In this document: positions 1-64,000 of the stretch, piece after piece
Layout of the letters: the number at the start of each line of letters is the position of its first letter
Numbering within the stretch: position 1 is the stretch's first letter
Virus record (IMG/VR): IMGVR_UViG_3300032516_000008
Location: 29,092-93,091 of that record
Origin: a virus
Lineage: Duplodnaviria > Heunggongvirae > Uroviricota > Caudoviricetes
DNA: 64,000 nt
Strand: one strand, 5' to 3'
Program-made: the position numbers and the translations under genes
Notes under the pieces: generated by a model
The model's input: the letters and a program-made list of their open reading frames with translations, nothing else
What the model was told of the DNA's origin: nothing
Database searches by the model: none

Positions 1-1293
1 CAACTAGTTAATGGAAACGTAGTTGAGTCATTCATAATTGAATCTAACGGAACATCTATAGACGTCAACGACACTAATGCTATTAACTTTTTGATTGGTA
101 TTGCACTAACAGATATAATTAGGGTTACATACAAGTATAAGAAGGCTGATCCTGCAATTTTTAGTAATCAGCCTGTTGAGTCTATAAATTCTGTTACTAC
201 TAGTACAGGCCAGATATTACAAGAAGGCACGCAGTATCTGTTTAATAAAGTTGACAACATATTGCTTACAGGTAATTCAGTAGATGCTCAGCGCAGTGTT
301 CAATTGTTATTTGATGCAACTACCGGATTGCCAGTTGGCGATTTATTTGATTACAGCGAGAACGTTAGTTTAGTTGGTCAAGAATATAAATCATTAGGTA
401 AAAAGGGAATTGACAGATACACTATTGTAGTTATTGATCTTACTGGTACTATAGTGTATGATATTAACAATGATTACGTGCTACAGATGCCGACGACGCA
501 ATTCGGCTATATTAGTATTGCTAGATCATTGTTGTCAACTATTACTGATGGTCAAACCGTTATTGTGTCGTATAAATATGGAGAATCAATCACTGTTTCA
601 TACAATGTGAATTCACTAGTCAAGATAATACAAGATAAAGTAGATGTTCGTAGGCACATCACTGCTGATGTATTAGTCAAATCAGCTAATGAAATAAACG
701 TCGACATTGAATTCACAGTTAAGCTTAGATTGAATGCTGAAAGTCCTGTAGTTATTGACACGTTAACATCTGAATTATATACATTGTTTGATCAGAAAAA
801 TATGGGTGACCGTATCAATCAGAGTGACATTATTGCAATAGCTGACAACAATAACGGTGTTGACTACGTGATAATGCCATTGACAAAAATGGCAGTGTCA
901 GACGGTACTCATATTGCTAATGAAATTATCCAATCTAACACTGTATGGACGGTTTATCAGACAGGCATAACAACATCATATAGAACTGCAAGTAATGTGC
1001 TAAGATATAGTACTGCTGGAAGTGCTAGTGACGTATCTAAGTTCTGGAGAATTAGTGCAAATGATGTGGCATTACAATTAGTAAATTCGCGTGATGATGT
1101 TGTAAATGGTTTAAGTAGAGGGTTCATCGACAGTGACGGTTCATTATACGTTTCAACTGCTGACGGATCTAATCCTGACAATTATGTAATAACTGCTGCA
1201 TACAATGTTTCAGGCGAGACAGGATCAAAAGATATCGTGGTCACTGACTTAGATTACTTGAATTTGCAATCATTAGTAATTCACACAATTTAA
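1..1293 (+). CDS. baseplate J-like (gp6/gpJ family) baseplate wedge protein, 5'-partial; the frame is open from window position 1
   Basis: The ORF 91..1293 has no stop between position 1 and 91 in the same frame, so it continues upstream of the window. Motifs resemble the baseplate J family. It sits directly upstream of the giant fibre gene. Confidence 0.5.
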   Translation, partial: QLVNGNVVESFIIESNGTSIDVNDTNAINFLIGIALTDIIRVTYKYKKADPAIFSNQPVESINSVTTSTGQILQEGTQYLFNKVDNILLTGNSVDAQRSVQLLFDATTGLPVGDLFDYSENVSLVGQEYKSLGKKGIDRYTIVVIDLTGTIVYDINNDYVLQMPTTQFGYISIARSLLSTITDGQTVIVSYKYGESITVSYNVNSLVKIIQDKVDVRRHITADVLVKSANEINVDIEFTVKLRLNAESPVVIDTLTSELYTLFDQKNMGDRINQSDIIAIADNNNGVDYVIMPLTKMAVSDGTHIANEIIQSNTVWTVYQTGITTSYRTASNVLRYSTAGSASDVSKFWRISANDVALQLVNSRDDVVNGLSRGFIDSDGSLYVSTADGSNPDNYVITAAYNVSGETGSKDIVVTDLDYLNLQSLVIHTI

Positions 1294-1306
1294 TGTGAGG
1301 TAGATC

Positions 1307-4300
1307 TTGGCAATACCTGTAACAAATAGTAATATATCCACTAGTTGGTGTACTAGCTTTTTTGCTGTCATACTAGAGACTAATGAACCCAGTCATTCGT
1401 ACTATACATTAGATGGATCAGATCCATTAATTCTCATAAATCCGTCTAGACGACTATATACTACACCGTTCATTATTGAGACTGAAGGCACGACAACTGT
1501 AAAATACTACTCAATTAGTATATCTACTAGTGAAGCAAATGCTGTACAGACTGAATCTGTCAAGATTGACGGTATTGCTCCGGTATCTACAATTCATGTC
1601 AATATCCAACCCGATGGTGAAAATGGTTGGTATCAATCACTACCGGTCATAACAATAACTGCTAATGATATTGTTTCTGGCGTTGACAAAATCTATTACT
1701 CTTGGGACGGCACTACATTCCAAGAATACTCTGTAGCTCTTACAATACCTGGTGAAGGTATTCACTATTTGCAGGTCTATGCTACAGATACTGCTAGTAA
1801 CAAAGAAGATATTCAAACTATAGTCTTCAAGTACGATAACGACGCACCGACGACTGCTATTACAGTTCCGTTAGACGTCGTTCATGTACCTGTAACTATT
1901 AACTTCACTATAACTGATTCTGCTTCTGGTCAACAGTCAACATACTATACTACAAATGGCACTACTCCAACTAGAGATTTGACGCCTGCAACATCATTTG
2001 AGATCAAGACGTCAGGTTTATATGTTGTAAAGTTCTTCTCTGTGGATAATGCTGGAAACGTTGAGACTGTTAAAGAGTCAATACCGTTTAGAGTTGAAAT
2101 TTCGACTGGTGCTTTACAAGTATTGATGACTGAAAGTTTTCCGATTAATGGTGAAAACGGTTGGTATAAATCATCACCACAAATCGGATTACTAACTACT
2201 AAACCTGACTTAGTAACTCAATTACAGTACAAGATTGCGCCTAGAAACAAACCCACAACAGCAACGTATACAAGTACTGTTCAAATCACTGGACTGATTG
2301 ATTTGTCCGGTGGTTCATTTATTGCTCTTGAGATTGATCAGTCTAATACACCAATTGTCATTAACATTCGCGGTGTAGATTCCACAAAGACGTCAATACA
2401 AGACATTATTGATCAGATCAATAATACAATTGGTGGTGATGTACCGATAGCTACAGAGACTGGTTCTGATGGCTTAGCGGGTACTGGTTATGTTACAGTT
2501 ACATCGCCAACTAGTGGTTCAGGATTATCCACATCAGAAATTAAGTTTGTAAGTCCAGGAACATATGATGCAACAGAGACTGTATTTGGTCTTAGTGTTG
2601 ACATGTATCCTCATACATTTACAGAAACGTATTTGTATGTAAATTATACTGGTCATTTTGTGCTTCCTGGTGATGGTATTTGGGAAGTAGCTGCTACTGC
2701 AAGTACTGACACTGAGACAGCAACTGTAGAGAAAGTTTATCAGTTAGATTCCACTGCTCCAGTTACTACTTTGACAGTAGTTCCAGATCATGGTAGTGGA
2801 TATTATACTACTACACCTGATATTTCGTTTTCAGCTGTAGATATTACTTCAGGTGTAAGTAAGATAATCTATCAGTTCGATGAAGATCCTACTTTAGAGT
2901 ATCATCCTGAAGATGGACCGATACAATTACCTTATACTTCAAAAGTAATTCGACTGATATATTTCTCTGTTGATGTTTCTGGAAACGTAGAAACACCACA
3001 AGAACGTCTGTTTGATTATGATTTTATTGAGCCAAGTACTGCGACTGATGCTACTGCAATTAATGCATACAATGATCTCAATATAATCTTGTCGTGGGCC
3101 CATGTAATTGAAAATAATGATTTTTATCCGATGTTGACAGATTCATTGCGACAAAATTTGACGACATATACTGATTGGTCGTCAATGATGACGTATTTGA
3201 ATGTAATGAACGTAGATTCAACTGTCAAAGTGTTTACAGCTGACGCTCTGACTAATTTTTTAACGACATCAGTGTCACATAATCTTAATACGGGTAATGT
3301 ACTACAGTTTCAAACAACGGTGCAATTGCCTGATCCGTTATTGACTGGTAGATATTACTACGCAGTTAGAATATCGGCGACTCAAATTCGAGTAGCTGAT
3401 ACTTATCGTAATGCTCTCGCAAATCATTGGATTGATATAACTAATGCAGGCATCGGTATACAGTCATTAAATCGAGCAAAACCAGAAATAGTAGTATCAG
3501 ATCCATTACGTATATTCTTGAAGCCCGTAGATGATAGGCAATATACAATAACAGATGAAATAATATCGACTAAAGATGACACTAAAAACGAACTTACGAT
3601 CGCTCATAAGTTCTTGTTTAGTGTTTCTAACGTATACAACGAAACAACAGCTACTACATTAACTGTAAGTTACATTTCTGACAACAAGATCTATACTAAC
3701 GAAGCGTTTGTAGATACTGACGTTATCAAAGTCAGTTATATCTATTGCGGCATCAGTCATGTCTATTATGCAATAAATGGTCAGCCTACAACATTATCAC
3801 CTGAAGGTACAACAATTGACCTTCTTGAAAATGGCGTTAGTACTATTAAGTGGTTTGCCGTTGATGCTGCCGGTAACACTGAAGATGTAAAAGATCTTGG
3901 TGCGACTGTTGCAATTTTGAATCGAGCTCCTGTAGTTAATGTAAGTATTGTAAAGAATACTGATTATACAGATTTCTCACCAAATGGTGATAATGGGTGG
4001 TATAGACTCGATCCATCTGATATTCCATTACGACCATCAATAAAAGCTGAAGTTTCAAGTCCTAATGTGTTTGTGTTTAATGAGCATTCTACATTAATAA
4101 GTGTGTCTGGTCCGGGACCATTCACTTGCGTATATCAAACATTACAGATCAATACGACATATGAGACACTAACTGCTGCTACTAGAGTGCAAAATAAAAC
4201 ACAGTTAGAAACATATGCTGTCGTTTCTGTGTCAGGAAATCAAATAACGATTACAGCCAATGCAGTGCCATTAATTAGTGACAATGTTGAAGTAGACTAT

Positions 4301-7300
4301 ACGTATTGTACATTGTTTGATACAGCATTAGGATCTAACGCTAAGCAAATAATTATTGGTGACATTGATGATCCTGATATTGAAGTTGACTTTTCTGACA
4401 AGACTGATCCGTTTATCTATCCTGACGATATAGTTCCGCCTATACCGTCGTATGACATACAAGGCCCGAAAGACATAACGACTATAGTAGTTGACAAGCG
4501 TGGTCGACAGACTACAAACACTTCTATACCACAATTGTCTAGTCGCAATACATTAAAGTTGGATACTAATCCGCCGATTTCAACTGATGATGCTATTAGT
4601 GGTTGGACGGTAAATAATGTCACAGTTACGATTACTTCTAATGATTATGAAGTACCGTTACCTGATCCATATCATCAGTCATCGTCAGGTACTAACAGGA
4701 TATTATATAGCACTGATGGAACAGATCCGACAATATTAGGTCCTGCATCTTCGGTCGTATTGACGCTTTCTAGTACTGGTCAATACATTGTAAAGTATCG
4801 CGGTGTTGACAATGCTGGAAATTACGAAATTATTGAAGAATCGTTGCCAGTACAGATTGACAAGACTGCTCCTGAAACTACAGTTGACGCATTGCCACCA
4901 GATGGTAATAATAATTGGTATGTGACATCGCCAAGTATAGATTTAGATGCAGTTGATCCGGATTCAGGAGTCTATCGTACATATTACAAATGGGATAATG
5001 TAATTGCTTATTCGACATATTTGTCATCATTGTTGATACCGTCTGAAGGTATTCACGTATTACACTTTTATAGTGTCGATAACGTTGGTAATGTTGAATC
5101 TGTAAAGCAGCATATTTTTAAGCTCGATACTACAATACCAATCACTACAGATAGTATAACGACAAATTGGACAAATGACGCATTACTGCAATTGACAATT
5201 GACGCTGTACATTCCAGTGTTTATCGAACATATTATGAATTTGCAGTAGATCCAATAATACCGCCTGATCCTACTACAAGTTCATCATATACTGTCACAG
5301 AAAAAATACCGTTTGCTGCAAGTGGTATTTACAACATCAAGTATTTTACAGTTGACAATGCTGGTAACGTTGAAGCTGTGAAGACTGCTTCAAATTCATT
5401 GCGATTAGATTTAGAGAAACCGGCTGTAACGTCTATAGATCCTGCAAATCTTGTATTTACAGTACAGACACATTTGACTGTGAATTTTGCTGATGCATTG
5501 TCTGGTATTGATGTTGATACTGTTAGAATAGTTGTTGACGATATTGAGTATTCTACAAGTAAGAATTCAGCATTCTTTTCATATACGGGTGTGTTACCAT
5601 ATAATACTTTGCAAGTTCAAGTTGGACCAATTGCAAGTATTCCAAATTTTCAAGATCTAGATAATGTTGTTATTTATGCTAATGATAATGCTGGTAACGC
5701 GTTAATCCCTGTTGTAGTTGGTATATTTCCGACAGATACGACTGCGCCGTATATTAGAGGGTTTTGGCCGAAGCATAAAGCTGAGGATGTGTCTAGAGAT
5801 ACAAATGTGATGATTTTCTTGGATGATGACGTGTCTGGTGTCGATTTGCGAACTGTTAGTGTTAAGATTGCAAATACTACTTACACTGTGCTTACTACAG
5901 ATGTGATAGCTGTTACTTATTCTGGTTTATTGCCGGATGTGTTTTTAGATGTGCTTGATAACAATTTGTATGTGACAGTTGGTGGTATAGTAGTTGCCAC
6001 AGCAAATTTGACGCATGATCAGTATTCAACGGTTAAGAAAGTTAGTGTATTTTTAGATGCGATACCGGGATTTACTGCGGTTGTTATTGATAAGGATTAT
6101 GATCAGATTTCAAGTTTAGAGTTCATTAATTTGTATCATGTGCAAGTGAATCCGACGTTTACAATGTTTGTGGCTAGATTTGAAGATAACAAGAATGTGT
6201 ACTTTATACCGAGAAGTCGCGGTTATCTACTTGCAATTACACCGTCAGAGACGTTTGAAGATAAGTACATGGTTAATGTGTCAGTTGATGCTAGAGATTA
6301 TAGTAACAATGTAATGACGACTGAGAATTACTTTTTCACTTGTAAAGATATAGCTACGCCGCCAAGAGAGTATAGGGATAGATGGTATCAGTATCATATT
6401 GATATTGTGAATAGGATTTTGGGTAATTTAGAGAGTACGTATAATAAGGATTCAGAGTCAACAGTGTTTTATGGTTATTTCAAGTCATTGGCTCTTGAAA
6501 TTGCCAGATCAATGCAAGTGACAGAAGATTATTCTCGTGACAATTATTATCAGCAGACACGATCAGAATTGTTGTATCAGAATTTGGGATATTTGTTGAA
6601 GTTTGAGCCAAGGGCAGATTTTTCGCATGATAGATATCGAGAAGTGTTGTTAGTGTTGATGCAGATGTTTTTCAAGGGATCAACCAAGGAGAGCTTGATT
6701 GAGGGTTTGTCAGTATTTCTTGGTGTGCAATCTGTTTCTATTCGAGAGTATTTGAATAATATAGCATGGCAATTCATGTTTTCGTTTGATGTTAATATTG
6801 GGACGATACCTATTAGAAATTGGGACGAGTTTAATGCAAATGTAACTGCAGTATTGAAATTGGTTAAGCCGGCACATACTTATTTCTTGTTAAGGTATGT
6901 ATTCTCTGAGATTATTAGGACTAAGGACATACAAGATGAGATTGTTAGGTGGGATTTTGCTTATCGTGGCACTGAAGATGTTCGCACAGATTGCGCAGCT
7001 AAATACAAGAAAGCAGAGATAATAACAGAGAACGTGACAGCTCAGTTTGATGGTACAAACAATTGTTGTTATGCATATTATAAACCGATATTGAACATAG
7101 CTGAGACAAAGATAACTACTGATCCAACAGACATCCAGCTTGTAGTTACGCCTGCTGGCCCACCGATATCTGTGATATCAGTTAACGGGTTTACTGGTAA
7201 GATATGTTTAAGTAGGAACCCATTAGTGACAGAGACTGTCAAAATTATCTACAAATTTAATAAATACGTCATATACAGAGAACTTAGATTATATACGAAT

Positions 7301-7780
7301 ACTTATACAGTTACTGCTGGTGCTTTTGATTTAACTAAGAAAGCGCTGCTGAATCAGGTTAATGTTCCTAGTGACGCAATAATTGCATATGATATTCCTG
7401 AAGGATTACATGCACATATATGCGAGACAAGAATGTTCTCAGATGTGCATTGGGGTGGACTTAACGAAATAGTTAAGAAACCTGAAGAGACATTATTTTT
7501 TAATGCTAGTGATTTTAATCACGAGCGAGTTGAGTTAGACATAAAAGAGAAAGTTAATTTTGGTATATTGGCTAGAGAGCAATTTGAGTTGCCTATTGAG
7601 CAAGTGATGATGAGATTTGCAATACCGTATCTTGAGAGTGTTACAACTGTAGATAATGAATATGGTTTTTGTCACGAAACAAATGCTCATCCGTTTACAA
7701 CAAATGATTTAGATTCTATTACTAATGAGTCTACAGATATGTTGTTCTTCTGGATTGAACGATTCTTTGGAGGATTTTAA
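1307..7780 (+). CDS. giant tail fibre/baseplate-associated protein (2157 aa) with N-terminal chitobiase/beta-hexosaminidase C-terminal domain (CHB_HEX_C)-like domain and at least 8 tandem Ig-like repeats
   Basis: TTG start with a GAGG ribosome-binding site 7 nt upstream. The repeat motif DG-x-NGWY...SGV...Y..DG...Y...G.H.....D.AGN.E recurs at least 8 times. N-terminus has a YTLDGSDP domain motif. A bacterial Ig-like domain follows near residue 1480, then about 600 aa of unknown C-terminal sequence. Confidence 0.7.
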   Translation: MAIPVTNSNISTSWCTSFFAVILETNEPSHSYYTLDGSDPLILINPSRRLYTTPFIIETEGTTTVKYYSISISTSEANAVQTESVKIDGIAPVSTIHVNIQPDGENGWYQSLPVITITANDIVSGVDKIYYSWDGTTFQEYSVALTIPGEGIHYLQVYATDTASNKEDIQTIVFKYDNDAPTTAITVPLDVVHVPVTINFTITDSASGQQSTYYTTNGTTPTRDLTPATSFEIKTSGLYVVKFFSVDNAGNVETVKESIPFRVEISTGALQVLMTESFPINGENGWYKSSPQIGLLTTKPDLVTQLQYKIAPRNKPTTATYTSTVQITGLIDLSGGSFIALEIDQSNTPIVINIRGVDSTKTSIQDIIDQINNTIGGDVPIATETGSDGLAGTGYVTVTSPTSGSGLSTSEIKFVSPGTYDATETVFGLSVDMYPHTFTETYLYVNYTGHFVLPGDGIWEVAATASTDTETATVEKVYQLDSTAPVTTLTVVPDHGSGYYTTTPDISFSAVDITSGVSKIIYQFDEDPTLEYHPEDGPIQLPYTSKVIRLIYFSVDVSGNVETPQERLFDYDFIEPSTATDATAINAYNDLNIILSWAHVIENNDFYPMLTDSLRQNLTTYTDWSSMMTYLNVMNVDSTVKVFTADALTNFLTTSVSHNLNTGNVLQFQTTVQLPDPLLTGRYYYAVRISATQIRVADTYRNALANHWIDITNAGIGIQSLNRAKPEIVVSDPLRIFLKPVDDRQYTITDEIISTKDDTKNELTIAHKFLFSVSNVYNETTATTLTVSYISDNKIYTNEAFVDTDVIKVSYIYCGISHVYYAINGQPTTLSPEGTTIDLLENGVSTIKWFAVDAAGNTEDVKDLGATVAILNRAPVVNVSIVKNTDYTDFSPNGDNGWYRLDPSDIPLRPSIKAEVSSPNVFVFNEHSTLISVSGPGPFTCVYQTLQINTTYETLTAATRVQNKTQLETYAVVSVSGNQITITANAVPLISDNVEVDYTYCTLFDTALGSNAKQIIIGDIDDPDIEVDFSDKTDPFIYPDDIVPPIPSYDIQGPKDITTIVVDKRGRQTTNTSIPQLSSRNTLKLDTNPPISTDDAISGWTVNNVTVTITSNDYEVPLPDPYHQSSSGTNRILYSTDGTDPTILGPASSVVLTLSSTGQYIVKYRGVDNAGNYEIIEESLPVQIDKTAPETTVDALPPDGNNNWYVTSPSIDLDAVDPDSGVYRTYYKWDNVIAYSTYLSSLLIPSEGIHVLHFYSVDNVGNVESVKQHIFKLDTTIPITTDSITTNWTNDALLQLTIDAVHSSVYRTYYEFAVDPIIPPDPTTSSSYTVTEKIPFAASGIYNIKYFTVDNAGNVEAVKTASNSLRLDLEKPAVTSIDPANLVFTVQTHLTVNFADALSGIDVDTVRIVVDDIEYSTSKNSAFFSYTGVLPYNTLQVQVGPIASIPNFQDLDNVVIYANDNAGNALIPVVVGIFPTDTTAPYIRGFWPKHKAEDVSRDTNVMIFLDDDVSGVDLRTVSVKIANTTYTVLTTDVIAVTYSGLLPDVFLDVLDNNLYVTVGGIVVATANLTHDQYSTVKKVSVFLDAIPGFTAVVIDKDYDQISSLEFINLYHVQVNPTFTMFVARFEDNKNVYFIPRSRGYLLAITPSETFEDKYMVNVSVDARDYSNNVMTTENYFFTCKDIATPPREYRDRWYQYHIDIVNRILGNLESTYNKDSESTVFYGYFKSLALEIARSMQVTEDYSRDNYYQQTRSELLYQNLGYLLKFEPRADFSHDRYREVLLVLMQMFFKGSTKESLIEGLSVFLGVQSVSIREYLNNIAWQFMFSFDVNIGTIPIRNWDEFNANVTAVLKLVKPAHTYFLLRYVFSEIIRTKDIQDEIVRWDFAYRGTEDVRTDCAAKYKKAEIITENVTAQFDGTNNCCYAYYKPILNIAETKITTDPTDIQLVVTPAGPPISVISVNGFTGKICLSRNPLVTETVKIIYKFNKYVIYRELRLYTNTYTVTAGAFDLTKKALLNQVNVPSDAIIAYDIPEGLHAHICETRMFSDVHWGGLNEIVKKPEETLFFNASDFNHERVELDIKEKVNFGILAREQFELPIEQVMMRFAIPYLESVTTVDNEYGFCHETNAHPFTTNDLDSITNESTDMLFFWIERFFGGF

Positions 7781-7921
7781 TGCAGATTAAGCAGGCTAAA
7801 AAGGCAGCACCGGCAATGAAAGAGCAAGTGCCTCGAGTTAAGTCTGATGCAGCTATTGGTATAATGAAGCATAAAGATGGAACCATTGAGAAGAGAAAAT
7901 TCTAACAAATTTGGAGGAAAT

Positions 7922-8446
7922 ATGCAAGAGACTAATTATCGATGGATTAAGCGTGGTGACATCTTCATGACAATGAAGCATAAAGATGGTACTATTGAGA
8001 CACGTGTAGAACAGAATGTAATTGTAGATCAAGCATCTTATTTGATGGCACAGTTGATGTCAGATAATGCCGGTCTGGGAACTTATGTGCCTGGGTTGAA
8101 GACATTAGCAGTTGGTACTGGCGATCCCGGTTGGGATTTGCAGAATCCGCCTGTTGCAACTGCAGTGCAAATAGCGCTTGTTAATGAGTTGTTTAGAAAG
8201 ATATTCAATCGAGTGTATTATGTAGATACGCTTGGTGTTGAGTCACTGACTCGTACCAATATAGTTGATTTTGAGACAGTGTATAATGATACAGAAGCTG
8301 TTGGTGCGCTTGTTGAAATGTCATTATTTGGCGGGACTGGATCAACAACGCCGGGCGGCGGAGATATGGTGAACTATCATACGTTCCCTGTCTGGAACAA
8401 ACCAAGTACATCTACGCTGACAATCTGTTGGAGATTGACATTTTAA
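7922..8446 (+). CDS. tail-collar fibre-like N-terminal domain protein (small virion or tail-fibre accessory protein)
   Basis: GGAGG ribosome-binding site before the ATG at 7922 (track ORF starts at 7877). The motif LKTLAVGTGDPGW resembles the phage tail-collar fibre domain. Located in the structural module. Confidence 0.4.
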   Translation: MQETNYRWIKRGDIFMTMKHKDGTIETRVEQNVIVDQASYLMAQLMSDNAGLGTYVPGLKTLAVGTGDPGWDLQNPPVATAVQIALVNELFRKIFNRVYYVDTLGVESLTRTNIVDFETVYNDTEAVGALVEMSLFGGTGSTTPGGGDMVNYHTFPVWNKPSTSTLTICWRLTF

Positions 8447-8504
8447 GTGAGCTAACATGCCTAGTTGACTTAAGGTGAGAAATAAAAATGAATGAAGGGT
8501 TGAC

Positions 8505-10961
8505 ATGAAATTTCTTGCTTTGATACAGAATGAATTTTTGCAGTTGCAAGCAAGCAGCATGTTCAAGACTGCAAAGAAGCAGTCTTTGAAGTCTTTTGAT
8601 AAAGAGATGGGTGAAAAGCGTGTGTCGAATCCGAGTTCTAAACGTGATAAGACACGTACAATAAAGATTAAGTCATTAAAGAGTGGCGATGAACGTCAAA
8701 AGGGCTTGTACAAACAGTTATATAAGCAATGGAAGGGTTCTAAGACTAAGAAAGTTGATACAAAAAAGCAAAAAGCTAAGTTGCCTAAGAAGCATCTGAC
8801 GCAATTAAAGAAAGAGTTTGAAGATAAGAAAAAGCAGCTTAAACCTAAGAAAAAATCATTGTCAGAGGCTGCTAAATATCGAAAATATTTAGAAAATCGT
8901 AAGAATCTTGAATTGCGTAAGAAAAAGAAATTGCCTGAAAAATCTAAAGTTGTTACAAATGCTAACGTTCCAAAAGAACAAAAAGAAGAAATAAAAGCTG
9001 ATGAATTACAGCAGAAGTTACAAGTTGAGAATGAACAGAGATTGAAAGCTATTGGTGACAAAACTGATAATCAATATAAGACCACAATTGAAACTGTCAA
9101 GAAAAATGAAAGTCAAATATATAGAGATGCAAGTAATTTGAGCGATCCTGCACCTCCAGATCCACAGAAATTGAAAAATATTCAGCAATATCAAGAGTCT
9201 TTAGATCGTGCATTAAAGGCAATGGATGTAGGTGATGCGCAAGTTTCAGATGTTGTCAATAGTCCTAATGTAGTAACGTACAAATTGAGTCTGAAACAGC
9301 TTTTAGATAAAGACAAAGCTAAGGCAATGCATAAGCTATTGTCGTCTGAAAGTAAGACCGTCATGAGTCATTTTATTGGTAAGAAAGAGAATGTTACTAT
9401 TACTGAAAATAGAGATACAGATACTATTGATGTTCATGTACCTAAAGGCACAGATTTAAGAGATAGAGATCCTGTATCGTTTAAAGAGTTGATTACAAAT
9501 GATGCGTTTGTGAAAGCTTCAAAAGATCCTACTAAATTGCCAATTGCGTTTGGTAAAGACGAGAACAACAATACAATAACTTACGATTTTAGTAAAACTC
9601 CTCACTTGATAGTTTCTGGTGCCACTAAATCAGGTAAGTCTGTGTTTAATCAGAGCATCATAAATTCAATTCAGATGGGTAAGTCACCTGATGAAGCCAA
9701 GATGATTTTGATTGATGCTGCTAAACAAGGCGCAGAGTTTGCGCAATATAAGGATAGTGAATATTTAGATAGACCTATAGCTGCTAATGCAAAAGAAGCA
9801 GAAGAGTCATTGCAAGCACTAAGTGATGAAGTCAATCGAAGAAACAATTTCTTTAAGAACACTAGTGGTTTGACAGGTATGAGCTTTAGGAATATTGAAG
9901 ATTGGAATTCGTTTATTGCTAAACAGCCTGAACAAATGAATGATAGTGAAAAGAAAGCGTTTGATCTAATACCGGCTGAGCAGCGTAAAAAAATGCATCG
10001 AATTGTGACGATAGTAGACGAAGCTAAAGATTTGTTTAATAAGGAAGTTAATCCGAATGCTGCAAGATTATTCAATTTAGTTGATCACATGCTAACAGTT
10101 GCTAGATCTGTCGGTGCTCACATGGTTATTGCAACGCAGTCACCTGCAAAGCAAAATATACCTGGAAAGATTCAGGCAAATATTGGTGCTAAGATGACTT
10201 TTAGATTGCAAAACAAGAGTGATGCTGAAAATATCGGTGTATCAGATGCTACAGATCTATTGATGTATGGTGACGGATATTTTGAAGACCCATCTATTGG
10301 TGGTGCACCTACAAGACTACAGACTGGATTCATTGATAAAAATGACGATGCAAAAATTACTAGCGTAACTAGAGGTGAACAAAAATTCATTGAGAAAGAA
10401 AAAAAGCCTGAGTTACCGACAGTACAGAGATTCAAAGCGACAGATGATCCAGTATATATTGAATTTCAGAAGCAAATGGCTGGTGTTCGTGAAAAACTTA
10501 ATGCACAACGCGAAAGACTCGAAGGACGATCAAAAGAACTTGATGCTAATATAGATAAAATACGAGCTCAGAGAGAAGAATTACAAAAACGACGTGAAGA
10601 ACGCCAAAAACAACTTGAAAAAACTCGTAGTGATCAAACTGACATCAAACGACAAAAAGAACGCACACCGTCTGATATTGATGTAGCTGAGCAGCCTGAA
10701 CAGCCTGAAGAGACTGACATTGACCAACTATTAGCTGATACAAGCAAAGGTCCTGAAACGAAATCAGAACCTGATATATCTGATAAGGACGCTGTTCGAA
10801 GAGAAATAGATGAAATTACAAAGCCTGAACCAGTAAAAGAACCTGTAAAATCTAATGATCCATTCCTTAAAAAAATTCGTGAAGACGCTGCAAAAAAGAA
10901 GATGGAACCTAAAAAGAAATCAATGCTTGATAGAATCAAAACACTACTTGGTAAAAAATGA
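8505..10961 (+). CDS. FtsK/SpoIIIE-family DNA translocase ATPase with Lys/Glu-rich N-terminus and C-terminal coiled-coil
   Basis: Walker A GATKSGKS, motif IDAAKQG (FtsK IDPK-like), Walker B VTIVDE, and VIATQSPA...ANIGAKMTFRLQNKSDAENIGVSDATDLLMYGDGYF, which parallels FtsK ATQRP...RIAF.V.S..DSRTILD..GAE.LLG.GDML. The N-terminus starts MKFLALIQNEFL. Confidence 0.85.
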   Translation: MKFLALIQNEFLQLQASSMFKTAKKQSLKSFDKEMGEKRVSNPSSKRDKTRTIKIKSLKSGDERQKGLYKQLYKQWKGSKTKKVDTKKQKAKLPKKHLTQLKKEFEDKKKQLKPKKKSLSEAAKYRKYLENRKNLELRKKKKLPEKSKVVTNANVPKEQKEEIKADELQQKLQVENEQRLKAIGDKTDNQYKTTIETVKKNESQIYRDASNLSDPAPPDPQKLKNIQQYQESLDRALKAMDVGDAQVSDVVNSPNVVTYKLSLKQLLDKDKAKAMHKLLSSESKTVMSHFIGKKENVTITENRDTDTIDVHVPKGTDLRDRDPVSFKELITNDAFVKASKDPTKLPIAFGKDENNNTITYDFSKTPHLIVSGATKSGKSVFNQSIINSIQMGKSPDEAKMILIDAAKQGAEFAQYKDSEYLDRPIAANAKEAEESLQALSDEVNRRNNFFKNTSGLTGMSFRNIEDWNSFIAKQPEQMNDSEKKAFDLIPAEQRKKMHRIVTIVDEAKDLFNKEVNPNAARLFNLVDHMLTVARSVGAHMVIATQSPAKQNIPGKIQANIGAKMTFRLQNKSDAENIGVSDATDLLMYGDGYFEDPSIGGAPTRLQTGFIDKNDDAKITSVTRGEQKFIEKEKKPELPTVQRFKATDDPVYIEFQKQMAGVREKLNAQRERLEGRSKELDANIDKIRAQREELQKRREERQKQLEKTRSDQTDIKRQKERTPSDIDVAEQPEQPEETDIDQLLADTSKGPETKSEPDISDKDAVRREIDEITKPEPVKEPVKSNDPFLKKIREDAAKKKMEPKKKSMLDRIKTLLGKK

Positions 10962-11425
10962 AAGATATAGAATCAGTAATCAGACCTTGTAAGAAAAAAG
11001 ACAAAGACAGTCGACCAGGCAAAGAACAAAAGGTCTGTCTATATACTAGTGACGGCTCTAAATTACTTGGTCGACATCCATCTAAAGAAAAGGCATTACG
11101 TCAAGAAAGAGCAATTCAAAAACATAAACACTCAAATACTATCAGTAAAGAATTTGCTAAAATGGCACTTAATAGAGCTACCAGTGAATGGTGGAACAGC
11201 CTATCAATTGATGAACAACGAAGACATTTGAAAGATCATCCAGGATCACACTATAGAATTCGAGCAAGAGATATTCCTATCGGAACGACGCAATTCAATA
11301 ACGGTCAATACAGATTGCTAACACATGACAAAGGTTGGATTGCATTTGACCAAGATGAACATAATGAATTAGAGGCTGAAAAAGAAAGAGTCAAATCATA
11401 TTTAGATGACAGCAGGAGCAAATAA
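10958..11425 (+). CDS. hypothetical protein sharing the W..LS..EQ..YL..HP.S motif with the 59.6-61.4 kb paralog family
   Basis: ORF with start overlapping the upstream stop (ATGA). Motif WWNSLSIDEQRRHLKDHPGS. Confidence 0.5.
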   Translation: MKDIESVIRPCKKKDKDSRPGKEQKVCLYTSDGSKLLGRHPSKEKALRQERAIQKHKHSNTISKEFAKMALNRATSEWWNSLSIDEQRRHLKDHPGSHYRIRARDIPIGTTQFNNGQYRLLTHDKGWIAFDQDEHNELEAEKERVKSYLDDSRSK

Positions 11426-14301
11426 TGTCAACACTTGACTACGGCACCGGAGTATCTAGAACACTACAGCCTGAATTTCACGGGTACGATACTCTAATAT
11501 TTCAAGATGGTAAACCTGTCCTTGATTCAGAACTCAATCTATTATTTGACGTCATATCAGACAAGTTTCAGAAATACATTTCAAATCAAGCCCAAAGCGG
11601 CTTCTTAAATACTTCATCATTTGCATTCAATGCCACTTGGTCAAACAAATTTCAAATGCCCCAAGACTTTGCATTCGTAAATGGCTGGCAAGTAAATGTA
11701 TTATCTTCTGGTACATCTGATATTAACTTGAGTGCAGCTTCACTTGGTGCCGGTAATCATCGATACGATTTCATATTCCTTGAAGTATGGAAGACGATGA
11801 TATCTGGCGGATCGACAGATTACAAACCAGATGCTACACATATTTACAAAGAAGGCAATGTTCAAAATGTCACTAGCACATTAGCTGATGACATTATTGA
11901 TCCAATCATAGCAGCTGTTTATCCTGAAACTACTAAGCGAGTACAGATTCAGTATAGACTTCGTATTCAAGAAAATGTAGCTGCTCCAAGTGCTCAAAAT
12001 TCAAATATATTTGATGCAATCACCTTTGCTCAAGGTGGTGCGTTACTGCCTGTAAACCCATTTAATTTCTCAAACATGGGTGCATCTACAGGTGATTACG
12101 GGCTGTGGAGAGCAGGTAACGGAGACATTGCATCAAGATCACAACTTAAGAGTGTTGATGGTTACATTTATGCCATTCCTGTAGCACTAGTATTTAGACG
12201 GTCAATATCACCTTTCATTGATGAAGATTTGAATGGTCAGCAAGCATCAGATGTTGTAATTGGCGGAATATCTGATAGACCTGACGGATTATTCAATGAT
12301 TCAGTGGCGCAACAAGATGTAATTGACTTGCGGCACAAACTTGTGTTTGGAAAACAGATTACTTATGAAGAAATTTTGAAGTCATCTGTACAAGAACTAT
12401 TGACTGGTCAAAACAATGTTCGACGACCAATTACTATTAAGTATGACGCATTTAGCGATGCAGCAATAACAGGTTATTCAATAGCTTGCGCAGCTGACAA
12501 AACTAGAACTACTATTAGTGATTTGCAAACAACAGTCGTGTCAAATGTTGTTAGACTTAATACTGTCGATACAGATTCTTCTCAAGACTATTATCGAGCA
12601 ACCGGTCTTGGCAATTGGGCTAATGGTAATACTATTGTAGTTAAAGCACCTGCAGGTTCTCCTGCTGGAACAATTATTCTTGGAACTGATGATGCTGGTC
12701 CAGGTACAAAACCGTATGTATATATGAATACTGTAGGACTAGTAGATGTTGTTGGATCATGGTTAAACACTGGAACAGCTACTGCTACATTTACATTAGG
12801 TACTAATGTTTCATTAACTAATCAAGAGATTTGGATTGTTTACGATGTACAGTATCCAAGTAATTACGGTTTGACGTTTGTACCAGACGAAGTACTATCT
12901 GTGAATTACGTGAATGCAGCAACTTTTCCTATAGCACAAATTGCTTACAATCCTCATAGTGGTATAGTTCGATCAGGCACTAACATGTCTGACACGTCAC
13001 TATATTCAATGAGACATTCAAAGCAGTTGAATTACAATCATACTGGAACTGTTAATAGTTATGCTGCAAATTATCAGACAGCAATGCGAAATAAACAAAT
13101 AAGTGTAACGCCGATAGTGTCATCAACTACATCAGTTAATGGTAGTACTCGTACGATGTTCGTTACAAATACAAGCAACACATCTAGACGAATATATTTA
13201 CCATTTGCTACAAATAAGGTGTGGATGGTTCGTGGTGTGTATACTACATCTACTGGTACTACAGAAATAGCGTCTGAGCCATTTACAGCGCAGAATCCTT
13301 CAATGATTTCAGGGCAAGTGTTTAGACATCCGTCGGGCGGAATTCATGCGCCATATTCGTTTGCTAAGATATCGTCAATAGTGTATGTACCGTTAGCATT
13401 GGATCTTATTATTGCTGGTTGGGCACCTGTTTATCGACAGAGTTCAAGTGGTGACATTGATCAGTTTGTGTTAGTGAATAGTAGTGGCGCAATTTATTCA
13501 CCGCCGTCATCTAATCCGGCAGATTTCCAGATGACGTATAAGAGTATACCTACTGCTAGAGTGAATGCGTATGTTACAAATAGCGTTGTTCCTGTAGACA
13601 ATTGGATTACAGTTCTTGATAGTGCAATAATTGTTGATGGTCAGCAATTGTGGATTGATATGGATTATATTGCTGAACCTCATGATGGAGCTCAAGTTAA
13701 GATTTCATATAAGCACTTACCTTACCAGGGTATGGTTGAAGCTATTGAACTTGATGCAACGCTAAAGACACTGTTAGGTTACGCTCATACTGATGGTACA
13801 GCAAATGTTACAGTTAATATTGATAGTAAGACGTATATTAGACCGTTGATATCGAATTTGCCGACACCGTTAGATGTTGAGCATTTGACGAAGGGTGATT
13901 CAATAACTGGTGTTGCTAGTCTTGGAAAGTTTGCATCAGTTGATGTATGTCATAGTGTTGCAAGTTTGTTAGAGTATGCGACAAGTTCACAGTCAGTTTT
14001 GAAGATAGATGATGTGATAACTGCTAGATACAATGCAGGTTTGAATGCAGTTGAGCGTGGCGGTAATGAGGCAACGTCATTGAAGTCAATAATGATGATG
14101 CCGTTAGTAGTTGCAAATTATAAGCAAGTAGCAGTGTTTGGAATAGCTGTTGCTTCTACAGGATTTGCAATGAAGAATGAGTTAGTGTTGTATGTGTGGA
14201 CATATTCGAACAATGATGCTGCGAATCAGTTGACATCAGCAGATATAACTCATATTGGTGTAGATTTTTACTTCATAAAGAATAGACCGTTAATTAGATA
14301 A
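11425..14301 (+). CDS. 958-aa putative virion structural protein (tail fibre or receptor-binding candidate)
   Basis: Long ORF with Ser/Thr/Asn-rich beta-type sequence, followed by an intrinsic terminator. Located among structural genes. Confidence 0.35.
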   Translation: MSTLDYGTGVSRTLQPEFHGYDTLIFQDGKPVLDSELNLLFDVISDKFQKYISNQAQSGFLNTSSFAFNATWSNKFQMPQDFAFVNGWQVNVLSSGTSDINLSAASLGAGNHRYDFIFLEVWKTMISGGSTDYKPDATHIYKEGNVQNVTSTLADDIIDPIIAAVYPETTKRVQIQYRLRIQENVAAPSAQNSNIFDAITFAQGGALLPVNPFNFSNMGASTGDYGLWRAGNGDIASRSQLKSVDGYIYAIPVALVFRRSISPFIDEDLNGQQASDVVIGGISDRPDGLFNDSVAQQDVIDLRHKLVFGKQITYEEILKSSVQELLTGQNNVRRPITIKYDAFSDAAITGYSIACAADKTRTTISDLQTTVVSNVVRLNTVDTDSSQDYYRATGLGNWANGNTIVVKAPAGSPAGTIILGTDDAGPGTKPYVYMNTVGLVDVVGSWLNTGTATATFTLGTNVSLTNQEIWIVYDVQYPSNYGLTFVPDEVLSVNYVNAATFPIAQIAYNPHSGIVRSGTNMSDTSLYSMRHSKQLNYNHTGTVNSYAANYQTAMRNKQISVTPIVSSTTSVNGSTRTMFVTNTSNTSRRIYLPFATNKVWMVRGVYTTSTGTTEIASEPFTAQNPSMISGQVFRHPSGGIHAPYSFAKISSIVYVPLALDLIIAGWAPVYRQSSSGDIDQFVLVNSSGAIYSPPSSNPADFQMTYKSIPTARVNAYVTNSVVPVDNWITVLDSAIIVDGQQLWIDMDYIAEPHDGAQVKISYKHLPYQGMVEAIELDATLKTLLGYAHTDGTANVTVNIDSKTYIRPLISNLPTPLDVEHLTKGDSITGVASLGKFASVDVCHSVASLLEYATSSQSVLKIDDVITARYNAGLNAVERGGNEATSLKSIMMMPLVVANYKQVAVFGIAVASTGFAMKNELVLYVWTYSNNDAANQLTSADITHIGVDFYFIKNRPLIR

Positions 14302-14325
14302 AATTGAATAATTTGATTAGAATTA

Positions 14326-14349
14326 GCCAGCGAAATGCTGGCTTTTTTA
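14326..14349 (+). terminator. rho-independent terminator
   Basis: GCCAGC-gaaat-GCTGGC hairpin followed by TTTTTT. Confidence 0.7.
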
Positions 14350-14389
14350 TGTGAAAAATCATAGCTTTTTTGCATGACTTATTGTTATT

Positions 14390-15841
14390 ATGATCAAAAT
14401 TGAAGTCAACAACATAAACAGCAAAATAGTTGGTAACATTGACAATACCATAATCTATGACCTATATGCTGCGATGACATACAAGACAAGCGAGTTCAAT
14501 GGATTCAACTTTGTCACAATTGATCATGTTCTATACAACAGACAAAAACAATCTTTTCCCACTGGACTATTTTCAAAAGCAGCTGATGTTCTTGAAACTC
14601 ACAAGATTGATTACGATGTCATTGACAATAGACTAAAACCTGCTACAAACAAACCATTAAAACTACACGCTAAACTTAGACCTTACCAAACTGACATCGT
14701 TGAAGCCGCTATTGATCATCAGCGATTTGTAATTCAAGTAGCAACTGGCGGCGGTAAAACAGTTATTGCCGGTGCTATTCTTGCTAAATTGAATATGCCG
14801 TCAATATTTGTAGTGCATACTGGTGATTTATTTGAGCAAGCTTATGATGACTTGACTCAATTATTACAGATCCCTATAGGTAAAATTGGCGGTGGTGAAT
14901 GTGATATCAAAAAAATCAATGTTTGTATGGTTCAGACAATTCATGCAGTGTTAGGTAAAGAATACGTGCCATTTGATGAAGTTGAAAAAGAGCAGATGGA
15001 AAATGACACTATCGTCAAGAAAAGCTATTTGAGAAATGATAGCATTAAGAGATTTTTGCAAACTGTTCAATGCATTATGGTTGACGAGTGCCACCACTTG
15101 TCGGCAAATTCGTATGTCGAAACAATGAAAGTCTGTAAAAGCAGTTATTTCAGAGGAGGTCTCTCTGCTACCCCTGAAACCGGCACTGGTCGTGACATGG
15201 TACTGCAAGCTTATGCTGGAAGCATTGTGGCACAAGTTTCTGCATCATACTTGATTGAGCACGAGTATTTAGTGAGACCGAAGATTTATTATTTGCAGGG
15301 GTCAAAAAATGCAGCATATAAGTTTAGTAGGAAAAAGTACAAGACGATTTACAAACTGTATATTGTCAACAATACATATAGAAATCAGTTGATAGTAGAT
15401 TGCGTTAAGCGACTTCATGGTCTTAACAAATCCATCTTGATAACAGTTACTACAAAAAATCATGGTCATTTGTTATTAAAAATGATACGAGCGATTGACG
15501 GTATATCGTGCGAGTTCATATACAGTCATGTTGACAAAATGCTGAGAAAGAAGTATATTGACCAAGTTAGAAATAAGCAGCTAGACGTGATTTTAGGGAC
15601 GTCCTTAGCCGATGAGGGTTTGAATATACCCGCGCTTGATTCACTGATATTAGCAGGTGGTGGTAAATCACCGACAAGAGTGATACAGAGAATAGGTCGG
15701 ACATTGAGATTGTCAGATGGCAAAACAGAGGCTATCGTGATAGACTTTAAGGATAATTTACGGTACTTGATTGGACATTACAAGAAGCGTCGAGCAATTT
15801 GTGAGCAAGAGAGACAGTTCCAACTGATTGATAGCTTTTAA
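14390..15841 (+). CDS. SF2 DEAD/DEAH-box helicase (type III restriction Res-like)
   Basis: Walker A VATGGGKT, DEAH box MVDECHHL, helicase C-terminal motifs QRIGRTLR. Confidence 0.8.
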   Translation: MIKIEVNNINSKIVGNIDNTIIYDLYAAMTYKTSEFNGFNFVTIDHVLYNRQKQSFPTGLFSKAADVLETHKIDYDVIDNRLKPATNKPLKLHAKLRPYQTDIVEAAIDHQRFVIQVATGGGKTVIAGAILAKLNMPSIFVVHTGDLFEQAYDDLTQLLQIPIGKIGGGECDIKKINVCMVQTIHAVLGKEYVPFDEVEKEQMENDTIVKKSYLRNDSIKRFLQTVQCIMVDECHHLSANSYVETMKVCKSSYFRGGLSATPETGTGRDMVLQAYAGSIVAQVSASYLIEHEYLVRPKIYYLQGSKNAAYKFSRKKYKTIYKLYIVNNTYRNQLIVDCVKRLHGLNKSILITVTTKNHGHLLLKMIRAIDGISCEFIYSHVDKMLRKKYIDQVRNKQLDVILGTSLADEGLNIPALDSLILAGGGKSPTRVIQRIGRTLRLSDGKTEAIVIDFKDNLRYLIGHYKKRRAICEQERQFQLIDSF

Positions 15842-15939
15842 CTTCAGATAATCCTTCCTTAATCACTGCTACGTATACTGCTTATTTGACCACAAGTTTG
15901 TGTAAAGTTATCGACAATTTTTGCCAATAAGTACTCATA

Positions 15940-16857
15940 ATGACGTATTTTGATATCGAAACAGTCATCTTAGAAAAGTATATCAATGAATTAAGCAGTG
16001 ATGCGTTCAAAGTCCTACTTAAAATGATCTATCTTGCTCGCACAGTAAGTGACGATGTGAGTATTCGTAATGCTAAAACATTACGAAAAACTATAGGCAT
16101 CAACATCACTTCTGCTGACAGTGTTTGGAAAGAATTAGTCAATTACGGTATTGTAATTGAAAAAGAACATGAAAATGCTATAACATATGTTTTGAATGGT
16201 AGAAAGATTAGACAAGACAATTCTGAATTTTCAGCTAAAGATCATCTTAGAAATATTAGAGTAACTGTTTTCACAGATGAACAAAAGCAAGAAGAACAAA
16301 AACAAGTATCTGATGAATTTATCAAGCAGAAAATTCAGCTTGTACTTTCTAAACCTAGCAGCATTCTAATAGAATCACTACTTAAGACAATCAAACTAAT
16401 ACAGCGACATTGTATGGAGAGAGACAAGCGGTTTACTGTTGGCACTATTGCACAGTTTTTACTCGACATGTCGAATTTTGATGAAGCCATTCTAAATGAA
16501 GCTTGTCACAAGTATAATGATAACCCTAAAATAGCTGGACAACGAGGATTCAGATATGTCTTCAAGATGGCTGAAGGTATCTCAATGGAATTGCAAGACA
16601 AACCTCGTGTCAACAAAGAGGCTATTTTACAAGAAACAGAAAAACAAAAGCAATCAGGCACTCAAAAGTTCTCTATCAAACTAGCTACAGGTAATGTCCT
16701 CGATAATGCTATTTATCAAAAAATGCTAACAAATAACAGTGTTGATGAGTTAGTGAGATTGTGGCGCATGGGTGCTGACATTCTACGGACTGAGAATAGA
16801 GAAGATGAATTATTTTCAGACTATGAATGGCTAAAACTTGAGCATGAAAAAGTATAG
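15940..16857 (+). CDS. DnaD-like replication initiation/primosomal protein (winged HTH)
   Basis: N-terminal winged-helix-like region and C-terminal Y...I...W-type motif. Position is immediately upstream of the loader and helicase genes. Confidence 0.45.
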   Translation: MTYFDIETVILEKYINELSSDAFKVLLKMIYLARTVSDDVSIRNAKTLRKTIGINITSADSVWKELVNYGIVIEKEHENAITYVLNGRKIRQDNSEFSAKDHLRNIRVTVFTDEQKQEEQKQVSDEFIKQKIQLVLSKPSSILIESLLKTIKLIQRHCMERDKRFTVGTIAQFLLDMSNFDEAILNEACHKYNDNPKIAGQRGFRYVFKMAEGISMELQDKPRVNKEAILQETEKQKQSGTQKFSIKLATGNVLDNAIYQKMLTNNSVDELVRLWRMGADILRTENREDELFSDYEWLKLEHEKV

Positions 16858-16865
16858 TATAGACT

Positions 16866-17603
16866 ATGAATCAAAAGCGAAATTTCTTAGATCATTATTT
16901 TCGAATGTTTGAATTGTCAGAATTTGACGGTCTTCGACATGTCATAAAAGAAGAAAATAATGAACTCAAACGACATCTGCTACTAGCCAACATTCCTGCA
17001 AATTATCATTCGTTCAATTTCAATCATGTCATTGACACTTGGAGCAATGACGTTGCTAATGATGAGTCTATACAGAACTACACGCTGTATTACAATAACC
17101 TTGAAAAAGCTAGAGAGAATGGCACTGGATTGTTCTTCTCTGGTACACATGGTCTGGCAAAGACAACTGCTGCAATAGTTATTTCAATTGAAGCTATAAG
17201 ACAAAAGTTCACTGCTTATTTCATATCAATGACTGACTTGGTAGATTTCATAACTTCAGGTTGGAAAGATTACAACTTGAAATTGAAATACCAATACATT
17301 GTCACAAATGTAGATTTTCTAGTAGTAGATGATATTGGTCGTGACTATCATGTACAAACTAGCCAATCAACTCAATTTCTAGACAAATTGTTCGTCACCA
17401 GATGTAATCAAAAAAAGGTGACAATACTTACATCAATGCACGACATAACTTCATCGTCAACAATTTTCAATGAATCACTAGTAGCATTATTGAAGTCAAA
17501 TTTGATCGAGATACGACTTGTTGGATCAGATATTCGACAAGAAAAATCAAAAGTGCTTTTAGAACAACTTAGTCGAACTGGAAAAAAAGGCCATCGTGTC
17601 TGA
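16866..17603 (+). CDS. DnaC/IstB-like helicase loader ATPase
   Basis: Degenerate Walker A GTHGLAKTT and Walker B LVVDDIGRD. Located upstream of the DnaB-like gene. Confidence 0.6.
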   Translation: MNQKRNFLDHYFRMFELSEFDGLRHVIKEENNELKRHLLLANIPANYHSFNFNHVIDTWSNDVANDESIQNYTLYYNNLEKARENGTGLFFSGTHGLAKTTAAIVISIEAIRQKFTAYFISMTDLVDFITSGWKDYNLKLKYQYIVTNVDFLVVDDIGRDYHVQTSQSTQFLDKLFVTRCNQKKVTILTSMHDITSSSTIFNESLVALLKSNLIEIRLVGSDIRQEKSKVLLEQLSRTGKKGHRV

Positions 17604-19014
17604 CAAATTATTCACTGCAATAGCTAGCGAAAACAAACTACTCAAAAGTCTCATTAATCATGACACTATTGATGCGCAGGCTGCTGTTCGCAACATAGAG
17701 AAACTAATTGACAGCTGCGTCTCACCGGAATGCTTTACAACTGACTTTAGAAGTTGGCTATTTTCAACTATAATGATGCACTACCATTCGTATGCATCTG
17801 CCCTCACTATAGATCTTGTTAAGCAGAAAATAATCAAGAAGTACAAAAAAGAACAGTCAATTGCTGATGCAAAAGCACTATTTGAAAAGATACTAAACAG
17901 GAAATTTGAACAACAAGAATTAGAACCAATTGTTGACGAAATCAAAAATCTATTTCATATACGACAAATATTTGATGCTACACAGGGCGTATTATCAGAC
18001 TTGAAGTCAATTAAAGAAGGTACTAGAGATGTAAGTGCTGCACCGTTGATTCGAAAACTAGAATTAACATTAGACAAAATTAATGATCAAAGTACTCGTG
18101 ATCGTATTATTGAAGAAGATGCGTTCATGAGTGTTGATGATGATATTGCTGAAATAAAAGACAGACATGACAATCCGGAAAAATATAGAGGTGTTGAAAC
18201 TGGTATTCCTCCACTAACACTTGCTACCGGTGGATGGATGGGCGGAGATTTAATCACAGTGATGGGTCGTACAGGTCAAGGAAAGTCAATCGTACTATTG
18301 AATTTTGGATATTCTGCTTGGGAAGCCGGATTTAATGTATTGTATGTGACGATTGAGATGCCGATAATGCAGCAAAAACGGCGTCTATATTCGAAGATGA
18401 CCGGCGTTCCATACTTCAAAATGAAAAATGCCGATTTATTAACTGATGAAGAGCTGCTATATATTGAACAGAAGGTTAAAGAAGAAAGAAGCAAGCGTGA
18501 AAATGTATTCATGATTTTAGATGCACCATCAATGTGCAAAGCTAACTTCATTGAATCAAGAATTAATAGTTTTGAGAAATCAAGTGGCAAGAAGATACAT
18601 TTGATATTGGTAGATCCAATTTATTTGATGAAGCCAAATGTAGATGACGATGATCCTGTAGGTGCAATATCGTGGGACTTGAAATTGATGGGTAGAAAAT
18701 TGAATGTGCCTGTCATAAATGCTAACCAGATTAATCGTGAAGGTCACAAGAGGCATCTGCAAGGTAAAGATATGGATGCCATGGATTCGGCTAGTTCTGA
18801 TAGACTTGGTCAGAATTCGGATGTCATGTTGGGAATAATATCAGATGAACAACAATGGTTGAAGATGACAATTGTTAAGTATCGAGATGGTCGAGGACCA
18901 ACGTTGTTCCTGAAGAGAAAGTTTGATGTAATGAGTATTGAATATGATGAAGAATATAATGAGCATGACGAGATAATGAAACAAATTACAGGAGAGGCAC
19001 CGTCTGATGAGTGA
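17596..19014 (+). CDS. DnaB-like replicative DNA helicase
   Basis: RecA-fold motifs VMGRTGQGKS, YVTIEMP, ILVDPIYLM, NANQINREG. Length 472 aa. Confidence 0.8.
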   Translation: MSDKLFTAIASENKLLKSLINHDTIDAQAAVRNIEKLIDSCVSPECFTTDFRSWLFSTIMMHYHSYASALTIDLVKQKIIKKYKKEQSIADAKALFEKILNRKFEQQELEPIVDEIKNLFHIRQIFDATQGVLSDLKSIKEGTRDVSAAPLIRKLELTLDKINDQSTRDRIIEEDAFMSVDDDIAEIKDRHDNPEKYRGVETGIPPLTLATGGWMGGDLITVMGRTGQGKSIVLLNFGYSAWEAGFNVLYVTIEMPIMQQKRRLYSKMTGVPYFKMKNADLLTDEELLYIEQKVKEERSKRENVFMILDAPSMCKANFIESRINSFEKSSGKKIHLILVDPIYLMKPNVDDDDPVGAISWDLKLMGRKLNVPVINANQINREGHKRHLQGKDMDAMDSASSDRLGQNSDVMLGIISDEQQWLKMTIVKYRDGRGPTLFLKRKFDVMSIEYDEEYNEHDEIMKQITGEAPSDE

Positions 19015-19176
19015 TAAAGGACAGTTATTTGATAAGGCGGTAGTGTGTGACATAGTCGCTGCTGCGATTATTTTGTTTATGGTTGAAGAACGAAAAGAAG
19101 AAATTGATGAAGATGAAGTGGCAAACTACGTCATTAAGTCATTTCCGCGTATACTAGAAACAGTGACAGATGCTTA

Positions 19177-19836
19177 ATGTCAACAGGTGACGTTGAAGTC
19201 TTTTACTATAGTTTGTACAATGCGACACTTCTTGGTAACAGCCAAGATGCTAAAATGTTCTTGGATCTTTTACGTGATGAATTTATAGCAGATGAAAGAA
19301 ACTTTGAGACACTGAGAGCTGATGACCGCTGGAATCATTTACAACAATTATCAGCTGCTGTTGAAAATGGCTTAACTGTCAAGAATTTCAGTTACAAAGA
19401 CGATAATGTTGATGCACCAAATAAAGATGATCAGCAAGTAGCGCTTGAGAGTGACTTAGTAAAGTTGATTTGTAAAGATCCTGACTGTTTGAAACAACTA
19501 TTTGGTGCATCAGATGATTTTTACATTTACAATATAGAGCATCCAACAAAGTACGGCAAAGTAGATATTGTTGCAAAAGACGGTTTGACAGTATACGTTA
19601 TTGAAACAAAGAAAAGTCACGCAAGATTCAGCGTCGTTTCGCAGATTGACAAGTACTTGCTTGACTTCAAACTCAAACTGATTTTGAAACAATGGAACAA
19701 AATTGTCGGTGTAGTAATTGCAAACGGTTATATTGATGGTGTTGCAAAAGAGCTAGTAAAATTAGGTGTGATACCGATAAAGTATAGATACAAGAATAAC
19801 TTGTTGAGATTACGCAAATGTCGAAAAGAAGAGTGA
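19177..19836 (+). CDS. PD-(D/E)xK family nuclease
   Basis: Motif GKVDIVAKDG...VYVIETKK (D...E.K catalytic core). Confidence 0.45.
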   Translation: MSTGDVEVFYYSLYNATLLGNSQDAKMFLDLLRDEFIADERNFETLRADDRWNHLQQLSAAVENGLTVKNFSYKDDNVDAPNKDDQQVALESDLVKLICKDPDCLKQLFGASDDFYIYNIEHPTKYGKVDIVAKDGLTVYVIETKKSHARFSVVSQIDKYLLDFKLKLILKQWNKIVGVVIANGYIDGVAKELVKLGVIPIKYRYKNNLLRLRKCRKEE

Positions 19837-20004
19837 TCATTCCAGAATTGGTAACTATTGCAAATAGATTGCGTAGCCAAGGACATAGTTCAACAGCTGA
19901 TAAACTACAAGGTAAGCGAGTCATTGTAAAGCCTGCAACAATAAAAAAGACTGACACTACAGACAAAGCAGCTAAATTCAAATTTCTTTGTGAAGGAGAT
20001 TAAA

Positions 20005-21300
20005 ATGGAAGCTAAGTTGAAAAGACAGGCAACGCCGCACAAGATTAGATTAGTTGAGAGTCCTGAAGAAGTCAAAAAGCTGATTGATGTCGTCTATGAT
20101 AAGCTCAAGCCGACTATTTCAGCTAATGGTTTCAGAAAAGGTAGTGTGCCTCGTGAAGTAGCTGAGAAACAACCTCACTTCAACAAATACACTGCTTATT
20201 CAGAAGTATTTGATGTGCTGTACAAAAGAGCTCTTGAACAATTGAAGCTTGAAGTTGTTGAAGCATCTGATTTTGAAGTCGTTGGTCCATTTGAGGATAA
20301 TGTGCCATTGACAATTCAGGCTACAGTGTATTTGAAGCCGGCAGTTGAACGATTTGACATTAATGAAGTTAGTGTAGTGAAAAATGTCACGGTTGTATCA
20401 GAACAAATGGTTGATGATCAGATTAAGACAATACAAAATTCAAAGGCTTTGTTTGATAACATTACTGATTCAAATTATGTGATCAAAAACGGTGATACTT
20501 TGATCATAGATTTTTCAGGTCAAGTAGATGGCAAATCATTTTCTGGTGGAACAGCCAAGAATTTTAGATTTGTTGTTGGCGAGACTAAGTTCATTAGCGG
20601 TTTTGAAGAACAGATGGTCAAGTTTAAGTTGAATGAAGAAGGTAAGGTCATAACCAAGTTTCCTGATGATTATCATGCAAAAGAGTTGCAAGGTAAGAAC
20701 GCTGAATTTACTGTGAAGATTACAAAAATCGGTTCAAAACAGATTAAGACTATTGAGCAACTTGCAAGTGATGATGATAAGACGGTGGATGGATTTCGAC
20801 AAGCTGTTCGTGACAAACTTATTGTAGATCATGCTAAAATTGATGAAGAGAATTATGAATCTGACATTTTAACCCAATGTGTGTTGAAGGCTAAGATTGA
20901 GCCGATACCGACTGCTATGATTGAGTGGGAACTTGCTAATGAATGGCATCAGCTTATGTATCGGATGGATACAACTGAAGCAGATTTTTTGAAGAAGAAT
21001 AAGAATGGTAAGGACGTATTTTATGCTCAAAAGAGACCTCGAGTTGAAAAGACTCTTGAAGTAAAGATATTTCTTGATCATGTTAGTATGGTCAATAATT
21101 TTACGGCATCTAAGGAAGAAGTTGAGGCTTTCGTTGTTAATAGAGCTAAGACGCTGAATAAGAGTGACGAAGAAATAGAAGCTGTTCTTGAGAATTTGAA
21201 GAAGGACACAAATTATCGTGCAAGTGAAACAGCTGTTAAGCATGAAAAGGCTACTAAGTGGTTGTCTGATTCAGTAAGGAAGAATGTTGAAAACGCTTGA
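20005..21300 (+). CDS. tig: trigger factor homolog (ribosome-associated chaperone/PPIase)
   Basis: N-terminal GFRKGSVP signature, central FKBP-type PPIase region GDTLIIDFSGQVDGKSFSGGTAKNFRFVVGETKFISGFEEQ, length about 432 aa. GGAG ribosome-binding site 8 nt before the ATG at 20005. Confidence 0.75.
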   Translation: MEAKLKRQATPHKIRLVESPEEVKKLIDVVYDKLKPTISANGFRKGSVPREVAEKQPHFNKYTAYSEVFDVLYKRALEQLKLEVVEASDFEVVGPFEDNVPLTIQATVYLKPAVERFDINEVSVVKNVTVVSEQMVDDQIKTIQNSKALFDNITDSNYVIKNGDTLIIDFSGQVDGKSFSGGTAKNFRFVVGETKFISGFEEQMVKFKLNEEGKVITKFPDDYHAKELQGKNAEFTVKITKIGSKQIKTIEQLASDDDKTVDGFRQAVRDKLIVDHAKIDEENYESDILTQCVLKAKIEPIPTAMIEWELANEWHQLMYRMDTTEADFLKKNKNGKDVFYAQKRPRVEKTLEVKIFLDHVSMVNNFTASKEEVEAFVVNRAKTLNKSDEEIEAVLENLKKDTNYRASETAVKHEKATKWLSDSVRKNVENA

Positions 21301-22078
21301 TTTCAACTTATCAGCATCCACAATAAATTACTTTTGCACGTGTCCTTGGGCGTTTAAGCAAGATAAAGTGCTTAAACGCCCGACTCTTAAAGTGCCAAGT
21401 GCTCCATTAGTGCTTGGTCAAGCATTTCATAAATTGCTAGAGTCATTTTACGAACAAAAAACGTTTAGGGTATATGATCTGTTCAAAAATTGGGAGAAAT
21501 TTTTTGATATTGAAGTCAAAGTGCAAAAGGCTGAAAAAATAGAATTGAAATATGCAAGAGGCTCAGGTTTTACGCTGATAAAAAACTGGGTCGCTATGGC
21601 AAAAGAGAACGATTGGATGCATGAGTCTATAGGGTCAGAGCTTGAATTTAAGCAACCGTATAGTAATAGTAGGTTTTTGATTAATGTTCACGGGTACATG
21701 GATTTACTTATTGAAGTAAATGGTAAGATCTACATTTTGGATTGGAAAACAGGCAAACACAGTGCAGAGAAGTATAGATTGCAGGCGATACTTTACAGTT
21801 GGGCTCTTGCTAAGCAATTTGATATGATTGAAGATTGCGTGAGGTTTGTGCATCCGTCAAAGAAAGAGAATAGAATAGTTGATGTGAAAGTTACAGATGA
21901 AGATTATTACGCTGTGATGAAAAAAGTTGACAAGATGTTCGATGCAATAGAAGCAGATTGTTTTGAGAAAGTAGTAAGTGATAATTGTAAATGGTGTTCA
22001 TGGACTGATTGCCCTCATAACATTAATGAAAACGGTAAGCTTCTTGCTAAAAAAATACTAGAGGAGGACAATGCATGA
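21284..22078 (+). CDS. Cas4/RecB-like PD-(D/E)xK exonuclease with Fe-S cysteine cluster
   Basis: N-terminal CTCPW cysteine, catalytic DLLIEV...ILDWKTGK, C-terminal C-x2-C-x4-C (CKWCSWTDC). Confidence 0.65.
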   Translation: MLKTLDFNLSASTINYFCTCPWAFKQDKVLKRPTLKVPSAPLVLGQAFHKLLESFYEQKTFRVYDLFKNWEKFFDIEVKVQKAEKIELKYARGSGFTLIKNWVAMAKENDWMHESIGSELEFKQPYSNSRFLINVHGYMDLLIEVNGKIYILDWKTGKHSAEKYRLQAILYSWALAKQFDMIEDCVRFVHPSKKENRIVDVKVTDEDYYAVMKKVDKMFDAIEADCFEKVVSDNCKWCSWTDCPHNINENGKLLAKKILEEDNA

Positions 22079-22494
22079 AGATGTTACTGTCTATACTAGT
22101 ATGTAGCTCTATTGTCAGCGCGCAATTGACGCCATTAGATTCATTACTGGCTAGAAGTGCTAGATCAAAAACACTTGCGTCAGAACAGTTTGGGTTCAAA
22201 CATGTTGAATTGACTCCGCCGGCGCAATTGTTTAATGTATTACCACCGTTACCGCCATTGCCGACTGTAAATCAGTATATTACAGTTCATGAATATGACA
22301 AAGATATGGCCAATGTACAAGCTTCAATAAGTAAGATGACTACTATAATGGAGAACTTGCAAGCTCAATCTGATTCTCATCGAAACAATCTTGACATTGT
22401 CATCAAGATTATCGAAGCTTTAGTAGGTCTAATTGGTGCAGTCTCTACGCTAATCATAGCTTTCTATGGCATTAAAAAGTCAAAGAAAAAGTAG
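22075..22494 (+). CDS. small secreted/membrane-anchored protein
   Basis: N-terminal signal-like segment and C-terminal transmembrane helix followed by a KKSKKK tail. Confidence 0.4.
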   Translation: MKMLLSILVCSSIVSAQLTPLDSLLARSARSKTLASEQFGFKHVELTPPAQLFNVLPPLPPLPTVNQYITVHEYDKDMANVQASISKMTTIMENLQAQSDSHRNNLDIVIKIIEALVGLIGAVSTLIIAFYGIKKSKKK

Positions 22495-22506
22495 ATCGGC
22501 CTATAG

Positions 22507-22545
22507 AAAAAGCTGTAGATTATTGATTTCTACAGCTTTTCTCTT
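22507..22545 (+). terminator. rho-independent terminator
   Basis: AGCTGTAGA-ttattgatt-TCTACAGCT hairpin followed by a T-rich run. Confidence 0.7.
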
Positions 22546-22609
22546 GTTGTTTCTAGTAAATCTACGCCTTACAATATGACTATACTATAAGGACTAACCA
22601 AGGAGAAAC

Positions 22610-24562
22610 ATGAAGAAAAATGTCAAAGCTGAAGTTGAACGACTTGCTTCAGAAATTAGGCTTCATCGGTATCTGTACTACAACAAAGAACCTCGAATTT
22701 CAGATCAAGTCTATGATGCAATTCTTGAACTGTTGAAGCAGCTTGATCCTGAAAATCCTGAGTTGAAGAAGACCGGCGCACCGCCGGATTCTGAGAATGG
22801 TTGGCAAAAAGCCGAACATTCGATCTCAATGGCATCGCTTGCAAATGCAATGACCATTCCTGAATTCAACAAGTGGATTCAGTCAAGCGGAATTCAAGGA
22901 AAGACATTGGTTCTTGAAGACAAGTTTGACGGTGCATCGTTAGCATTGAACTATGTCAATGGCCAACTTGTGCAAGGTATAACGCGAGGAGATGGTAAAG
23001 TTGGTGATGATGTTACTGTTAATGCAAAGTTGATGAAGTTTGTCAAACAGACAATACCGGAGAAGATTACTGCAAGTCTTCGTGGTGAAGCAATCATCCT
23101 CAATGCTGACTTCGAAAAACTCAACAGTCTGCCCGGAGTGTCATTCTCAAATCCTCGAAATGCTGCAAATGGAATTCTCAAACGATTTGATGGCAAGTAC
23201 ATTGAATACGTTTGCGTGATTCTCTATGACATAGTTTCACCTGATGTTTCGTTTTCGTTTGAAACTGAAAAGCTTGATTACTTGTCTAACACGTTGGGAT
23301 TGGTAACGACCAATTACAAGTTGGTTACTCCGGCCGAAGTCATCAATGTTCGTCAACAGTATATGGATTCAGATCGAGCAAAGTTGAAGTATAACATTGA
23401 TGGTTTGGTGATTAAGCTCAACAACATCACTACGTCAAAAGAGCTCGGTATTCATTCCAATGGTGATCCCAAAGGTCAAGTGGCTTTCAAGTTTGATCCT
23501 CGAGGAGTAGCTACTACTTTGCTTGACTGTATTTGGGAAGTTGGTAGAACCGGTGTTGTTTCACCAAATGCAGTTTTGGATCCTGTGAATATTGATGGTT
23601 CGATGGTGAAAGCCGCTCTATTGTGTAACATCGATGAAATCAATCGACTTGGTGTTGGCATTGGTGATACTGTTTTGGTGATCAAAGCAGGAGAGATCAT
23701 TCCAAAGGTCGTGCAAGTCATCAAGTCTGCCGGAAAGAAAATCACAGCTCCGACAGTTTGTCCTTCATGTAAAGGACCGTTGGTGAAAGATCCTGATGGT
23801 GCATATTTGGTATGTGAAAGTGACAATTGCGTTGGTAAAGAGTTCAGAAAGCTTCGTCACTGGGTCGATGTTTTGAAGAAGCGAATGAGTTTGACTGATA
23901 TAGGAGAAAGTACAATTCGACAGTTGTATGAAAAAGACTTGGTGAAGGATCCTGCAGATTTCTACACTTTGTCAATGCAAAAAGTTGCTAGTCTTGATAG
24001 GTCAGGAGACAAATCAGCGAAGAAAATCGTTGAAGGGTTTGAAAAATGCAAAGAAATGGATGTCGTTACTCTTCTATGTGCACTTGCAATTCCTGCTCTC
24101 GGTGAGACAATGGCTGAATTGATCACTGACGAGTATGATTTGTACGCATTGATGGAAGAAGTTACAGAGACTGATTTGGCTAAGATTTCTGGTATTGGTC
24201 CTTCAAGAGCAAAGGATGTTGTTGAAGGATTGGAACAACGACGACCATTGATTGAGAAGTTGATGGGTTGTGGTATCAAGATCAAAAAGCCAGTGGCCGT
24301 TACATTACAATCTACGAAACTGCAAGGTAAGTCATTCCAAGTGACTGGTCCATTGACAAAGATTAATCCGGCAACGCAGAAAGCATACAAGCGAGAAGAA
24401 TGGTATGAGCTGGTTCAAGCGAATGGTGGAGAGATTAAGCGAGTGGGTAAAGAGTTGAATTACTTACTCGCATGTCGACCAAATAGTAACAAACTTTCAA
24501 AAGCGAGTGCGATGGGTATTAGCGTGATACCTGAAGCTGACTTTTGGAAAATGATGGAGTGA
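22610..24562 (+). CDS. ligA: NAD-dependent DNA ligase
   Basis: Adenylation motif EDKFDGAS (KxDG), Cys4 zinc finger CPSCKGPL...CESDNC, HhH region, C-terminal BRCT. Ribosome-binding site AAGGAG. Confidence 0.85.
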   Translation: MKKNVKAEVERLASEIRLHRYLYYNKEPRISDQVYDAILELLKQLDPENPELKKTGAPPDSENGWQKAEHSISMASLANAMTIPEFNKWIQSSGIQGKTLVLEDKFDGASLALNYVNGQLVQGITRGDGKVGDDVTVNAKLMKFVKQTIPEKITASLRGEAIILNADFEKLNSLPGVSFSNPRNAANGILKRFDGKYIEYVCVILYDIVSPDVSFSFETEKLDYLSNTLGLVTTNYKLVTPAEVINVRQQYMDSDRAKLKYNIDGLVIKLNNITTSKELGIHSNGDPKGQVAFKFDPRGVATTLLDCIWEVGRTGVVSPNAVLDPVNIDGSMVKAALLCNIDEINRLGVGIGDTVLVIKAGEIIPKVVQVIKSAGKKITAPTVCPSCKGPLVKDPDGAYLVCESDNCVGKEFRKLRHWVDVLKKRMSLTDIGESTIRQLYEKDLVKDPADFYTLSMQKVASLDRSGDKSAKKIVEGFEKCKEMDVVTLLCALAIPALGETMAELITDEYDLYALMEEVTETDLAKISGIGPSRAKDVVEGLEQRRPLIEKLMGCGIKIKKPVAVTLQSTKLQGKSFQVTGPLTKINPATQKAYKREEWYELVQANGGEIKRVGKELNYLLACRPNSNKLSKASAMGISVIPEADFWKMME

Positions 24563-24578
24563 TACAAAGGAGGAGTTT

Positions 24579-24770
24579 ATGGCAGACAAGGAACGGTACT
24601 TAGACGCTGCAGCGACTTTTTCACAGACTTTCAAGAGATCGCCTGCCGGAAGAGAGTCATGGGCCATTCATACAATTCTAGATGGAGAGAATCAGTTAGA
24701 TGTATTGAAAGCACATCGCATTCTTGCAGGGGTTGAGCCTCAACCTAATGGAATTGTTGTGACAGGATAA
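24579..24770 (+). CDS. hypothetical protein
   Basis: AGGAGG ribosome-binding site and ORF. Confidence 0.4.
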   Translation: MADKERYLDAAATFSQTFKRSPAGRESWAIHTILDGENQLDVLKAHRILAGVEPQPNGIVVTG

Positions 24771-24820
24771 GTTTGGTGATGTGTCATAGTTGGAACGTCA
24801 TATCTTAAAATTGGGAGCAA

Positions 24821-25186
24821 GTGATGAATGATATCAAGACAAGTCAACTTACGAGTGAGTTACAGACGCTTGAGAACTTTGCAAGAGCCAATGACATGAA
24901 GGGCATTTTGAATGCTATTGATCGCATACGAAAAGCTAATAGCATAGTTGACTCAATGTCGATTGAAGGCATTCGCAAAACTGTGTCTGAAATAGCGCAC
25001 TATGCTAACACGGGTGACTTTGAGATTGCTCATGGTAAAGAAGATGATCTTTACGAGTCGTTTGTTGACCATGTTGCAATGATCGGTGACTGCGTTGGTC
25101 GCTCACATACAGAAGTACTAGTCGAGTTGCAAAGGCTGGCAAACGAAGTGCTTACGACTAGAAATATCAGTTTTCAGAGAATATGA
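24821..25186 (+). CDS. hypothetical protein
   Basis: ORF in an operon context. Confidence 0.35.
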   Translation: MMNDIKTSQLTSELQTLENFARANDMKGILNAIDRIRKANSIVDSMSIEGIRKTVSEIAHYANTGDFEIAHGKEDDLYESFVDHVAMIGDCVGRSHTEVLVELQRLANEVLTTRNISFQRI

Positions 25187-25998
25187 ACTACAAAGATATA
25201 AGTACGGTAAAATCTGCAGCAGTCGTCAATCTTGCGCATTACAATTCTGAGATGCAAAAAGCGCTAATTGACAAGTTGTTTTTTCTTGACAAAACTGAAG
25301 ATGCTTCAGTGTTTGTTGATTATGGTTGTGCAGATGGTGCGATGATCAAGCTAGCTCATGGCATATTGCCCGACAATCAATATGTTGGGTTTGATAATTC
25401 TAAAGAGATGATTGCTGCAGCAAGACTTTCATGTAGAGGTATAGATCAGATCGGGTTCGTTTCTGACGTCGTTGCGCTTCAAAAAGTGGTCCATGAATAT
25501 CGAGCTGCTGACAAGAAAATTTGTTTGAGTCTTATGAGTCTTATTCATGAAGTGTATGAGTATGGACCAGACACAGTCAAAGAATTTTGGGCTGCAGTTT
25601 TTTCAAATGACTATGACTACATAGCAATTCGCGATATGTGCGTGTCAATGACTACAAGTCGACCAAGTGATTCATTAAGTGTTGCAAAGATAAGAATGCG
25701 TTATGATAAAGATTTGCTTGCACAGTGGGAAGCGCACTGGGGAAATCTCAATGAAAATTGGTCACTGGTACATTTTCTATTGACATATCGGTACGTTGAT
25801 AGTTGGGATCGTGAATTTCGAGAGAATTACTTACCATTGTCATTAGAAAATCTGTTCAATCTTATTCCCGAAAACTGGGAACCCACTTACATTGAACACT
25901 ATACGCTACCGTTCATTCGTCAACAAGTGATGAAAGATTTCAATGTGGACTTACAAGATCGCACACATGTCAAGCTTGTTTTGAAGAGGACAAAGTGA
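25183..25998 (+). CDS. class I SAM-dependent methyltransferase
   Basis: Motif I VDYGCADG. Confidence 0.55.
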   Translation: MNYKDISTVKSAAVVNLAHYNSEMQKALIDKLFFLDKTEDASVFVDYGCADGAMIKLAHGILPDNQYVGFDNSKEMIAAARLSCRGIDQIGFVSDVVALQKVVHEYRAADKKICLSLMSLIHEVYEYGPDTVKEFWAAVFSNDYDYIAIRDMCVSMTTSRPSDSLSVAKIRMRYDKDLLAQWEAHWGNLNENWSLVHFLLTYRYVDSWDREFRENYLPLSLENLFNLIPENWEPTYIEHYTLPFIRQQVMKDFNVDLQDRTHVKLVLKRTK

Positions 25999-26176
25999 CC
26001 ACAACTTTGACGATTGCACTTTCGGAATCGAGGCTTAGAGCCGGTACTCGAAGGAGGGTACGGATTGTCCTCGTTGTACGAATAGCAGTATAGCCCTTAG
26101 CAGGGAGTACCCGGGATTGAATTCCCGTAGGCGTACACACAAAGTGCAATTGTCTTTTTTTTTCAATGATCACATT

Positions 26177-27277
26177 ATGAGTACAAAAACAAAAATACAG
26201 AGCGTTTGTTTCACTATCACTGGTGAGTTCATGACTGATCATGCTAGAAGTCTGGTTGTTGAGAATGAATGGGAAAATGCCGTTAGATTTTTGAACAAGT
26301 CTCTTGTTGGCATAGATTTCAATACAATTGTAGCAGTGCTTTCAGGCACAACAGAGTTTACTGGTGATTCAAATGTAGGTATAGGACTGACTAAAAAAGC
26401 AGATGTCAAGTACATGCAAAGACTTGACGAAATGTATGGCCATTATGTAAGAATTGGTCAGAAATGGTTTGTGCCATATTCTTATGTGACGTCTTATGGA
26501 TTTCATGACATTTCATATTACAAAGACAATTTCTCAACTGTCAATTTTGATCAAAGAAGAAATCTAAATGCTGATCAAGAGGTTAGCGACAGTAGGGCAA
26601 GATTCTATTGTAAAGATAAAGATAAAGACAGGATATTTTGTCTCAAATGTCCTGATCGAGAGATGCATTGCGTATTGTTTGAGAAAATAGCTGCGCCGCC
26701 AGTCTGGATGGACGTCGAGAAGACGCCGCAACAAGCAGTAAATGCTTGCCGGAATCTTCAAGAAGATGGTCATTTGTTCCGTTATACTACTGAAGATTTG
26801 CCTATAGCTTTTCGAAAGAAGTATGATGAAGAAGACATTGTAGTCTCAGAGCGAAATGAAGACAAAGAAACACAAGAAAAGCGAATAGAATTAGAGCGAC
26901 CAATAATAGATTCTCAATTGACGTCAAAGTTTGGTTGGTTTAGTCCAGAAGGACAGTTTTACGGATGCGAATATGCAGGTCATATTTATATGGCTGAGAG
27001 AATTGTAAGAATCACATTGAGCAATGTTGACTGGGAAGATGACACAGGATACATAAACAACAGATCAGAATGCATACTTGAAGATCTTGGTTGGATCAAG
27101 GTTGGAGGATTCGGTCAGAATTCATATTTTACTGGAGATAAATTAAAGGCAACACAGGCGCAACAAAACTCAGTTTATGATTGGTGTACAAAGCACAATG
27201 AAAGATATCCAACAGAATATTTCGAAGCAAACATGGCAACGTGCAGTGACAATTTCAATAAATTAAGAGAAGATTAA
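26177..27277 (+). CDS. hypothetical protein
   Basis: Long ORF. The start is uncertain between 26117, 26177 and 26231. Confidence 0.4.
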   Translation: MSTKTKIQSVCFTITGEFMTDHARSLVVENEWENAVRFLNKSLVGIDFNTIVAVLSGTTEFTGDSNVGIGLTKKADVKYMQRLDEMYGHYVRIGQKWFVPYSYVTSYGFHDISYYKDNFSTVNFDQRRNLNADQEVSDSRARFYCKDKDKDRIFCLKCPDREMHCVLFEKIAAPPVWMDVEKTPQQAVNACRNLQEDGHLFRYTTEDLPIAFRKKYDEEDIVVSERNEDKETQEKRIELERPIIDSQLTSKFGWFSPEGQFYGCEYAGHIYMAERIVRITLSNVDWEDDTGYINNRSECILEDLGWIKVGGFGQNSYFTGDKLKATQAQQNSVYDWCTKHNERYPTEYFEANMATCSDNFNKLRED

Positions 27278-27286
27278 ATCTTTACC

Positions 27287-27682
27287 GTGAAAAACTATTT
27301 GAAAGTTCTTTCTGTTCCCACATGGGTTTATCATTCTCTTGATGAGCTTGATGAAGCGTCTTCGGATCTTTGCGAGATATCTCCCGTATTGAACAGAGAC
27401 GGATACTACTACAATAGAAAAACGAGAAAAACGTGGATTGAATTTAATCATAAAGCTTGGAATTATTCAACTGTCGAGGCATTTGAATCTGAGCTAAAAC
27501 ACATAGATCCAGAGATGGAAACGAATGTATATCAAAGTCTGTTATCAATTGTGAAAAAGTATAGAATTTCATTCAGAAATCTTGAAAGTAGATTCTGGAC
27601 CGAGTATCGAACTAGGGAATTGAGAGATATTAGGCGAAATGCATCTTTATGTTGTTTGGGAATATTGAGGAAGTCCCAATAG
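27287..27682 (+). CDS. hypothetical protein
   Basis: ORF. Confidence 0.35.
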   Translation: MKNYLKVLSVPTWVYHSLDELDEASSDLCEISPVLNRDGYYYNRKTRKTWIEFNHKAWNYSTVEAFESELKHIDPEMETNVYQSLLSIVKKYRISFRNLESRFWTEYRTRELRDIRRNASLCCLGILRKSQ

Positions 27683-27690
27683 GAAAATAC

Positions 27691-27891
27691 ATGCAACAGA
27701 ATATTTTGAAGCAGACTAAGCGCAAATTTCAAGTCAGTGTAGATGCGCCTGAAGCAACAATTGCAGAAATTGCAGAGTATATTCGACTTGCTCTGTTGTC
27801 ATGGTGTGGTGGTTTTAGACCTGAAGACCCGATGTTTAATGTTAAGTCAGTAACTGTTCGATCACTAAAGGATAAATATGTCTCACGCTAG
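27691..27891 (+). CDS. hypothetical protein
   Basis: Ribosome-binding site AGGAAAA before the ATG at 27691. Confidence 0.3.
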   Translation: MQQNILKQTKRKFQVSVDAPEATIAEIAEYIRLALLSWCGGFRPEDPMFNVKSVTVRSLKDKYVSR

Positions 27892-28777
27892 ACTTTCTTC
27901 AGTGTCTTCATCAGGCACATATTTGAATGATTGTTTGCAAGCGCAGCATCACTATTTGTGTTTAGAGATTGAAGATCCTGACAAAAAGACATTGTGTCGA
28001 ATGGCAATGTCTTATGATCAGTTTGTTCGAATACTTACTGATACAAGTTCTGTAACTGTCACATTAGAACGATATCGTGATCGTGAAGGTAACTTGGTAG
28101 TTGAAGCCGTGAAAAAGCCTGAATCTGTTCAAGATCGAATGGTTGACAGAATGGGTGAAGTTCATGAATCGCTTAGTAATAGGATAAAGGACTTAAGAAA
28201 AGATATTTACGAAGCTCTCAATGATGGAAAAGCTGGAAAGAAAACGCTTGAACAGTTACTTCACAATGCTAAAGTCATTGAAGAGCACTTTGAATCAAAT
28301 TCAGCTTTCATCGTACAACAGGCATCCGAAGAAATAAAGACAATGCAGGAATGTGCAAAGAGTCAACTGGCAATGTTTCTCACTGAACGCGGTGTTCAAA
28401 ATGTAGATGTCGCTCCTTTACTGCAGCAATCAAATAAGCTGTTACCAGCATCTGATATAAAGCCTGTTAAAGAAGTGTATGAATTGAAACAAAGAATAGA
28501 GAAGCCAATTGATGATATGACTGCGTTAGAAGTTTCAGACGCAATTACTGCAGAATTGAAAAGGTTGCAACGGTTAGTGAAACTTTATGAAGAAGATCGA
28601 GCGCCTTTGTTTGCATGCGGCGCTTCAGCCTCTAAAGGTGCAGTTGAGATTCGATATATTTCATATCAAGGTTCAACAAGGGTTGACTTAGCTGAAGCAA
28701 AAGACTATTTGAAATTTCTACGAACTGTTACTGATTTGAGTCATTTCAAACGTCACTTCGAATTCAAAAGAGTATGA
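27878..28777 (+). CDS. hypothetical protein
   Basis: ORF. Confidence 0.4.
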   Translation: MSHARLSSVSSSGTYLNDCLQAQHHYLCLEIEDPDKKTLCRMAMSYDQFVRILTDTSSVTVTLERYRDREGNLVVEAVKKPESVQDRMVDRMGEVHESLSNRIKDLRKDIYEALNDGKAGKKTLEQLLHNAKVIEEHFESNSAFIVQQASEEIKTMQECAKSQLAMFLTERGVQNVDVAPLLQQSNKLLPASDIKPVKEVYELKQRIEKPIDDMTALEVSDAITAELKRLQRLVKLYEEDRAPLFACGASASKGAVEIRYISYQGSTRVDLAEAKDYLKFLRTVTDLSHFKRHFEFKRV

Positions 28778-29181
28778 CAGAAAATTACTTGACAAAAAAC
28801 TTGTGTGATATCGGAATCTGTAAGTCAGTGGCAGAAGCCAAACGATTCGTGCTTACTGGTGGTTTGAAAGCACTTGCAAAAAAGTATTCATTAGTAGTTT
28901 TGCAAGGATTGAAAGAAGGAAACAAGTTCTATTCATTGTTCAGTGGCGATGATCCTACAATTATACATGATGGTACTATTGCTTACAAAATATTACTATT
29001 TACTAACAGCGATAAAGAAGCGCAAATGGCTTGTGGTCACGGAATAAGTCTTGAACAAGATTATACAAACGTGTCATCGTACTTACTGAAAACTAGTAGA
29101 GGTGCCTTTACTAAAGCTGAATGTGATCAACTAGCGACAGTGATTACTGTGCAAAGTATTAGAGAGGGACGGTACAGATGA
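28774..29181 (+). CDS. hypothetical protein
   Basis: ORF with ATGA start-stop overlap. Confidence 0.4.
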   Translation: MTENYLTKNLCDIGICKSVAEAKRFVLTGGLKALAKKYSLVVLQGLKEGNKFYSLFSGDDPTIIHDGTIAYKILLFTNSDKEAQMACGHGISLEQDYTNVSSYLLKTSRGAFTKAECDQLATVITVQSIREGRYR

Positions 29182-29423
29182 ATAATCAAGCGTATACTTC
29201 TACTGCAAAGATGTGGTGGCAAAAGAATAGTGGTAGACTTGGTAGTGAATTGAATTGGGATACTTTTTGCGAGATATGGATGGCATCAATAAATAGTGAA
29301 GATCAGAAAACAGAAAATGTTCATACTGAAACGTCAGATGAAAGATTGAAGAAAGAATTGAAAATGTTTTTGACTCATACGGGCAGGAGTATTGATGAAA
29401 AAGCTGACACAAGAACAAATTGA
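29178..29423 (+). CDS. hypothetical protein
   Basis: ORF. Confidence 0.35.
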   Translation: MNNQAYTSTAKMWWQKNSGRLGSELNWDTFCEIWMASINSEDQKTENVHTETSDERLKKELKMFLTHTGRSIDEKADTRTN

Positions 29424-29565
29424 TGATAGAATGGTTGTGTGGGATGAAGCTATTGATCACATGGATGGTGATGTGTATGACAACAATAGTGAATATCAGC
29501 AAGGCGTTATTATACGTAAGCAAATGATGAGAATGAGAGATAAATTTTACAAAAAGCATAGTTGA
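29395..29565 (+). CDS. small hypothetical protein (56 aa), not in the supplied track
   Basis: AGGAG ribosome-binding site 8 nt upstream of the ATG at 29395. The ORF reads MKKLTQEQIDDRMVVWDEAIDHMDGD... Confidence 0.35.
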   Translation: MKKLTQEQIDDRMVVWDEAIDHMDGDVYDNNSEYQQGVIIRKQMMRMRDKFYKKHS

Positions 29566-29573
29566 GTTTGTTG

Positions 29574-30299
29574 GTGAATGATCAAATAGGTATTACAGAA
29601 CGTGGTGATCCTGCTATTAACTGTCAATGGTGCCAATGGGTTATTGACGGTAATCCTGCTATTTTGATTACGAAAGATCCTCTTAGCCTATTCGATCATA
29701 TCAAAGTTATCATTGAAGATGGCAAACGCGAAGAAGTCTATCCCAGATTTCCAAATATCATAGTACATACGACAATTACTGGTTTTGCCAGATCAGTAAT
29801 TGAGCCAAATGTGCCTGACGTTGACGTTGCGTTACTAGGATTTGAAGAACTTTGTAAATTGTTAGGTCCGCAAAGAATAGTGTTGCGCATTGACCCAGTG
29901 GTGCCTACAGATGCGGGTATTGACACGGCGCATGACATATTGTGTAGGGCTCAGAAGCGATTTAAGACTCGAGTGAGAGTGTCATTTATTGATCAGTATG
30001 ATCATGTCAAAAAGAGGTTCAAAGATATTGATGTTGAATTGCCGTGGACGACATTTCATGCACCGTTAAAGTTAAGAAAAAAGGCATGGGAAAGACTTGG
30101 TCAACCGGAAGTATGTGGTGAACCAGATTTTGAATGTACAGGATGTATTTCAGCTAAAGACTGCGAACTGCTTGGTATACAACCTATTGACAAGTTCTCA
30201 AAGCAAAGACCTTGTTGCGCATGTCTTGGTAATAAAAAAGAGTTGTTGAACAGTAAGTCTCAGTGCATTCATCGCTGTGCATATTGCTACTGGAGGTGA
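29574..30299 (+). CDS. Cys-rich hypothetical protein (possible metal/Fe-S binding C-terminus)
   Basis: The track ORF begins at TTG 29562, with an in-frame GTG at 29574. C-terminal cluster CGEPDFECTGC...CCAC...CIHRCAYCYW. Confidence 0.4.
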   Translation: MNDQIGITERGDPAINCQWCQWVIDGNPAILITKDPLSLFDHIKVIIEDGKREEVYPRFPNIIVHTTITGFARSVIEPNVPDVDVALLGFEELCKLLGPQRIVLRIDPVVPTDAGIDTAHDILCRAQKRFKTRVRVSFIDQYDHVKKRFKDIDVELPWTTFHAPLKLRKKAWERLGQPEVCGEPDFECTGCISAKDCELLGIQPIDKFSKQRPCCACLGNKKELLNSKSQCIHRCAYCYWR

Positions 30300-30301
30300 T
30301 T

Positions 30302-30496
30302 GTGCCTAAGAATGATCATAGAGTGCTATATAGTATCGATCAAATTCGTTTGTTGAAATCAGATGAACATCATTTGAGTGCTAATGAACATTTTCTACTT
30401 CAGTTACTTCAAGATACAGTTTCAGAAATACAAGAGCTTAGGGCAAGAGTAATTACTTTAGAAAACGATAAGACAAAGTTTGATATTTCATTGTAA
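30302..30496 (+). CDS. hypothetical protein
   Basis: GGAGG ribosome-binding site before the GTG at 30302. Confidence 0.3.
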   Translation: MPKNDHRVLYSIDQIRLLKSDEHHLSANEHFLLQLLQDTVSEIQELRARVITLENDKTKFDISL

Positions 30497-30730
30497 TTTA
30501 GTGTGATTAGTTGTCAATATGGCAACTGATGAAGAAATTATTTTGAAGTTTATGGAAGTAGCTATTGGGTGACGATATTTGGATCATGAGTGCAAATCCT
30601 GGTCAAATTGTCGAACATGTGCATATAGACATACCATTGTATAGAGTAAAAGATATGAAACGAACAAAACAGTTCACTGATTACGTGTATTATATTGAGG
30701 ACAAGCTAAACAATTTATAAGGAGGGCTAC

Positions 30731-31312
30731 ATGAACGAGTGGTGGGTAGGTATGTCAGCAATTGAACACGTCTATTGGTTCATTGCAGTTATAGCAAGCA
30801 CAGCATTGCTTATTCAAGCAATCTTGACATTTGCTGGTATGTCGCATGATTCTATTGACTTTCATCACGATGTGTCAAGTGGTCATGGTGACATGCAAGC
30901 TCATTTTCAATTGCTAAGTATTAGATCGCTAGTTGCGTTTTTCACAATGCTTGGTTGGAGTGGCATAGCACTAATTCATGCAAAAGGTGCATTGAACAAT
31001 CCTGTTTTGGTTGTAGTTGTATCGATTATAGTCGGTAGTGTATTTGCTGTGGTAGTTGCTGGTTTTTTCTATGGAATGACAAAGTTAGTTAGTAGTGGTA
31101 ATGTAGATATCAAAAATACGATTGGTCGAACAGCTAGTGTTTATTTGAAAATTCCTGCTAATATGTCAGGTACTGGAAAAGTGAATGTCATGATTCAAAG
31201 TCAAGTAAGAGAATTTGATGCCATGAGTAAAGATCTTACGGCAATTCCGTCAGGGTCACCAGTAAAAGTAGTAGATGTCCAAAACAATACTTTAATCGTT
31301 GAAAGGGGCTAG
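30731..31312 (+). CDS. YqiJ/NfeD-like membrane protein
   Basis: Two N-terminal transmembrane helices plus a C-terminal OB-like soluble domain. AAGGAGGG ribosome-binding site. Lies immediately upstream of the flotillin gene, as in the yqiJK operon. Confidence 0.55.
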   Translation: MNEWWVGMSAIEHVYWFIAVIASTALLIQAILTFAGMSHDSIDFHHDVSSGHGDMQAHFQLLSIRSLVAFFTMLGWSGIALIHAKGALNNPVLVVVVSIIVGSVFAVVVAGFFYGMTKLVSSGNVDIKNTIGRTASVYLKIPANMSGTGKVNVMIQSQVREFDAMSKDLTAIPSGSPVKVVDVQNNTLIVERG

Positions 31313-31313
31313 T

Positions 31314-32708
31314 ATGTATCTGTTGATTGCTGCAGCAGCTGGCGTCATTATCTTGTTCGTGCTTTTTATCTCGGTTCTTACGAGGTATAAGAAGTGTCCG
31401 TCAGACAAGATATTGATTGTGTATGGAAAAGTGGCAAAGGGTAGTACTTCAAAGTGCATTCATGGTGGTGCGGCTTTTGTATGGCCTATCATTCAAGACT
31501 ATGCATATTTGGGTCTTACTCCAATGCAAATTGAAGTACCATTGCAAAATGCATTGAGCAAACAGAATATTCGAGTCGATGTGCCTTCAAATTTCACAGT
31601 TGGTATTTCAACAAAGCCTGAGATTATGACGGCTGCTGCTGAACGACTTTTGGGTTTACAATCCAAAGAGATTCAGGGTATAGCTAGGGAAATTATCTTT
31701 GGCCAACTTCGTTTGTCAGTAGCAACAATGGACATCGAAGAAATTAATGCTGATAGAGACAAGTTCCTTGAGAACATTTACAAGAATGTTGAAGTTGAAC
31801 TTGAGAAGATCGGTCTGCGATTGATCAATGTCAATATTACTGACATTCAAGATGAATCTGGTTACATCAAGTCTCTTGGGCAGAAAGCTGCTGCAGAAGC
31901 ACTTAACAAGGCTAAGAAAGATGTAGCTGAGAAAGATCGTGATGGAGCAATTGGTCAGGCAAATGCTGATAGAGATAAGAGAGTGCAAGTTGCAGGTGCA
32001 AATGCTACAGCTGTTGAAGGTGAAAATGCAGCTCAGGTGACAATTGCAAATTCAACATCAGATATGCGACAGAAGAAAGCTGAAGCTGAACGAGCAGCTA
32101 TAGCATCAGAAAAGGTTGCAACAGCAAAAGCTTTGCAAGAAGCCTATGCTGCTGAACAAATTGCTGAAGCGACTCGTGCAGACAGAGAAAGAGCTACACA
32201 GACTGCCAATGATGTTGTCAAAGCTGAGATTGACAAAAAGAAGATTGAGATTGCGGCTAGTGCTCAGGCTGAGAAACTGCGACTTGAAGCTAGAGGTCAA
32301 GCAGATGCCACATATGCTAACCTTGAAGCTCAGGCAAGAGGACTTAAGGAGATGTTGATCAAGCAGGCTGAGGGATTGAAAGAGATTGTTGCAGCTGCCG
32401 GTAACAATCCACAGCAGACTCAGCAAGCAGCAATGTTGATGATTATCGATAAGTTGCCTGAAATAGTCAAGACTCAGGTTGAGGCTATTAAGGGTATTAA
32501 GATCGATAAGGTTACTGTTTGGGACGGTATGGGTAATGGTTCAGGCAATGGCAAACCAACGACTGCCAATTTCTTGTCAGGTATGCTTGGATCAGTTCCT
32601 CCATTGCAAGACTTGTTCAATATGGCAGGAATGAAGTTGCCAGAGTATTTGGGAAAGACTCCTGAGAAACCGGCAATTACAACTGAAACAACTGAAGTTA
32701 AGGGCTAA
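31314..32708 (+). CDS. flotillin-like SPFH-domain protein (YqiK/FloA-like)
   Basis: N-terminal transmembrane helix, SPFH/band-7 domain, and a long Ala/Glu/Gln-rich coiled-coil (EA repeats). Confidence 0.75.
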   Translation: MYLLIAAAAGVIILFVLFISVLTRYKKCPSDKILIVYGKVAKGSTSKCIHGGAAFVWPIIQDYAYLGLTPMQIEVPLQNALSKQNIRVDVPSNFTVGISTKPEIMTAAAERLLGLQSKEIQGIAREIIFGQLRLSVATMDIEEINADRDKFLENIYKNVEVELEKIGLRLINVNITDIQDESGYIKSLGQKAAAEALNKAKKDVAEKDRDGAIGQANADRDKRVQVAGANATAVEGENAAQVTIANSTSDMRQKKAEAERAAIASEKVATAKALQEAYAAEQIAEATRADRERATQTANDVVKAEIDKKKIEIAASAQAEKLRLEARGQADATYANLEAQARGLKEMLIKQAEGLKEIVAAAGNNPQQTQQAAMLMIIDKLPEIVKTQVEAIKGIKIDKVTVWDGMGNGSGNGKPTTANFLSGMLGSVPPLQDLFNMAGMKLPEYLGKTPEKPAITTETTEVKG

Positions 32709-32907
32709 TATGAAGACAGTACAAGATGAAGTAGGTAAAAGTGCATGGATGTCTTGGCCTACTGGTGCAACAGTCGCGATAGAACGGTTAGAAAGTTTCA
32801 TTCAAGATATTAAGTACAAAGTAGAATCAGCACAAAGAACAGGCAATGACAAATATCTTGAAGAAATAATCAAGTCTATCGATCGCGAATAAGTAGTTGA
32901 GAGAAGG

Positions 32908-32945
32908 GAAGGGCTGGTAGTAGAAACACTCCGGCCCTTTTTCCT
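32908..32945 (+). terminator. rho-independent terminator
   Basis: GGGCTGG...CCGGCCC hairpin followed by TTTTTCC. Confidence 0.6.
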
Positions 32946-33574
32946 GTTCGAGAAGCGATTATTGAATCTGAATCGGTTTCAAAGCTACTGATCCTGGCCG
33001 AAATCGAGGACGAATTATAGCGCTTTGTCACGCTATAAATCTCTATGACTCTGTCTTTAACTAATCTCCTTATTGACTCTGGCAGCGAAAGACAACGTAT
33101 TATACGCGTCAATTTGACATTAAATTTACAACAAATTCTACAATTGTACTTGAACGCAGACTCAGCGATGAAAACATGTCAAAGTTTACAAATGAAAATA
33201 AAATTACTATTTGTAAATTTCTATGACTCGACGTCGCTAAATAGAAGCAGTAAAATGGCAAAACATCGTTTGGCGACAATGAGACTGATGTTCAGCTCAC
33301 AATAGTATGTCACATGCTGCATCGACAATTGTCAACGATAAACGCATAGACTATTTTTGCGAAGCATGATAACTGTTCGTGAAATCTGTAGAGAATTTAG
33401 CATGTCCAGAAGCACTGTTAAACGGTTGATAAAGCGAGTGAAATTACTGCTCATACTTGATATTCGAAAATATTCTAGGCTTACTGCTAATGAGCAACAA
33501 CAAAAGCCAAGCTTTGAACGTTCGCTGTTTTTTTAGAAATTAGTTAACTCTCTGTTATTTCTACGCAATTTGAC
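32946..33574 (+). promoter_or_regulatory. 630-bp AT-rich non-coding region upstream of the PolX gene with hairpin and repeated motifs (candidate promoter/origin region)
   Basis: No credible ORF. Perfect 8-bp inverted repeat TTATAGCG-ctttgtca-CGCTATAA (about 33015-33038). Direct repeats TCTATGACTC (33039, 33219) and CAATTTGACAT (33109, 33566), which contain TTGACA. Confidence 0.35.
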
Positions 33575-33589
33575 ATGATTACTACTAAT

Positions 33590-35248
33590 ATGATAAACCA
33601 AGACGTTGCAAAGATTCTCTACGACATTGCTGAAATAAAGCAGCACCAGAATGATAACAAGTTTTCAATCGGTGCCTATAGAAAAGCTGCTAAATTCATT
33701 TCTAACCTACCTACGCCGGTCTCAGAATTGGATCTTTTGACCACCAAAGGTATTGGTCCTAAGATTGCGAACAGTATACTAGAATTCCTCTCTACTGGCA
33801 AAGTTCAATTTATCGTAGATAATCAGGCGTGCTTGAACGCTTCTCAGAAAGTCGAAGAGTTGCTTAGAATTGAAGGAATTGGCGAGAAAAAGGCATTGAA
33901 AATCTACGAGACACTCGGGATATCTATGATTGCTGAGTTGAAAGTTGCTATTGAGAATGGCAAACTTGCACAGGTTTTCAAAGACAAAACGATCGAAAAC
34001 ATCAAACAAGGCATAGAATATCTTGAGACAACTCGTGGTAGAATTCGTCTTGATGAAGCTTTGGAATTAATAGTACAAATTCATAGTGAACTGAGAGAGT
34101 TTTGTGACAGGATTGAATTTTGTGGTTCTTTCAGACGGTCAAAGTCAACCATTGGTGATATTGATTTTGCAGTTGTATCGAGCGATAGCGATTTTTTACA
34201 GCGATTTGCAACCTTACCAATAGTTGATAAAGTTATAGATATTGGTAAGAAAAAAGCATCAGTTTGGGTCAAGGGTATTCGCATCGATTGCTACATCTTT
34301 GAAGCAGACACTTTTGAGTCTGGTGTTATGCATCTTACAGGTTCTGCAGATCATAATGAAGAGCTTCGTAGAATTGCAAAATCAAAGGGATTAATTCTAT
34401 CACAGTACGGTCTTTACAGACGATTCGGTGACGAACGAACTGGTGACCGTCTTGATGATGGTACTGAGACTAGCATCTACAATTCCCTTGGATTCAATTT
34501 CATACCACCAGAACATCGTGATGATGTCTCTCAGTTTGGAAAGTATCGCATTGATCAACCAGCAGTGAATTTATTGAAGGCCGATGATATTGAGTGTGAT
34601 TTTCATACTCATTCAACATGGTCTGACGGCAAATCAACGATTGAAGAAATGGTGCAAGCTGCGATAAGGCAAGGGCTAAAGGGCATAGCAATAACAGATC
34701 ATTCACAAGTAATTTCTACGAAAGTACTGGCAGTCGATATTAAACGGAAGATTGGCGAGATAGAAGTCTTGAGGATGAAATATCCAACCATTAAGATATT
34801 AATGGGGAGTGAAGTTAACATTAAATCTGATGGTTCACTCGATTACTCAGATGAAATTCTCGACCAACTTGACATTGTAATTGCATCAATTCACGTTCAT
34901 ACAAAGCAAGATGTCACAGAAATGTATTGCAAAGCAATTCGCACTGGTAAAGTCCACATCATAGGTCATCTAACAGGTCGACTCATAAATCAACGACCTG
35001 GTCATGTCATGAATGTTGAAGCAATTCTGCAAGAGTGCAGGAATCATAACGTCGCCATAGAGTTTAATTGTCAACCAGATAGACTAGATGCTGATGAAGA
35101 TGTCATACGAAGATGTAAGGATATGGGCATCAAAATTGCTATTGGGTCAGATGCTCATGAAAAAAGTCAGATTCAGTATTCTAAGACATTTGGATTGTGG
35201 ATTGGTCGTAGAGCGTGGTTGACAAAGAATGATTTACTGGAGGCATAA
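33590..35248 (+). CDS. family X DNA polymerase (Pol beta-like) with C-terminal PHP phosphoesterase domain
   Basis: HhH GIGPKIA, nucleotidyltransferase GSFRRSKSTIGDIDFAV, PHP motifs DFHTHSTWSDG and ITDHS. An alternative start at 33575 is possible. Confidence 0.8.
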   Translation: MINQDVAKILYDIAEIKQHQNDNKFSIGAYRKAAKFISNLPTPVSELDLLTTKGIGPKIANSILEFLSTGKVQFIVDNQACLNASQKVEELLRIEGIGEKKALKIYETLGISMIAELKVAIENGKLAQVFKDKTIENIKQGIEYLETTRGRIRLDEALELIVQIHSELREFCDRIEFCGSFRRSKSTIGDIDFAVVSSDSDFLQRFATLPIVDKVIDIGKKKASVWVKGIRIDCYIFEADTFESGVMHLTGSADHNEELRRIAKSKGLILSQYGLYRRFGDERTGDRLDDGTETSIYNSLGFNFIPPEHRDDVSQFGKYRIDQPAVNLLKADDIECDFHTHSTWSDGKSTIEEMVQAAIRQGLKGIAITDHSQVISTKVLAVDIKRKIGEIEVLRMKYPTIKILMGSEVNIKSDGSLDYSDEILDQLDIVIASIHVHTKQDVTEMYCKAIRTGKVHIIGHLTGRLINQRPGHVMNVEAILQECRNHNVAIEFNCQPDRLDADEDVIRRCKDMGIKIAIGSDAHEKSQIQYSKTFGLWIGRRAWLTKNDLLEA

Positions 35249-35568
35249 TGATAAATGATAATCGAAAAACAGTATACTATTGGACTAGTCGTCAAGATTT
35301 GATGGTGTACTGTGCGACGTATTTCTGTATGACTTCACAACAAGTTAAAAAAGCTATTGAACATGCTCAGTCTACATTTCAAGTTCGCAAACAAAAAGCA
35401 ATCGACCCTCGAGATCTATGGCAAAAGACAGGATTAACTATAATCAAAGGTATAACAAAACGAGCTCCGTGCTGCACGTGTAAAGATTCTTGTAGATATC
35501 TGATTGATTCAGTTTGTACTTGGAGTTCAGCTTGTCCATGGCGAGATGATATAAGGAGGATGACATGA
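35248..35568 (+). CDS. Cys-rich hypothetical protein
   Basis: ORF. Confidence 0.35.
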   Translation: MINDNRKTVYYWTSRQDLMVYCATYFCMTSQQVKKAIEHAQSTFQVRKQKAIDPRDLWQKTGLTIIKGITKRAPCCTCKDSCRYLIDSVCTWSSACPWRDDIRRMT

Positions 35569-35657
35569 TTCGAGAAAGCAAAGTGTACACGATCAGTTGC
35601 AAGTGCGGTGCTAGCATTGTCGTGGACAAAATTGACAAGGCAAAAGATCAAGGTTGA
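35565..35657 (+). CDS. tiny ORF (30 aa) with strong ribosome-binding site
   Basis: TAAGGAGGATGAC followed by ATG at 35565. Confidence 0.25.
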   Translation: MIRESKVYTISCKCGASIVVDKIDKAKDQG

Positions 35658-35660
35658 CAA

Positions 35661-35951
35661 ATGCATTCAATGCTTGGTCGGTGGAATGAGTCATCAAAAG
35701 ATTTTTGTCCGGTATGTGTCGAAAAAGAAAGACAACGAAAGTACAATTCATCTGACATTTGGGAGCGCATATCTGCCGGATTTTATGACGATAATCCTGA
35801 CAAATTTCGTGATGACGCAATTGAATTTGTAGGTCTCAAGGGTCATCCTAAAGCTGACAAGGCTATGGCACAGGCAGTCGAAGATGGTCATTCTGGAGGT
35901 CACAGTGAGATTTTTAACGCGTTGATTCGATATGCTGAAATAATACTGTAG
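35661..35951 (+). CDS. hypothetical protein
   Basis: ORF. Confidence 0.35.
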   Translation: MHSMLGRWNESSKDFCPVCVEKERQRKYNSSDIWERISAGFYDDNPDKFRDDAIEFVGLKGHPKADKAMAQAVEDGHSGGHSEIFNALIRYAEIIL

Positions 35952-35961
35952 GGCACACAAG

Positions 35962-36204
35962 ATGTTTACTGCAGAAATTCGCATCAATGGATGTATTGTC
36001 GGCATATTACACGCACAAAACAAAGGTCATTTGTCATGTGGTACAAATGGTAACTTTCGAAAATATGATTATGAGTATTACGAGCCGTCAGTGGGCATCA
36101 TTGATGAACGTCAACCGTTACATAAAAAAGGATCAATAGTAGTTGATAGAGACTGCGGATTGTCAGCAATTATCGGTGAAATATTCACAGAGATTAACAA
36201 ATAA
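35962..36204 (+). CDS. hypothetical protein
   Basis: ORF. Confidence 0.35.
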   Translation: MFTAEIRINGCIVGILHAQNKGHLSCGTNGNFRKYDYEYYEPSVGIIDERQPLHKKGSIVVDRDCGLSAIIGEIFTEINK

Positions 36205-36788
36205 TGGACGCAGCAAAACTAGTTTGCAAATTGGCAGAAGTCTTTGGTGACCGCGTTATTGTTAGATCACAATATCATATTCAAATAGTAGACGCAACAA
36301 AAGGCTATCACGACATTTGGGTTAGCAAGATAGGATATGTCAAGTTTAAGGCAGCAGGCGATCGTAAAACGCATGAAGATGTCGATCTTAATTTCATTGT
36401 GAACAATGTTAGATCACAAGTCAAAACTAGTATTGAAAAAATGCAAGAGATGCTTGATGTAGCCAAGTTTATGAACCAGTGTGAAAAAAGGGCTACTACA
36501 ATTGGATCAGCTATATTCACAGATGCTGGTTTCAAAAATGGTCAAGCAAAAATTGCAGCTATATTGGTTGATGGCAATAACATTGATGCTAAGTCACGAA
36601 TAATTCAAGCTGCTAACAATACAGCTGCTGAATATGAAGCTGTCGTTCTTGGCTTATCAATGCATCCATTGCTGACAGTTTACAATGACAACCAATCAAT
36701 GGTAAATACTTGTCAAAATGTACGTGTGAAATGGTTGCCTCGAACTAACAACAAGGCAGCTGACACAATAGGAAACTTAAGAAAGTAG
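36204..36788 (+). CDS. RNase H (RNase HI-like) with about 100-aa N-terminal extension
   Basis: Motifs FTDAGF..., TAAEYEAV, YNDNQ, and NNKAADTIG (compare NN.AD.LA of RNase HI). Ends with TAG and is in frame with the next ORF. Confidence 0.65.
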   Translation: MDAAKLVCKLAEVFGDRVIVRSQYHIQIVDATKGYHDIWVSKIGYVKFKAAGDRKTHEDVDLNFIVNNVRSQVKTSIEKMQEMLDVAKFMNQCEKRATTIGSAIFTDAGFKNGQAKIAAILVDGNNIDAKSRIIQAANNTAAEYEAVVLGLSMHPLLTVYNDNQSMVNTCQNVRVKWLPRTNNKAADTIGNLRK

Positions 36789-37058
36789 GTGGCAATGCCA
36801 GTTCGAAAATATTTCTACAAAGAAAACGGTAAAACCAAACAGAACACTTGGTGTGGATCATGTCAAGCCGGTCCTTTTCGTGAAGATGAGGAAGGTGTGA
36901 AGTTTTTTAAGTATCCTACTCGTTACGATTTGTGCGTAGCATGTGCAAAGCGTAACAATGTGGTTCCACATACACTTCCTCAGAAATCAAAAAACGTGTC
37001 ACCATTCAAAAAGACACAAAAGAAAAAGACAGCACAGGATACTGTAGATGCTGAATAA
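36789..37058 (+). CDS. zinc-ribbon protein (possible read-through extension of RNase H)
   Basis: CGSC...CVAC. GTG start is in the same frame as the upstream gene, separated by a single TAG. Confidence 0.35.
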   Translation: MAMPVRKYFYKENGKTKQNTWCGSCQAGPFREDEEGVKFFKYPTRYDLCVACAKRNNVVPHTLPQKSKNVSPFKKTQKKKTAQDTVDAE

Positions 37059-37467
37059 GTTGTCACAAAACGAAAAGAACGAGATCATTGCGTTAGCGAA
37101 AGAACTCAAAGACACGCCAGTGATCTCATGTGTCGGTGAATGCGTTGATGAATGTCCTCGCAGGAAGTTGATCAAGAGATTGCGACAGATTGAACGTACT
37201 ATTGGATTTACGGTTACTATTGATGAAGTTTTGAATGTTAATAGCGACGCGATTTCAAAGAAACAATTGTCCAGCGATATTTTGTGCTGTCCGTTTTGCG
37301 GGAATCCGGCAGAGATTTATTCGGGGTCGCACCTTGATCTTGGTCCATCATATGATTCAAAACCGGGCGTTGGTTGCGTCGTATGTCATTTCGTTATTCA
37401 AAGGAAAACGGTGCGTGAGGCTGTTGCGGTATGGAATTGCCGGGCAGGAGAACAATTATGCATCTAG
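37048..37467 (+). CDS. protein with C-terminal Lar-family restriction-alleviation domain
   Basis: CCPFCGNPAEI...GCVVCHFVIQRKTVREAVAVWNCRAGE matches the Lar family CPFCG...W-N-R pattern. Confidence 0.55.
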   Translation: MLNKLSQNEKNEIIALAKELKDTPVISCVGECVDECPRRKLIKRLRQIERTIGFTVTIDEVLNVNSDAISKKQLSSDILCCPFCGNPAEIYSGSHLDLGPSYDSKPGVGCVVCHFVIQRKTVREAVAVWNCRAGEQLCI

Positions 37468-38033
37468 ATAGTATTACAATAACAACGTGTACTCGTGTAG
37501 AATCACTTATTGGCAAATGCATCAAGTTTGACAGTCGAATCAACTTTTTAGTTGGTGAAAATGGTAGTGGCAAATCTACTATTTTACGGGCGTTAGGAGG
37601 CAATAAATTAAGTGATGATGTCCTGCAATTTAAGACAGATCTTTCAGATCCAAATGCAAAAGAGAAATTACAAAGCTACTACTTTGATTCTGAAAAAATG
37701 AATCCAAGAGTAAGATCAAGAGTAGAAACAGTTTTTGATGCTCACATGTTGTTCATGTCTCACGGTGAATGTTTGATGATCTGTACAGACATGATCAAGA
37801 AGATTCCAAAAGACAACAATCATTTGTCTTTACTTGATGAACCGGAGAGCGGCATTTCGCCATGGAATCAAGTGAAACTTCGTGACGTGTTAATTGAACA
37901 GTCAAAACATTGTCAAATCATAGTTGCGACTCATTCATTAATTTTGACAAAAATGAATATTGGTCAAGTCATAAAGTTAGGACCAAAGATCACTTATCAT
38001 TCGCCCGCATCTAGTTTTGATTGGCAAGTATGA
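37458..38033 (+). CDS. small ABC/RecF-like AAA ATPase
   Basis: Walker A GENGSGKST, Walker B/H-loop region LSLLDEPESGISP...IIVATHS. AGGAG ribosome-binding site before the ATG at 37458. Confidence 0.6.
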   Translation: MHLDSITITTCTRVESLIGKCIKFDSRINFLVGENGSGKSTILRALGGNKLSDDVLQFKTDLSDPNAKEKLQSYYFDSEKMNPRVRSRVETVFDAHMLFMSHGECLMICTDMIKKIPKDNNHLSLLDEPESGISPWNQVKLRDVLIEQSKHCQIIVATHSLILTKMNIGQVIKLGPKITYHSPASSFDWQV

Positions 38034-38236
38034 CAGTTCAGATTGACATTCGTGGTAATATCGGTCAGCAAATCAAGACTATTCGTCAATCATTGGGTTT
38101 GACATTGGCTGATGTTGCAAAGGCTATCAATGAATCAGAACCATTGCTATCTTATTACGAAAACAATAAGCGTCAACAAAGTGTAGATATTCTCAGAAAG
38201 TTTTTGAATTTCTGTGATCGAGTGAAAAAATGCTAG
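38021..38236 (+). CDS. XRE-family HTH transcriptional regulator
   Basis: IRQSLGLTLADVAKAINESEPLLSYYENNKR. Confidence 0.6.
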   Translation: MASMTVQIDIRGNIGQQIKTIRQSLGLTLADVAKAINESEPLLSYYENNKRQQSVDILRKFLNFCDRVKKC

Positions 38237-38934
38237 TGAAGATTACAACTCAATGCCAAATGGGCTGCAGTCATTGCATGGAAGATGCAAAATCTGTTGG
38301 CGAACACATGTCTCTTGAAACTTTCAAGAAAGCACTTGATTTCATTGAGCGTGTATATTCTGGTCAACGTATTATACTGGTAAGCGGCGGTGAACCGACT
38401 GATCATCCGCAGATTCAACAGTTTTTGAATGAATTGAAAGACTGGAATGCCGTTCTTCTAAGTAATGGACTATTTTGGTCTGATCTTAAGACTCGAGAAA
38501 TGATTCTAGCATCAAATGTCCTTATTCAAGTCTATAATGATCCAAAATATTATCCACTGAAAGTAGAACCTATCGATCATCCTCGAGTACTATTTGCTGA
38601 TAAAATCAACCTTCTTAGTCCCATTGGACGAGCAAGAAATTTGAGTGAGATTGCAGGTCGCACATCGCCACTATGTTTTAACTTCAGAAGCTTTTGCAAA
38701 ACGCTGAGAGACTTTCAAAAGGCAGTAATGCTTTTGAGAACAAAGGGTAAAATTTGTTCACCATCAATTGATGTTCATGGCAATGTCGTTACTGGTGAAT
38801 CTAGATTTTGTTATAAGATCGGCACTGTTGATTCTTCATTCGATGAGCTGCTACAAAACACACTTAATATGTCATGTAATAAGTGTGGCCTCGAAGACAA
38901 TCTTCCAGCAGTATACAAGAACGCAATTCACTAG
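38230..38934 (+). CDS. small radical SAM enzyme (QueE-like or activase-like)
   Basis: CQMGCSHC (C-x3-C-x2-C) and glycine-rich SAM motif VSGGEPT. Length 234 aa. Confidence 0.6.
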   Translation: MLVKITTQCQMGCSHCMEDAKSVGEHMSLETFKKALDFIERVYSGQRIILVSGGEPTDHPQIQQFLNELKDWNAVLLSNGLFWSDLKTREMILASNVLIQVYNDPKYYPLKVEPIDHPRVLFADKINLLSPIGRARNLSEIAGRTSPLCFNFRSFCKTLRDFQKAVMLLRTKGKICSPSIDVHGNVVTGESRFCYKIGTVDSSFDELLQNTLNMSCNKCGLEDNLPAVYKNAIH

Positions 38935-38940
38935 ACAAAG

Positions 38941-38994
38941 AAAGGGCCGGCAAAAATCCACTTGAGATGGAATCTCGCCGGCCCTGTTCTTTTC
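38941..38994. terminator. bidirectional intrinsic terminator at convergent junction
   Basis: AGGGCCGGC...GCCGGCCCT stem with inner hairpin, A-run upstream and T-run downstream. Confidence 0.6.
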
Positions 38995-39029
38995 AATACG
39001 TCTAATTTCTAAATAATTGGTCGGTGCTA

Positions 39030-39175
39030 CCGAACCGATTGCGCGCGATCAATTTTTCAAAATGAAAGCAAAAGTGTAGGGGCTAATTACAGCGACCCTT
39101 GCGCGCCATTTTTTTAATAAATCCTAAATTCAAAGTTTTATAATCTACTATATTCAATTAGATGTGCGCGCTACA
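39030..39175. promoter_or_regulatory. three spaced GC-palindromic TGCGCGC motifs in AT-rich convergent intergenic region
   Basis: gattGCGCGCgatc (about 39037), cttGCGCGCcatt (about 39096), atgtGCGCGCtacat (about 39160), about 60 bp apart. Confidence 0.3.
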
Positions 39176-39233
39176 TAAAAACGTCCTTTGTTGAGTGAAT
39201 AGTGTTTTTAGTAAGCGATAGCAAAAATAATAG

Positions 39234-39866
39234 TCAGGTCTGTTGTCGAAGATTTGACGCTAACCATTTTTTTGCCTCTTGACTAGTGTATATCTCATTG
39301 TTATCAATTATCTTACAAAATTGTTCGTATGAAATCTTTGGGAAAGCATGAATCGCTGAATCTAGTGAAACATTGTAGATTTTAGATGGACAATCTTTAT
39401 AGACATCAAATCTAGCATTGCCTCGTATATAGACCATTTCATCTTGTGTACCGCGATGTACAATGTCATGAAAGTGACTCTTATCATTAACAAATCGTCC
39501 ATCAAATCCAAGCAGATAAATCTCTTTGAATTTCAAAGCTATACCTAGCGATAATGAGAATAGTCCAACTAAATACGGATGATACAGTCCTTTTGACAAC
39601 CCGTCTAGTCCATGATATTCTTTTGCTGATAATAGCTTGAATACGTCTGCTGGCACATCACGACTGTCTCTTGTGATTTTAACGCATTTGAGGTTGTTTA
39701 TTACTTGCTGATGTTTAGAGTAGAAATCTCGATCAATCCAGATTAGTGCTGTGGGATCGTAATAGTGGCAAACGAAATTCAAACCAAATGTGAACTCATG
39801 ATTGAGCTTAGCTAAGTCAAATCCTTTTATGCTTGATCCGCCGCCGATGATTACTAATCTATTCAT
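39234..39866 (-). CDS. Cst-II-like (GT42 family) sialyl/nonulosonic-acid transferase-like protein
   Basis: RLVIIGGGSSIKGFDL matches Cst-II VIIAGNGPSLKEID. LGIALKFKEIYLLGFDGRF matches Cst-II ALGYKEIYLSGIDFY. A conserved NDKSHFH region is present. Confidence 0.5.
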   Translation of the reverse strand: MNRLVIIGGGSSIKGFDLAKLNHEFTFGLNFVCHYYDPTALIWIDRDFYSKHQQVINNLKCVKITRDSRDVPADVFKLLSAKEYHGLDGLSKGLYHPYLVGLFSLSLGIALKFKEIYLLGFDGRFVNDKSHFHDIVHRGTQDEMVYIRGNARFDVYKDCPSKIYNVSLDSAIHAFPKISYEQFCKIIDNNEIYTSQEAKKWLASNLRQQT

Positions 39867-42800
39867 TTTTGTATTTTCTTGATGCTTGAAAATGCTCTAT
39901 AACAGGTTTGCCAGCATCTTTCATTAAGTCAAATATTTGGCAATAAGTGGATGGCAAATGAAATACTTTCAATGAATGTAATGTGCTGACTGCCTCATGC
40001 AAATAAGATTGATCGAGTCTGTATTTCGTTCTATCTGCATTTACTAATTCAGTCCATTTAGCTAACAATTTTAGTGCACCGATAGTACAGTTGAAATACA
40101 TAGTGCCACCAAGAAGTTCAGTACTACCATTTGATTTAATTCTTGGATGAAATGCGAAATCAAACTCATTTAATGTAGATAGAAGTTGCGGATCTTGCTG
40201 TATTATGGCATCACAATCTACCCATACTACAGGTCGGTTATGCTTATTTAGCATGTCTTTGACAAATGTTGTACGATAGAAACAGTTATTGAACCAACTT
40301 CCTTGTGAATTAATACCGACAATTTCATAATCTAAATTGAATCGCCTTAATGAAGCTTCCAACTTCTTATATTCGTTTTCATAGCCTGTATTTTTTGTGT
40401 AGTAAGATATGAATAATGGTTTTACTAATCTAGATATCACAGGAGCGCATTCGACTTTTGCTATGTCATCAGCACATTCAACTTTTGCTATGTCAGGAAC
40501 ACATTCGATTTTTGCTATGTTAGATATGGGTTGCAATTTCAACGGTTCATGTTCAATTTGTATTTGCGGTTTAGTTACTGGTTTTGCTAGTTCACATTGA
40601 ATTAATTCTGAAAAAGTAGTTTGCTCAGTTTGTACTTCTAAGTTGTCGAATGTTAATTCATTTGAATTTGGTAATGACTGTATGAATTCATCGCCAAGAT
40701 TTTTTATGTCTTTGAATTTGTTTTGCATAATTAATTCAAACGCTTTATCCCATAAACTTTGATTAGCGGCCCAACTAAAAAACTTCAAAATATACTGTCT
40801 ATTTCTCTTACCTACTTCTTGTCGCAGTGACTTACTATTACTAAGTAATGACAATCGATTGTTCATTTCTGAAATAACATTTTCTTCAGGCAATGTACTT
40901 ACGATCCATTCTTTATCTAACAACATTCCTATACAACCAACCCTTGTTGAAACTACAGGCAATCCACAAGACATGGCCTCTAATACTACTCTTGGCATAC
41001 ACTCGCTAATACTTGTCAATACTAGTACATCAATTGAGTGATAAAATAACTTCATGTCATTTAATGATCTACCATCAGAGAAAAACTGCTTGCCCCAGTC
41101 ACTTTTCTTAATAACATTGAATTTTAGTTTATTTAGTAAATGTGGTCGCTTTACATCACGCAAACAACCGGCCCAACCAACTATAAAGTTATTGTCATCT
41201 TTCACGGCTGCAGTAAAGAAGTTGGTATCAATTGATTCTGGTAGAAACGCTACAGACTTATTAGGATACATGTTGTTCAAACAGTCCAGATGTCTCATAG
41301 ATATTGACACTATAAGATCTGGGTCAGTGTCATATTTTAGTTTTGATTCTCCACCATAACCACCAATAACTTTGATGCCTTTTTGTTTTAATACTGAAAC
41401 TAGACTGTTGATTTTAGCATGATCAATATTTGGTGCATGAATGTACACTATGTCTGCATCTATGTCAGTGACATCGATTAATCGTTTGTATGTGATATCA
41501 TGCGAAGAATACAGTTGTTGTTCTTTTGCTACAAAATAGTATGCCCAACCAAATTGGTCAATTATTTTGCAAATTCTAAGCTTTTTAGGAACTGGTTTAG
41601 ACTGTGTTACTATTTGTTTTGTTAGTGGCTTATATTCATCCCAATTTCTGAAACACATTTTGCATGTGTCTGTCATCTTATTAACGTCACATAAACTGTC
41701 TCTTAGTTTTCTAGCACTATCATTTAACCAAACATTTTCAAAATTCTTAAGTGATCCATTAGCTCTATTTGGTGCATAAACTGATCCGCAAAATGTTACA
41801 CTACCATTGCCGTTTATTCCTATTGTAGTCCAAGGTATTTGACAATTGCAACGAACTTCATTACGGTTTATTAATGTCGGAAATACCTTAATCAAATTAG
41901 CTTCGGGCAGATCTTGTAATGCATCAATTTTATGCTTGTCATCATATGTTAACACTTCTTGCCAAAACGACTCGTCATTATAATCGCTTGCTAAGTGCGG
42001 TAACAGATTTAATAAGTGCACAGTCTTTACACCTAAAGAGTTCACTAACGTCAAAAATTCAGGAATATATCGTAGATTACTTTTTGTGCATACGTAGGAA
42101 CAATACGTGGGTAAACCATTACTTACGCAGAGTCCTATTCCTTGTAAGACAGTATTAAATATCAATGATTTGTTTATTTCATTATGCATCTTTGCATTTG
42201 ACGCGTTTAAGCTTATAGATATATAGTCTGGTCTGTTTGCTAATAGGCTATTGATTTTTTCAACTATTAGTGATCCGTTTGTTATTAGTCCAACAACTTT
42301 GTTTCTTGATTTTAGAAATGATATGATGTCAAAAAGACTATCACATAAAAAAGGTTCTCCGTAGCCAGCACAACAAACGCCTCTAATTGATGGATGTTTG
42401 ATTAACAGATCACTGACATTTTTTAGTGTCATGTCAATCGACTGTTCAATTGATTGCGAATTACGATAGCAAAATCTGCAGTTGAAATTACATTTTGATG
42501 TTAGATACAGGTTTGCACTAACAGGTGGATTCATAAAACTTCTCATTGTTTCAAACGATGTATTTCTGTTTCTAAAGTCTTTCTCACCAACTTGAACAGC
42601 GTCTGTAATCAGACTTGTATATGCACCAAGTAAAGCATATAAATTCTGTTCAGTTGGTTCAGCTTTCAACATTGACCATAACTTTACAGGTAGGTCACTC
42701 ATCCAGATATATTTGAACTGTTTGAATTTGTCAAGTAAATTACGATATCTATCAAATATTCCTTCATTAGACCAATATGGTGCATGCTGGCCAACTACAT

Positions 42801-43245
42801 TAGTCATTAATGTAATTTCATATTTGTCATTTTTCATTCTATCCATTTGTTCAACTTCGCACGACATTGAGGACAAGTCGTATGGATATCTCTTAAGTAT
42901 GTCGTGCTTGTAAATCTTGACACCATAAATTTCAAAATTCAAATGTACATCAATCAACTTACAAGCAATCATAGCTGTCATTGGTGCAGATTCAACAGCA
43001 TACTTGTGTAAGGTTTCAATACCGTTTGCATTCATGACCATATCTTCATCAATTTCAATATAGTATCGAGTCTTGCAAGAATCTATCATGCACTGAAAAG
43101 CTCTTGACATTGGATGAACGTTTTTGATAATCTCGACTTTGAATGAAACTGTTTGAGAGTTTAATGACTGCAAGCATGCGTCATAGCAAGGATTATGACC
43201 GCTACTTATGACAAAAACTGTTAAGTCAGATAAAAACACGCTCAT
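39859..43245 (-). CDS. four-domain enzyme: GT2 glycosyltransferase - radical SAM/SPASM - GT4 glycosyltransferase - linker repeats - GT-A (DxD) nucleotide-sugar transferase
   Basis: N-terminal GT2 motifs (VFVISSGHN...SLNSQT, EIDEDM). Radical SAM LTSKCNFNCRFC plus GYGEPFL, with SPASM-like cysteines CNCQIPW...GSVTFCGSVY. GT4 motif EAMSCGLPVVSTRVG. 3x IAK(I/V)EC linker repeats. C-terminal VWVDCDAII. Confidence 0.7.
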   Translation of the reverse strand: MSVFLSDLTVFVISSGHNPCYDACLQSLNSQTVSFKVEIIKNVHPMSRAFQCMIDSCKTRYYIEIDEDMVMNANGIETLHKYAVESAPMTAMIACKLIDVHLNFEIYGVKIYKHDILKRYPYDLSSMSCEVEQMDRMKNDKYEITLMTNVVGQHAPYWSNEGIFDRYRNLLDKFKQFKYIWMSDLPVKLWSMLKAEPTEQNLYALLGAYTSLITDAVQVGEKDFRNRNTSFETMRSFMNPPVSANLYLTSKCNFNCRFCYRNSQSIEQSIDMTLKNVSDLLIKHPSIRGVCCAGYGEPFLCDSLFDIISFLKSRNKVVGLITNGSLIVEKINSLLANRPDYISISLNASNAKMHNEINKSLIFNTVLQGIGLCVSNGLPTYCSYVCTKSNLRYIPEFLTLVNSLGVKTVHLLNLLPHLASDYNDESFWQEVLTYDDKHKIDALQDLPEANLIKVFPTLINRNEVRCNCQIPWTTIGINGNGSVTFCGSVYAPNRANGSLKNFENVWLNDSARKLRDSLCDVNKMTDTCKMCFRNWDEYKPLTKQIVTQSKPVPKKLRICKIIDQFGWAYYFVAKEQQLYSSHDITYKRLIDVTDIDADIVYIHAPNIDHAKINSLVSVLKQKGIKVIGGYGGESKLKYDTDPDLIVSISMRHLDCLNNMYPNKSVAFLPESIDTNFFTAAVKDDNNFIVGWAGCLRDVKRPHLLNKLKFNVIKKSDWGKQFFSDGRSLNDMKLFYHSIDVLVLTSISECMPRVVLEAMSCGLPVVSTRVGCIGMLLDKEWIVSTLPEENVISEMNNRLSLLSNSKSLRQEVGKRNRQYILKFFSWAANQSLWDKAFELIMQNKFKDIKNLGDEFIQSLPNSNELTFDNLEVQTEQTTFSELIQCELAKPVTKPQIQIEHEPLKLQPISNIAKIECVPDIAKVECADDIAKVECAPVISRLVKPLFISYYTKNTGYENEYKKLEASLRRFNLDYEIVGINSQGSWFNNCFYRTTFVKDMLNKHNRPVVWVDCDAIIQQDPQLLSTLNEFDFAFHPRIKSNGSTELLGGTMYFNCTIGALKLLAKWTELVNADRTKYRLDQSYLHEAVSTLHSLKVFHLPSTYCQIFDLMKDAGKPVIEHFQASRKYKNE
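40445..40525 (-). repeat. 3 x 27-bp tandem repeat encoding IAK(I/V)EC(V/A)xD linker units inside the multidomain gene
   Basis: gcRcattcRaYttttgctatgtYa repeated three times. Confidence 0.8.
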
Positions 43246-43772
43246 ACTTTTGTCGCTTCTACATTTAAGCTAATAAGAGTTCCATTTATTTTATCTTGTG
43301 GAATATATGCTTGACTGTAGTCATCAACATCTGCATGCTCTGTTAGTCTCCAATCATAACGTCTAATATCTTTTGCACCTGCTAATTCAAGTACATGTTT
43401 CAAAGACTTAAAGTCAAATCCTGTATAGTGAAAATTGTACAAGTAATTGCACCTACCAAATATAGGGCCTAGTATTAATGAAATATCATCTGTTTTCTCA
43501 TATACTTTAAGTAGACTTTGCATATCTGGCACAGATATTCTCAATGTACCATTTACTTTTAGCACTCTTAACCATTCATGAAGAACATCTATAATGACTT
43601 TTTTGTGAAAGTGCTCTAATACATGACAACTATAAACTACATCACATGATTCATCTTCAATCATTGGTAGACGATCAACACTATTCACTATATCAATATG
43701 AGGGTATTCTATAACATCAATGTGCGTATAGCCAGGGATATATCGTTTGCCGCAACCTAAATGTAACTTCAT
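43242..43772 (-). CDS. class I SAM-dependent methyltransferase
   Basis: MKLHLGCGKRYIPGYTHID motif I. Confidence 0.6.
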   Translation of the reverse strand: MKLHLGCGKRYIPGYTHIDVIEYPHIDIVNSVDRLPMIEDESCDVVYSCHVLEHFHKKVIIDVLHEWLRVLKVNGTLRISVPDMQSLLKVYEKTDDISLILGPIFGRCNYLYNFHYTGFDFKSLKHVLELAGAKDIRRYDWRLTEHADVDDYSQAYIPQDKINGTLISLNVEATKV

Positions 43773-44731
43773 TATTTTGTCCTTGTTGCAAGTATATTTG
43801 ACAGTTCTAATAATTGATCGTGATAATGTGACTGACAGTCAAATCCTAAGTCTTTACATAGAAATCTCATGCATGACTCAAAAGTTCTCATACCAACTAA
43901 GACTTTTTGATGTTTTGCAATTGATTGCTGATACTCTTGAATTTTTTGTCGCGACATGCTTTTAAGATATTTCATTAGATCAGCTTCAGACCAGAAATCT
44001 CTGTAATCAACGTAGCACTCTTTAGGAATAAATGTTGACGCATCTTTTGGCCCTAAATAAACAGGTATACAACCAGCTGCTATCAAATCGAACGGTTTTT
44101 CAGTCAAGTGACCCAAATCTAATTGACTTTCTATAGCAAAAGCAAACGTATAGTCTGATAGCAGTTTCACTTTAGCAGAATATCGCGGTAAGTTTTTGTC
44201 GCAAGCATCACTAGAATCTTTCTTAATTTCTAATGGTACTGGTTTATCTGAACTTCCATAAACATCCATACCCAAATCTTTGAACTTGCGAATTATAGTG
44301 TTTCTTGGCTCACCATCACGAAAATAGTTGGTTATAACAGTACCAATGAATTTTGATCGGTTATTGACTGGACAACATTCATCTTCAGTAATCCACATCG
44401 GTATCGGCATATATTTAACAGTGTCACCATCAACATCAGTCGAATTATAAGTATAGATTCTTCCAAACTTTTGCTGATATCTTAGTCTAAATCCATGAGG
44501 CTGACGATAACGACCCTCGTAATGAATCAATACTCGTTTTGAATAGTCAAATCTGTCAATGACTGCTGATACTAGTTCTCTGCGAGCAGCATCATAAGGT
44601 TGAAATACTACAAACCAATCATCTTTACTTGGTTCAACATCTGCTGTAATATTTTTGACTTCAATACTACAGTACTTATACCAATGCCAATAAGACATAG
44701 TATAGATCATCGTTGCTCCATCAATTGCCAC
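43772..44731 (-). CDS. GT10-family (alpha-1,3-fucosyltransferase-like) glycosyltransferase
   Basis: YTFAFAIES...GHLTEKPFDLIAAGCIPVYLG matches the FucT motif YKFYLAFENS..DYITEK....GAVPVV. Confidence 0.55.
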   Translation of the reverse strand: MAIDGATMIYTMSYWHWYKYCSIEVKNITADVEPSKDDWFVVFQPYDAARRELVSAVIDRFDYSKRVLIHYEGRYRQPHGFRLRYQQKFGRIYTYNSTDVDGDTVKYMPIPMWITEDECCPVNNRSKFIGTVITNYFRDGEPRNTIIRKFKDLGMDVYGSSDKPVPLEIKKDSSDACDKNLPRYSAKVKLLSDYTFAFAIESQLDLGHLTEKPFDLIAAGCIPVYLGPKDASTFIPKECYVDYRDFWSEADLMKYLKSMSRQKIQEYQQSIAKHQKVLVGMRTFESCMRFLCKDLGFDCQSHYHDQLLELSNILATRTK

Positions 44732-45309
44732 TCTTGCACAGTTAGTAAATTGAGTATTTGCTTTCTATACTTACAAAGAAAAGCAAAATCAAACATTGTT
44801 TCAGCACATTCAAATAATTCTTGCTGTCCTGGCTTTATAATTCCAATGCCTTCATCTACATCAATAGTACAGATTGACAAATTAGGATCAAACATTCTAT
44901 AAAACAATATTGCTTTCCAAACTGATCCGTTCCAATGAGACACAGTAATGTTCTCTGTTTGATGAACTTCTAATTCAGGATTACAATCATGTAAAAGTAT
45001 AATTCCGTCAGTACTCAAACATTTTAGTGAATTTGAAATGTCTTTGATCACTTGAGCTGCTTTGTGATCGCCGTCTATAAAAATGATATCGTATTGACTA
45101 GTATTACTTGAGAAAAATGCATCAGAACTCATAAGATGATTACAGGGATTTACAGGATCAACTGCATCTTTTACTGCAGCACTAATTTTGTTGAAATTGG
45201 CAGATGCATTTCCAATGCCTATTTCAAGATAACGACAATTTTGTTTTTTGCTTGTGTAGAAATTGATGATGTCTGTTCTATTCATGATTTTTTCCAGTAT
45301 GCTCCCCAA
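44707..45309 (-). CDS. SAM-dependent methyltransferase (CmcI/class I-like)
   Basis: IFIDGDHKAAQVIKD...DGIILLHDC. Confidence 0.45.
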   Translation of the reverse strand: MGSILEKIMNRTDIINFYTSKKQNCRYLEIGIGNASANFNKISAAVKDAVDPVNPCNHLMSSDAFFSSNTSQYDIIFIDGDHKAAQVIKDISNSLKCLSTDGIILLHDCNPELEVHQTENITVSHWNGSVWKAILFYRMFDPNLSICTIDVDEGIGIIKPGQQELFECAETMFDFAFLCKYRKQILNLLTVQEWQLMEQR

Positions 45310-45983
45310 GCGTCAATAATGACGATCGGATCGTGAATATTATGTAGTTTTCTAAAATCTTCAACAGCTGTTCTGCAATTTACCCAGTTATAATCATCAA
45401 TAATAACGAACCCATTTTTCTGGACTTTATGATATAACGCAGTTAATGAATCCCAAGTTGACTCATATAAGTCACCATCTAATCTCAATACAGCAATTTT
45501 ATCTATCATACTATTTGTAAGAGTATCTTTGAACCAACCCTTTAGAAATACTACATTAGTGTCTAGTAATGCATACTTTTCAAAATTATGCTTTACTTGA
45601 TCAACATCAACTCTTAAATAGTCAATGGTATGCATAGTACTATTCTTGTCAATTGGATACTTTTCTGTATTAGGCGCAGGCAAACCTTGAAAAGAATCAG
45701 CTACAAACACTTTTCGATCTGTAATATTGTATGCTTTCAAAATACCTTGCATAAAAATTACAGCACCACCACGCCACACACCGGTTTCAATTAGATCACC
45801 TTGCACATCATTTGCTATAACACTTTCGACACAATGTTGTATATTGTCAAGTCGTTTACGGCCTATCATAGTGAACGCTCGCTTAGGCCAATACGTACCA
45901 TTAGTTGTATGAGTCGTCTCTTCTTCATATATTATGTCAAGCAACGATCGCTTCAGCAAATCTAAGTACAGCTCTTTACACAT
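45282..45983 (-). CDS. TylF/MycF-family macrocin-type sugar O-methyltransferase
   Basis: FTMIGRKRLDNIQHCVESV...GDLIETGVWRGGAVIFMQGIL...RKVFVADSFQGLP matches the TylF signature. Confidence 0.7.
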   Translation of the reverse strand: MCKELYLDLLKRSLLDIIYEEETTHTTNGTYWPKRAFTMIGRKRLDNIQHCVESVIANDVQGDLIETGVWRGGAVIFMQGILKAYNITDRKVFVADSFQGLPAPNTEKYPIDKNSTMHTIDYLRVDVDQVKHNFEKYALLDTNVVFLKGWFKDTLTNSMIDKIAVLRLDGDLYESTWDSLTALYHKVQKNGFVIIDDYNWVNCRTAVEDFRKLHNIHDPIVIIDAWGAYWKKS

Positions 45984-46796
45984 TTAGTACTCAAATCTAT
46001 TCATTGTGTTAACGCTTGCATGTATTTGACACGTGTTATTAATGTCACCTCGTAAAATACATATCCATAAGCCTGCATTGTTAGTATCATAAACTACATA
46101 CTTACACTTACTCAAAATAGCAATCGCAGCCAAATAATTGACACCCAAATCGTAATTACTCATTTTTGTATCACGTTGTAAATTATGCATCACTTGATCT
46201 GTTTTTGTCAACGGCATTTCTTCAATGTGAAACGAATTAGGTAACTCGTGTTTGAAATAGTCTAATGCCTGTTGTTGATCTGTCTGTATAAGTACCCTAT
46301 AATTTGAAATGTCCTTAATCGGACTGATTGGTTTCAAATAATACTTTGGATGCACTCTTGGCACTTCAAGAATTTTATCAGTACCTCTATAAAGAATTGC
46401 AATAGTGTGATCAAAATCTATACTGTACTTTTGAATAAATGATTCTTGTTTAACTATTACTTCACTAGACAAATTGAAATATGTATCTCTAATTGGTTTT
46501 AGTACACTAAAATCAAACTTATTACAATCACCAATCATTGCATTAAAATAAATGTCTTGTCCTGTCTTAATATCACTGTTAACTGTCGTAAAATATAGAT
46601 CATAAACATTTCGACTCAATCTGTCAGGCTTGTTCCAAGCTGACGTATATGGCCATAATATTTTCACAAGTCTTGACGCATTTTTGTGTATCGATAGTAG
46701 ACTCTTAAATGTCACGCTAGCATTAGATAACAAACCACAATCATGTTTGTCAAGACTTAATGTGCTATTTTCTTGATCGTATGTTACGCCGTACAT
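45984..46796 (-). CDS. hypothetical protein in glycosylation island
   Basis: ORF tightly packed in the operon (ATGA overlaps). Confidence 0.4.
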   Translation of the reverse strand: MYGVTYDQENSTLSLDKHDCGLLSNASVTFKSLLSIHKNASRLVKILWPYTSAWNKPDRLSRNVYDLYFTTVNSDIKTGQDIYFNAMIGDCNKFDFSVLKPIRDTYFNLSSEVIVKQESFIQKYSIDFDHTIAILYRGTDKILEVPRVHPKYYLKPISPIKDISNYRVLIQTDQQQALDYFKHELPNSFHIEEMPLTKTDQVMHNLQRDTKMSNYDLGVNYLAAIAILSKCKYVVYDTNNAGLWICILRGDINNTCQIHASVNTMNRFEY

Positions 46797-47848
46797 TATA
46801 GGTTCTTTTCTAATATTCTAATTTCTCTAGAACTAACTATTACTTCTCTAGTTTTGAAGCCTGTCAATTGCAATATGTACTCGTCAAAATTGTCTCTTTT
46901 AGATTCATACATCCATGAGAACTGATCTTCATTCGGATTTGGTAATGTATAGATTATAAACTTAGTCTTTTGTGCTACTGTTTGCAAGAATTTTTCAAAC
47001 ACTTCTATAGGACATAATCTCGATATATGATGCAGTATTGCTAGACACAATGTGCAATCTGCACTTTCACTAGTCTCAATGTAGTCTATTGCATTTGTAT
47101 TATGACAAGAAAACCCTATTTTGTTTAGCAGTATACTTGCTATTTGAAATCTAATTTTGTCAGATTCAATGCCTATACCATGCTTAATCAGATCTTTTAG
47201 TTTGTAAAGAGTGAAACCGTGACAAGTACCCAAATCTAATACGCTGTCAATCTTGTTTTGTTTGAAGAAGTCGCAGATAATTTGCTCTTTGTTACCGTCA
47301 ATTGCTGTGGCCCAGTCACTAAAGTCAGGATGCGGTATCGGCTGATATAGCATTTTGTTAGGATACAAATCTTCAATTTCTTTGTATAGTTCAGCCCATC
47401 CCGGTAATCGCTCACATATTGTAACTTCTATAGGCAACCGCTTGAAAGTCAATAAGCTTATTCTATGCATGCCATCCCAAATGTCAATGGCGCCATTACA
47501 GCGAACTTTCACAGGTCTATATCCATAATAGTGCGCAGAATTCGTATCAGTTTGCAATATGCTATATTCCTCTTGCCACTTAGGAGCTATCAAATACATA
47601 GCTCTATATCTAGCACATTGCTTCACAATGTCATCTTCATTTTTCAATATTCCGCCCCACACAACATTGTCAGCTATAAACATTGACATTAACCATTTGT
47701 AATAGAAAGTAGATTCTAAAGGTATGTCAATATTTTCTTGCCATTGCTGCGCGGTCAAATAATGAGGACCAGATTTAATGAAATCTAGTAAATCAGTACT
47801 CCAAGGATCATTACCAATTAGTACTTTTTTCGGTATCATAATTTTCAT
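46796..47848 (-). CDS. protein with C-terminal class I SAM methyltransferase domain
   Basis: DSVLDLGTCHGFTLYKL motif I. Confidence 0.5.
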   Translation of the reverse strand: MKIMIPKKVLIGNDPWSTDLLDFIKSGPHYLTAQQWQENIDIPLESTFYYKWLMSMFIADNVVWGGILKNEDDIVKQCARYRAMYLIAPKWQEEYSILQTDTNSAHYYGYRPVKVRCNGAIDIWDGMHRISLLTFKRLPIEVTICERLPGWAELYKEIEDLYPNKMLYQPIPHPDFSDWATAIDGNKEQIICDFFKQNKIDSVLDLGTCHGFTLYKLKDLIKHGIGIESDKIRFQIASILLNKIGFSCHNTNAIDYIETSESADCTLCLAILHHISRLCPIEVFEKFLQTVAQKTKFIIYTLPNPNEDQFSWMYESKRDNFDEYILQLTGFKTREVIVSSREIRILEKNL

Positions 47849-47915
47849 CTAAGAGATCAAAAAAAAAGCTGATAACATATTCTATGTCATCAGCTTTTTC
47901 AAATTTATGAATTAG

Positions 47916-48596
47916 TTACACTCTTCTAAAAGGCTGCTCAAACGGTGACGGTGCAGTTATACTAACTCCCATTGCTGCAGGTCTGCCAGTTGCAGGTTTT
48001 GCAACAACATTAACGATATAATTGTAAGCATCACTCCAAATTGATCCATCATTCACTCGTACAGGTATTGATCGTGAAGTAGTTGACAAACTACCTTCAA
48101 TTAAAATCTTCACTGATGTACTGGTTGATGAAATTATCGAGTATCCTATACCAGTAGAAGCTAATAGTGTGAATTGTTGAGGATATATCTTACTAGTAGT
48201 AACAATCAAATTGTTAAGAGCTATGGTAAGATATGAACCAATGTACAACTTAGGAAAACTAGTCTGATTTGAAATAACAGGCATCTCAACAACTGATACA
48301 CTAAGACCAAACCAATCACTCCATGTTGAACCACCGTCATTACTAATTCTAACAGCGACGGATAATGAACCAACATAACTAGTTGTAGGAATGACGTCAA
48401 ATTCTTCTACTATACCTGAATCTTGATTCACTGCATAATGAGCTCCAGCTTGACCTTCAATCACCCAATCTTTTCCACTACCATCAGGAAAATCAGGATC
48501 ATCAGTGAATAGATCTACCAAATGAACTACTAATGTCTTGTTTTTTCCTGAAACAATCGGACTAACTCTTTGACCAGTAATAACAGGAGTTGCCAT
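47916..48596 (-). CDS. Ser/Thr-rich Ig-like (cadherin/BIG-like) domain protein, first gene of minus-strand island
   Basis: AGGA ribosome-binding site on the minus strand. Two beta-sandwich-like segments with S/T-rich stretches (SSTSTSV, LSTTSRS). Confidence 0.45.
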   Translation of the reverse strand: MATPVITGQRVSPIVSGKNKTLVVHLVDLFTDDPDFPDGSGKDWVIEGQAGAHYAVNQDSGIVEEFDVIPTTSYVGSLSVAVRISNDGGSTWSDWFGLSVSVVEMPVISNQTSFPKLYIGSYLTIALNNLIVTTSKIYPQQFTLLASTGIGYSIISSTSTSVKILIEGSLSTTSRSIPVRVNDGSIWSDAYNYIVNVVAKPATGRPAAMGVSITAPSPFEQPFRRV

Positions 48597-48933
48597 ACAT
48601 TTGTCCTTTCAATAATGTTGATTACTATGATTGTTTAGATCAGATTCAAATTTGACAGTAAATTGCGAAGGGCTTCATATTTAGAGTGATAGAATAAAAC
48701 AATGATCAATTACATGTGGTTTTTCTACGATTATAGGCGTGATTAATGTTCTTGGGAAATAATTGTACATCTTTTGATAATTTGATTATATTATACACAA
48801 GAACGATTTTCACTAAAGGAACGAAGATGCGAATTACCACCAGTACGTTTAATAATAACACGTACAGTTGTTGCTTTAATAGCAACAGCAAACTGGTGGA
48901 GTTCGTGTAGATAGATAACTCAAAATCTTCTAC

Positions 48934-48973
48934 TAAAAAAGCTCCACTGGCGAAAGTCAATGGAGCTTTTTTA
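48934..48973. terminator. bidirectional intrinsic terminator
   Basis: AAAAAAGCTCCA-ctggcgaaagtca-ATGGAGCTTTTTT. Confidence 0.7.
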
Positions 48974-48989
48974 TTGGGACGAAACTTAT

Positions 48990-49050
48990 GAAGTATGCTG
49001 CTTTAGCTGAAGCGGTCCAGCGCAGGTTTGAAACTTTTTTTATTGGGATG
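48990..49050 (+). pseudogene. degenerate 5'-half tRNA copy (tandem duplicate of the tRNA-Phe upstream unit)
   Basis: Repeat of TTTTTATTGGGAYGAA followed by a TAGCTGAAGCGGTCCAGCG D-arm-like segment, but no 3' half. Confidence 0.3.
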
Positions 49051-49053
49051 AAC

Positions 49054-49125
49054 GGAGACTTAGCTGAGATGGATTAGCGAGTGGTTGAAGCCCACTAGAG
49101 GACAGCTCGATACTGTCAGTCTCCA
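49054..49125 (+). tRNA. tRNA-Phe (anticodon GAA)
   Basis: Manual fold: acceptor GGAGACT/AGTCTCC, D-arm GCTG-AGATGGAT-TAGC, anticodon arm AGTGG-TTGAAGC-CCACT, T-arm GACAG-CTCGATA-CTGTC. Confidence 0.75.
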
Positions 49126-49196
49126 TTCTTCATGCGGTCAAGTTCTAGACTTTATCTTGTATTGATAGTTCGTAATGTACTAACAAGGAGTATATT

Positions 49197-50438
49197 ATGA
49201 ACATATGTAAATGCGGTAAATCATTCAAAAATGCAGGAGCGCATGCTATTCATCGTAATAGTTGTCTTTATGTTAAGCATCCAAAAGAATGTGAACTCAT
49301 TAGATCAGATTATAAAAATAAGTTGTTAATTTCAGATATCAAGAAAAAATATTGTTTCACAAGAAATGAAATTCATGCAGTTGTCAAAGACATATTACGA
49401 AGTGATAGCGAGACAAATAAAATTGCCCATACAAACCCTAATAGAAAAAAATATCATAATATCAATAGTAATTTTGCTAAGAAAGTGATGTGTGAAAAAT
49501 GTAAAAGAACAATTAGTGTTGTAAATCTTTATAAACATACTTGTGTAAGTGAAGAAGTTCGTGAAAGTATAATCAAGTTATATAATCTAGGCTTATCACC
49601 AAGGGATATAAGAGCGAAAGGATATGACAAAAGGGTCATTAGTTTTTCATTAAGTCATAAAAGACGATCTTTGTCTGATTCTATTAAAGCTAGATATAAA
49701 AATCATCCAGAGACATTTAAGCTTTCTAAAGCAACAAAAGATAAGATTAGACAATCAATATTAAAAGCTAGACAAAATGGAATTGCTTATAGTTGGACAA
49801 GAAAGAAGCCATCATATGCTGAAAGTAAATTTCACGAATTTTTAGTTAAGTTAGGATTGAAAGAAAATGTTGATTTTTTTACAGAATTTCCATTTTCTAT
49901 TTATAGAGCAGATTTTTATTTTCCAAAACATAAACTTGTAATTGAGATTGATGGTGAACAACATGTAAAATATGATGTAATACGAGAACGAGATAAACGA
50001 AAAGATGAATATTTGAAAAATCATGACATTAAAGTTTTAAGGATAAGATGGAAAGATGTGCATCATAATCATGAAGTAATTTATGATGAAATTAAAGACA
50101 TTTTGAATAATTCACAAAACTTTGAATTAAGACTAGATACTTTCACTAAAGCACAAGCTAGACGGTTACAACTATTGACAGAGTTTGAAATAAATCGTGA
50201 TCAATTAAAAATTGAAAAGCAACAAATAAAAAAGCTAGAGCAACAAGCTAGAACTGCACAACAAACTAAAGACATTTTACAAAGTGATTTTACAAAGCGT
50301 GGCACAGTCGAAAATCTTAGTAATAAATGGAATGTCTCACATACACAAGTTAGACGGCTCGTGAATAGATATATGACATGCTGTGCGGGCAACCGCTTAG
50401 GGGTTCGAGTGCCTTCTCGTCAGCCATTAGTTGCATGA
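49197..50438 (+). CDS. free-standing homing-endonuclease-like protein (N-terminal Zn-finger/NUMOD-like repeats + DUF559/Vsr-like PD-(D/E)xK nuclease domain)
   Basis: CKCGK...H...C motifs and a C-terminal YRADFYFPKHKLVIEIDGEQH...RDKRKDEYLKNHDIKVLRI. Confidence 0.6.
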   Translation: MNICKCGKSFKNAGAHAIHRNSCLYVKHPKECELIRSDYKNKLLISDIKKKYCFTRNEIHAVVKDILRSDSETNKIAHTNPNRKKYHNINSNFAKKVMCEKCKRTISVVNLYKHTCVSEEVRESIIKLYNLGLSPRDIRAKGYDKRVISFSLSHKRRSLSDSIKARYKNHPETFKLSKATKDKIRQSILKARQNGIAYSWTRKKPSYAESKFHEFLVKLGLKENVDFFTEFPFSIYRADFYFPKHKLVIEIDGEQHVKYDVIRERDKRKDEYLKNHDIKVLRIRWKDVHHNHEVIYDEIKDILNNSQNFELRLDTFTKAQARRLQLLTEFEINRDQLKIEKQQIKKLEQQARTAQQTKDILQSDFTKRGTVENLSNKWNVSHTQVRRLVNRYMTCCAGNRLGVRVPSRQPLVA

Positions 50439-50443
50439 TTTGT

Positions 50444-50520
50444 TGGCCCGTAGCTCAGCTGGCAGCAGCGAGCGGCTGTTAACCGCTAGGTCGTAAGTTC
50501 AAACCTTACCGGGCCAGCCA
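50444..50520 (+). tRNA. tRNA-Asn (anticodon GTT), CCA encoded
   Basis: Acceptor TGGCCCG/CGGGCCA, anticodon arm AGCGG-CTGTTAA-CCGCT, T-arm GTAAG-TTCAAAC-CTTAC. The D-arm is atypical. Confidence 0.7.
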
Positions 50521-50594
50521 TTTTTTTTAACTGAAAGGAGATATGATGACGTCCAAACCAATGCGCACTTAGTGGCGCTAACAAAGGAGTCATC

Positions 50595-50831
50595 ATGTCG
50601 CATCCGGTTAGCAAGAGAGATCGCTTTCTTGTTGGGGTCAAGAAGAGTAAGAAACGCGTAACTAACTTTTACACGTATCTTACGAAGTTAGAGCATCCTG
50701 AATGGGTTGCAAGAGCAGAACAGATGCGAAGAAATACTACAAAGACTTGTTCATGTAGCGGGTGCGGCAATCCGAGAAAGTATTTTGGTGAGAAAACAAT
50801 GCAAGAAAAACGTTACGGAGAGTTGGAGTAA
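50595..50831 (+). CDS. hypothetical protein (Cys motif CSCSGCGNP)
   Basis: ORF with GGAG ribosome-binding site. The 3' end overlaps the start of the tRNA-Ser gene. Confidence 0.35.
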   Translation: MSHPVSKRDRFLVGVKKSKKRVTNFYTYLTKLEHPEWVARAEQMRRNTTKTCSCSGCGNPRKYFGEKTMQEKRYGELE

Positions 50832-50901
50832 TGGTATCTCAGCAGTTTGCTAAACTGCCGACCGAAAGGTCTTGTCGGTTCGAATCCGGCACTCTCCGCC
50901 A
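50817..50901 (+). tRNA. tRNA-Ser (anticodon GCT), long variable arm, CCA encoded
   Basis: Acceptor GGAGAGT/ACTCTCC, anticodon arm GCAGT-TTGCTAA-ACTGC, variable arm GACC-GAAA-GGTC, T-arm GTCGG-TTCGAAT-CCGGC. Confidence 0.8.
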
Positions 50902-50921
50902 TTCTAGTCTTTGAGGATCTG

Positions 50922-51272
50922 ATGTGGATAGACGATAAAAGTGATGGTTGTGTGTATGACACAATTGATTGTAATAAGTGTGGCAATTGCGGTCGGAAGT
51001 TTGACATAGAAGATGAGGATAAATTGGACTTCATTGTAGAAAATGAAACAGTAAATATATCATTTCAGTCAATGAATGACATGTTACAGATGCATGTGCA
51101 TTGCGGAATGAAGTCCAAGAAGATACCGTTGCTATTAGAGAAACATCAAGTAACAAAGATCTTGAGTAAACTTGATGATCTTAAAGAAAGAACATTTGAA
51201 TCATTTGACTATTTTACAATGATAGTTGCAGGCTGTGCAGAAACAGTAATGAAAGGCGGAATGCACAGATGA
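50922..51272 (+). CDS. hypothetical protein
   Basis: The track ORF at 50847 starts inside the tRNA-Ser gene, so the likely start is Met at about 50922. Confidence 0.3.
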   Translation: MWIDDKSDGCVYDTIDCNKCGNCGRKFDIEDEDKLDFIVENETVNISFQSMNDMLQMHVHCGMKSKKIPLLLEKHQVTKILSKLDDLKERTFESFDYFTMIVAGCAETVMKGGMHR

Positions 51273-51658
51273 AACAGTATCCGTCAATTTCACATGATAT
51301 ACGATCGGTTCAAGCGTATGCGTTCGACAAACTTGATGGCTCGAATATTCGAGCGGAGTGGCATCCAAAAAAAGGCTTCTGGAAATTCGGTAGTAGAACA
51401 AGACTGCTCGGTACTGACCAGCCGTGGCTCAGTAAAGCAGACGAACTCGTCAAACATAAATATGGAGACGAACTCTCAAAGATTTTTAGGGCACAGCGGT
51501 ACGAGAAGGTCGTGGCATTTTTTGAATTCTACGGTGCAAACTCATTCGCAGGACACCACGTAGACGAGCAACATACAGTCACGTTAATTGATGTAAGTGC
51601 TCATCGACATGGTATTGTACCACCAAAGGAATTCGTGAAATTGTTTTTGCACAATTAA
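51269..51658 (+). CDS. truncated nucleotidyltransferase (RNA/DNA ligase-like) N-terminal fragment
   Basis: Motif I-like DKLDGSNIR and motif III-like VAFFEFYG. Only 129 aa, and it ends immediately before two tRNA genes. Confidence 0.35.
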   Translation: MKQYPSISHDIRSVQAYAFDKLDGSNIRAEWHPKKGFWKFGSRTRLLGTDQPWLSKADELVKHKYGDELSKIFRAQRYEKVVAFFEFYGANSFAGHHVDEQHTVTLIDVSAHRHGIVPPKEFVKLFLHN

Positions 51659-51661
51659 TGT

Positions 51662-51736
51662 GACGGCATAGCCAAGCTGGTAAGGCAGCAGTCTGCAAAA
51701 CTGTTATCGGGAGTTCAAATCTCCCTGTCGTCTCCA
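51662..51736 (+). tRNA. tRNA-Cys (anticodon GCA), CCA encoded
   Basis: Acceptor GACGGCA/TGTCGTC (one GU pair), anticodon arm GCAGT-CTGCAAA-ACTGT, T-arm GGGAG-TTCAAAT-CTCCC. Confidence 0.7.
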
Positions 51737-51743
51737 TATAAGT

Positions 51744-51816
51744 GCCGCTATAGCTCAGTTGGTAGAGCAACTGCTTCGTAAGCAGTAGGTCGGAGGTTCA
51801 AATCCTCTTGGCGGCT
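51744..51816 (+). tRNA. tRNA-Thr (anticodon CGT)
   Basis: Acceptor GCCGCTA/TGGCGGC, D-arm GCTC-AGTTGGTA-GAGC, anticodon arm ACTGC-TTCGTAA-GCAGT, T-arm GGAGG-TTCAAAT-CCTCT. Confidence 0.8.
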
Positions 51817-51886
51817 TTTCATTGACAATTGGCATGATTAATCGTATATTGGAATTTTCTATCATTCTATGTAAGGAGAAAATGAA

Positions 51887-52186
51887 ATGGTTATCTGTGA
51901 GAACGTGAAGACATGTGGAATTCTCAAGACAGCTACGGCCGGTAAAAACAAAAATGACAAGATGATTATTGCATGCGATCATGCAGCTGAGCACGAGCAT
52001 ACAGAAAAGTGCGCGAACTCAATGTGTCTGCGTTGCAGTCCGGCAGCATCAAACTGTGTTGAAGTGCTCAAACCGGTTGAAGAGGCACTTGTCGCTGCTG
52101 TAAATACAGTTATCGATGCACCTCACGTAGAAGCAGCAAAGACTGAACCGGATGTCATCGAACAACAACAGGGTTGTCCTGCTTAG
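51887..52186 (+). CDS. Cys-rich hypothetical protein
   Basis: ORF with ribosome-binding site AAGGAGAAAATG. Confidence 0.4.
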   Translation: MVICENVKTCGILKTATAGKNKNDKMIIACDHAAEHEHTEKCANSMCLRCSPAASNCVEVLKPVEEALVAAVNTVIDAPHVEAAKTEPDVIEQQQGCPA

Positions 52187-52326
52187 CATGGAATCATGAA
52201 GTTTTTCAATAAGGATGTAGCTATGTTGTAGATTATCGGCTTCACATAGGTGCACATACGAGCACCGCCTGATATACTTCTACGTTAATTGTCTGTCAAC
52301 AAACAACAATAAACTAGGAGTATATC

Positions 52327-52620
52327 ATGGATTTGACAATTCTTAAGAATGAACTCAAGACTAAAGCCCTCGAGATTCGACAGACTAAAGTCGAACTTTC
52401 AAAACCTCATGATGCTGCAAGCGCATTAAAGCAATGTCAATTGCACATAATGAAAAGTCATATTCGGCTCAAACATATTGCGTATTGTATTCTGAGAGGA
52501 ACGCCGTATGAGCGTATTGAAAAGCCTCGCGAAGGTAATGAGCCGAACATGGACATTGTTCAACAATTTATCCGGGAGATCCAACATGGACAAGCCAAAG
52601 ATGTATGTGCTTGTGCGTAG
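52327..52620 (+). CDS. hypothetical protein
   Basis: AGGAG ribosome-binding site. Confidence 0.4.
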   Translation: MDLTILKNELKTKALEIRQTKVELSKPHDAASALKQCQLHIMKSHIRLKHIAYCILRGTPYERIEKPREGNEPNMDIVQQFIREIQHGQAKDVCACA

Positions 52621-52891
52621 TGATCTTGCCGAGACATACAGATGTGTGCAAGGTACTCATGCATTAGCGCAATTCGCATTGAGATATCCTGAGGTATTTC
52701 GCCAGTGGAATAATGGGCATTTGATATTTTTGAGTGTCCGCTTTGCAAGTGGAATCGAACATTGGTCAAGTCTTTTGTGTTTGCAAAATAAATTGTCTGC
52801 GACATTTATTGAACCAGATCAAGACAATAGACCAACAGCTGTAGCTTGTTATGACACTGGTGAGATTTTCAAATCTCTACCGCTTGCATGA
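52586..52891 (+). CDS. peptidyl-tRNA hydrolase, PTH2 family
   Basis: KMYVLVRSDLAETYRCVQGTHALAQFAL matches the PTH2 pattern K.V.VVR.DL.M..GK.AAQ..HA. Length about 101 aa. GGGAG ribosome-binding site before the ATG at 52586. Confidence 0.6.
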   Translation: MDKPKMYVLVRSDLAETYRCVQGTHALAQFALRYPEVFRQWNNGHLIFLSVRFASGIEHWSSLLCLQNKLSATFIEPDQDNRPTAVACYDTGEIFKSLPLA

Positions 52892-52898
52892 TGGAAAT

Positions 52899-52970
52899 GC
52901 CTCGATAACTTAGCGGTCAAAGTGACGGTCTCTAAAACCGTTATCGCCAGTTCAAATCTGGCTCGAGGCA
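52899..52970 (+). tRNA. amber suppressor tRNA (anticodon CTA, reads UAG); short variable arm, discriminator A
   Basis: Acceptor GCCTCGA/TCGAGGC, D-arm ACTT-AGCGGTCA-AAGT, anticodon arm ACGGT-CTCTAAA-ACCGT (U33, anticodon C34 U35 A36), T-arm GCCAG-TTCAAAT-CTGGC. Confidence 0.7.
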
Positions 52971-53142
52971 TTTTTCATAGCTATTCTAATTGACTATTAT
53001 ACTATGGCTAAAAACATAAGCTGTAGAGTCTGCAGTAAATCATTCAATGTCAAAGAATCGACGCGTGTATACGGAGACATACCAGCAAATCACAGATGCT
53101 GTTCTGCGCGATGTTATACAGAATTTTTGAAAGGTGTAGATA

Positions 53143-53664
53143 ATGACGCCAGCACAACTAAAAGCACAACTAATTAGTCGAGTGCATCGTCTGAATGAGT
53201 TTCTTAAGATGCCAGAGACTCCTGACTGGATTATTGACAATGAACGGAAGTTTATTGAAAGGTCGTACCAACATCTAAAAGACATTGGTATAGACGCGCA
53301 GCAATATCTAGAATCTGACCAGGGTAAGACTGACTATCTCATGTATGCAGTAGATCATGACGGTCGAAATGCTGCAATAGACCGTTGTACTAGCTGTGAG
53401 CATTATGAAATGATTGATTTAGAAATTGGCAGAACTGATATTCAGTGCGAACTGAAAGTTGAATTGTTTCCTGATGCTTGTCGTGCTTTTCGTGAAGCAG
53501 AAGATTGTGATACACGATTTCAAATGATGTCATTAGAACGATGTCAAAATTGTCACAATGCTGTTATGGTCAAAGAATTTAATGACATAGAATTTCCTTA
53601 TTGCTCAAAAAAGCTAAATCGTATTAAAAGAGATTGTTTGAGTTTTGATCCAAAGGAATTTTGA
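53143..53664 (+). CDS. Cys-rich hypothetical protein
   Basis: ORF. Confidence 0.4.
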   Translation: MTPAQLKAQLISRVHRLNEFLKMPETPDWIIDNERKFIERSYQHLKDIGIDAQQYLESDQGKTDYLMYAVDHDGRNAAIDRCTSCEHYEMIDLEIGRTDIQCELKVELFPDACRAFREAEDCDTRFQMMSLERCQNCHNAVMVKEFNDIEFPYCSKKLNRIKRDCLSFDPKEF

Positions 53665-54332
53665 TGAAGCGATCTACTCTAATCGAATCAAAAATTCGAG
53701 CGTACAATCCAAAAGGCGATCTTGCACACACTGCTCGTTTAATTCTGGCCATGTGTGATGTGAATCATGTTTCTACAAAAGATCATTTGGAAAGAGTAGC
53801 ACTGCTTGCAGAAGCAACAGCAAAGAAACTGCGAAAAGATGCAAAAGCTGCCTTTTTTGCAGGTCTTCTACATGATGCCGGCAAACTTTTACTGCCAGCT
53901 CAGTTATTTGACGGACATAACATAGATGCAGTAGAATACGATAATGTAAAAACTCATGCCCAAGCAGGCTACAAGGCTCTCAAGAAGCTGCACATGTTCA
54001 CGGCTCTTTGTGCAGGTTTGCATCATAATCTTTACAAAGCAGGTTACGGTTTAGATCGAAATGCTTTTCCTGAGAATTGGTCACCGTCAACTATCAAAAA
54101 AGTTTTGGAAATTTCAACAATCATATCTATTTGTGATTTTGTGGATGCTTTTAACAACAGAAAAACAGAAATCAAAGACGGATCTGATAAAATTGAACAA
54201 CCGGATTTGAAAAGCATGCTGTATACAAAGTACGGAGATGACAAAGAAGTCGTCGATATTATTCTTTTTCTATACAAGACTTGTAATTTCAATACTTGGA
54301 CAAAGCATGTTTCACGTACCAAATCTGTATAG
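53661..54332 (+). CDS. HD-domain phosphohydrolase (HD-GYP-like features)
   Basis: H...HLERVA...LLHDAGK...GLHHNLYKAGYGLD (compare HD-GYP HHE..DG.GYP). Confidence 0.5.
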   Translation: MMKRSTLIESKIRAYNPKGDLAHTARLILAMCDVNHVSTKDHLERVALLAEATAKKLRKDAKAAFFAGLLHDAGKLLLPAQLFDGHNIDAVEYDNVKTHAQAGYKALKKLHMFTALCAGLHHNLYKAGYGLDRNAFPENWSPSTIKKVLEISTIISICDFVDAFNNRKTEIKDGSDKIEQPDLKSMLYTKYGDDKEVVDIILFLYKTCNFNTWTKHVSRTKSV

Positions 54333-54672
54333 ATTTCGAAAGCAAAATCATCCATATACGAGCGAAGACTCGGATGGTAACAATGGCGCATTTTTTGTGC
54401 CAACTACAAACTGCATGACAGTGTTTGCTATAGCTAGTGACGGTTATGGTTGGGAGCACGTTTCAGTGTCATTGAAGAATCGATGTCCAAATTGGATTGA
54501 AATGAGTGAAGTCAAAGATCTATTTTGGGATCAAGAAGATGCAGTTTTTCAATTTCATCCTCCCAAAAGTCTATATGTAAACCAACATCCTCATTGTTTA
54601 CATTTGTGGCGGCCAATAGGAATTAACATACCAATTCCTGATCCTGCTCTAGTTGGACTCAAAAATGTATAA
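54307..54672 (+). CDS. hypothetical protein
   Basis: ORF overlapping the 3' end of the HD gene. The start is uncertain. Confidence 0.3.
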   Translation: MFHVPNLYRFRKQNHPYTSEDSDGNNGAFFVPTTNCMTVFAIASDGYGWEHVSVSLKNRCPNWIEMSEVKDLFWDQEDAVFQFHPPKSLYVNQHPHCLHLWRPIGINIPIPDPALVGLKNV

Positions 54673-54684
54673 GGAGATGAAGGC

Positions 54685-54882
54685 GTGAAAGCAGTTTACA
54701 ATATAGACCCTGATCAGGGTGCTGTAGCGTTGCTTACTAAAGTAACGTTGCCCGGATACAAAGTGGTAAAAATTACTCGAAAAGGTAAGATCGCTACAGT
54801 AGAATATGATAAGGTTACTATAGGAATTCAAATACCAATTCTTGACTCTATTCTTGTTGGAACAAGTCGTGATTTGTCTTGA
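54685..54882 (+). CDS. small hypothetical protein
   Basis: TAAGGAGA ribosome-binding site, GTG start. Confidence 0.3.
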   Translation: MKAVYNIDPDQGAVALLTKVTLPGYKVVKITRKGKIATVEYDKVTIGIQIPILDSILVGTSRDLS

Positions 54883-55714
54883 ATGTAATAAAGTGGTTAG
54901 GGCAATAGTTTATAGACATTTACAGTCATGTTGTGGATTGAGTGTTAGAGAGTACAAGAAAAAGCATGGTGTAACTAAGATTGCTGATGATGACGTTCTA
55001 AATTCTTATGCTTGTAAAGACGAAAAGAATGGACGATGGATAGGACGAAAATTAGTAAAAAGCTTTTGTCTAGATTGTGGCAAGCAGTTGAAGAGGAGGC
55101 CGGGCCCAAAAGCGTCAGGATTGTGTAAGTCATGCGTTCAATTAGGAGAACGTAACAATTTTTATAATAAAAAGCATTCGTTAAAAGCTCGCGAGCAAAT
55201 GAAGAAGAATCATTATGATTGCTCGGGAGAAAATAACAGTTTCTTTAATAAGACGCATTCAACTGACTCATTACAACTTATGAGTCAGTCACATGTTGAA
55301 AATTGGAAAAATTACAGTAATGAGAAAAGATGGCAGATTTTAATAAATTGGATTTGCGCGGGCACAGCTAAACATTCAAAAACTTCAATAGAAGAAACTA
55401 TTAATTCAGTTTTGCTATTTCTTGGATTAAAAGAAGTTGATGACTATAAGAGGAACACTCAAATTGGTAAATACAATGTTGACTTTTTAGTGTATAAGAG
55501 GCTAATAATAGAGTGCTATGGTGATTATTGGCACAAGAATCCAAAATATCATAATTCATCAAATGATGAAGTAAAACGACTAAAAGATTTAGAAAGAGCG
55601 CGTTATTTAGAAAGTAAGGGTTATAAGTTTCTGTATTTTTGGGAAGATGAAATTAAAAATGACATTAAAAGTGTGACAGACAAAATGATAATGTTTTTAG
55701 AAAGTGAGAAATGA
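54842..55714 (+). CDS. free-standing homing-endonuclease-like protein (Zn-finger + NUMOD3-like repeats + DUF559/Vsr-like nuclease domain)
   Basis: CLECNK...C, CLDCGK...CKSC, repeated NNFYNKKHS / NSFFNKTHS motifs, C-terminal KYNVDFLVYKRLIIECYGDYWH. Paralogous to the C-terminus of the 49197 gene. Confidence 0.6.
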   Translation: MTLFLLEQVVICLECNKVVRAIVYRHLQSCCGLSVREYKKKHGVTKIADDDVLNSYACKDEKNGRWIGRKLVKSFCLDCGKQLKRRPGPKASGLCKSCVQLGERNNFYNKKHSLKAREQMKKNHYDCSGENNSFFNKTHSTDSLQLMSQSHVENWKNYSNEKRWQILINWICAGTAKHSKTSIEETINSVLLFLGLKEVDDYKRNTQIGKYNVDFLVYKRLIIECYGDYWHKNPKYHNSSNDEVKRLKDLERARYLESKGYKFLYFWEDEIKNDIKSVTDKMIMFLESEK

Positions 55715-56878
55715 ATGTTTTCATATAAAAAAGATCAATTTCGTGTGCCAGTAAAAGTCTGGATGAACGAAAGTAGCTATTATGCTGATGATGCAATGGT
55801 TAAACAAGTAGAGAATTTGGCAATATTACCTTTTGTATTTAGTCATATTTCTTTGTCTCCTGACGGGCACGTTGGCTACGGGATGCCAATTGGCGGCGTT
55901 ATGGCAACCAAAGGCGTCATAGTTCCAAATGCTGTTGGTGTTGACATTGGTTGCGGCATGTGTGCAGTTAAGACGTCATTGCAATCAATTGACAAAGATG
56001 AATTGAAAAAGACAATGGGAAGGATTCGTGAAGCAGTCCCTGTAGGATTCGAACATCACAAAGAGAAAATATCGTGGGAAGGGTTTGATCGAGCACCTAA
56101 TGTAGCAATTATTCAACAGCAATTGAGTACAGCACAGACTCAGCTTGGTACGCTAGGAGGTGGCAATCACTTCATTGAGATTCAAAAGGGATCAGATGGT
56201 TTTGTTTGGGTCATGCTACATTCTGGTTCTCGGAATTTTGGCTTGAAAATAGCCAATGAATATCATAAGAAAGCACAATGGCTATGCGAGAAATGGTATT
56301 CGAGTATACCCGACAAAGACCTTTCGTTTCTTCCAATGGAAACAAAAGAAGCACATGAATACTTTGATGTCATGAAGTTTGCACTTGAGTTTGCAAAAGA
56401 GAACAGATTTCGAATGATTGACGCAATAAAACAATCATTTGATATTTCAGGAATTACGTTTGATGAAACAATCAACATTCATCACAATTATGCAGCTTGG
56501 GAACATCATTTTGGTGAAGATGTCATTGTTCACAGAAAAGGTGCGACATCAGCCAGAAAAGATCAAATCGGATTGATACCCGGTTCTCAAGGTACAAAAA
56601 GCTATGTAGTACGTGGCAAAGGTAATGAAGATTCATTCATGTCATGCTCGCACGGTGCTGGTAGAAAAATGGGACGGAAACAAGCACAAAGAGAATTGAA
56701 TTTAGATGCCGAAAAGAAACTACTTGATGATCAAGGCATCATTCATGCCATTCGAAATAAAGCTGACTTAGATGAAGCTGCCGGTGCTTACAAAGACATA
56801 AGTGTTGTTATGGACAATCAAAAAGATTTGGTGGATATTGTAGTAGAACTTTCACCATTAGCTGTCATAAAAGCATAA
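55715..56878 (+). CDS. rtcB: RtcB-family RNA 3'-phosphate ligase
   Basis: VGVDIGCGMCAV, GGGNHF, HHNYAA, and SCSHGAGRKMGR metal/GTP-binding motifs. Length 387 aa. Confidence 0.85.
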   Translation: MFSYKKDQFRVPVKVWMNESSYYADDAMVKQVENLAILPFVFSHISLSPDGHVGYGMPIGGVMATKGVIVPNAVGVDIGCGMCAVKTSLQSIDKDELKKTMGRIREAVPVGFEHHKEKISWEGFDRAPNVAIIQQQLSTAQTQLGTLGGGNHFIEIQKGSDGFVWVMLHSGSRNFGLKIANEYHKKAQWLCEKWYSSIPDKDLSFLPMETKEAHEYFDVMKFALEFAKENRFRMIDAIKQSFDISGITFDETINIHHNYAAWEHHFGEDVIVHRKGATSARKDQIGLIPGSQGTKSYVVRGKGNEDSFMSCSHGAGRKMGRKQAQRELNLDAEKKLLDDQGIIHAIRNKADLDEAAGAYKDISVVMDNQKDLVDIVVELSPLAVIKA

Positions 56879-56890
56879 CTGGAGGAAAAA

Positions 56891-57088
56891 ATGAGCAAGG
56901 AGTCTCGGCGTAAAAGTGCTTTGACCAGAGTCATCAAGTATTTCACAACGGCAGTTGATGCTGGCAACAAAGACATGGCCGGCAAACACTTTGTAATTCT
57001 TCAAAGTACTGCTACAGCTCTTGGAAAGATAGAAGAAGTCAAGAAAGATCTGGCTGGCACAATTTCAAAGTTTCAGAAGATGACATGA
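56891..57088 (+). CDS. small hypothetical protein
   Basis: GGAGG ribosome-binding site. Confidence 0.35.
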   Translation: MSKESRRKSALTRVIKYFTTAVDAGNKDMAGKHFVILQSTATALGKIEEVKKDLAGTISKFQKMT

Positions 57089-57121
57089 AATCAACTAAAC
57101 TTTGCGCATCAAAACACAAGT

Positions 57122-58015
57122 ATGTTGAATACTGGATTTAGCGAGATCACTGAAGAGCGAGTAAAGTATACAGGAAATGGTTTCTGGTACTGTGAACTTG
57201 CTTTAACAGGAGTATGCAACTTTCATTGTAAGTATTGCAATAGACTAAGATCAGAAATCGATTATGAAACTGTTCGCAAATTCATTTACGCTGAACGAAA
57301 TTCTTTACGCCACATTCAATTGACGGGCGGAGAACCTACAACCAGTATTTATTTGTACTACTTATGCAGTTTTATAAAGGCTCACAAAATCAGGTTAGGG
57401 CTTTCAACAAATGGTTCTGCATCATTAGATTTGTACAAAGGTCTTCATGTAGATATGTTTTCGATATCACTTGATGATTATGATACTCAAATACTGATTA
57501 ATCGAGGTTATGAAAATCCTCAGCGTGTAATCGATAACATCAAAGCGCTATCTAAATTGACGTATGTCAACGTTGGTATTGTAATTGACTCACTCAATCG
57601 AGATAGAATTGAACAGATCATTCAGTATGTCCTTGGGCTTGGCGTACATGACATAAAGTTGTCAATTTCAACACATGATGAAGTCATGCCTGTATTTAGT
57701 GATTGCGATTATTCAAAGTATCCTATTTTGAATTATCGCGTGACAAGATTCAGACAAGGTAAAAACATGCGAGGGATTGATAGACCTTTCAAGTGCGAGA
57801 TTGCAAAGAGTGATATCTCTATAGTAGGTACAAAACATTATCCTTGTTTAGTTTATGCTAGAGAAAAGGGTAATGCTATTGGTGAAATGTCAGGAGACAT
57901 TAAAACAGATCGATTGAAGTGGTATAAGAAACACGAACCGAAAAATGATCCTATTTGTAGTAAGTATTGTATGGATTTCAAGTGTGATTTCAATCTAGCA
58001 GTTGGAGAGAAATAA
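57122..58015 (+). CDS. radical SAM enzyme (MoaA/viperin-like core) with C-terminal Cys-rich auxiliary-cluster-like region
   Basis: CNFHCKYC (C-x3-C-x2-C), QLTGGEPT, and C-terminal C...C..C plus CSKYCMDFKC. Confidence 0.6.
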   Translation: MLNTGFSEITEERVKYTGNGFWYCELALTGVCNFHCKYCNRLRSEIDYETVRKFIYAERNSLRHIQLTGGEPTTSIYLYYLCSFIKAHKIRLGLSTNGSASLDLYKGLHVDMFSISLDDYDTQILINRGYENPQRVIDNIKALSKLTYVNVGIVIDSLNRDRIEQIIQYVLGLGVHDIKLSISTHDEVMPVFSDCDYSKYPILNYRVTRFRQGKNMRGIDRPFKCEIAKSDISIVGTKHYPCLVYAREKGNAIGEMSGDIKTDRLKWYKKHEPKNDPICSKYCMDFKCDFNLAVGEK

Positions 58016-58197
58016 ATGCCATCAGATATAAGAGGTGGTAGAGGCAGAAGTGCTATTTACAATTGGCGTGTCAAGTGCGGCAATAAAGAGGTGTTTTCTA
58101 ACCCAGTTAAAGTTGTATGTAGTGTTTTTATTAGAGAAAACAAAAAGAAGTTTCAGAAATTGAAATTAGTTCCGCCAAATTATTAGTAGGAGAAGAA

Positions 58198-58407
58198 ATG
58201 AAGAAAAAACACCGTGATATAATTGTAAACGGACTGCCTTACGCATGGACTTATCAGCAAAGTGAGCAAGGTGGTGAATTAAAGATATGGAAGAATAAAA
58301 AAGTCATCTACAAAAGTCAAGTGGAAAGTACTGTGTCAGTTACGCCGGCATACGTTGCAGAGTTGATAACAGCTACAGAGGATTTCGGTGACGTGTCAAG
58401 TAAATAG
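58198..58407 (+). CDS. small hypothetical protein
   Basis: GGAG ribosome-binding site. Confidence 0.35.
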   Translation: MKKKHRDIIVNGLPYAWTYQQSEQGGELKIWKNKKVIYKSQVESTVSVTPAYVAELITATEDFGDVSSK

Positions 58408-58809
58408 TTAGTCATCAAATATAAAGCCCGAACCATTTGACAGCTTGTCTAATATCTCTCCGAAATTGCTACTATCAATTTTCCTGCTATAGATTGTCAA
58501 TTTGTCGACCAACAAACTTATCACTAAATCATTGTCATCATCTTTCACTTCAAATTCATACCTCATGTCTTTGTTTGCTAAATCTTCATTTATTATCTGC
58601 ACTCGCTTTCTTACAGTTTCACGATAATCAAATTGCTTTTTCTTACGAGACAGTTTTTGCGCAAACTGTTTCTTGACAATAACATCACTTTTGACTTTTT
58701 CTGAAAACACTATTCCTTCTACGACATGTGATGGCAACTTAAACACTGGAGTAGAAGGGTTCACTCTCATAGTGATATAGTCACGATCAAAACATAAGAA
58801 AATAATCAT
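58408..58809 (-). CDS. hypothetical protein (only minus-strand gene in this region)
   Basis: ORF. Confidence 0.35.
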   Translation of the reverse strand: MIIFLCFDRDYITMRVNPSTPVFKLPSHVVEGIVFSEKVKSDVIVKKQFAQKLSRKKKQFDYRETVRKRVQIINEDLANKDMRYEFEVKDDDNDLVISLLVDKLTIYSRKIDSSNFGEILDKLSNGSGFIFDD

Positions 58810-58845
58810 TTGATAAGAACGTAATTTCAGTAGATTGGAGGCTAT

Positions 58846-59184
58846 ATGTCTTTTATCAAACGACTCATTGCTAAAATACGTGCTAGAAAAAACAAACCTG
58901 ATATTTATGTAGGCGTATTACCTCAAAGCACTCAAAACACTGTTATAGAAAAAAATGATTGGGAACTTGAATCTTCAGCTACGTCTGACAAAGTTCTAAA
59001 AGTCAAATATCAAGAAAAGTACGGTGCTGAAAAAACTGTCTATTGTATGGCTGTCTTTTATAATAGCAAAACTCGAGTGTATAAACTAGATGCTCCGTGG
59101 TTTCAAAGCGTAACACTTGAACAAGAAAATCTTGTAAGTAAAGATATTGTACTAATTAACAAGACAGAGATGCCGCAAGGATAA
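58846..59184 (+). CDS. hypothetical protein
   Basis: GGAGG ribosome-binding site. Confidence 0.4.
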   Translation: MSFIKRLIAKIRARKNKPDIYVGVLPQSTQNTVIEKNDWELESSATSDKVLKVKYQEKYGAEKTVYCMAVFYNSKTRVYKLDAPWFQSVTLEQENLVSKDIVLINKTEMPQG

Positions 59185-59187
59185 ATA

Positions 59188-59604
59188 ATGAAACATATTG
59201 CAAAAATTCAGAAGGAGTTTTTGAAAGTCGCTTTAGACGACTTGATGCTAAACAAAGGATCATTAGTCAAGTTGCAAGGCGTACCATTTGAACTTAAGGA
59301 TAACACTGCTGTTGCAGGAAAACAAGAAAATCTTGATTTGGTAGCTACTAACAAGGAACCAAGTTTCTTTCAGGGTACTAAGTATCGCGACCCAACTGAT
59401 GTGGAACTTCTAGAAATACATGAAAGTGGGCCTACAGGTGAAGATTTGATGAAAGGTTTCGGCTATGCTATGATCGGAAGAGGCATGTTGAATAATGACA
59501 ATAAGGCCATGATTATCAGTGCCATTGAGAGACTGTGCAAACTACAATCAAGTAATAAAGGGTACTGGGCAGCTTTAGAACAAGCAAAGTCTATGAGTCG
59601 TTAG
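59188..59604 (+). CDS. MKHxAxIQxEFL-leader family protein 1
   Basis: N-terminus MKHIAKIQKEFL. TAAATAATG stop-start coupling. Confidence 0.5.
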   Translation: MKHIAKIQKEFLKVALDDLMLNKGSLVKLQGVPFELKDNTAVAGKQENLDLVATNKEPSFFQGTKYRDPTDVELLEIHESGPTGEDLMKGFGYAMIGRGMLNNDNKAMIISAIERLCKLQSSNKGYWAALEQAKSMSR

Positions 59605-59606
59605 TC

Positions 59607-59867
59607 ATGAAACATTTAGCTACTATACAGTGTGAGTTTTTGATTCAGGCGAAGCAATATAGCCGTCGATGGCTTAAGATGAATATGCAACAACAGCGAC
59701 AATATCTTGAGGATCATCCAGGATCAAAGAAAGTCGTAAATGCAAAACCATCAAAACGAAAAAAATATAGACTAAAGCCAAAGTATAAGAAGGTTCGTAA
59801 GAATGAGAAAATGCGGCAAATGAAAACAAATCGAACGATGGATACATTACTAGGAGTAAGTAAATGA
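59607..59867 (+). CDS. MKHLATIQ-leader family protein 2 (Lys-rich, HPGSKK motif)
   Basis: N-terminus MKHLATIQCEFL and W..QQQRQYLEDHPGSKK. Confidence 0.5.
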   Translation: MKHLATIQCEFLIQAKQYSRRWLKMNMQQQRQYLEDHPGSKKVVNAKPSKRKKYRLKPKYKKVRKNEKMRQMKTNRTMDTLLGVSK

Positions 59868-60349
59868 AACATCTAGCAATTATTCAGACAGAGTTTTTGA
59901 AGTCAGCGCGCAAATGGGAAGATTGGTCATTAGAAGATCAAAAGACTTATTTGAAACGACATCCTAAGTCTAAAAGACGCATACATAAATTCACAACGCC
60001 CGGTCAACAACGAGTTAAAGAAGAATTAGCTAGCAAATTTGATTCTGAACATCCTGCACGAAAAAAGGACCTTAAAAAGCTTACTAATTTATCGAGTCAA
60101 TTTGAAAAAGATAAGTTCGAAGTACGTGAAGATTTTGAGGATAACGTTTTTACTGTTACAAACAAAAAAGGTTTTGAGACAGTGTTCAGATTGACAAATA
60201 AAGGTAACTTTACTGCGATTGTAGAAGGTTATTCAAGTGATATTCCTCTCGGTGACGTTGGTAAAACTTACAAAGACTTAAAAGAAATCGTAAGGTCTAT
60301 CAATAAATCGTGGATGAAAGAAAATGACCCACATGGAAATGAGTGGTAA
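59864..60349 (+). CDS. MKHLAIIQ-leader family protein 3
   Basis: N-terminus MKHLAIIQTEFL and EDQKTYLKRHPKSKRR. Confidence 0.5.
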   Translation: MKHLAIIQTEFLKSARKWEDWSLEDQKTYLKRHPKSKRRIHKFTTPGQQRVKEELASKFDSEHPARKKDLKKLTNLSSQFEKDKFEVREDFEDNVFTVTNKKGFETVFRLTNKGNFTAIVEGYSSDIPLGDVGKTYKDLKEIVRSINKSWMKENDPHGNEW

Positions 60350-60350
60350 T

Positions 60351-61388
60351 ATGAAACATTTAGCCACTATCAGCAAAGAATTTGTTGAAAAAATTGCAAA
60401 AACGTATTGGGACGACCTTAGCTACTTTGAACAACGACATTACATCCAAACTCATCCAAAAACTACTAAGAGGATAACTGCTACTCCTCCAGTAGCTGAC
60501 AAGGGTCAACAAATGTGTCCCTTGTGCCACACTAAATTTGTTGACAGAGACAAGACGTTAGCTCATATTAGAGATTTTCATTCGTTTACTGATACTACTC
60601 CAGAAACTATGGAAGCTTACAATTCATTCAAGAAAGTTCGCGATCGTGCTAAAAAGACAAAATTTGCAGAACTACTACCACCTCTATCTAGACCCAATGA
60701 AGAAATACATGATGCCATTTTCAAGAACTACGGTAGAAGCGCTCGTCAACAATTACAAAAACTAAAAGAACCAGTCAAATACGTATTTGTAGGTGAAGGT
60801 GGCGAATACGTCAAAAATGAATCTAAATTTTATGACAACTTAGTAAGCAAACTCAAACTTACAACAGTATTTGATGAATCATCTGGTGATGAACCACAAT
60901 CTGTTATAGCTGACATATCTCAAGGTGACAAAGAACAAGTAATTACTGGCAAATCTGGCGGTGAATACATACATATGCGAATAGCCATGGGCAATATTGA
61001 CGGCTCAACTGTTGTAGTTCATGATTTTGAACGTCAAGGCACGACATATGTAAAACCATCAAATCGCCCGATGCCCTACACAACTTCCGGCATTGAACTA
61101 TTCATCGGTGCTACAGATGAAGAAAACAAAACCTGGGAACAAAGAAAACAAGAAAAAATAAATCGACCACCCAGAAAAGATAGACCTCTAACTGAAGATC
61201 GAGTAAGACGCTTAGGTAGACAAATTGCTCGTGAACTCAAATCAGATGACAAATATGATGATTCAGCAGTATATGATGTAGCAGAAAACTACTTAGTAAC
61301 TACACCCGGCCTAAAAGACTTCTTTACGAATAAAGGTGTTAAAGAACAGTTCATGTCGGCTGCATTCGCAGATTATATAAGTCTCTAA
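60351..61388 (+). CDS. MKHLATIS-leader family protein 4 (C2H2-like CPLCH...H segment)
   Basis: The internal Met at 60351 gives MKHLATISKEFV, plus FEQRHYIQTHPKTTKR. Track ORF starts at 60324. Confidence 0.5.
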   Translation: MKHLATISKEFVEKIAKTYWDDLSYFEQRHYIQTHPKTTKRITATPPVADKGQQMCPLCHTKFVDRDKTLAHIRDFHSFTDTTPETMEAYNSFKKVRDRAKKTKFAELLPPLSRPNEEIHDAIFKNYGRSARQQLQKLKEPVKYVFVGEGGEYVKNESKFYDNLVSKLKLTTVFDESSGDEPQSVIADISQGDKEQVITGKSGGEYIHMRIAMGNIDGSTVVVHDFERQGTTYVKPSNRPMPYTTSGIELFIGATDEENKTWEQRKQEKINRPPRKDRPLTEDRVRRLGRQIARELKSDDKYDDSAVYDVAENYLVTTPGLKDFFTNKGVKEQFMSAAFADYISL

Positions 61389-61399
61389 CAATAGGGGGA

Positions 61400-61624
61400 T
61401 TGATGAAGAAGCTGATTCTGTTTACTGTCTGTTTTGTTTTTGCAACTGTTGCAGCACAACAAGTCACTGCAAAAAAAGAGTCCAAGTCTGTTGAAACAGC
61501 GAAAGTCGTTGCTGTCGCTGAAACCACAAAGGTCGTAACTTGCGATACGACTCTAATTATCAAGATACTCACGACGACGACCACTACAGCGACAAAAGTT
61601 GACACGCTCAAAAAGGCCAAGTAA
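61400..61624 (+). CDS. small secreted protein, paralog A
   Basis: N-terminal signal peptide and Thr-rich sequence. GGGGGATTGATG ribosome-binding site. Confidence 0.4.
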   Translation: MMKKLILFTVCFVFATVAAQQVTAKKESKSVETAKVVAVAETTKVVTCDTTLIIKILTTTTTTATKVDTLKKAK

Positions 61625-61642
61625 ACACCCAAAAAGGAGATA

Positions 61643-61855
61643 ATGATGAAGCTCGGTAAAAAGTCTAGTATTGTGGTAGTTGCTATTATTGCAGCTGCAA
61701 TTATTACTGGCGGTTTGATGCTGTCAAACAGTGCTAAAAAGTCAGAGGCAAAGCCCGCAACTACAACAGCAATTGCTAAAGTAGACACTGTAACAACGAT
61801 AATGGTTGACACTGTCAAAACTACTAAAGTCAAAGAAGTAGCTAAAAAGAAGTAA
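61643..61855 (+). CDS. small membrane-anchored protein, paralog B
   Basis: AAGGAG ribosome-binding site, transmembrane helix, KVDTV/TTT motifs shared with paralog A. Confidence 0.4.
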   Translation: MMKLGKKSSIVVVAIIAAAIITGGLMLSNSAKKSEAKPATTTAIAKVDTVTTIMVDTVKTTKVKEVAKKK

Positions 61856-61865
61856 ACACAATTAA

Positions 61866-61897
61866 GTAGCGCTTCAGTAATGAGGCGCTACTTTCAA
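61866..61897 (+). terminator. rho-independent terminator
   Basis: AGTAGCGC-ttcagtaatgag-GCGCTACT followed by TTTC. Confidence 0.6.
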
Positions 61898-62620
61898 ACT
61901 GCTACATTTAACATCCAGCTATAAAGTCATTGATGAAATTTGCATAATATATTTCATGCAACTAACTTATAAATTCACTTCTAAACATACTAACGCTAGC
62001 AAACTAGAGTCTATACGAGAACTCTCTAAAGTTTACCAGAAATACTATAATACATTATTTAGTGAAGAGTTAATAATCACTGGAGTGATTCTATCACTTA
62101 TGTTAGAAAGTAACGAGTCAATGTTAGCTTTCGCTTGTTGTTCGCATGTTTGCTTGTATCGTTCTGAAAAGTTCTCATTAGAGAATTTTTCTATTATAGG
62201 TAGATATTTGGGTAGTGACCCGTTTTTGTAGAAGTCGTGTAGGCTTTTAGACACGACTGATACTAAAATAATTCTTCATTATATCAATAAATATCATCTA
62301 TGGTTTCGTGAGTCAGTCAAGATAAGAAATACAGACGTCCCTCAAGAGCTAATGAAACTAGTAAGTTTGGTTTATCTACGCTTGTTAAAGTGATTATTGT
62401 TTTATATTCTCAGGAATATTCAAGAAAACCTGAATACTTTGAAAAACACGAGAGTGTAATGCAAACCCTACAACTTCATACTGCACCTATAAAACGTGTC
62501 AAGCGACACGCAGTGTTGGGGTTGTCCTATTTATCATGGCTATCAGTTGGATACGAAGGCTATGATAAATCGTGGACAGGCGGGGCTTGAGTTAATCCTA
62601 AACACTTAGGCTAAACACAA

Positions 62621-62656
62621 AACCCCGCCGGTCAAATCGATCGACGGGGTTTTTCT
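62621..62656 (+). terminator. rho-independent terminator
   Basis: CCCCGCCG...CGACGGGG followed by TTTTTC. Confidence 0.65.
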
Positions 62657-62858
62657 ATTTTAGGGAGGCTCGCCATGGACAAATTTGAAGTCTCAAAATG
62701 CTTCCTCCCTAAAGACACATTTGACGATTTTGTTGAAATGGCAAAACAAGAACAAAAATGGGGCCGGAAACCAAAACCAATCACAAAATTGGTCTGGCAA
62801 AATGATAACTTGAAAGGAGCGAGTCCAAATGGACAGTGACAAATCTGACAAACGTTTG

Positions 62859-62948
62859 GGCTCCGTCACCTAGCGGATCGAGGGTAACAGATTTTTAATC
62901 TGTCTGAGCTTACGGCTCACATCGCAGGTTCAAATCCTGCCGGGGCCA
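62859..62948 (+). tRNA. type II (long variable arm) tRNA with anticodon TTT; identity ambiguous (Leu/Ser-like body, Lys anticodon)
   Basis: Acceptor GGCTCCG/CGGGGCC (one GU pair), 3-bp D-stem with 12-nt D-loop, anticodon arm ACAGA-TTTTTAA-TCTGT, variable arm TGAGC-ttacg-GCTCA, T-arm GCAGG-TTCAAAT-CCTGC, discriminator A. Confidence 0.55.
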
Positions 62949-62958
62949 CTGAATTTAT

Positions 62959-63036
62959 GGTGGATGTAGCTCAATTGGCTAGAGCATCGGATCGTGATTC
63001 CGAAGGTTGTGGGTTCGAGGCCCATCATTCACCCCA
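62959..63036 (+). tRNA. tRNA-His (anticodon GTG) with encoded G-1 and CCA
   Basis: G-1 pairs with discriminator C73. Acceptor GTGGATG/CATTCAC, D-arm GCTC-AATTGGCTA-GAGC, anticodon arm TCGGA-TCGTGAT-TCCGA, T-arm GTGGG-TTCGAGG-CCCAT. Confidence 0.7.
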
Positions 63037-63090
63037 AGCTAGTTGCATGATTCAATTGACAATTACTAGTGATCTTTGAAATAAGTAAAT

Positions 63091-63164
63091 GCCCGCATAA
63101 CTCAGTTGGCTAGAGTAAGTCACTTTTAATGACTAAGCCGTTGGTTCAAATCCAACTGCGGGTA
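63091..63164 (+). tRNA. tRNA-Lys (anticodon TTT)
   Basis: Acceptor GCCCGCA/TGCGGGT, D-arm ACTC-AGTTGGCTA-GAGT, anticodon arm AGTCA-CTTTTAA-TGACT, T-arm GTTGG-TTCAAAT-CCAAC. Confidence 0.8.
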
Positions 63165-63178
63165 CTTACATTGAATTA

Positions 63179-63255
63179 GGGCGCGTAGCAAAGTTGATTA
63201 ATGCACTTGATTCTTAATCAAGAGATCGTCAGTTTGAACCTGACCGCGCTCACCA
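63179..63255 (+). tRNA. tRNA-Lys (anticodon CTT), CCA encoded
   Basis: Acceptor GGGCGCG/CGCGCTC, anticodon arm CTTGA-TTCTTAA-TCAAG, T-arm GTCAG-TTTGAAC-CTGAC. Confidence 0.65.
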
Positions 63256-63307
63256 GTTAAAGCTCTTTGACATATTGATGATGAAGCACATTTGAGAACG
63301 TAATTAC

Positions 63308-63391
63308 GCGAGGATGGCGGAATTGGCAGACGCACTGGGCTTAGGACCCAGCGGAAGTAATTCCTTGCGAGTTCAACTCTCGCTCTTCGCA
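63308..63391 (+). tRNA. tRNA-Leu (anticodon TAG), type II
   Basis: Acceptor GCGAGGA/TCTTCGC, D-arm GCGGAATTGGCAGACGC (Leu-like), anticodon arm CTGGG-CTTAGGA-CCCAG, variable arm GGAA-gtaa-TTCC, T-arm GCGAG-TTCAACT-CTCGC. Confidence 0.8.
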
Positions 63392-63498
63392 TATTATACA
63401 AGATCAAACTTAGAACCGGAAACGGTACCAGTTCCCAAGGCACTCGACAGTGTGCCGGCAGGACTGGTCGTAGGAATGATCAACTGTCAGAATTTCTT

Positions 63499-63581
63499 GC
63501 GGATGTGGTGAAATGGTAAACACACTACTTTGAGGTGGTAGCGGGAGCAATCTCGTGCAGGTTCAAGTCCTGTCATCCGCA
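63499..63581 (+). tRNA. tRNA-Leu (anticodon GAG), type II
   Basis: Acceptor GCGGATG/CATCCGC, anticodon arm CTACT-TTGAGGT-GGTAG, long variable arm, T-arm GCAGG-TTCAAGT-CCTGT, discriminator A. Confidence 0.7.
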
Positions 63582-63600
63582 TTTCGGAGTTGACTGTATT

Positions 63601-63674
63601 TGGGAGCGTAATTCAAAATGGTAGAATATCGGACCGTCTATCCGAAAGTTGCGGGATCATACCCCGTCGCTCCC
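63601..63674 (+). tRNA. tRNA-like gene, probable Asp (anticodon GTC) with atypical anticodon and T loops (possible pseudo-tRNA)
   Basis: Perfect acceptor GGGAGCG/CGCTCCC, D-arm ATTC-AAAATGGTA-GAAT, anticodon arm TCGGA-CCGTCTA-TCCGA (C33 and U37), T-arm GCGGG-ATCATAC-CCCGT (A54 and T58 swapped), discriminator G. Confidence 0.45.
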
Positions 63675-63762
63675 GTTAATATCTGCAGTACAACAGCATG
63701 GCATTAGATTGATCATCTATCTCATACACAAGTTAGACGATTTTTGCAAAAGTATGATAACT

Positions 63763-63835
63763 AGGCGTGTGGCTCAATGGTACAGCACCGGTCTCCAAAA
63801 CCGACACTTTGGGAGTTCAAATCTCTCCACGCCTG
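63763..63835 (+). tRNA. tRNA-Trp (anticodon CCA)
   Basis: Acceptor AGGCGTG/CACGCCT. Close overall match to E. coli tRNA-Trp (GGCTCAATGGTA...CACCGGTCTCCAAAACCG...GGGAGTTCAAATCTCTC). Confidence 0.8.
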
Positions 63836-63848
63836 ATTTTTAAGTTTT

Positions 63849-63926
63849 GCGGTAGTAGCCCAGTTGCTCTAAGGCGTCTGCCTTCCAAGCAGAATATCGC
63901 GAGTTGAAATCTCGCCTACCGCACCA
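63849..63926 (+). tRNA. tRNA-Gly (anticodon TCC), CCA encoded
   Basis: Acceptor GCGGTAG/CTACCGC, anticodon arm TCTGC-CTTCCAA-GCAGA, T-arm GCGAG-TTGAAAT-CTCGC. Confidence 0.75.
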
Positions 63927-63932
63927 AGTAAC

Positions 63933-64000
63933 GGCCCGTTCGTCTAGTGGTTAGGACACATGGTTTTCAACCATGCAGCACCAGTTCAATTCTGGTACGG
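63933..64000 (+). tRNA. tRNA-Glu (anticodon TTC), 3'-truncated by window end
   Basis: GGCCCGT TC GTCTAGTGGTTAGGAC, anticodon arm CATGG-TTTTCAA-CCATG, T-arm ACCAG-TTCAATT-CTGGT. Matches the E. coli tRNA-Glu D-arm. Confidence 0.7.

Follow-up and report, generated by a model that had tools for sequence, protein, structure and literature searches.

We show herein that an uncultured large tailed phage carries, at positions 39859..43245 on the minus strand of the window (the whole stretch of 64,000 nucleotides analysed), a single uninterrupted open reading frame (ORF) of 1128 aa with an ATG start, in which three glycosyltransferase (GT) modules are joined to a radical SAM module. The genomic context strongly supports a role in glycan building: the operon in which the gene lies is syntenic and also contains GT10-like, sialyltransferase-like, TylF-like and WbdD-like genes, and the nearest stand-alone relatives of the radical SAM module are found in bacterial polysaccharide loci. 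On balance, this four-module phage enzyme probably takes part in building a methylated glycan in the cytoplasm, with one radical sugar-tailoring step and a virion protein as the probable acceptor. A first-pass annotation made from the letters alone had read the domains essentially correctly, and all of the motifs that it named were located by direct reading of the sequence.

A single fused polypeptide

The ORF and its parts, all on the minus strand, are as follows.
39859..43245, minus strand: whole ORF (GT2-like, radical SAM-twitch, GT4, linker and PF03407-type GT-A), with the stop codon TAG at 39859-39861
42541..43245, minus strand: GT2-type GT-A module, aa 1-235 (AF2, Foldseek, Pfam in relatives, conservation)
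41611..42540, minus strand: radical SAM core and twitch-type auxiliary-cluster domain, aa 236-545 (Pfam, PDB profile matches)
42469..42492, minus strand: CX3CX2C motif, CNFNCRFC at aa 252-259, with C252, C256 and C259 as predicted [4Fe-4S] ligands (alignment)
42346..42366, minus strand: GYGEPFL, aa 294-300, the "GGE" SAM-binding motif (motif, conservation)
41653..41844, minus strand: auxiliary-cluster Cys region, aa 468-531, C468...G-X4-C486...C528-X2-C531 (alignment)
40636..41610, minus strand: GT4-type GT-B module, aa 546-870 (Pfam; motif read directly from the sequence)
40441..40635, minus strand: poorly conserved inter-domain linker, aa 871-935 (alignment)
40440..40520, minus strand: IAK(I/V)EC(V/A)(P/D)(D/V) tandem repeat, 27 bp x 3 (TRF score 113)
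39862..40440, minus strand: PF03407-type (nucleotide-diphospho-sugar transferase) GT-A module, aa 936-1128 (Pfam, AF2, fold)

The gene shares an ATGA overlap with the upstream methyltransferase gene and an 8-nt overlap with the downstream gene, and the other two frames of the same strand contain 116 and 139 stops. The exact protein is on record for 9 contigs, two of which (L131 and L132) come from other samples and match the DNA of the window at 100% identity. Moreover, the GT2-like, radical SAM and GT4 modules are fused in the same order in seven orthologues of 86-53% identity, six of them full-length (lowest identity, 57%). The fusion proposed by the first-pass annotation is thus real. A chimeric assembly, or distinct genes joined by a frameshift or read-through, might be suspected since the GT4 and C-terminal modules occur elsewhere as genes or proteins of their own (P0056, P0067, P0070, P0088), but the open frame, the repeated recovery of the exact protein and the conserved fused orthologues rule out such an artefact, whose probability is negligible.

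Three glycosyltransferase modules

The number of GT folds, left at "two or three" by the earlier reading, can be fixed at three. The N-terminal domain (aa 1-235) has no Pfam match of its own, but 10 of 14 members of its family match Glycos_transf_2. Its AF2 model (pLDDT 92.4) retrieved GT2 enzymes as the top PDB matches in Foldseek (E 3e-9), with SpsA, PcManGT, TarP and WrtF among the 344 structure matches at E<=1e-3. The DxD motif, D66-E-D68 (43042-43050), lies within EIDEDM at aa 64-69, and D66 and D68 are invariant in all 118 copies of the GT2-like family.

The GT4 module matches Glycos_transf_1 (aa 705-817, E 6.3e-12), with a score that, like that of Radical_SAM, exceeds the Pfam gathering score, and Glyco_trans_1_4 (E 2.3e-11). 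Its signature, EAMSCGLPVVSTRVG, spans aa 756-770, and the E-X7-E motif consists of E748 and E756 (40978-41004). The C-terminal module carries VWVDCDAII at aa 1007-1015, with D1010-C-D1012 (40210-40218) as its DxD; PF03407 is matched in all seven orthologues (best E 1.3e-6). Confidence in its AF2 model is only moderate (pLDDT 72.8), and the closest fold is domain 1 of PBCV-1 A064R (PDB 2p6w; E 2.5e-5, TM 0.59). Structural comparison of the two terminal domains returned a GT fold for each.

The IAK(I/V)EC repeats, with units beginning at aa 910, 919 and 928, are present in the linker as the first-pass annotation described, but they are not conserved: alignment detected the 27-bp repeat in none of the orthologues, not even in that with 86% identity.

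A radical SAM module with a twitch-type extension

Radical_SAM (PF04055) is matched at aa 247-397 (E 1.6e-17). C252, C256 and C259, as well as the auxiliary-region cysteines C468, C486, C528 and C531, are kept in all 36 true cores aligned, and C291, ahead of GYGEPFL, is conserved in 34 of the 36. The extension (CNCQIPW, aa 466-472; FCGS, 485-488; CKMCF, 528-532) had been described as SPASM-like. However, no CX5CX3C follows C528-X2-C531 in any of the 36 cores, and since four conserved cysteines are present instead of the seven-Cys SPASM motif, the extension was assigned to the twitch type, a truncated form of SPASM. The Pfam SPASM score (aa 468-531; 20.1 bits) falls slightly under the 21.5-bit cutoff, and the cutoff is exceeded in the homologues P0009-P0011.

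MoaA, PqqE, BlsE and BtrN are among the PDB profile matches of the module, whose closest relatives there include cofactor- and peptide-modifying as well as sugar enzymes. It lies under all NCBIfam cutoffs, and by sequence is a generic member of the SPASM/twitch clade. C-methylation, one of the radical reactions suggested earlier, is unlikely, as Pfam and NCBIfam gave no cobalamin-binding domain for the protein. Stand-alone cores carry inteins at two independent sites, within the CX3CX2C and GGE motifs. Insertion into catalytic motifs suggests a working radical SAM module that is maintained by selection.

Among non-fused proteins, the closest to the module is P0229, which matches the core profile with E 1.7e-48 and has two GT4 genes, a GT2 gene and a Bac_transf gene beside it. 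P0250 and P0266, of the same family, neighbor Wzt, DegT, acetyltransferase, GFO/IDH/MocA and GT4 genes, and P0232 has a GT2 gene on one side and an RGP/GT75-like gene on the other. P0229 and P0232 have the same four-Cys layout as the phage module and end shortly after the CX2C, although these polysaccharide-locus relatives are only ~28% identical to it. They are cellular and lack a fused transferase, whereas the phage module is viral and fused; both are uncharacterised. Two other near relatives occur in non-glycan contexts, one in that of a tungsten-cofactor maturase and one (P0239) beside small ORFs. In L138 and L139, a stand-alone radical SAM gene directly follows a HisH/HisF-like pair and, in L139, precedes an NAD-synthase-like gene, which suggests a role at the nucleotide-sugar level.

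A conserved GT2-like and radical SAM unit

The conserved unit is the GT2-like module with the radical SAM module always attached immediately behind it, a well-populated uncharacterised family that occurs alone or in various fusions. It was found on ~26 IMG/VR viral contigs (the largest of 388 kb), and 185,579 species genomes yielded only 4 MAG contigs that carry it. A radical SAM domain lying between GTs, as the first-pass annotation had it, is a true description of this ORF but not a conserved design, as the GT4 module and the C-terminal GT-A module can each be swapped: in P0013, GT4 stands at the N-terminus, in L087, L088, L091, L129 and L130 it is a separate gene, and the C-terminal domain is missing from P0007. 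In 89 copies without radical SAM, the GT2-like module itself keeps its conserved residues unchanged. The transferase thus does not depend on radical SAM, and coupling between the two is not obligatory. The module also occurs in bacterial proteins with several GTs, the longest of 2178 aa.

A probable glycan cassette in viral genomes

The 1128-aa gene lies at the 3' end of a nine-gene translationally coupled operon on the minus strand. The other genes of the cassette are listed below.
39234..39866, minus strand: sialyltransferase-like gene, downstream, 210 aa (PHROG 4603 "alpha-2,3-sialyltransferase", E 1.1e-11, full length)
43242..43772, minus strand: class I SAM methyltransferase gene, 176 aa (Pfam Methyltransf_11, E 4.3e-8)
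43772..44731, minus strand: GT10 (fucosyltransferase)-like gene, 319 aa (Pfam Glyco_transf_10, E 7.2e-13)
44707..45309, minus strand: Methyltransf_24 methyltransferase gene, 200 aa (Pfam)
45282..45983, minus strand: TylF-family (macrocin-type sugar O-) methyltransferase gene, 233 aa (Pfam TylF, E 2.7e-91)
45984..46796, minus strand: 270-aa gene of unknown function, co-inherited with the cassette (synteny)
46796..47848, minus strand: unk350, 350 aa, with an N-terminal DGxHR domain (ParB/Srx-like, weak) and a WbdD-type methyltransferase domain (PDB profile search)
47916..48596, minus strand: 226-aa gene of unknown function, first of the minus-strand block (ORF scan)

The cassette is syntenic in L001 at 70% identity, and the sialyltransferase-like gene is syntenic in L001 and L084. 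In the huge-phage contigs L087, L088 and L091 (45-55% identical), cassette genes accompany a stand-alone core and GT4. Across 49 viral loci, the neighbor families comprise GTs, methyltransferases, NAD-dependent epimerase/dehydratases and a putative sulfotransferase-like family; none is a recurrent DNA-modification enzyme. In viral loci, the gene that most often neighbors the GT2-like module is unk350, which matched WbdD (E 1.8e-19) and SbnI (E 1.2e-4) in the PDB profile search. No cassette protein has a hydrophobic segment of transmembrane strength (maximum KD19 1.46), and all of the products are predicted to be soluble. The cassette encodes no membrane protein, initiating phosphoglycosyl transferase, flippase or transporter, and is surrounded in the 64-kb window by replication and repair genes, not structural genes.

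Proposed pathway and alternatives

The most likely function is that a methylated glycan is put together in the cytoplasm and tailored in one step by radical chemistry; we infer that all modules are active and that the radical substrate is a sugar. Working in the host cytoplasm, each of the three transferase modules would take a sugar from a nucleotide-sugar of the host and add it to a lengthening oligo- or polysaccharide chain, and the GT10-like and sialyltransferase-like proteins may extend the chain with further residues. The TylF-like and other methyltransferases would O-methylate the chain, whose end may be capped or modified by the WbdD-like protein. The radical SAM module would bind SAM at its CX3CX2C [4Fe-4S] cluster to give a 5'-deoxyadenosyl radical, which would take a hydrogen off the sugar residue handled by the attached GT2-like transferase, with the single four-Cys auxiliary cluster acting as an electron acceptor or relay, as proposed for BtrN-like twitch enzymes. 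The sugar is likely to end up oxidised (to a keto form), epimerised or rearranged in some other way. By analogy with virion glycosylation in chloroviruses and mycobacteriophages, the acceptor is most probably one or more virion proteins.

The same enzymology could instead serve a host surface polysaccharide, an undecaprenyl-linked O-antigen- or capsule-like polymer made at the inner membrane face with the initiating enzyme and ABC transporter of the host, for example to block superinfection or change the receptor. This is a credible yet rather unlikely reading. Homology links the WbdD-like methyltransferase to a protein that terminates O-antigen chains (PMC3482155), and multi-module GTs with a terminator are the hallmark of ABC-transporter-dependent O-polysaccharides (PMC11231755). 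The long bacterial multi-GT proteins carry the GT2-like module, stand-alone radical SAM relatives are housed in a Wzt-containing locus, and host O-chain modification was proposed for GT-rich regions of pelagimyophages (PMC7029224). However, a transmembrane protein, initiating transferase, transporter and ligase are all missing from the cassette, the kinase domain and coiled-coil of WbdD are absent, and homologues of unk350 were found only in viral loci (0 in 76 bacterial loci).

Two further readings are less likely still. That the module acts on a protein or peptide, modifying an acceptor residue (e.g., by oxidation or cross-linking) before that or a nearby residue is glycosylated, is improbable. 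Profile matches to PqqE, SkfB, SuiB and CteB align through the Fe-S extension, sactipeptide and other maturases are among the NCBIfam matches, and P0239 is flanked by small ORFs; nevertheless, the cassette showed no gene for a candidate precursor peptide, no RiPP-recognition-element family is among the Pfam and NCBIfam matches listed for the protein, the fusion partner is a transferase module and not a peptide-binding domain, and the closest stand-alone relatives sit in nucleotide-sugar and polysaccharide loci. Hypermodified phage DNA, with a tailored glycan on hydroxymethyl-pyrimidines and radical SAM acting on the DNA-linked sugar or the base, has a slightly smaller chance again. Phage GT-A and GT-B enzymes do build glycans on 5hmC (bioRxiv 10.1101/2023.12.21.572611), the cassette and its minimal versions are located among replication genes, L130 has a 392-aa thymidylate-synthase-like (ThyS-like) gene and a GT2 ~6 kb from the core, and unk350 has a ParB/Srx-like DGxHR motif. 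Yet no 5mYOX/TET, ThyS-like or C5-methyltransferase gene was found among 40 ORFs scanned in the 64-kb window, such families do not recur across the 49 viral loci, and the TylF-type, GT10-like, sialyltransferase-like and WbdD-like genes indicate extended glycan chains. The same preprint makes no mention of radical SAM enzymes.

Comparison with known systems

In the literature searched, no characterised viral or bacterial glycan pathway has a comparable enzyme, with three GT modules and radical SAM in a glycan operon. The clusters of Pyle et al. (bioRxiv 10.1101/2023.12.21.572611) likewise combine phage GT-A/GT-B enzymes, secondary GTs, ParB-like proteins and methyltransferases, but are defined by adjoining 5mYOX/TET or ThyS-like genes and have no reported radical SAM, which the phage cassette has. 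The Escherichia coli O9a WbdA/WbdD and Klebsiella O-antigen systems share multi-GT-module polypeptides and a dedicated chain-end methyltransferase (PMC3482155; PMC11231755). The 350-aa phage protein is homologous to the methyltransferase domain of WbdD, and in it a DGxHR domain takes the place of the WbdD kinase domain. These ABC-transporter-dependent systems are membrane-associated and need undecaprenyl carriers and Wzm/Wzt, which the phage cassette lacks; a radical SAM component is not described for them.

BtrN (2-deoxy-scyllo-inosamine dehydrogenase), a twitch-domain enzyme with a sugar substrate, resembles the radical SAM module in having CX3CX2C and one four-Cys auxiliary cluster in a truncated SPASM domain, for which the twitch definition and the role of the cluster have been described (PMC9012708). 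It is, however, a stand-alone enzyme of aminoglycoside biosynthesis, its profile match (E 1.5e-14) aligns over the first ~100 residues only, and the likeness does not imply orthology.

A further parallel is mycobacteriophage virion glycosylation, in which GTs encoded by the phage work in the host cytoplasm and attach glycans to subunits of the capsid and tail tube (Freeman et al. 2023, cited through PMC12619734). A precedent for soluble multi-domain GT and methyltransferase enzymes acting on viral capsid glycans is given by PBCV-1, whose three-domain A064R (rhamnosyltransferase/rhamnosyltransferase/methyltransferase) completes the capsid-protein N-glycan with A061L (PMC9614988). Like the phage cassette, this system is virus-encoded, soluble and cytoplasmic, has several transferase modules in one polypeptide, and O-methylates the chain-end sugar by a fused or neighboring methyltransferase. 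It belongs to a eukaryotic-algal virus, A064R contains neither a GT4 nor a radical SAM module, and radical SAM is nowhere mentioned in that 293,000-character review of giant-virus glycans. Sequence identity is only 12%, but the first domain of A064R is the best structural match of the phage C-terminal module, and both carry a DxD motif.

Results

An intact, conserved fusion

The open reading frame at 39859..43245 (-) encodes a genuine and conserved fusion of glycosyltransferase modules with a radical SAM (rSAM) enzyme. The fusion is uncharacterised and carried almost entirely by viruses, and we infer a mechanism for it below. Its modules are arranged as follows.

aa 1-235: GT2-like module
aa 236-545: rSAM module
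aa 546-870: GT4 module
aa 871-935: linker
aa 936-1128: C-terminal module of the PF03407 type

The fusion is a single ATG-started frame of 1128 codons, and the remaining two frames of the same strand contain 116 and 139 stops across it. An identical protein is recorded on nine contigs, two of which, from different samples, were compared and found to be 100% identical to the window DNA over 6.6-7.4 kb. The fused module order is preserved in seven orthologues (86, 70, 65, 64, 61, 57 and 53% identity), the 53%-identical one lacking only the C-terminal module. A frameshift or chimeric pseudo-fusion is thus excluded by the clean frame, by repeated recovery of the protein and its DNA, and by orthologues with the same fused order. 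The first-pass annotation had described one polypeptide, and this description stands; the motifs that it named were all found by direct inspection of the sequence at the residues it gave.

Overlaps between starts and stops of adjacent genes are the usual sign of a translationally coupled operon. At its start the fusion shares ATGA with the end of the methyltransferase gene upstream, and its TAG stop lies 8 nt within the downstream gene, so that the fusion bears this signature on both sides. The window also contains 16 tRNA genes in two arrays (49054-52971 and 62859-64004), including an amber-suppressor tRNA with anticodon CTA at 52898-52971 ('Pyl' according to ARAGORN). Recoding of stop codons through this tRNA left no sign in the ORF statistics of the window, where six of 40 long ORFs, the fusion among them, end in TAG; read-through would extend the fusion by just 13 residues.

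The radical SAM module

Judged by motif and profile score, the second module falls within the radical SAM superfamily. Pfam Radical_SAM (PF04055) matches it with an E-value of 1.6e-17 (64.6 bits against a cutoff of 29.5). The motif CX3CX2C (C252/C256/C259), which would supply the three Cys of the predicted SAM-binding [4Fe-4S] cluster, is kept in 36/36 cores (the core being the GT2-like and rSAM modules together, aa 1-545), and the GGE-type SAM-binding motif GYGEPF (G294-Y-G296-E297-P298) is conserved. The rSAM core proposed in the first-pass annotation is borne out by these features. Of the 36 cores, 34 keep C291, which immediately precedes the GGE motif. C386 was considered as a hydrogen donor for epimerisation and rejected as a family feature, being present in 13 of 37 sequences.

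A SPASM domain carries two auxiliary clusters on a seven-Cys motif, CX9-15GX4C - gap - CX2CX5CX3C - gap - C. Four extension cysteines are conserved in all 36 cores, namely C468, C486 (G-X4-C), and C528 and C531 (C-X2-C); the CX5CX3C part of the motif has no counterpart in the cores, and no Cys follows C531 in the domain. Pfam SPASM (PF13186) scores 20.1 bits on the window copy, under its cutoff of 21.5, which several relatives exceed. Of the SPASM domain claimed earlier, the Fe-S extension cysteines are therefore present and the full seven-Cys motif is not. The layout instead matches that of twitch domains, in which SPASM is shortened and holds a single auxiliary cluster, which in BtrN is fully Cys-ligated (PMC9012708), and one auxiliary cluster is predicted. 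Such a cluster fits either removal of an electron from the substrate radical (oxidation, as in BtrN) or redox-neutral enzymes (PMC9012708).

Profile matches in the PDB were led by MoaA (1.5e-17), PqqE (5.7e-17, with an alignment that spans the Fe-S extension) and BlsE (1.2e-16), a nucleoside-sugar decarboxylase, and further included viperin-like enzymes, BtrN (1.5e-14), SkfB, NifB, DesII and anSME. None of the NCBIfam models listed reaches its curated cutoff on the fusion protein. On these comparisons, the module is a member of the SPASM/twitch clade, with no specific affiliation. Class B radical SAM C-methyltransferases carry an N-terminal cobalamin-binding domain, whereas no cobalamin (B12)-binding domain was detected among the Pfam matches of the fusion or the 25 NCBIfam matches listed; cobalamin-dependent C-methylation is for that reason unlikely.

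Inteins, of about 330-350 aa and with LAGLIDADG or HNH domains, split the rSAM module in five stand-alone cores at two independent sites.

Site 1, at the third Cys of CX3CX2C (window aa 259): P0009, P0010
Site 2, inside the GGE motif (window aa 292/293): P0008, P0011, P0012

Because inteins tend to settle at sites that are critical in important proteins, their positions suggest that the rSAM module is functional.

The glycosyltransferase modules

The window copy of the GT2-like module has no Pfam match at E<=1. Glycos_transf_2 (PF00535) matches 10 of 14 family members weakly (best 8.6e-6), with one core protein, P0010, reaching 24.9 bits against a cutoff of 23.3. Single-sequence and profile searches of the PDB with the N- and C-terminal domains returned nothing or noise, so that comparison of folds was needed. 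An AlphaFold (AF2) model of the GT2-like module built from 14 sequences (pLDDT 92.4) gave 344 Foldseek matches in the PDB at E<=1e-3, the best of which were all GT2 enzymes; PcManGT, SpsA, TarP, WrtF, RmlT, and cellulose and hyaluronan synthases were among the matches. The model thus predicts a GT-A Rossmann-like fold. Together with the DxD D66-E-D68, which does not vary among 118 copies (29 fused and 89 unfused), it upholds the GT2-type N-terminus with a DxD that had been read from the sequence, albeit one with no Pfam match of its own. A third Fe-S site made of C24/C57/C129 in this module found no support, as these cysteines are equally conserved in copies devoid of an rSAM module and C129 is variable.

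In the GT4 module, Glycos_transf_1 (PF00534) matches with an E-value of 6.3e-12 (45.8 bits against a cutoff of 26.4), and an E-X7-E motif (E748 and E756) can be read within SECMPRVVLEAM; the GT4 signature noted earlier is confirmed by both. The linker is poorly conserved. Its three IAK(I/V)EC units correspond to a 27-bp x3 tandem repeat that is missing even in the 86%-identical orthologue, and they arose by recent slippage and have no evident role.

PF03407 (nucleotide-diphospho-sugar transferase) scores 20.3 bits on the C-terminal module of the window, below its cutoff of 22, and matches 7/7 orthologues (best 1.3e-6). The DxD of this module, D1010-C-D1012, is invariant. Its best structural match was domain 1 of A064R (PDB 2p6w; E 2.5e-5, TM 0.59), with a model of moderate confidence (pLDDT 72.8); A064R is a capsid-glycan rhamnosyltransferase of chlorovirus PBCV-1 (PMC9614988). 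The GT-A-like domain with a DxD that had been assigned to the C-terminus is probable on this evidence.

A nine-gene cassette in a large phage

The window belongs to a large, uncultured tailed phage, with genes for a baseplate wedge protein, DnaB, helicases, NAD-dependent ligase, an FtsK-like protein, PolX, a Cas4-like nuclease, RtcB and trigger factor. Its DnaB is at most 26% identical to deposited ones, and the phage has no close deposited relative. The fusion is the eighth of nine genes in a minus-strand block (39234-48596), in a region that is otherwise plus-strand, and the G+C content of the block is slightly lower (0.33-0.35 versus 0.36-0.41).

Genes of the minus-strand cassette, in order
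Gene 1 (-): 226 aa, unknown function
Gene 2, 46796-47848 (-): unk350, 350 aa, DGxHR N-terminal half and WbdD-type methyltransferase C-terminal half
Gene 3 (-): 270 aa, unknown function
Gene 4 (-): TylF-family sugar O-methyltransferase (E 2.7e-91)
Gene 5 (-): Methyltransf_24 protein
Gene 6 (-): GT10-like protein (E 7.2e-13)
Gene 7 (-): Methyltransf_11 protein
Gene 8, 39859..43245 (-): the fusion
Gene 9 (-): 210 aa, full-length match to a PHROG annotated as alpha-2,3-sialyltransferase (E 1.1e-11)

In a profile search, the C-terminal half of unk350 proved homologous to the WbdD methyltransferase domain (E 1.8e-19); WbdD is the kinase/methyltransferase that ends the O9a O-antigen chains of E. coli (PMC3482155). 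In the N-terminal half of unk350, a DGxHR motif is accompanied by weak similarity to SbnI, a kinase of the ParB/Srx fold (E 1.2e-4). From these similarities, unk350 could be a non-orthologous 'kinase + methyltransferase' chain-end capper. Its homologues were found in viral loci only.

The whole block is syntenic in the 70%-identical relative, and most of its genes accompany a stand-alone core and a GT4 in three contigs of huge phages (L087, L088 and L091; 45-55% identical). In 49 viral loci, which share ancestry, the family found most often beside the GT2-like module is the WbdD-like one (13/29 fused and 9/20 unfused). GT4s, methyltransferases, NAD-dependent epimerase/dehydratases and a family of about 285 aa that looks sulfotransferase-like by eye also recur, and other cores adjoin a 1749-aa multi-GT protein or GT29-like and GT2 genes. 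Clustering of neighbourhoods gave no convincing rSAM-specific partner gene. The ~285-aa family, which has a P-loop-like motif, 'GxxxCGSTLL', occurs in rSAM-fused loci only (L005, for example at 4467-5321, L007, L102, L116, L123, L128 and L130), that is, in 7 of 29 fused versus 0 of 20 unfused loci that are not phylogenetically independent.

Family architecture and distribution

An exhaustive HMMER search of 1.84 billion representatives, combined with a profile search, identified the GT2-like module directly followed by the rSAM module as the stable unit of the family. Stand-alone cores of ~530-570 aa, which share 31-51% identity with the query, fall into dozens of clusters at the 50%-identity level, and the core is also found behind other modules in proteins of 850-1370 aa. 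The GT4 varies in position, lying after the core (as in the window), before it (P0013) or in a neighbouring gene, and the C-terminal module also occurs alone (P0088). No family member bears a specific name, the names being generic ones such as 'radical SAM protein' or 'MoaA/NifB/PqqE/SkfB family'.

Nearly all contigs with the core are viral, and several come from huge phages. The whole core is matched in about 26 viral contigs of IMG/VR, including ones of 388, 364, 269 and 203 kb. Among 185,579 species-representative genomes, the core is complete in just four contigs, labelled as MAGs; the remaining 76 loci retained in this survey have the GT2-like module only, usually right behind a GT4 and with no adjacent rSAM gene. 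In deposited phage DNA, megablast with the fusion region gave no match, and tblastn of the fusion protein revealed no phage genome carrying the core, only fragments such as a C-domain of 34% identity in a 462-kb uncultured phage (LR756500.1). The 57%-identical orthologue, P0006, is labelled by NCBI as from a Nitrosarchaeum (archaeal) MAG, which is probably a binning error because the phage has a bacterial-type trigger factor, DnaB and NAD-dependent ligase. A seemingly shorter cassette in one contig, L132, proved to be a truncation by the contig end, its DNA being identical to the window.

Stand-alone rSAM relatives

The closest non-fused rSAM relative, P0229 (E 1.7e-48 to the core profile), and another near one, P0232, have the four-Cys layout of the cores and end right after CX2C. 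P0229 is accompanied by two GT4s, a GT2 and an initiating phosphoglycosyl transferase (Bac_transf); the gene upstream of it is not a GT2-like module, and a split core at this locus was accordingly rejected. P0232 sits between a GT2 gene and an RGP/GT75-like gene, beside a Wzx-type flippase. Two relatives of P0229, namely P0250 (L138, 9001-10008) and P0266 (L139, 9001-10002), lie in bacterial polysaccharide/nucleotide-sugar loci, that of P0250 being on a 570-kb bacterial contig with Wzt (with Wzt_C), a DegT aminotransferase, a hexapeptide acetyltransferase, GFO/IDH/MocA oxidoreductases and GT4s. At both loci, the rSAM gene is directly behind a HisH/HisF-like pair, and in L139 it is also directly ahead of an NAD-synthase-like gene. 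This arrangement resembles the WbuX/Y/Z acetamidino-sugar set; no paper linking an rSAM enzyme to a set of that type was found in our partial coverage of the literature. The family of P0229, P0250 and P0266 seems to represent a radical step in the tailoring of amino sugars that has gone unrecognised. Two other near relatives occur in non-glycan settings, one in a tungsten-cofactor maturase context and one among small ORFs. On balance, a carbohydrate is the best-supported candidate substrate for the rSAM module.

Discussion

The cassette comprises five transferase modules, at least four methyltransferases and one radical enzyme, all predicted to be soluble, and has no genes for nucleotide-sugar synthesis or export. 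Its best explanation would be the cytoplasmic assembly of a methylated, end-modified glycan from host nucleotide-sugars, one residue of which, handled by the GT2-like module, would be tailored radically by the rSAM module. Virion proteins are the acceptor that we favour by analogy, the precedents being a chlorovirus system of soluble, multi-domain enzymes, A064R/A061L (PMC9614988), and the glycosylation of capsid and tail in mycobacteriophages, as cited in PMC12619734. A candidate structural or fibre protein, and so a possible acceptor, is the 2157-aa product of an ORF at 1307-7780 (+), directly after the baseplate-wedge-like gene and with no PHROG match.

A serious alternative is that the glycan belongs to an undecaprenyl-linked polysaccharide of the host, a view to which the WbdD-like terminator lends weight, as does the kinship of the modules with bacterial ones. 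The chain-end methyltransferase homologue is indeed shared with ABC-transporter-dependent O-polysaccharide systems, but neither Wzm/Wzt nor an initiating transferase was found in the cassette or the 40 window ORFs scanned, and the nine cassette products contain no hydrophobic segment of transmembrane strength; the host could supply the missing functions. Hypermodification of DNA with glycans is less likely. The phage clusters known for it adjoin a 5mYOX/TET or ThyS-like hydroxymethylase, with or without a C5-methyltransferase (bioRxiv 10.1101/2023.12.21.572611), whereas no such gene was detected among the 40 ORFs scanned in the window, which covers 64 kb of the genome, or recurs near the core in related loci, even though a single related locus, L130, has a ThyS-like gene and a GT2 about 6 kb from its core.

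Multi-module glycosyltransferases with attached tailoring domains have been described, such as A064R and the WbdA/WbdD type (PMC9614988, PMC3482155 and PMC11231755). Sugar-tailoring rSAM enzymes are likewise familiar, as BtrN and, among PDB entries, DesII and BlsE. To our knowledge, the latter act only as stand-alone enzymes in antibiotic and nucleoside pathways, and the viral glycan machineries described to date consist of transferases and methyltransferases only. No earlier rSAM-glycosyltransferase fusion was found in curated family libraries, in the names of ~400 homologues or in the part of the literature covered, and these sources likewise yielded no rSAM step in a viral glycan pathway, nor did that literature describe one in O-antigen assembly. 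We propose tentatively, giving it somewhat less than an even chance, that the core is the founding member of a group of phage-borne, transferase-tethered radical enzymes that tailor a sugar (by keto-sugar formation, epimerisation, or C-C/C-O rearrangement) during viral glycan building. If so, radical SAM chemistry would be seen for the first time in viral glycosylation, and a radical SAM enzyme for the first time in physical linkage with glycosyl transfer; the outcome might be a sugar residue not yet described.

The core, of ~540 aa, is a compact and expressible target for finding a new radical sugar reaction. The findings suggest that large phages decorate virions, hosts or DNA with chemically unusual, heavily methylated glycans, which could affect host range, evasion of immunity and defence, and the design of phage therapy. 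The stand-alone rSAM family in bacterial polysaccharide loci extends the question to bacterial surface glycans.

Other genes of the window and related contigs

Two further rSAM genes, of 234 and 297 aa, and a gene for a DUF1848 protein were observed in the window at the following positions.

38230-38934 (+): 234 aa, adjoining the cassette on the opposite strand, 87% conserved in the related contig L084
57122-58015 (+): 297 aa
29562-30299 (+): DUF1848 protein

With the fusion, rSAM proteins number three in 64 kb, which may indicate that the host is anaerobic. The phage also carries a gene for a full-length homologue of trigger factor (Trigger_N, FKBP_C, Trigger_C) at 19990-21300 (+), a membrane-scaffold pair, NfeD-like and then SPFH/flotillin-like (Band_7 E 9e-28), at 30731-32708 (+), and a 958-aa ORF with neither PHROG nor Pfam match at 11425-14301 (+). 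The first tRNA array is flanked by endonuclease-like genes of the DUF559/MTES_1575 type at 49197-50438 (+) and 54842-55714 (+), the latter also with NUMOD3 and ROS/MUCR motifs and followed by RtcB (55715-56878); both are probably homing endonucleases. On related phage contigs, TnpB/Cas12f-like (OrfB_IS605) genes lie near the cassette or core (L001, 17877-18926; L130, 13723-14754), and on two unrelated large contigs a homologue of the actin-like 'Volactin' (PF25216) is encoded within a few kb of core-bearing glycan clusters (L002, 5155-6201; L128, 18191-19321).

What the first reader, a model, noticed from the sequence alone, without database searches (positions are those of the whole stretch)
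49054..64000. tRNA/translation-repair island: 16 tRNAs interleaved with RtcB, PTH2, HD phosphohydrolase, ligase fragment and homing endonucleases
Within 15 kb the window carries tRNAs Phe, Asn, Ser, Cys, Thr, Sup(CUA), type-II(UUU), His, Lys(UUU), Lys(CUU), Leu(UAG), Leu(GAG), Asp-like, Trp, Gly and Glu. Alongside are an RtcB 3'-phosphate RNA ligase, a PTH2-type peptidyl-tRNA hydrolase directly upstream of the suppressor tRNA, an HD-domain phosphohydrolase, and a truncated KxDG nucleotidyltransferase. Two tRNA-Lys isoacceptors plus RtcB strongly suggest a counter-measure to host anticodon nucleases (PrrC/RloC/colicin-like) or tRNA-targeting defence. PTH2 could rescue ribosomes stalled by defence toxins or by suppressor activity.
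Basis: partly seen in the sequence, partly recalled or inferred. Interest (0 to 1): 0.65.

Follow-up and report, generated by a model that had tools for sequence, protein, structure and literature searches.

The report
Suppressor tRNA with dedicated PTH2-like cassette
This is the tRNA-rich region of an uncultivated large phage, and although its parts (16 tRNAs, an RtcB RNA ligase, homing endonucleases) are ordinary for such phages, it holds a small three-part cassette (a helical protein, a divergent peptidyl-tRNA-hydrolase-like protein and a stop-codon suppressor tRNA) that recurs in many unrelated phages and that I did not find described.

Summary
All 16 tRNAs are real (ARAGORN; all score at least 48 bits on Rfam tRNA). 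RtcB is intact, with its catalytic residues. The HD protein passes Pfam. The 'KxDG fragment' is the N-terminal 127 aa of a ~205-aa RNA-ligase-like family. Two DUF559/NUMOD3 endonuclease genes are absent from a close relative, as expected of mobile genes.

The 'PTH2' gets no Pfam hit, but its AlphaFold model matches only PTH2 structures. The catalytic Lys is replaced by an invariant Tyr.

The 'repair island' reading is already published for jumbo phages and is not a conserved unit here. RtcB, HD and radical SAM accompany the tRNAs only in the closest relative.

The conserved unit is 52327-52971: a ~97-aa helical protein overlapping a PTH2-like gene, then tRNA(CUA) 7 nt downstream. Across 40 dereplicated phage lineages, the first tRNA downstream of the PTH2-like gene is a stop-anticodon tRNA in 31 of 37 (background 7%, p~1e-28). 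These lineages include cultured mycobacteriophages. One phage fuses the two proteins.

The dependence is one-way: only 34 of 120 CUA-tRNA loci carry the gene nearby. The window shows no TAG recoding.

The most likely function is a hydrolase or binding factor for the acylated suppressor tRNA. This mechanism is inferred, not shown.

The parts
52327..52620 (+). Partner gene of the cassette: 97-aa all-helical protein of an uncharacterised phage family (motif R..HIAYxLLRGxxYExIE). It overlaps the start of the PTH2-like gene by 35 nt.
   Evidence: It is found directly upstream of, or overlapping, the PTH2-like gene in most related loci (alignment A3). A profile search finds 312 homologues with no Pfam or PHROG family. 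The AF2 model has pLDDT 85 and four helices. It has no significant PDB match and only two uncharacterised phage proteins in BFVD. It is fused to the PTH2-like domain in L131.
52586..52891 (+). PTH2-like gene (101 aa from the ATG at 52586; the longer ORF from 52508 is probably not used). It is a divergent member of the peptidyl-tRNA hydrolase 2 fold.
   Evidence: There is no Pfam hit for this protein, but 17 of 29 relatives hit PF01981 weakly, best E 1e-6. The AF2 model (pLDDT 95) matches only PTH2 structures. The Q-x-x-H-A motif and an acidic E77-P-D79 are retained. The catalytic Lys is replaced by an invariant Tyr19.
52899..52971 (+). Amber suppressor tRNA (anticodon CUA, loop CUCUAAA, G1-C72, A73, no encoded CCA). 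It starts 7 nt after the PTH2-like stop codon and is followed by a T-run.
   Evidence: ARAGORN. Rfam tRNA scores 69.3 bits. Aligned with 35 PTH2-linked suppressor tRNAs, all 21 cloverleaf pairs show compensatory changes. Sequence read.
49054..49125 (+). tRNA-Phe(GAA). The 5' half of a second tRNA-Phe lies just upstream at about 48997-49036.
   Evidence: ARAGORN. Rfam scores 48.1 bits with lax filters. The remnant was seen by alignment to the L012 tRNA-Phe and by reading the sequence.
49197..50438 (+). Homing-endonuclease-like gene 1 (413 aa, DUF559/Vsr-like nuclease domain).
   Evidence: Pfam DUF559 E 3.4e-11. Absent from the syntenic relative L012.
50444..50901 (+). tRNA-Asn(GUU) 50444-50520, a 78-aa ORF 50595-50831, and tRNA-Ser(GCU) 50817-50901.
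   Evidence: for the tRNAs. The ORF is conserved in L012.
51269..51658 (+). Truncated RNA-ligase-like gene. It has motif I (KLDGSN) and motif III (FFEFYG) and lacks motifs IV and V. It ends 3 nt before tRNA-Cys.
   Evidence: PF09414 is weak, E 0.039. Full-length homologues are about 205 aa and hit PF09414 over its whole length. No C-terminal part exists anywhere in the window. The whole segment is missing in L012.
51662..51816 (+). tRNA-Cys(GCA) and tRNA-Thr(CGU).
53661..54332 (+). HD-domain phosphohydrolase (223 aa). It is not part of the conserved cassette.
   Evidence: Pfam HD scores 34 bits against a 22-bit cut-off. Homologues were found only in L012 and L014/L015 among the related loci.
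54842..55714 (+). Homing-endonuclease-like gene 2 (NUMOD3 + DUF559), abutting the RtcB start.
   Evidence: No homologue in L012 or any other related locus.
55715..56878 (+). RtcB 3'-phosphate/5'-OH RNA ligase (387 aa), catalytically intact.
   Evidence: Pfam E 3.7e-111. Alignment to PDB 1uc2 shows all the active-site motifs. L012 carries a 29%-identical allele with a ~1.3-kb interruption at the same site.
57122..58015 (+). Radical SAM protein (297 aa) of unknown specificity.
   Evidence: Pfam Radical_SAM E 1.2e-15. All NCBIfam matches fall below their cut-offs. It is 85% identical in L012.
62859..64000 (+). Compact array of 10 tRNAs: long-arm tRNA(UUU), His, Lys(UUU), Lys(CUU), Leu(UAG), Leu(GAG), Asp, Trp, Gly and Glu. 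The last is cut by the window end, so the array may continue.

Best explanation
The 15 kb is the mosaic tRNA region of an uncultivated large phage that uses the standard code, at least within this window. It holds 16 functional-looking tRNA genes in two blocks. These are interspersed with mobile endonuclease genes, a dead RNA-ligase remnant, an intact RtcB, an HD protein and a radical SAM protein.

The only multi-part unit conserved beyond the closest relative is the cassette at 52327-52971: a helical partner protein, a PTH2-like protein and a suppressor tRNA. These are probably made from one transcript, with the tRNA cut out of its 3' end.

I propose that the PTH2-like protein works as a complex with the partner. 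It would bind the acylated 3' end of the phage's own suppressor tRNA and hydrolyse its ester bond, whether peptidyl, N-blocked or wrongly charged. That would keep the suppressor recyclable and limit the harm of stop-codon read-through.

Shown: the PTH2 fold, the retained active-site residues other than the Lys, the gene overlap, the one-way genomic linkage, and one natural fusion.

Inferred: co-transcription, complex formation, the substrate and the chemistry.
For: Linkage.
- In 40 clusters of the PTH2-like protein (80% identity), the first tRNA downstream on the same strand is a stop-anticodon tRNA in 31 of the 37 clusters that have any downstream tRNA (29 CUA, 1 UUA, 1 UCA). The median gap is 55 nt.
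- Four more clusters have such a tRNA within 1.3 kb upstream.
- Suppressors make up 7% of all tRNAs in these loci, giving a binomial p of about 1e-28.
- The link holds in cultured mycobacteriophages of two genera: ScoobyDoobyDoo gp79/gp80 and Cane17 gp148/gp149. It also holds near Lak megaphage and huge-phage homologues.

The linked tRNAs.
- They are real tRNAs: all 21 pairs covary.
- They are not one lineage. They include type I and type II tRNAs, A73 or G73, and three different stop anticodons.
- So what is conserved is the association with suppression, not one particular tRNA.

The proteins.
- The PTH2 fold is established.
- Q23, H26, E77, P78, D79 and T85 are invariant.
- The partner gene overlaps or abuts the PTH2-like gene in most lineages.
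- The two are fused into one ORF in L131, with tRNA(CUA) 23 nt downstream.
- L010 has a canonical PTH2 as well as this one, so the two are not redundant.
- The family is essentially absent from 185,579 cellular genomes: one hit, on a MAG contig.
- The gene itself avoids TAG as its stop codon: 1 of 41 against a 15% background, p 0.01.
Against: - There are no biochemical data.
- The catalytic Lys of PTH2 (my recollection of Fromant et al. 2005; the paper is not held) is Tyr here and Leu in the mycobacteriophages. Hydrolase activity may therefore be altered or lost.
- The dependence is one-way. Of 120 IMG/VR stretches with a CUA tRNA, only 34 carry the gene in the held stretch. Suppressors therefore do not need it.
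- The partner is not detectable in mycobacteriophages.
- Five of 40 lineages have the gene but no detectable suppressor nearby.
- Gene order varies, which weakens the single-transcript idea for some lineages.
- The window shows no in-frame TAG use, so it is unclear what the suppressor does in this phage.
Confidence: 0.45

Rival explanations
1. The whole region is one counter-defence island. Spare tRNAs (notably three with Lys anticodons) replace tRNAs cut by host anticodon nucleases, RtcB reseals them, and PTH2 frees ribosomes jammed by cut peptidyl-tRNAs.
For: RtcB is intact, and it seals exactly the ends that anticodon nucleases leave (established biochemistry; Tanaka and Shuman 2011, as cited in PMC7824862). 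Three Lys-anticodon tRNAs are present. The same reading is published for jumbo phages. Phage tRNAs as a way round tRNA-targeting defences is an accepted idea (PMC10264068, listed).
Against: The parts are not co-conserved. RtcB occurs once among 141 neighbours of the PTH2-like gene in other lineages. RtcB relatives have 0-1 tRNAs nearby. The RtcB allele is swapped between close relatives and sits beside a mobile endonuclease gene. The ligase is truncated. The model does not predict that the PTH2-like gene should sit next to a suppressor tRNA rather than a Lys tRNA. The host and its nucleases are unknown.
Confidence: 0.25
2. The PTH2-like protein is a general peptidyl-tRNA recycling enzyme. It deals with the side effects of suppression, namely read-through into 3' ends, stalled ribosomes and dropped peptidyl-tRNAs of any kind. 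It sits by the suppressor only so that the two are switched on together.
For: PTH2 fold. tmRNA genes lie near the cassette in L021 and L026 and in cluster C mycobacteriophages. The one-way dependence fits an optional safeguard.
Against: L010 keeps a canonical PTH2 in addition. The catalytic Lys is lost. A dedicated partner protein, and its fusion in L131, are unexpected for a housekeeping enzyme.
Confidence: 0.2
3. The cassette is a switch. The PTH2-like protein keeps the suppressor uncharged, or sequesters it, until a set time in infection, and the partner acts as its inhibitor or specificity subunit. This would control when stop codons are read through.
For: Overlapping two-gene layout with a small helical protein. 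The published model holds that suppressor expression times late-gene translation (Borges et al. preprint). The cassette occurs in recoded Lak phages.
Against: The genes are co-oriented with the tRNA and probably co-expressed with it, which is odd for an antagonist. The cassette also occurs in phages with no sign of recoding, including this window and annotated mycobacteriophages. A fusion of 'inhibitor' and 'enzyme' argues against antagonism.
Confidence: 0.08
4. The adjacency is a by-product of tRNA-array architecture or of shared ancestry and has no functional meaning.
For: The gene lies in tRNA-dense regions (up to 28 tRNAs per 20 kb). Many IMG/VR loci are near-duplicates.
Against: After dereplication, 31 of 37 first-downstream tRNAs are suppressors against a 7% background. 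The linked tRNAs are unrelated in sequence and type. Hosts range from Mycobacterium to Prevotella. Flanking genes are otherwise unconserved.
Confidence: 0.02

Closest known systems
PTH2 (archaeal/eukaryotic peptidyl-tRNA hydrolase 2, PF01981), as reported in jumbo phages and in the tRNA arrays of cluster C mycobacteriophages
   Same: Same fold (TM 0.71-0.82 to 2zv3, 1wn2, 1xty, 1q7s). Same size. It keeps the helix-1 Q-x-x-H-A motif and an acidic residue at the catalytic Asp position. It is phage-borne and located among tRNA genes (PMC7824862, PMC5966550).
   Different: It falls below the Pfam threshold. The catalytic Lys is replaced by Tyr. The loop after the acidic residue is shorter. It has a dedicated partner protein. 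It is almost always adjacent to a suppressor tRNA, and it co-exists with a canonical PTH2 in L010.
The 'code change module' of recoded phages (suppressor tRNA + aminoacyl-tRNA synthetase + release factor; Borges et al., bioRxiv 10.1101/2021.08.26.457843)
   Same: A phage suppressor tRNA is clustered with protein genes that act on translation. Some carriers, such as the Lak phages, are recoded.
   Different: The proteins are different: no synthetase and no release factor. The cassette also occurs in phages with no recoding, including this window. It was not mentioned in that paper (0 occurrences of 'hydrolase').
T4 Pnkp/Rnl1 and bacterial RtcB tRNA repair
   Same: The window has an intact RtcB that could reseal anticodon-loop breaks.
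   Different: No end-healing partner, no RtcA or archease, no conserved linkage to the tRNAs, and no known host nuclease. Here the RtcB gene behaves as a mobile, replaceable gene.
Trans-editing deacylases (YbaK/ProX, AlaX, DTD)
   Same: Small stand-alone proteins that hydrolyse the ester bond of wrongly acylated tRNAs. This is what the cassette might do for a tRNA whose anticodon no synthetase expects.
   Different: The folds are unrelated. The resemblance is functional speculation only and was not tested.

Membership tests
PTH2 (PF01981) | Alpha/beta PTH2 fold | tested here: met
   The AF2 model (pLDDT 95) gives 15 Foldseek PDB matches with E below 0.01. Fourteen are chains of PTH2 entries and one is Atu0240, a protein of unknown function. 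TM is 0.61-0.82.
PTH2 (PF01981) | Sequence match to the family model above Pfam's gathering score | tested here: not met
   The window protein gives no hit at E up to 10. 17 of 29 relatives hit weakly, best E 9.6e-7. A profile search against PDB finds only 2zv3, at E 0.58.
PTH2 (PF01981) | Catalytic Lys and Asp (K18 and D86 of S. solfataricus Pth2; recalled from Fromant et al. 2005, paper not held) | tested here: not met
   The Lys position is an invariant Tyr19, and Leu in mycobacteriophage gp79. An acidic residue (E77 or D79) is retained. The alignment is at 14-24% identity, so exact register is uncertain.
PTH2 (PF01981) | Hydrolysis of peptidyl-tRNA | not testable with these tools
   Needs an enzyme assay or pth(ts) complementation.
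Suppressor tRNA | Canonical cloverleaf with a stop-codon anticodon in a 7-nt loop, with U33 and a purine at 37 | tested here: met
   ARAGORN. Rfam scores 69.3 bits. The loop is CUCUAAA. Covariation across 36 linked tRNAs.
Suppressor tRNA | Charged with an amino acid and active at UAG | not testable with these tools
   A nearest-neighbour comparison with 460 other phage tRNAs gave no isotype.
Stop-codon-recoded phage (code 15) | In-frame TAG codons in conserved genes; a jump in coding density when TAG is read as sense | tested here: not met
   TAG ends 16 of 79 ORFs of at least 100 codons, with short extensions. Coverage rises from 0.79 to 0.83 with TAG as sense, less than for the TGA or TAA controls. 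The one long extension is a separate ORF. Only 64 kb of the genome was seen.
RtcB RNA ligase (PF01139) | Family model above threshold, plus metal-binding Cys/His/Asp and the GMP-histidine | tested here: met
   372.8 bits against a 27-bit cut-off. All motifs are conserved against 1uc2.
RNA ligase, nucleotidyltransferase superfamily (PF09414) | Motifs I, III, IIIa, IV and V | tested here: not met
   Motifs I and III are present. Motifs IV (EGVVCK) and V (FKIK), seen in the 205-aa homologues, are absent from the ORF and from the window. It is a truncated gene.
HD phosphohydrolase (PF01966) | Family model above threshold | tested here: met
   34 bits against a 22-bit cut-off. The substrate is unknown.
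Free-standing homing endonuclease genes | Nuclease and DNA-binding modules, and presence/absence polymorphism between close relatives | tested here: met
   DUF559, and NUMOD3 + DUF559. Both are absent from L012, whose flanks are 78-90% identical. Cleavage was not tested.
Anticodon-nuclease counter-defence (T4 Pnkp/Rnl1 paradigm) | Repair enzyme matched to a host nuclease, with demonstrable rescue | not testable with these tools
   The host is unknown, and no nuclease or expression data are available.

The most novel reading that the evidence does not exclude
The partner/PTH2-like pair is a dedicated accessory of phage stop-codon suppression. It would be a suppressor-tRNA-specific ester hydrolase or chaperone that makes a foreign suppressor tRNA safe or effective in a standard-code cell. 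It could do this by editing mis-acylation, by recycling peptidyl-tRNA(CUA), or even by releasing proteins from peptidyl-tRNA(CUA) as a termination route independent of release factors. That would give a handle on an open puzzle: why many phages that are not recoded keep suppressor tRNAs (raised in PMC12386605). It would also add a new protein component to natural genetic-code switching.
Probability: 0.3. Interest if true: 0.8.

Novelty: new variant of a known kind. Interest (0 to 1): 0.62.

Why it matters
Phage suppressor tRNAs are central to current work on natural genetic-code switching. It is unclear how they function in standard-code hosts, and why non-recoded phages keep them. A small, phage-only protein pair that follows suppressor tRNAs across hosts as distant as Mycobacterium and Prevotella is a concrete, testable lead. 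It includes cultured M. smegmatis phages in which the gene can be deleted.

If the pair acts on the suppressor tRNA, it could also be useful for engineered amber suppression. The rest of the region (tRNA arrays, RtcB, homing endonucleases) is ordinary for large phages.

Tried and rejected
1. TAG recoding in the window. Stop usage, read-through extensions and ORF coverage with each stop read as sense gave no signal. The 89-codon extension after 36204-36788 is a separate zinc-ribbon ORF.
2. The same coverage test on 85 related 20-kb loci gave no consistent TAG gain. Late genes are mostly outside those stretches, so this is not decisive.
3. Assigning an amino acid to the suppressor by nearest-neighbour comparison with about 460 phage tRNAs was uninformative: all are about 70% alike whatever the isotype.
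4. Looking for a third conserved protein with a Pfam census of 141 flanking genes found nothing above 4 of 141.
5. Naming the partner protein failed. Pfam, PHROGs, PDB and BFVD fold searches gave nothing informative. The AlphaFold-database library was not available.
6. Looking for the missing C-terminal half of the ligase elsewhere in the window found it absent.
7. A near-identical DNA search in cultured phages returned only fragments of tRNA genes. A helicase search gave at most 35% identity, so taxonomy and host stay unknown.
8. Profile-profile comparison of the PTH2-like family with one canonical PTH2 was too weak to use.
9. The Powers et al. 2005 PTH2 paper is not held, so the catalytic residues rest on my memory.
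10. Chance adjacency of the PTH2-like gene and the suppressor was rejected statistically.

Full report
**What is there**

Rfam's tRNA model gathers 15 in a whole-window scan. It gathers the sixteenth, tRNA-Phe at 49054, at 48.1 bits when the filters are laxer. The tRNAs form two blocks:
- six dispersed genes (Phe, Asn, Ser, Cys, Thr and a CUA suppressor) between 49054 and 52971;
- a compact array of ten from 62859 to the window end, where the last (Glu) is cut.

The surrounding 64 kb encodes a baseplate wedge protein, helicases, an NAD-dependent ligase and an FtsK-like protein. It has no close DNA relative among cultured phages, and a helicase is at most 35% identical to any of them. It is therefore an uncultivated large phage of unknown host, with about 37% G+C.

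- *RtcB (55715-56878).* The assignment is secure: Pfam E 3.7e-111, and every active-site motif aligns with P. horikoshii RtcB.
- *HD protein (53661-54332).* It passes Pfam's threshold.
- *'KxDG fragment' (51269-51658).* It is the N-terminal 127 residues of a family whose members are about 205 aa and match PF09414 end to end. The C-terminal motifs are nowhere in the window, and the whole segment is missing from the close relative L012. It is a dead remnant.
- *The two DUF559 endonuclease genes,* one of which also carries NUMOD3. Both are absent from L012, whose flanks are 78-90% identical. That is the behaviour of mobile homing endonuclease genes.
- *'PTH2'.* This was the weakest call. The protein (101 aa from the ATG at 52586) gives no Pfam hit at any threshold and no PDB hit by sequence. 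Its family of about 101-aa proteins does touch PF01981 weakly in 17 of 29 members. An AlphaFold model built on that family (pLDDT 95) matches PTH2 structures and essentially nothing else, with TM 0.71-0.82. The fold is therefore PTH2. The position of the catalytic Lys carries an invariant Tyr, while the Q-x-x-H-A motif and an acidic E-P-D are kept.

**Is it an island?**

Comparison with L012 (IMG/VR contig of 128 kb; PTH2-like protein 89% identical) shows a mosaic. HEG1, the ligase remnant and HEG2 are insertions. The RtcB of L012 is only 29% identical and is interrupted by about 1.3 kb. Six RtcB relatives from other viral contigs have 0-1 tRNAs within 10 kb.

A Pfam census of the two nearest genes on each side of the PTH2-like gene in 39 other lineages found no family in more than 4 of 141 genes, and RtcB only once.

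The general idea that tRNAs, RtcB and PTH2 of large phages serve RNA repair and ribosome rescue is already published (Iyer et al. 2021, PMC7824862).

**The conserved unit**

Contigs carrying relatives of the PTH2-like protein show a tRNA with a stop anticodon a few bases downstream. I fetched 80 further loci from IMG/VR and scanned them all. After clustering the protein at 80% identity there are 40 lineages:
- In 31 of the 37 lineages that have any tRNA downstream on the same strand, the first one is a stop-anticodon tRNA (29 CUA, 1 UUA, 1 UCA). The median gap is 55 nt.
- Four more have one within 1.3 kb upstream.
- Five have none.

Suppressors are 7% of all tRNAs in these loci, so the binomial probability is about 1e-28.

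The same pairing is annotated, though apparently not remarked on, in cultured mycobacteriophages:
- ScoobyDoobyDoo gp79 'peptidyl tRNA hydrolase', then gp80 tRNA-Pyl(cta).
- Cane17 gp148, then gp149 'tRNA-OTHER', which is a CUA tRNA.

Homologues also occur in Lak megaphages and in other huge phages. A UUA tRNA lies 590 nt upstream in Lak-B7 and a CUA tRNA 800 nt downstream in LR756500.

The linked tRNAs fold as canonical cloverleaves, with compensatory changes at all 21 pairs. But they are not one tRNA lineage. They include long-arm (type II) examples, carry A73 or G73, and resemble no particular isotype. Even the window and L012 share only the acceptor stem. What is conserved is the association with suppression.

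**A third component**

The 97-aa ORF at 52327-52620 overlaps the PTH2-like start by 35 nt. Homologues sit in the same position in most lineages. A profile search finds 312 such proteins with no Pfam domain, no PHROG family and no name.

The model is a helical bundle (pLDDT 85) with no informative structural neighbour. In L131, one ORF carries the partner domain (residues 4-74) and the PTH2-like domain (residues 93-174), with tRNA(CUA) 23 nt downstream. This natural fusion argues that the two proteins work together. The partner is not detectable in the mycobacteriophages.

**Limits on the claim**

- *One-way dependence.* I searched IMG/VR for CUA tRNAs by a pattern that does not depend on the protein. 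Only 34 of 120 stretches carry the PTH2-like gene in the DNA held, in several gene orders. These stretches were not dereplicated and vary in length. The PTH2-like gene almost always comes with a suppressor, but suppressors often come without it.
- *Phage restriction.* The family is practically absent from 185,579 cellular genomes. The one hit is on a MAG contig.
- *No recoding in the window.* TAG ends about a fifth of long ORFs, with short extensions. Reading TAG as sense gains less coverage than the TGA or TAA controls.
- *The gene's own stop codon.* It is TAG in only 1 of 41 lineages against a 15% background (p 0.01). This is a weak hint that the neighbouring tRNA does suppress.

**Mechanism**

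The evidence establishes a functional association and a PTH2 fold with a partly conserved active site. It does not establish the chemistry.

I favour a complex of partner and PTH2-like protein that binds the acylated 3' end of the phage's suppressor tRNA and hydrolyses a peptidyl, N-blocked or wrong aminoacyl ester. Four observations favour a role tied to the suppressor over general peptidyl-tRNA recycling:
- the one-way dependence;
- the co-existence with a canonical PTH2 in L010;
- the dedicated partner;
- the lost catalytic Lys.

General recycling of the by-products of read-through remains a serious rival. A timing switch is less likely, given the co-orientation and the fusion. Chance is excluded.

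**Novelty**

- Papers that mention both peptidyl-tRNA hydrolase and suppressor tRNAs in phages list them separately (XacN1, Atu_ph07).
- Morgado and Vicente (PMC5966550) note a PTH2-like gene as a core gene of cluster C tRNA arrays, without mentioning the suppressor.
- The recoding paper's 'code change module' has no hydrolase.
- 'PTH2' together with 'suppressor tRNA' returns no paper in the held library.
- A 2025 paper on Zeta crAss-like phages calls the retention of suppressor tRNAs in non-recoded phages unexplained.

The cassette is therefore a new variant within known kinds (phage PTH2, phage suppressor tRNAs). The rest of the region is ordinary.

Noticed in passing
window 62859-62949; also L095 10127-10213 and 10217-10300; L026 9414-9499: A 91-nt tRNA with a long (type II) variable arm, a 7/5 acceptor/T-stem geometry, A73 and a UUU (Lys) anticodon. 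Similar long-arm UUU tRNAs occur in two unrelated huge-phage loci. In bacteria long arms mark Leu, Ser and Tyr tRNAs, whose synthetases (Leu, Ser) ignore the anticodon. Its amino-acid identity is therefore open: it could be a Lys tRNA, a mistranslating tRNA, or a decoy for tRNA-Lys nucleases. One literature search found nothing on it.
   Followed up: partly
window about 48968-49125: The 5' half of a tRNA-Phe (matching the L012 tRNA-Phe up to the anticodon loop) lies at about 48997-49036. It is flanked by a near-repeat, TTTTTATTGGGA(C/T)GAA. A complete but divergent tRNA-Phe follows, and then the endonuclease gene 49197-50438. It looks like a tRNA gene replaced in the course of a homing event.
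   Followed up: partly
window 54842-56878 versus L012 12081-14488: Between flanks that are about 80% identical, the window has HEG2 plus an RtcB close to those of other IMG/VR phages (53-59% identical). L012 instead has a 29%-identical RtcB split by about 1.3 kb, possibly an intein; NCBIfam's best models for the window protein are intein-containing RtcB families. This is allele replacement at a mobile-element hot spot.
   Followed up: partly
window 59188-61388: Four consecutive genes (138, 86, 161 and about 348 aa) begin with nearly the same N-terminus, MKH(I/L)A(K/T/I)I(Q/S)xEF. They form a tandem paralogue family with no Pfam match.
   Followed up: no
L010 5354-5928: A canonical PTH2 gene (PF01981) lies directly after two tRNA-Gln genes, on the same contig that carries the PTH2-like/suppressor cassette 4 kb downstream.
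   Followed up: no
L021 7222-7597; L026 8446-8787: Phage tmRNA genes lie 1.5-3 kb upstream of the PTH2-like cassette. Cluster C mycobacteriophages, which have the PTH2-like/suppressor pair, also carry a tmRNA (abstracts).
   Followed up: no
L053 11663-11754; L054 11876-11962; L058 (96-nt UCA tRNA 876 nt upstream of the gene): Some suppressor tRNAs near the PTH2-like gene have long variable arms and are closest to tRNA-Ser. This suggests suppressors that insert Ser, Leu or Tyr rather than the Gln usually assumed.
   Followed up: no
window 52899-52971 versus L012 10317-10390: The PTH2-like proteins are 89% identical. The two suppressor tRNAs, however, share only the acceptor stem; their D and anticodon arms differ and their T arms only partly match. 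This points to fast turnover or partial replacement of the tRNA body.
   Followed up: no
P0169, P0183, P0222 (database proteins of 128-134 aa): Other database members of the 205-aa RNA-ligase-like family also stop near residue 128-134, like the window copy. They could be fragments of short contigs, or a recurrent truncated form.
   Followed up: no
window 39859-43245 (- strand) and 45282-45983 (- strand): A 1128-aa protein combines radical SAM and glycosyltransferase matches, beside a sialyltransferase-like gene. The methyltransferase-like gene 45282-45983 is absent from L012.
   Followed up: no
window 57122-58015: A radical SAM protein sits next to RtcB and is 85% identical in L012, but it falls below every NCBIfam cut-off (nearest are MoaA-like, twitch-domain and viperin-like models). 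Its function is unknown.
   Followed up: no

Follow-up and report, generated by a model that had tools for sequence, protein, structure and literature searches.

The DNA analysed here, a window of 64,000 nt, belongs to an uncultured myovirus of ~126-128 kb with 37% GC and at least 33 tRNAs, and carries an amber-suppressor tRNA gene at 52899-52970 on the plus strand. Sequence reading places the anticodon CUA at 52932-52934 and the discriminator A73 at 52970, with no CCA encoded. ARAGORN called the gene at 52898-52971(+) with the same anticodon (cta), and the coordinates, the CTCTAAA loop, the short variable arm and the discriminator A given in the original prediction were all correct. The Rfam model RF00005 matched 52899-52970 with 69.3 bits (E=1e-14, gathering score 29), aligned over its complete positions 1-71 at a posterior probability of 1.00, which is the second best Rfam score among the 15 tRNAs in the 48-64 kb region, and RNAfold gave a structure of -28 kcal/mol (z=-5.3), with an equally good fold in 0 of 200 shuffles. 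The acceptor stem reads GCCUCGA/UCGAGGC and U8 and A9 are present; the D stem (ACUU/AAGU) closes an 8-nt D loop, AGCGGUCA, containing G18 and G19; the anticodon stem of 5 bp (ACGGU/ACCGU) carries the loop C32 U33 C34 U35 A36 A37 A38; and a 4-nt variable loop (UAUC) precedes the T arm GCCAG-UUCAAAU-CUGGC. The gene is a canonical class-I elongator-type tRNA with the anticodon CUA, having all the hallmarks of such tRNAs, i.e. stems of 7/4/5/5 bp, U33, a purine at position 37, a T loop of the form UUCRANY and G18G19. A CUCUAAA loop is typical for efficient amber suppressors and, by the extended-anticodon rule, is what a tRNA that efficiently reads U-initial codons should have.

The body had been described as of the Gln/Trp/Lys type, which now looks doubtful. 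Bacterial tRNA-Gln and tRNA-Trp have G73, as opposed to the A73 found here, and the exact acceptor stem together with A73 belongs to tRNA-Phe in 13 of the 14 cellular genomes carrying that stem. The acceptor-stem search points to a probable Phe ancestry, which does not by itself settle the charging. The closest tRNAs of the phage itself are ambiguous in this respect, with identities of 0.64-0.66 to Asn, Trp and Cys. Neither megablast and blastn searches of GenBank phages with the tRNA and its surroundings nor an exact-pattern search of IMG/VR with the tRNA sequence returned a match, and no theta ribozyme, HDV-like ribozyme or other Rfam family was found beside the gene. A run of five T follows the discriminator at 52971-52975 (+) and may represent a transcript end or a context for 3' processing; it was not called by the terminator scan.

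Upstream of the tRNA lie two small genes on the same strand, here named A and B, and throughout the loci of this myovirus family gene A directly precedes gene B, giving the order gene A, gene B, tRNA-CUA, with 6-8 nt between gene B and the tRNA. Gene B (52586-52891, 101 aa) ends in a TGA stop 7 nt before the tRNA in the window; a nearby suppressor was absent at gene B in 2 of 10 family representatives. Gene A (52327-52620, 97 aa) overlaps it by 35 nt and ends in TAG-TGA. Gene A is predicted by AF2 to form a helical hairpin (pLDDT 92.5); it is represented by 297 cluster representatives among 1.84 billion proteins and gave no Pfam match and no significant PDB match by sequence or fold. A promoter-like site, TGCACA-16-TATACT with a TG, lies at 52251-52278 (+) and could be the start of an A-B-tRNA transcript. 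This putative promoter was picked up by a consensus scan; its sequence is conserved in the 90% relative, and the 60 nt upstream are near-identical between the window and the related locus L015.

The conserved PTH2-like gene just upstream of the tRNA had escaped the original prediction. A search for homologs of gene B returned 39 (a family of 40 with the window copy), and the family profile found a peptidyl-tRNA hydrolase as its best PDB match (E=1.2e-4). Pfam PF01981 was matched by 11 of the 40 members, with a best E of 1.4e-5, the window copy itself having no match. The AF2 model (pLDDT 95.6, pTM 0.88) retrieved with Foldseek 14 PTH2-type structures and 2gax, of unknown function, as its top 15 PDB matches (TMq 0.61-0.82, prob 0.99-1.0). 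On this modelling, gene B adopts a divergent version of the PTH2 alpha/beta fold and is a putative, peptidyl-tRNA-hydrolase-like protein. Compared with the archaeal and eukaryotic enzymes (2zv3 MJ0051, 1wn2 PH1539, 1xty SsPth2 and human Bit1/PTRH2, 1q7s; TMq 0.71-0.82), with which it shares the pattern xVxVRxDL...Q..HA, gene B is ~15-20% shorter and only 14-20% identical; the Lys of the GK motif aligns with a conserved Arg (R19), and the DAGxT motif is replaced by EPD...T. Within the family, Y18, Q22, H25, E76, P77, D78 and T84 are invariant and R19 is nearly so.

The window consists mostly of replication and auxiliary genes. Before the cassette, at 49054-51816 (+), lies a first tRNA cluster (Phe, Asn, Ser, Cys, Thr), in which several small ORFs and a gene for an HNH/DUF559 endonuclease are embedded. 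After it, gene calls and Pfam identified at 53661-56878 (+) an HD-domain protein (53661-54332), a DUF7694 protein, a NUMOD3/DUF559 homing endonuclease and the RNA ligase RtcB (55715-56878), and from 62859 to 64000 (+) a second tRNA cluster has 10 tRNAs in the window and extends past it. The tRNA-maintenance enzymes of the phage are RtcB, a Thg1-like protein and PTH2; besides gene B, the phage encodes a second, canonical PTH2, which has no suppressor adjoining it. The phage carries other unusual tRNAs elsewhere, two with 8-nt anticodon loops and one with a class-II body and a UUU anticodon. Relatives recovered through RtcB (L009-L014) carried no suppressor and were uninformative here. A walk through viral relatives reached sheath, tape-measure and baseplate genes, with no recognisable capsid, portal, terminase or endolysin gene among those reached.

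Comparison of related loci allowed us to assess whether the anticodon is maintained. In five diverged orthologs the anticodon CUA, A73, G1-C72 and C2-G71 are invariant, and double changes were found at 13 of the 21 stem pairs. Overall, 91% of the stem cells are paired, compared to 67% in shuffles, none of 500 shuffles reached the observed value, and slid controls were all lower than the true register. The syntenic site in L015 has a CUA tRNA despite an overall tRNA identity of 68%, and the tRNA is also found in L082-L085, L087, L090/91 and L099-L103, where gene B is 56-64% identical; in general, divergence is far more rapid in the tRNA genes of this phage than in the protein genes beside them. 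The anticodon is thus kept under selection, therefore the tRNA is not a pseudogene.

Does the phage then read TAG as a sense codon? In the window, TAG is the stop codon of 24 of the 87 ORFs; across 82 kb of the contig to which the window belongs it ends 34 of 125 (27%), compared with its 24% share of the stop trinucleotides in all frames. The coding density of the window falls from 0.948 under the standard code to 0.930 if TAG is made a sense codon, there was no TAG-specific density gain in any block or related locus, and the relative has TAG at some of the same stops. The phage uses the standard code, with TAG as an ordinary terminator, and a whole-genome recoding of the code 15 type was rejected on the coding density and the frequent TAG stops. 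An unrelated contig of 57% GC with a CUA tRNA sharing the acceptor stem (L034) was considered as a positive control for the density analysis and was dropped because making any stop codon sense raised its density.

We likewise found no sign of read-through at individual genes. Extensions past TAG are no longer than those past TAA or TGA; the next in-frame stop lies at a median of 11 codons and is itself TAG in some genes; and a backup stop within 4 codons is not enriched, occurring after 29% of TAG stops vs 33-35% of TAA/TGA stops, nor are TAA and TGA in particular more frequent just behind a TAG. The search for TAG-interrupted genes covered a composite genome of ~117 kb (~90% of the total), in which short ORFs such as lysis genes could not be assessed. 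It yielded no interrupted ORF of at least 100 aa in the 82 kb of own contig (the window, L016 and L066, including 18 kb beyond the window) and none in ~35 kb of tail, baseplate and sheath genes of relatives (L020, L021, L022, L049, L056). The late-gene part of the composite includes the suppressor-bearing 90% relative L049, in which, as in the others, the sheath, tape-measure and baseplate genes are intact, as well as a 76-80% relative of unestablished suppressor status.

Three sites could be taken for read-through at first sight. An apparent fusion of RNase H and a Zn-ribbon protein across a TAG (36204-36788, then 36789-37058) was rejected: the RNase H domain reaches its end ahead of the TAG (Pfam RVT_3, matched up to position 119 of 123), and the second ORF, an unrelated CxxC protein, comes with an AGGTGG and ATG of its own; these are two separate complete genes. 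A triple TAG at 22492-22516 sits in the hairpin of an intrinsic terminator and was discarded. Finally, the ORF at 61956-62231 has a 53-codon extension, to 62393, which is unlikely to be real, with no family match and no relative covering it.

The original prediction had held that the suppressor implies regulated read-through or a partial reassignment of the stop codon. Its premises of a phage-encoded CUA tRNA and of TAG as a genuine stop stand, including all four of the stops it named (22492, 36786, 37465 and 59602), and the anticodon is under selection. Both proposed consequences lack evidence here: TAG is not depleted, there is no density gain, TAG extensions are not longer, and the composite search gave no interrupted gene, the late tail, baseplate and sheath genes of relatives having no in-frame TAG.

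The pairing of gene B with a suppressor extends well beyond this family. Homologs of gene B adjoin suppressor tRNAs in 5 of the 7 GenBank genomes checked (mycobacteriophages, huge phages and Lak-A1), a nearby suppressor being absent in the other 2. In ScoobyDoobyDoo, gp79, annotated as 'peptidyl tRNA hydrolase', is followed by gp80, a tRNA(cta), and in Cane17 the PTH gene gp148 is followed by tRNA(cta) 149. In LR756500, LR756501 and Lak-A1, the sole tRNAs within 4 kb of the gene B homolog are suppressors.

We believe that the locus is best read as a functional amber suppressor with a dedicated hydrolase partner, an interpretation we hold with moderate confidence. In this phage, which has the standard code, the module of suppressor and PTH2-like partner would serve as a trans-acting override of UAG termination and not as the decoder of a recoded genome. 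Genes A and B and the tRNA would form one transcription unit from the promoter-like site to the T run, and RNase P cleavage at the 5' end of the tRNA would end the A-B message just past the stop of gene B. A host synthetase would charge the tRNA, either following its Phe-type ancestry or, as in Lys or Gln charging, through U35, and the charged tRNA would compete with RF1 at UAG in the infected cell. After suppression, translation would run on until the following stop codon of any kind in the same frame, at a median of 11 codons. The most probable substrate of the partner is this tRNA in its acylated or peptidyl state, a role deduced from adjacency; the protein could, for example, recycle dropped-off peptidyl-tRNA(CUA) or limit the charged pool, so that suppression would be tolerated or tuned. 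The beneficiaries might be host genes, a small number of phage genes that are short or lie outside the composite, or ribosomes that stall at UAG under a shortage of RF1. Two results speak against a functional suppressor with a dedicated partner: no read-through target was found in the ~117 kb composite, and the TAG-terminated genes bear no footprint of suppression, neither enriched backup stops nor TAG depletion, which efficient constitutive suppression should leave. PTH2-type genes, moreover, occur in tRNA islands anyway, and several further points weigh against a dedicated role of the partner: the canonical PTH2 of this phage has no suppressor beside it, 2 of the 7 GenBank genomes and 2 of the 10 family representatives lack one near gene B, suppressors and hydrolase appear to be apart in XacN1, and the window copy of gene B has no Pfam match.

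A possible, if rather unlikely, alternative is that the suppressor serves rescue or anti-defence. If RF1 termination were compromised, whether through a defence of the host or through the shut-off that the phage imposes on it, ribosomes would stall at the 27% of phage genes ending in UAG, and the suppressor would move them on to a TAA or TGA read by RF2, and the PTH2-like enzyme would free the peptidyl-tRNA that drops off. This would jointly explain a conserved suppressor, normal TAG stops and a partner of peptidyl-tRNA-hydrolase fold, and it suits the island of tRNA-repair genes (RtcB, Thg1-like, PTH2, HD), which is typical of conflicts over the translation apparatus, as well as the fast divergence of the tRNA genes and the short distance to the next in-frame stop. 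However, the argument is inferential throughout, no release-factor gene or RF1 inhibitor was seen in the phage, the next stop after TAG is TAG again in some genes, and no particular excess of TAA or TGA was detected there.

Slightly less probable is a late switch of code, or programmed read-through of a few lysis or head genes with in-frame TAGs, as in recoded phages. Suppressor tRNAs are strongly associated with phage recoding, in which the recoded codons are found chiefly in structural and lysis genes and the replication genes stay standard (Borges et al., 10.1101/2021.08.26.457843). The window is composed mainly of replication and auxiliary genes, the composite leaves out ~10% of the genome, the capsid, terminase and lysis genes were not recognised, and gene B has homologs in Lak phages, which are TAG-recoded according to the literature. 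Against this, neither the 82 kb of own contig nor the ~35 kb of sheath, tape-measure and baseplate genes of relatives, L049 among them, held a TAG-interrupted ORF of at least 100 aa, the only in-frame pair proved to be two complete genes, and density did not improve with TAG as sense. Furthermore, a TAG that is frequent and partly conserved as a stop is contrary to the model in which codon depletion precedes recoding (Borges et al., 10.1101/2021.08.26.457843).

We consider it very unlikely that the tRNA has a non-decoding role as a substrate, regulator or decoy, e.g. bound by the PTH2-like protein or by an anticodon nuclease, with CUA chosen for being orthogonal to sense decoding. The tight physical coupling to an enzyme of tRNA-binding fold would fit, as would the tRNA-repair context, which suggests conflict with tRNA-targeting nucleases, and the presence of other odd tRNAs in the phage. 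However, all features for EF-Tu and the ribosome are canonical, the loop is that of an efficient decoder, and any charged CUA tRNA would enter the ribosome at UAG regardless.

Even less credible is a neutral relic, i.e. a redundant copy with a mutated anticodon carried as a functionless passenger. The failure to find read-through targets and the presence of numerous tRNA paralogs (three for Lys, four for Leu) would allow for it, but it is already disfavoured by an invariant CUA with 13 compensatory pairs where the neighbouring protein is 56-64% identical, by an Rfam score among the window's best and by the conserved cassette architecture. A pyrrolysine tRNA, finally, as ARAGORN's label 'tRNA-Pyl' would have it, can be dismissed: ARAGORN puts this label on any CUA anticodon, tRNA-Pyl has a 3-nt variable loop, a short D loop lacking G18G19, a 6-bp anticodon stem and a single base between the acceptor and D stems, the tRNA described here is canonical at all four features (4-nt variable loop, D-loop GG, 5-bp anticodon stem, U8 A9), and pyl genes are absent among the annotated neighbours.

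At present, stop-codon recoding is the main explanation given for suppressor tRNAs in phages, and the orphan suppressors of standard-code phages (XacN1, phiKp24, mycobacteriophages) have so far had no explanation. The locus described here shows that purifying selection can maintain an orphan suppressor over the long term despite normal TAG stops, and that it is paired with a conserved protein of peptidyl-tRNA-hydrolase fold. Since then-distant phages have comparable gene pairs, these may belong to a mechanism of interfering with translation termination that has perhaps not been described before. More speculatively, a PTH2-fold protein and a suppressor tRNA might together constitute an unrecognised, widespread 'termination-override' module of phages, working in standard-code phages too, in which a dedicated hydrolase would release or recycle the peptidyl or aminoacyl form or gate the activity of the tRNA; we offer this as a tentative proposal. 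It would cover the myovirus family, the Ceeclamvirinae, huge phages of 460-735 kb and the Lak-A1 megaphage. Such a pair could help ribosomes past UAG while RF1 is out of action, and could be a pre-adapted toolkit for the evolution of full TAG recoding. For recoded phages such as Lak, it may also point to a part of the code-switch machinery that has so far been missing. On a practical matter, the same pairing occurs in cultured mycobacteriophages of M. smegmatis; the role of suppressors in non-recoded phages, and what else overriding a stop codon requires, are therefore directly testable.

In these Ceeclamvirinae mycobacteriophages, which are cultured and annotated with the standard code, the CUA tRNA of the genome lies behind the gene B homolog (31-35% identity, tblastn E 2e-6 to 7e-4) and on its strand, as in the window. 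The gap between hydrolase and tRNA is 180-250 nt there vs 6-8 nt in the myovirus family, there is no gene A, the host is high-GC, and the tRNA body is unrelated (acceptor GCACCAU), with CCA encoded in ScoobyDoobyDoo.

A close parallel in a single phage is the Xanthomonas jumbo phage XacN1, which combines the standard code with a very large tRNA set, Thg1, a peptidyl-tRNA hydrolase and CUA suppressors, and for which an in-silico analysis of read-through found no targets (PMC5852040). It is in the same situation as the phage described here, having an orphan CUA suppressor and the standard code, with no targets found. Its suppressors lie in the terminal repeats and its hydrolase is listed as ORF295 (PMC5852040), so that, going by the paper's description, the two appear not to be adjacent, whereas in the window 7 nt separate the tRNA from the PTH2-fold gene before it, and their cassette is conserved between lineages. 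Klebsiella phage phiKp24, with a tRNA-Sup, offers a further orphan suppressor in a standard-code phage (PMC8386662).

Recoded phages (crAss-like, Lak, Agate, Jade) likewise encode a canonical CUA tRNA and no aminoacyl-tRNA synthetase, the tRNA being presumably charged by the host. Suppressor tRNAs of stop-codon-recoded phages were reportedly described by Ivanova in 2014. Lak phages also have gene B homologs, which adjoin a suppressor tRNA in Lak-A1, the one checked. The phage described here differs from recoded phages in that no in-frame TAGs were found, TAG ends 27% of its ORFs, the standard code already gives a coding density of ~95%, and a release-factor gene was not seen. Laboratory suppressors (E. 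coli supE and supF, synthetic tRNA-Phe(CUA), T4 psu1+) also place CUA in an ordinary tRNA body, and the acceptor stem and A73 of the window tRNA are those of tRNA-Phe in cellular genomes. The synthetic tRNA-Phe(CUA) is reported to insert Phe in E. coli (Normanly et al. 1986). However, laboratory suppressors are single mutations obtained under laboratory selection, whereas the window tRNA is a natural gene with deep conservation and partner genes.

A textbook class-I cloverleaf with anticodon CUA can be read from the sequence, with an acceptor stem GCCUCGA/UCGAGGC followed by U8 and A9, a D arm ACUU-AGCGGUCA-AAGU, an anticodon arm ACGGU-CUCUAAA-ACCGU (C34 U35 A36 at 52932-52934), a variable loop of 4 nt, a T arm GCCAG-UUCAAAU-CUGGC and discriminator A73, CCA not being encoded. 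ARAGORN places it at 52898-52971 (+), anticodon cta, among 16 tRNAs in the window, and the Rfam model aligns at all its positions to 52899-52970 (69.3 bits, E=1e-14), the second-best score among the tRNAs of 48-64 kb; its folding energy is -28 kcal/mol (z=-5.3 relative to shuffles). The coordinates and anatomy of the original prediction, an amber suppressor tRNA, are thus confirmed by both programs and by the sequence. ARAGORN labels the gene 'tRNA-Pyl', but this is merely its name for anticodon CUA and the familiar architectural oddities of tRNA-Pyl are all absent, so that we give a genuine tRNA-Pyl practically no credence.

The anticodon has been maintained by selection. The tRNA at the syntenic site of the 90% relative (L015 9241-9314) has near-identical flanks, the same acceptor stem and the same CUA, but only 68% overall identity to the window tRNA: its interior differs, and the D, anticodon and T stems have changed in a compensatory way. 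Homologs of gene B, the small gene immediately upstream, led to further lineages from unrelated samples (contigs including 114 and 149 kb) with 56-64% identity in gene B, and the CUA tRNA begins 6-8 nt past the gene B stop in 8 of the 10 family representatives checked. Over five distinct tRNA sequences, C34 U35 A36, A73, G1-C72 and C2-G71 are invariant, 91% of stem cells are paired (67% in shuffles) and 13 of 21 stem pairs have changed on both sides; these pairing and covariation values were never matched in 500 shuffles, and slid controls were all far lower. With an invariant anticodon and stems kept by compensatory changes, a drifting pseudogene is excluded and a neutral relic is highly improbable. 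A non-decoding role for the tRNA also seems very unlikely. Between the window phage and its 90% relative, the tRNA genes for Phe, Ser, Cys and the suppressor (window 49054-51816, L015 6738-8005) are far more divergent than the flanking protein genes, which are almost identical, and therefore these tRNAs are either fast-evolving or swapped as cassettes.

Two overlapping small genes always precede the CUA tRNA, gene A (52327-52620, 97 aa) and gene B (52586-52891, 101 aa). Gene B carries the motifs MYVLVRxDL...YRxVQGxHA...WxN...FxEPD...TAxAC...GEIF, and the best sequence matches of its family profile in the PDB are PTH2 peptidyl-tRNA hydrolases (E=1.2e-4); Pfam PTH2 is matched by 11 of 40 family members, the window's gene B not being among them. 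Of the 15 best PDB matches to its AlphaFold model (pLDDT 95.6), 14 are PTH2-type structures (TMq 0.61-0.82, probability 0.99-1.0), with TMq 0.71-0.82 against named PTH2 structures. At 20% identity, gene B is a very divergent paralog of the canonical PTH2 of the same phage. Gene A is one of a large family of ~100-aa proteins (297 cluster representatives); it has a predicted helical-hairpin fold and gave no informative sequence or fold match. A promoter-like site upstream of gene A and a T5 run after the tRNA make a single A-B-tRNA transcript plausible. Apart from the tRNA, Rfam found no RNAs flanking it, including HDV-like ribozymes, which have been reported adjoining suppressors in gut phages.

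The pairing of hydrolase and suppressor recurs in distant phages. A tblastn search of GenBank phages with gene B returned only 23 records, namely Lak megaphages, five huge uncultured phages and three mycobacteriophage records. In the cultured Mycobacterium phage ScoobyDoobyDoo, gp79, a 'peptidyl tRNA hydrolase', is followed 180 nt on by gp80, an annotated tRNA(cta), and in Cane17 the homolog precedes a tRNA annotated as 'OTHER' that ARAGORN reads as cta. The sole tRNA within 4 kb of the homolog is a CUA tRNA 0.8 kb downstream in LR756500 (462 kb), the sole ones in LR756501 (735 kb) are two tandem CUA tRNAs, and near the Lak-A1 homolog there is just one tRNA, a UUA suppressor lying 0.7 kb upstream; in two other huge phages the 4 kb around the homolog hold no tRNA. 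This association was inspected by hand in seven GenBank genomes and, as we roughly estimate the chance of lying within 2 kb of a suppressor locus at of the order of 1% for each genome of 0.46-0.74 Mb, it is unlikely to be accidental.

The original prediction had also proposed regulated read-through or partial reassignment of TAG, and here every test of stop usage, coding density, extensions and interrupted ORFs was negative. TAG indeed ends the four genes it named; counted over all ORFs, it is the terminator of 24 of 87 in the window and of 34 of 125 in 82 kb of contig from this phage, near the 24% share of TAG among stop trinucleotides in all frames. Reading TAG as sense lowers coding density from 0.948 (standard code) to 0.930, and no 8-kb block or related locus shows a TAG-specific gain. 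Past TAG, in-frame extensions run for a median of 11 codons, no further than those past TAA or TGA, and backup stops within 4 codons are not enriched (29%, against 33-35% for TAA/TGA). Some TAG stops are conserved in relatives, and the cassette-bearing relatives likewise terminate genes with TAG.

A TAG-as-sense listing, which covered every ORF of at least 100 aa so formed, gave two candidates, the remainder being artefacts (antisense frames, tRNA genes and a terminator hairpin at 22492-22540). The first, 36204-37058 (+), is the sole window site where amber read-through yields a defined fusion protein (284 aa): an RNase HI-like gene (36204-36788), TAG, and a gapless same-frame CxxC zinc-ribbon ORF (36789-37058). 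It was rejected as a read-through gene, as the RNase H domain is complete upstream of the TAG and the downstream ORF, whose product is an unrelated CxxC protein, has an AGGTGG-ATG to itself; we judge these to be two genes. The second, 61956-62231 with a 53-codon extension, found no support. Three close in-frame TAGs near 22492 comprise the stop of gene 22075-22494 and two within a strong intrinsic-terminator hairpin (22492-22545; AGCUGUAGA...UCUACAGCU then UUUUCU) between that gene and the NAD-ligase gene.

The tail, baseplate and sheath genes of relatives, including the suppressor-bearing 90% relative, are intact, with ORFs of 441-2163 aa that are mostly terminated by TAA or TGA. The material examined is a composite of the window, L016 and L066 from the same phage's contig, and the relatives' loci L020-L022, L049 and L056, which supply the late genes; by coordinate bookkeeping it covers ~117 of ~128 kb. 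Within it, PHROGs matched no gene for a major capsid protein, portal, large terminase or endolysin/lysis function; unless they are in the ~10% unseen, the head and packaging genes must have diverged strongly, and a few short genes may contain TAG. A late-gene switch, which none of these tests supported, is unlikely. A role in rescuing ribosomes at UAG under RF1 limitation would fit the conserved suppressor, normal TAG use and the hydrolase partner alike, but is speculative, and we consider it a little less unlikely than the switch. Very probably, the phage encodes a functional UAG-decoding tRNA, expressed with a dedicated PTH2-fold enzyme, without being recoded; gene B would then be the partner enzyme co-expressed with the tRNA, and this reading in full, the hydrolase's role included, we favour with moderate confidence.

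Regarding the amino acid, the original prediction of a Gln/Trp/Lys-type body is doubtful: the anticodon arm resembles the phage's own tRNA-Trp and tRNA-Cys, but A73 is atypical for bacterial Gln and Trp tRNAs. Among matches that share the exact combination of acceptor stem, T loop and A73, tRNA-Phe(GAA) accounts for 12 of 25 from metagenomes and 13 of 14 from cellular genomes. The 90% relative's tRNA also retains G10, U20, A26, G44 and U45, which make up the Phe identity set of E. coli, so that sequence comparison makes a Phe-derived body plausible. The classical alternative is U35-dependent charging by LysRS or GlnRS, and no phage aaRS was seen. Several other tRNAs are unusual. On contigs L026, L033 and L040 there are class-I tRNAs of 76 nt whose anticodon is UAA (called Leu) but which have the tRNA-Phe-type acceptor GCCUCGA and A73; these may be Phe-bodied and read UUA/UUG. 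An unrelated contig (Ga0299913_10002243, 57% GC; L034 5712-5788) has a CUA tRNA with an identical acceptor stem and encoded CCA; its ORFs merge with TAG as sense, but also with TGA or TAA. The 91-nt tRNA at 62859-62949 (+), called Lys(ttt) (Rfam 52.8 bits, discriminator A) and followed by two ordinary tRNA-Lys genes, has a long class-II-type variable arm with a 6-bp stem, and since class-II bodies are normally Leu, Ser or Tyr its Lys identity is questionable. About 17.3 kb past the window end, adjacent paralogous tRNAs (L066 19380-19453 and 19455-19529) have 8-nt anticodon loops, CUCUUGGU and CUCUUUUU (ARAGORN 4-base anticodons cttg and cttt), and could be quadruplet/frameshift decoders or Gln/Lys loop variants evading anticodon nucleases.

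The window (37% GC, ~95% coding under the standard code) has no DNA-level relatives among GenBank phages, and its DnaB is at most 26% identical to that of any cultured phage. Metagenome assemblies from ENA, JGI and Logan also contain this phage (longest contig 99.6 kb), and IMG/VR has two relatives, 126 and 128 kb long, with protein identities of ~76-80% and ~90%; in the 76-80% relative (IMGVR_UViG_3300031707_002715; L007, L020) the replication and tail modules have the opposite relative orientation to that in the window phage. Sheath, tape measure and baseplate genes upstream of the window identify a myovirus. The window encodes helicases, DnaB, NAD-ligase, PolX-PHP, RNase H, a baseplate wedge protein and a 2157-aa protein; auxiliary genes unusual for a myovirus are an FtsK/SpoIIIE-like ATPase (818 aa, 8505-10961), an SPFH/flotillin-like protein (469 aa, 31299-32708) and the PolX-PHP DNA polymerase (557 aa, 33575-35248). 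A minus-strand block (39234-48960) contains radical-SAM, glycosyl- and methyltransferase genes, among them a 1128-aa radical-SAM/glycosyltransferase fusion, TylF-like and Methyltransf_11/24 methyltransferases and a GT10 fucosyltransferase-like gene; as a module it may serve to modify DNA or surface glycans. The window has two tRNA clusters, and the tRNA island extends downstream to a total of at least 33 tRNAs. Interleaved with these are an HD protein and RtcB RNA ligase (53661-56878), a PTH2 fused to an NrdR-type zinc ribbon (L016 17776-18291) and a Thg1-like 3'-5' polymerase (L066 16253-16945), maintenance genes which suggest conflict with tRNA-targeting host defences. Homing-endonuclease genes (HNH/DUF559/NUMOD3) lie between tRNAs (window 49197-50438 and 54842-55714; L066 13989-14588), and in more distant relatives (L082, L087, L099-L101) these islands hold IS605/TnpB (Cas12f-like) genes.

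The CUA tRNA alone belongs to an already known class of phage suppressors. What we could not find described, among papers that mention phages, suppressor tRNA and peptidyl-tRNA hydrolase together, is their pairing, here a tightly conserved cassette with a PTH2-fold partner that recurs in mycobacteriophages, huge phages and one Lak phage. In recoded phages, suppressor tRNAs serve in-frame stops once that stop is depleted (Borges et al., 10.1101/2021.08.26.457843), whereas in the window phage we found neither in-frame TAG stops nor TAG depletion. A similar tRNA-Sup, likewise without an explanation, is present in Klebsiella phage phiKp24 (PMC8386662). Closest among the cases described is Xanthomonas jumbo phage XacN1, for which in-silico read-through gave no targets and which combines the standard code with 56 tRNAs, Thg1, a peptidyl-tRNA hydrolase and two CUA suppressors (PMC5852040).
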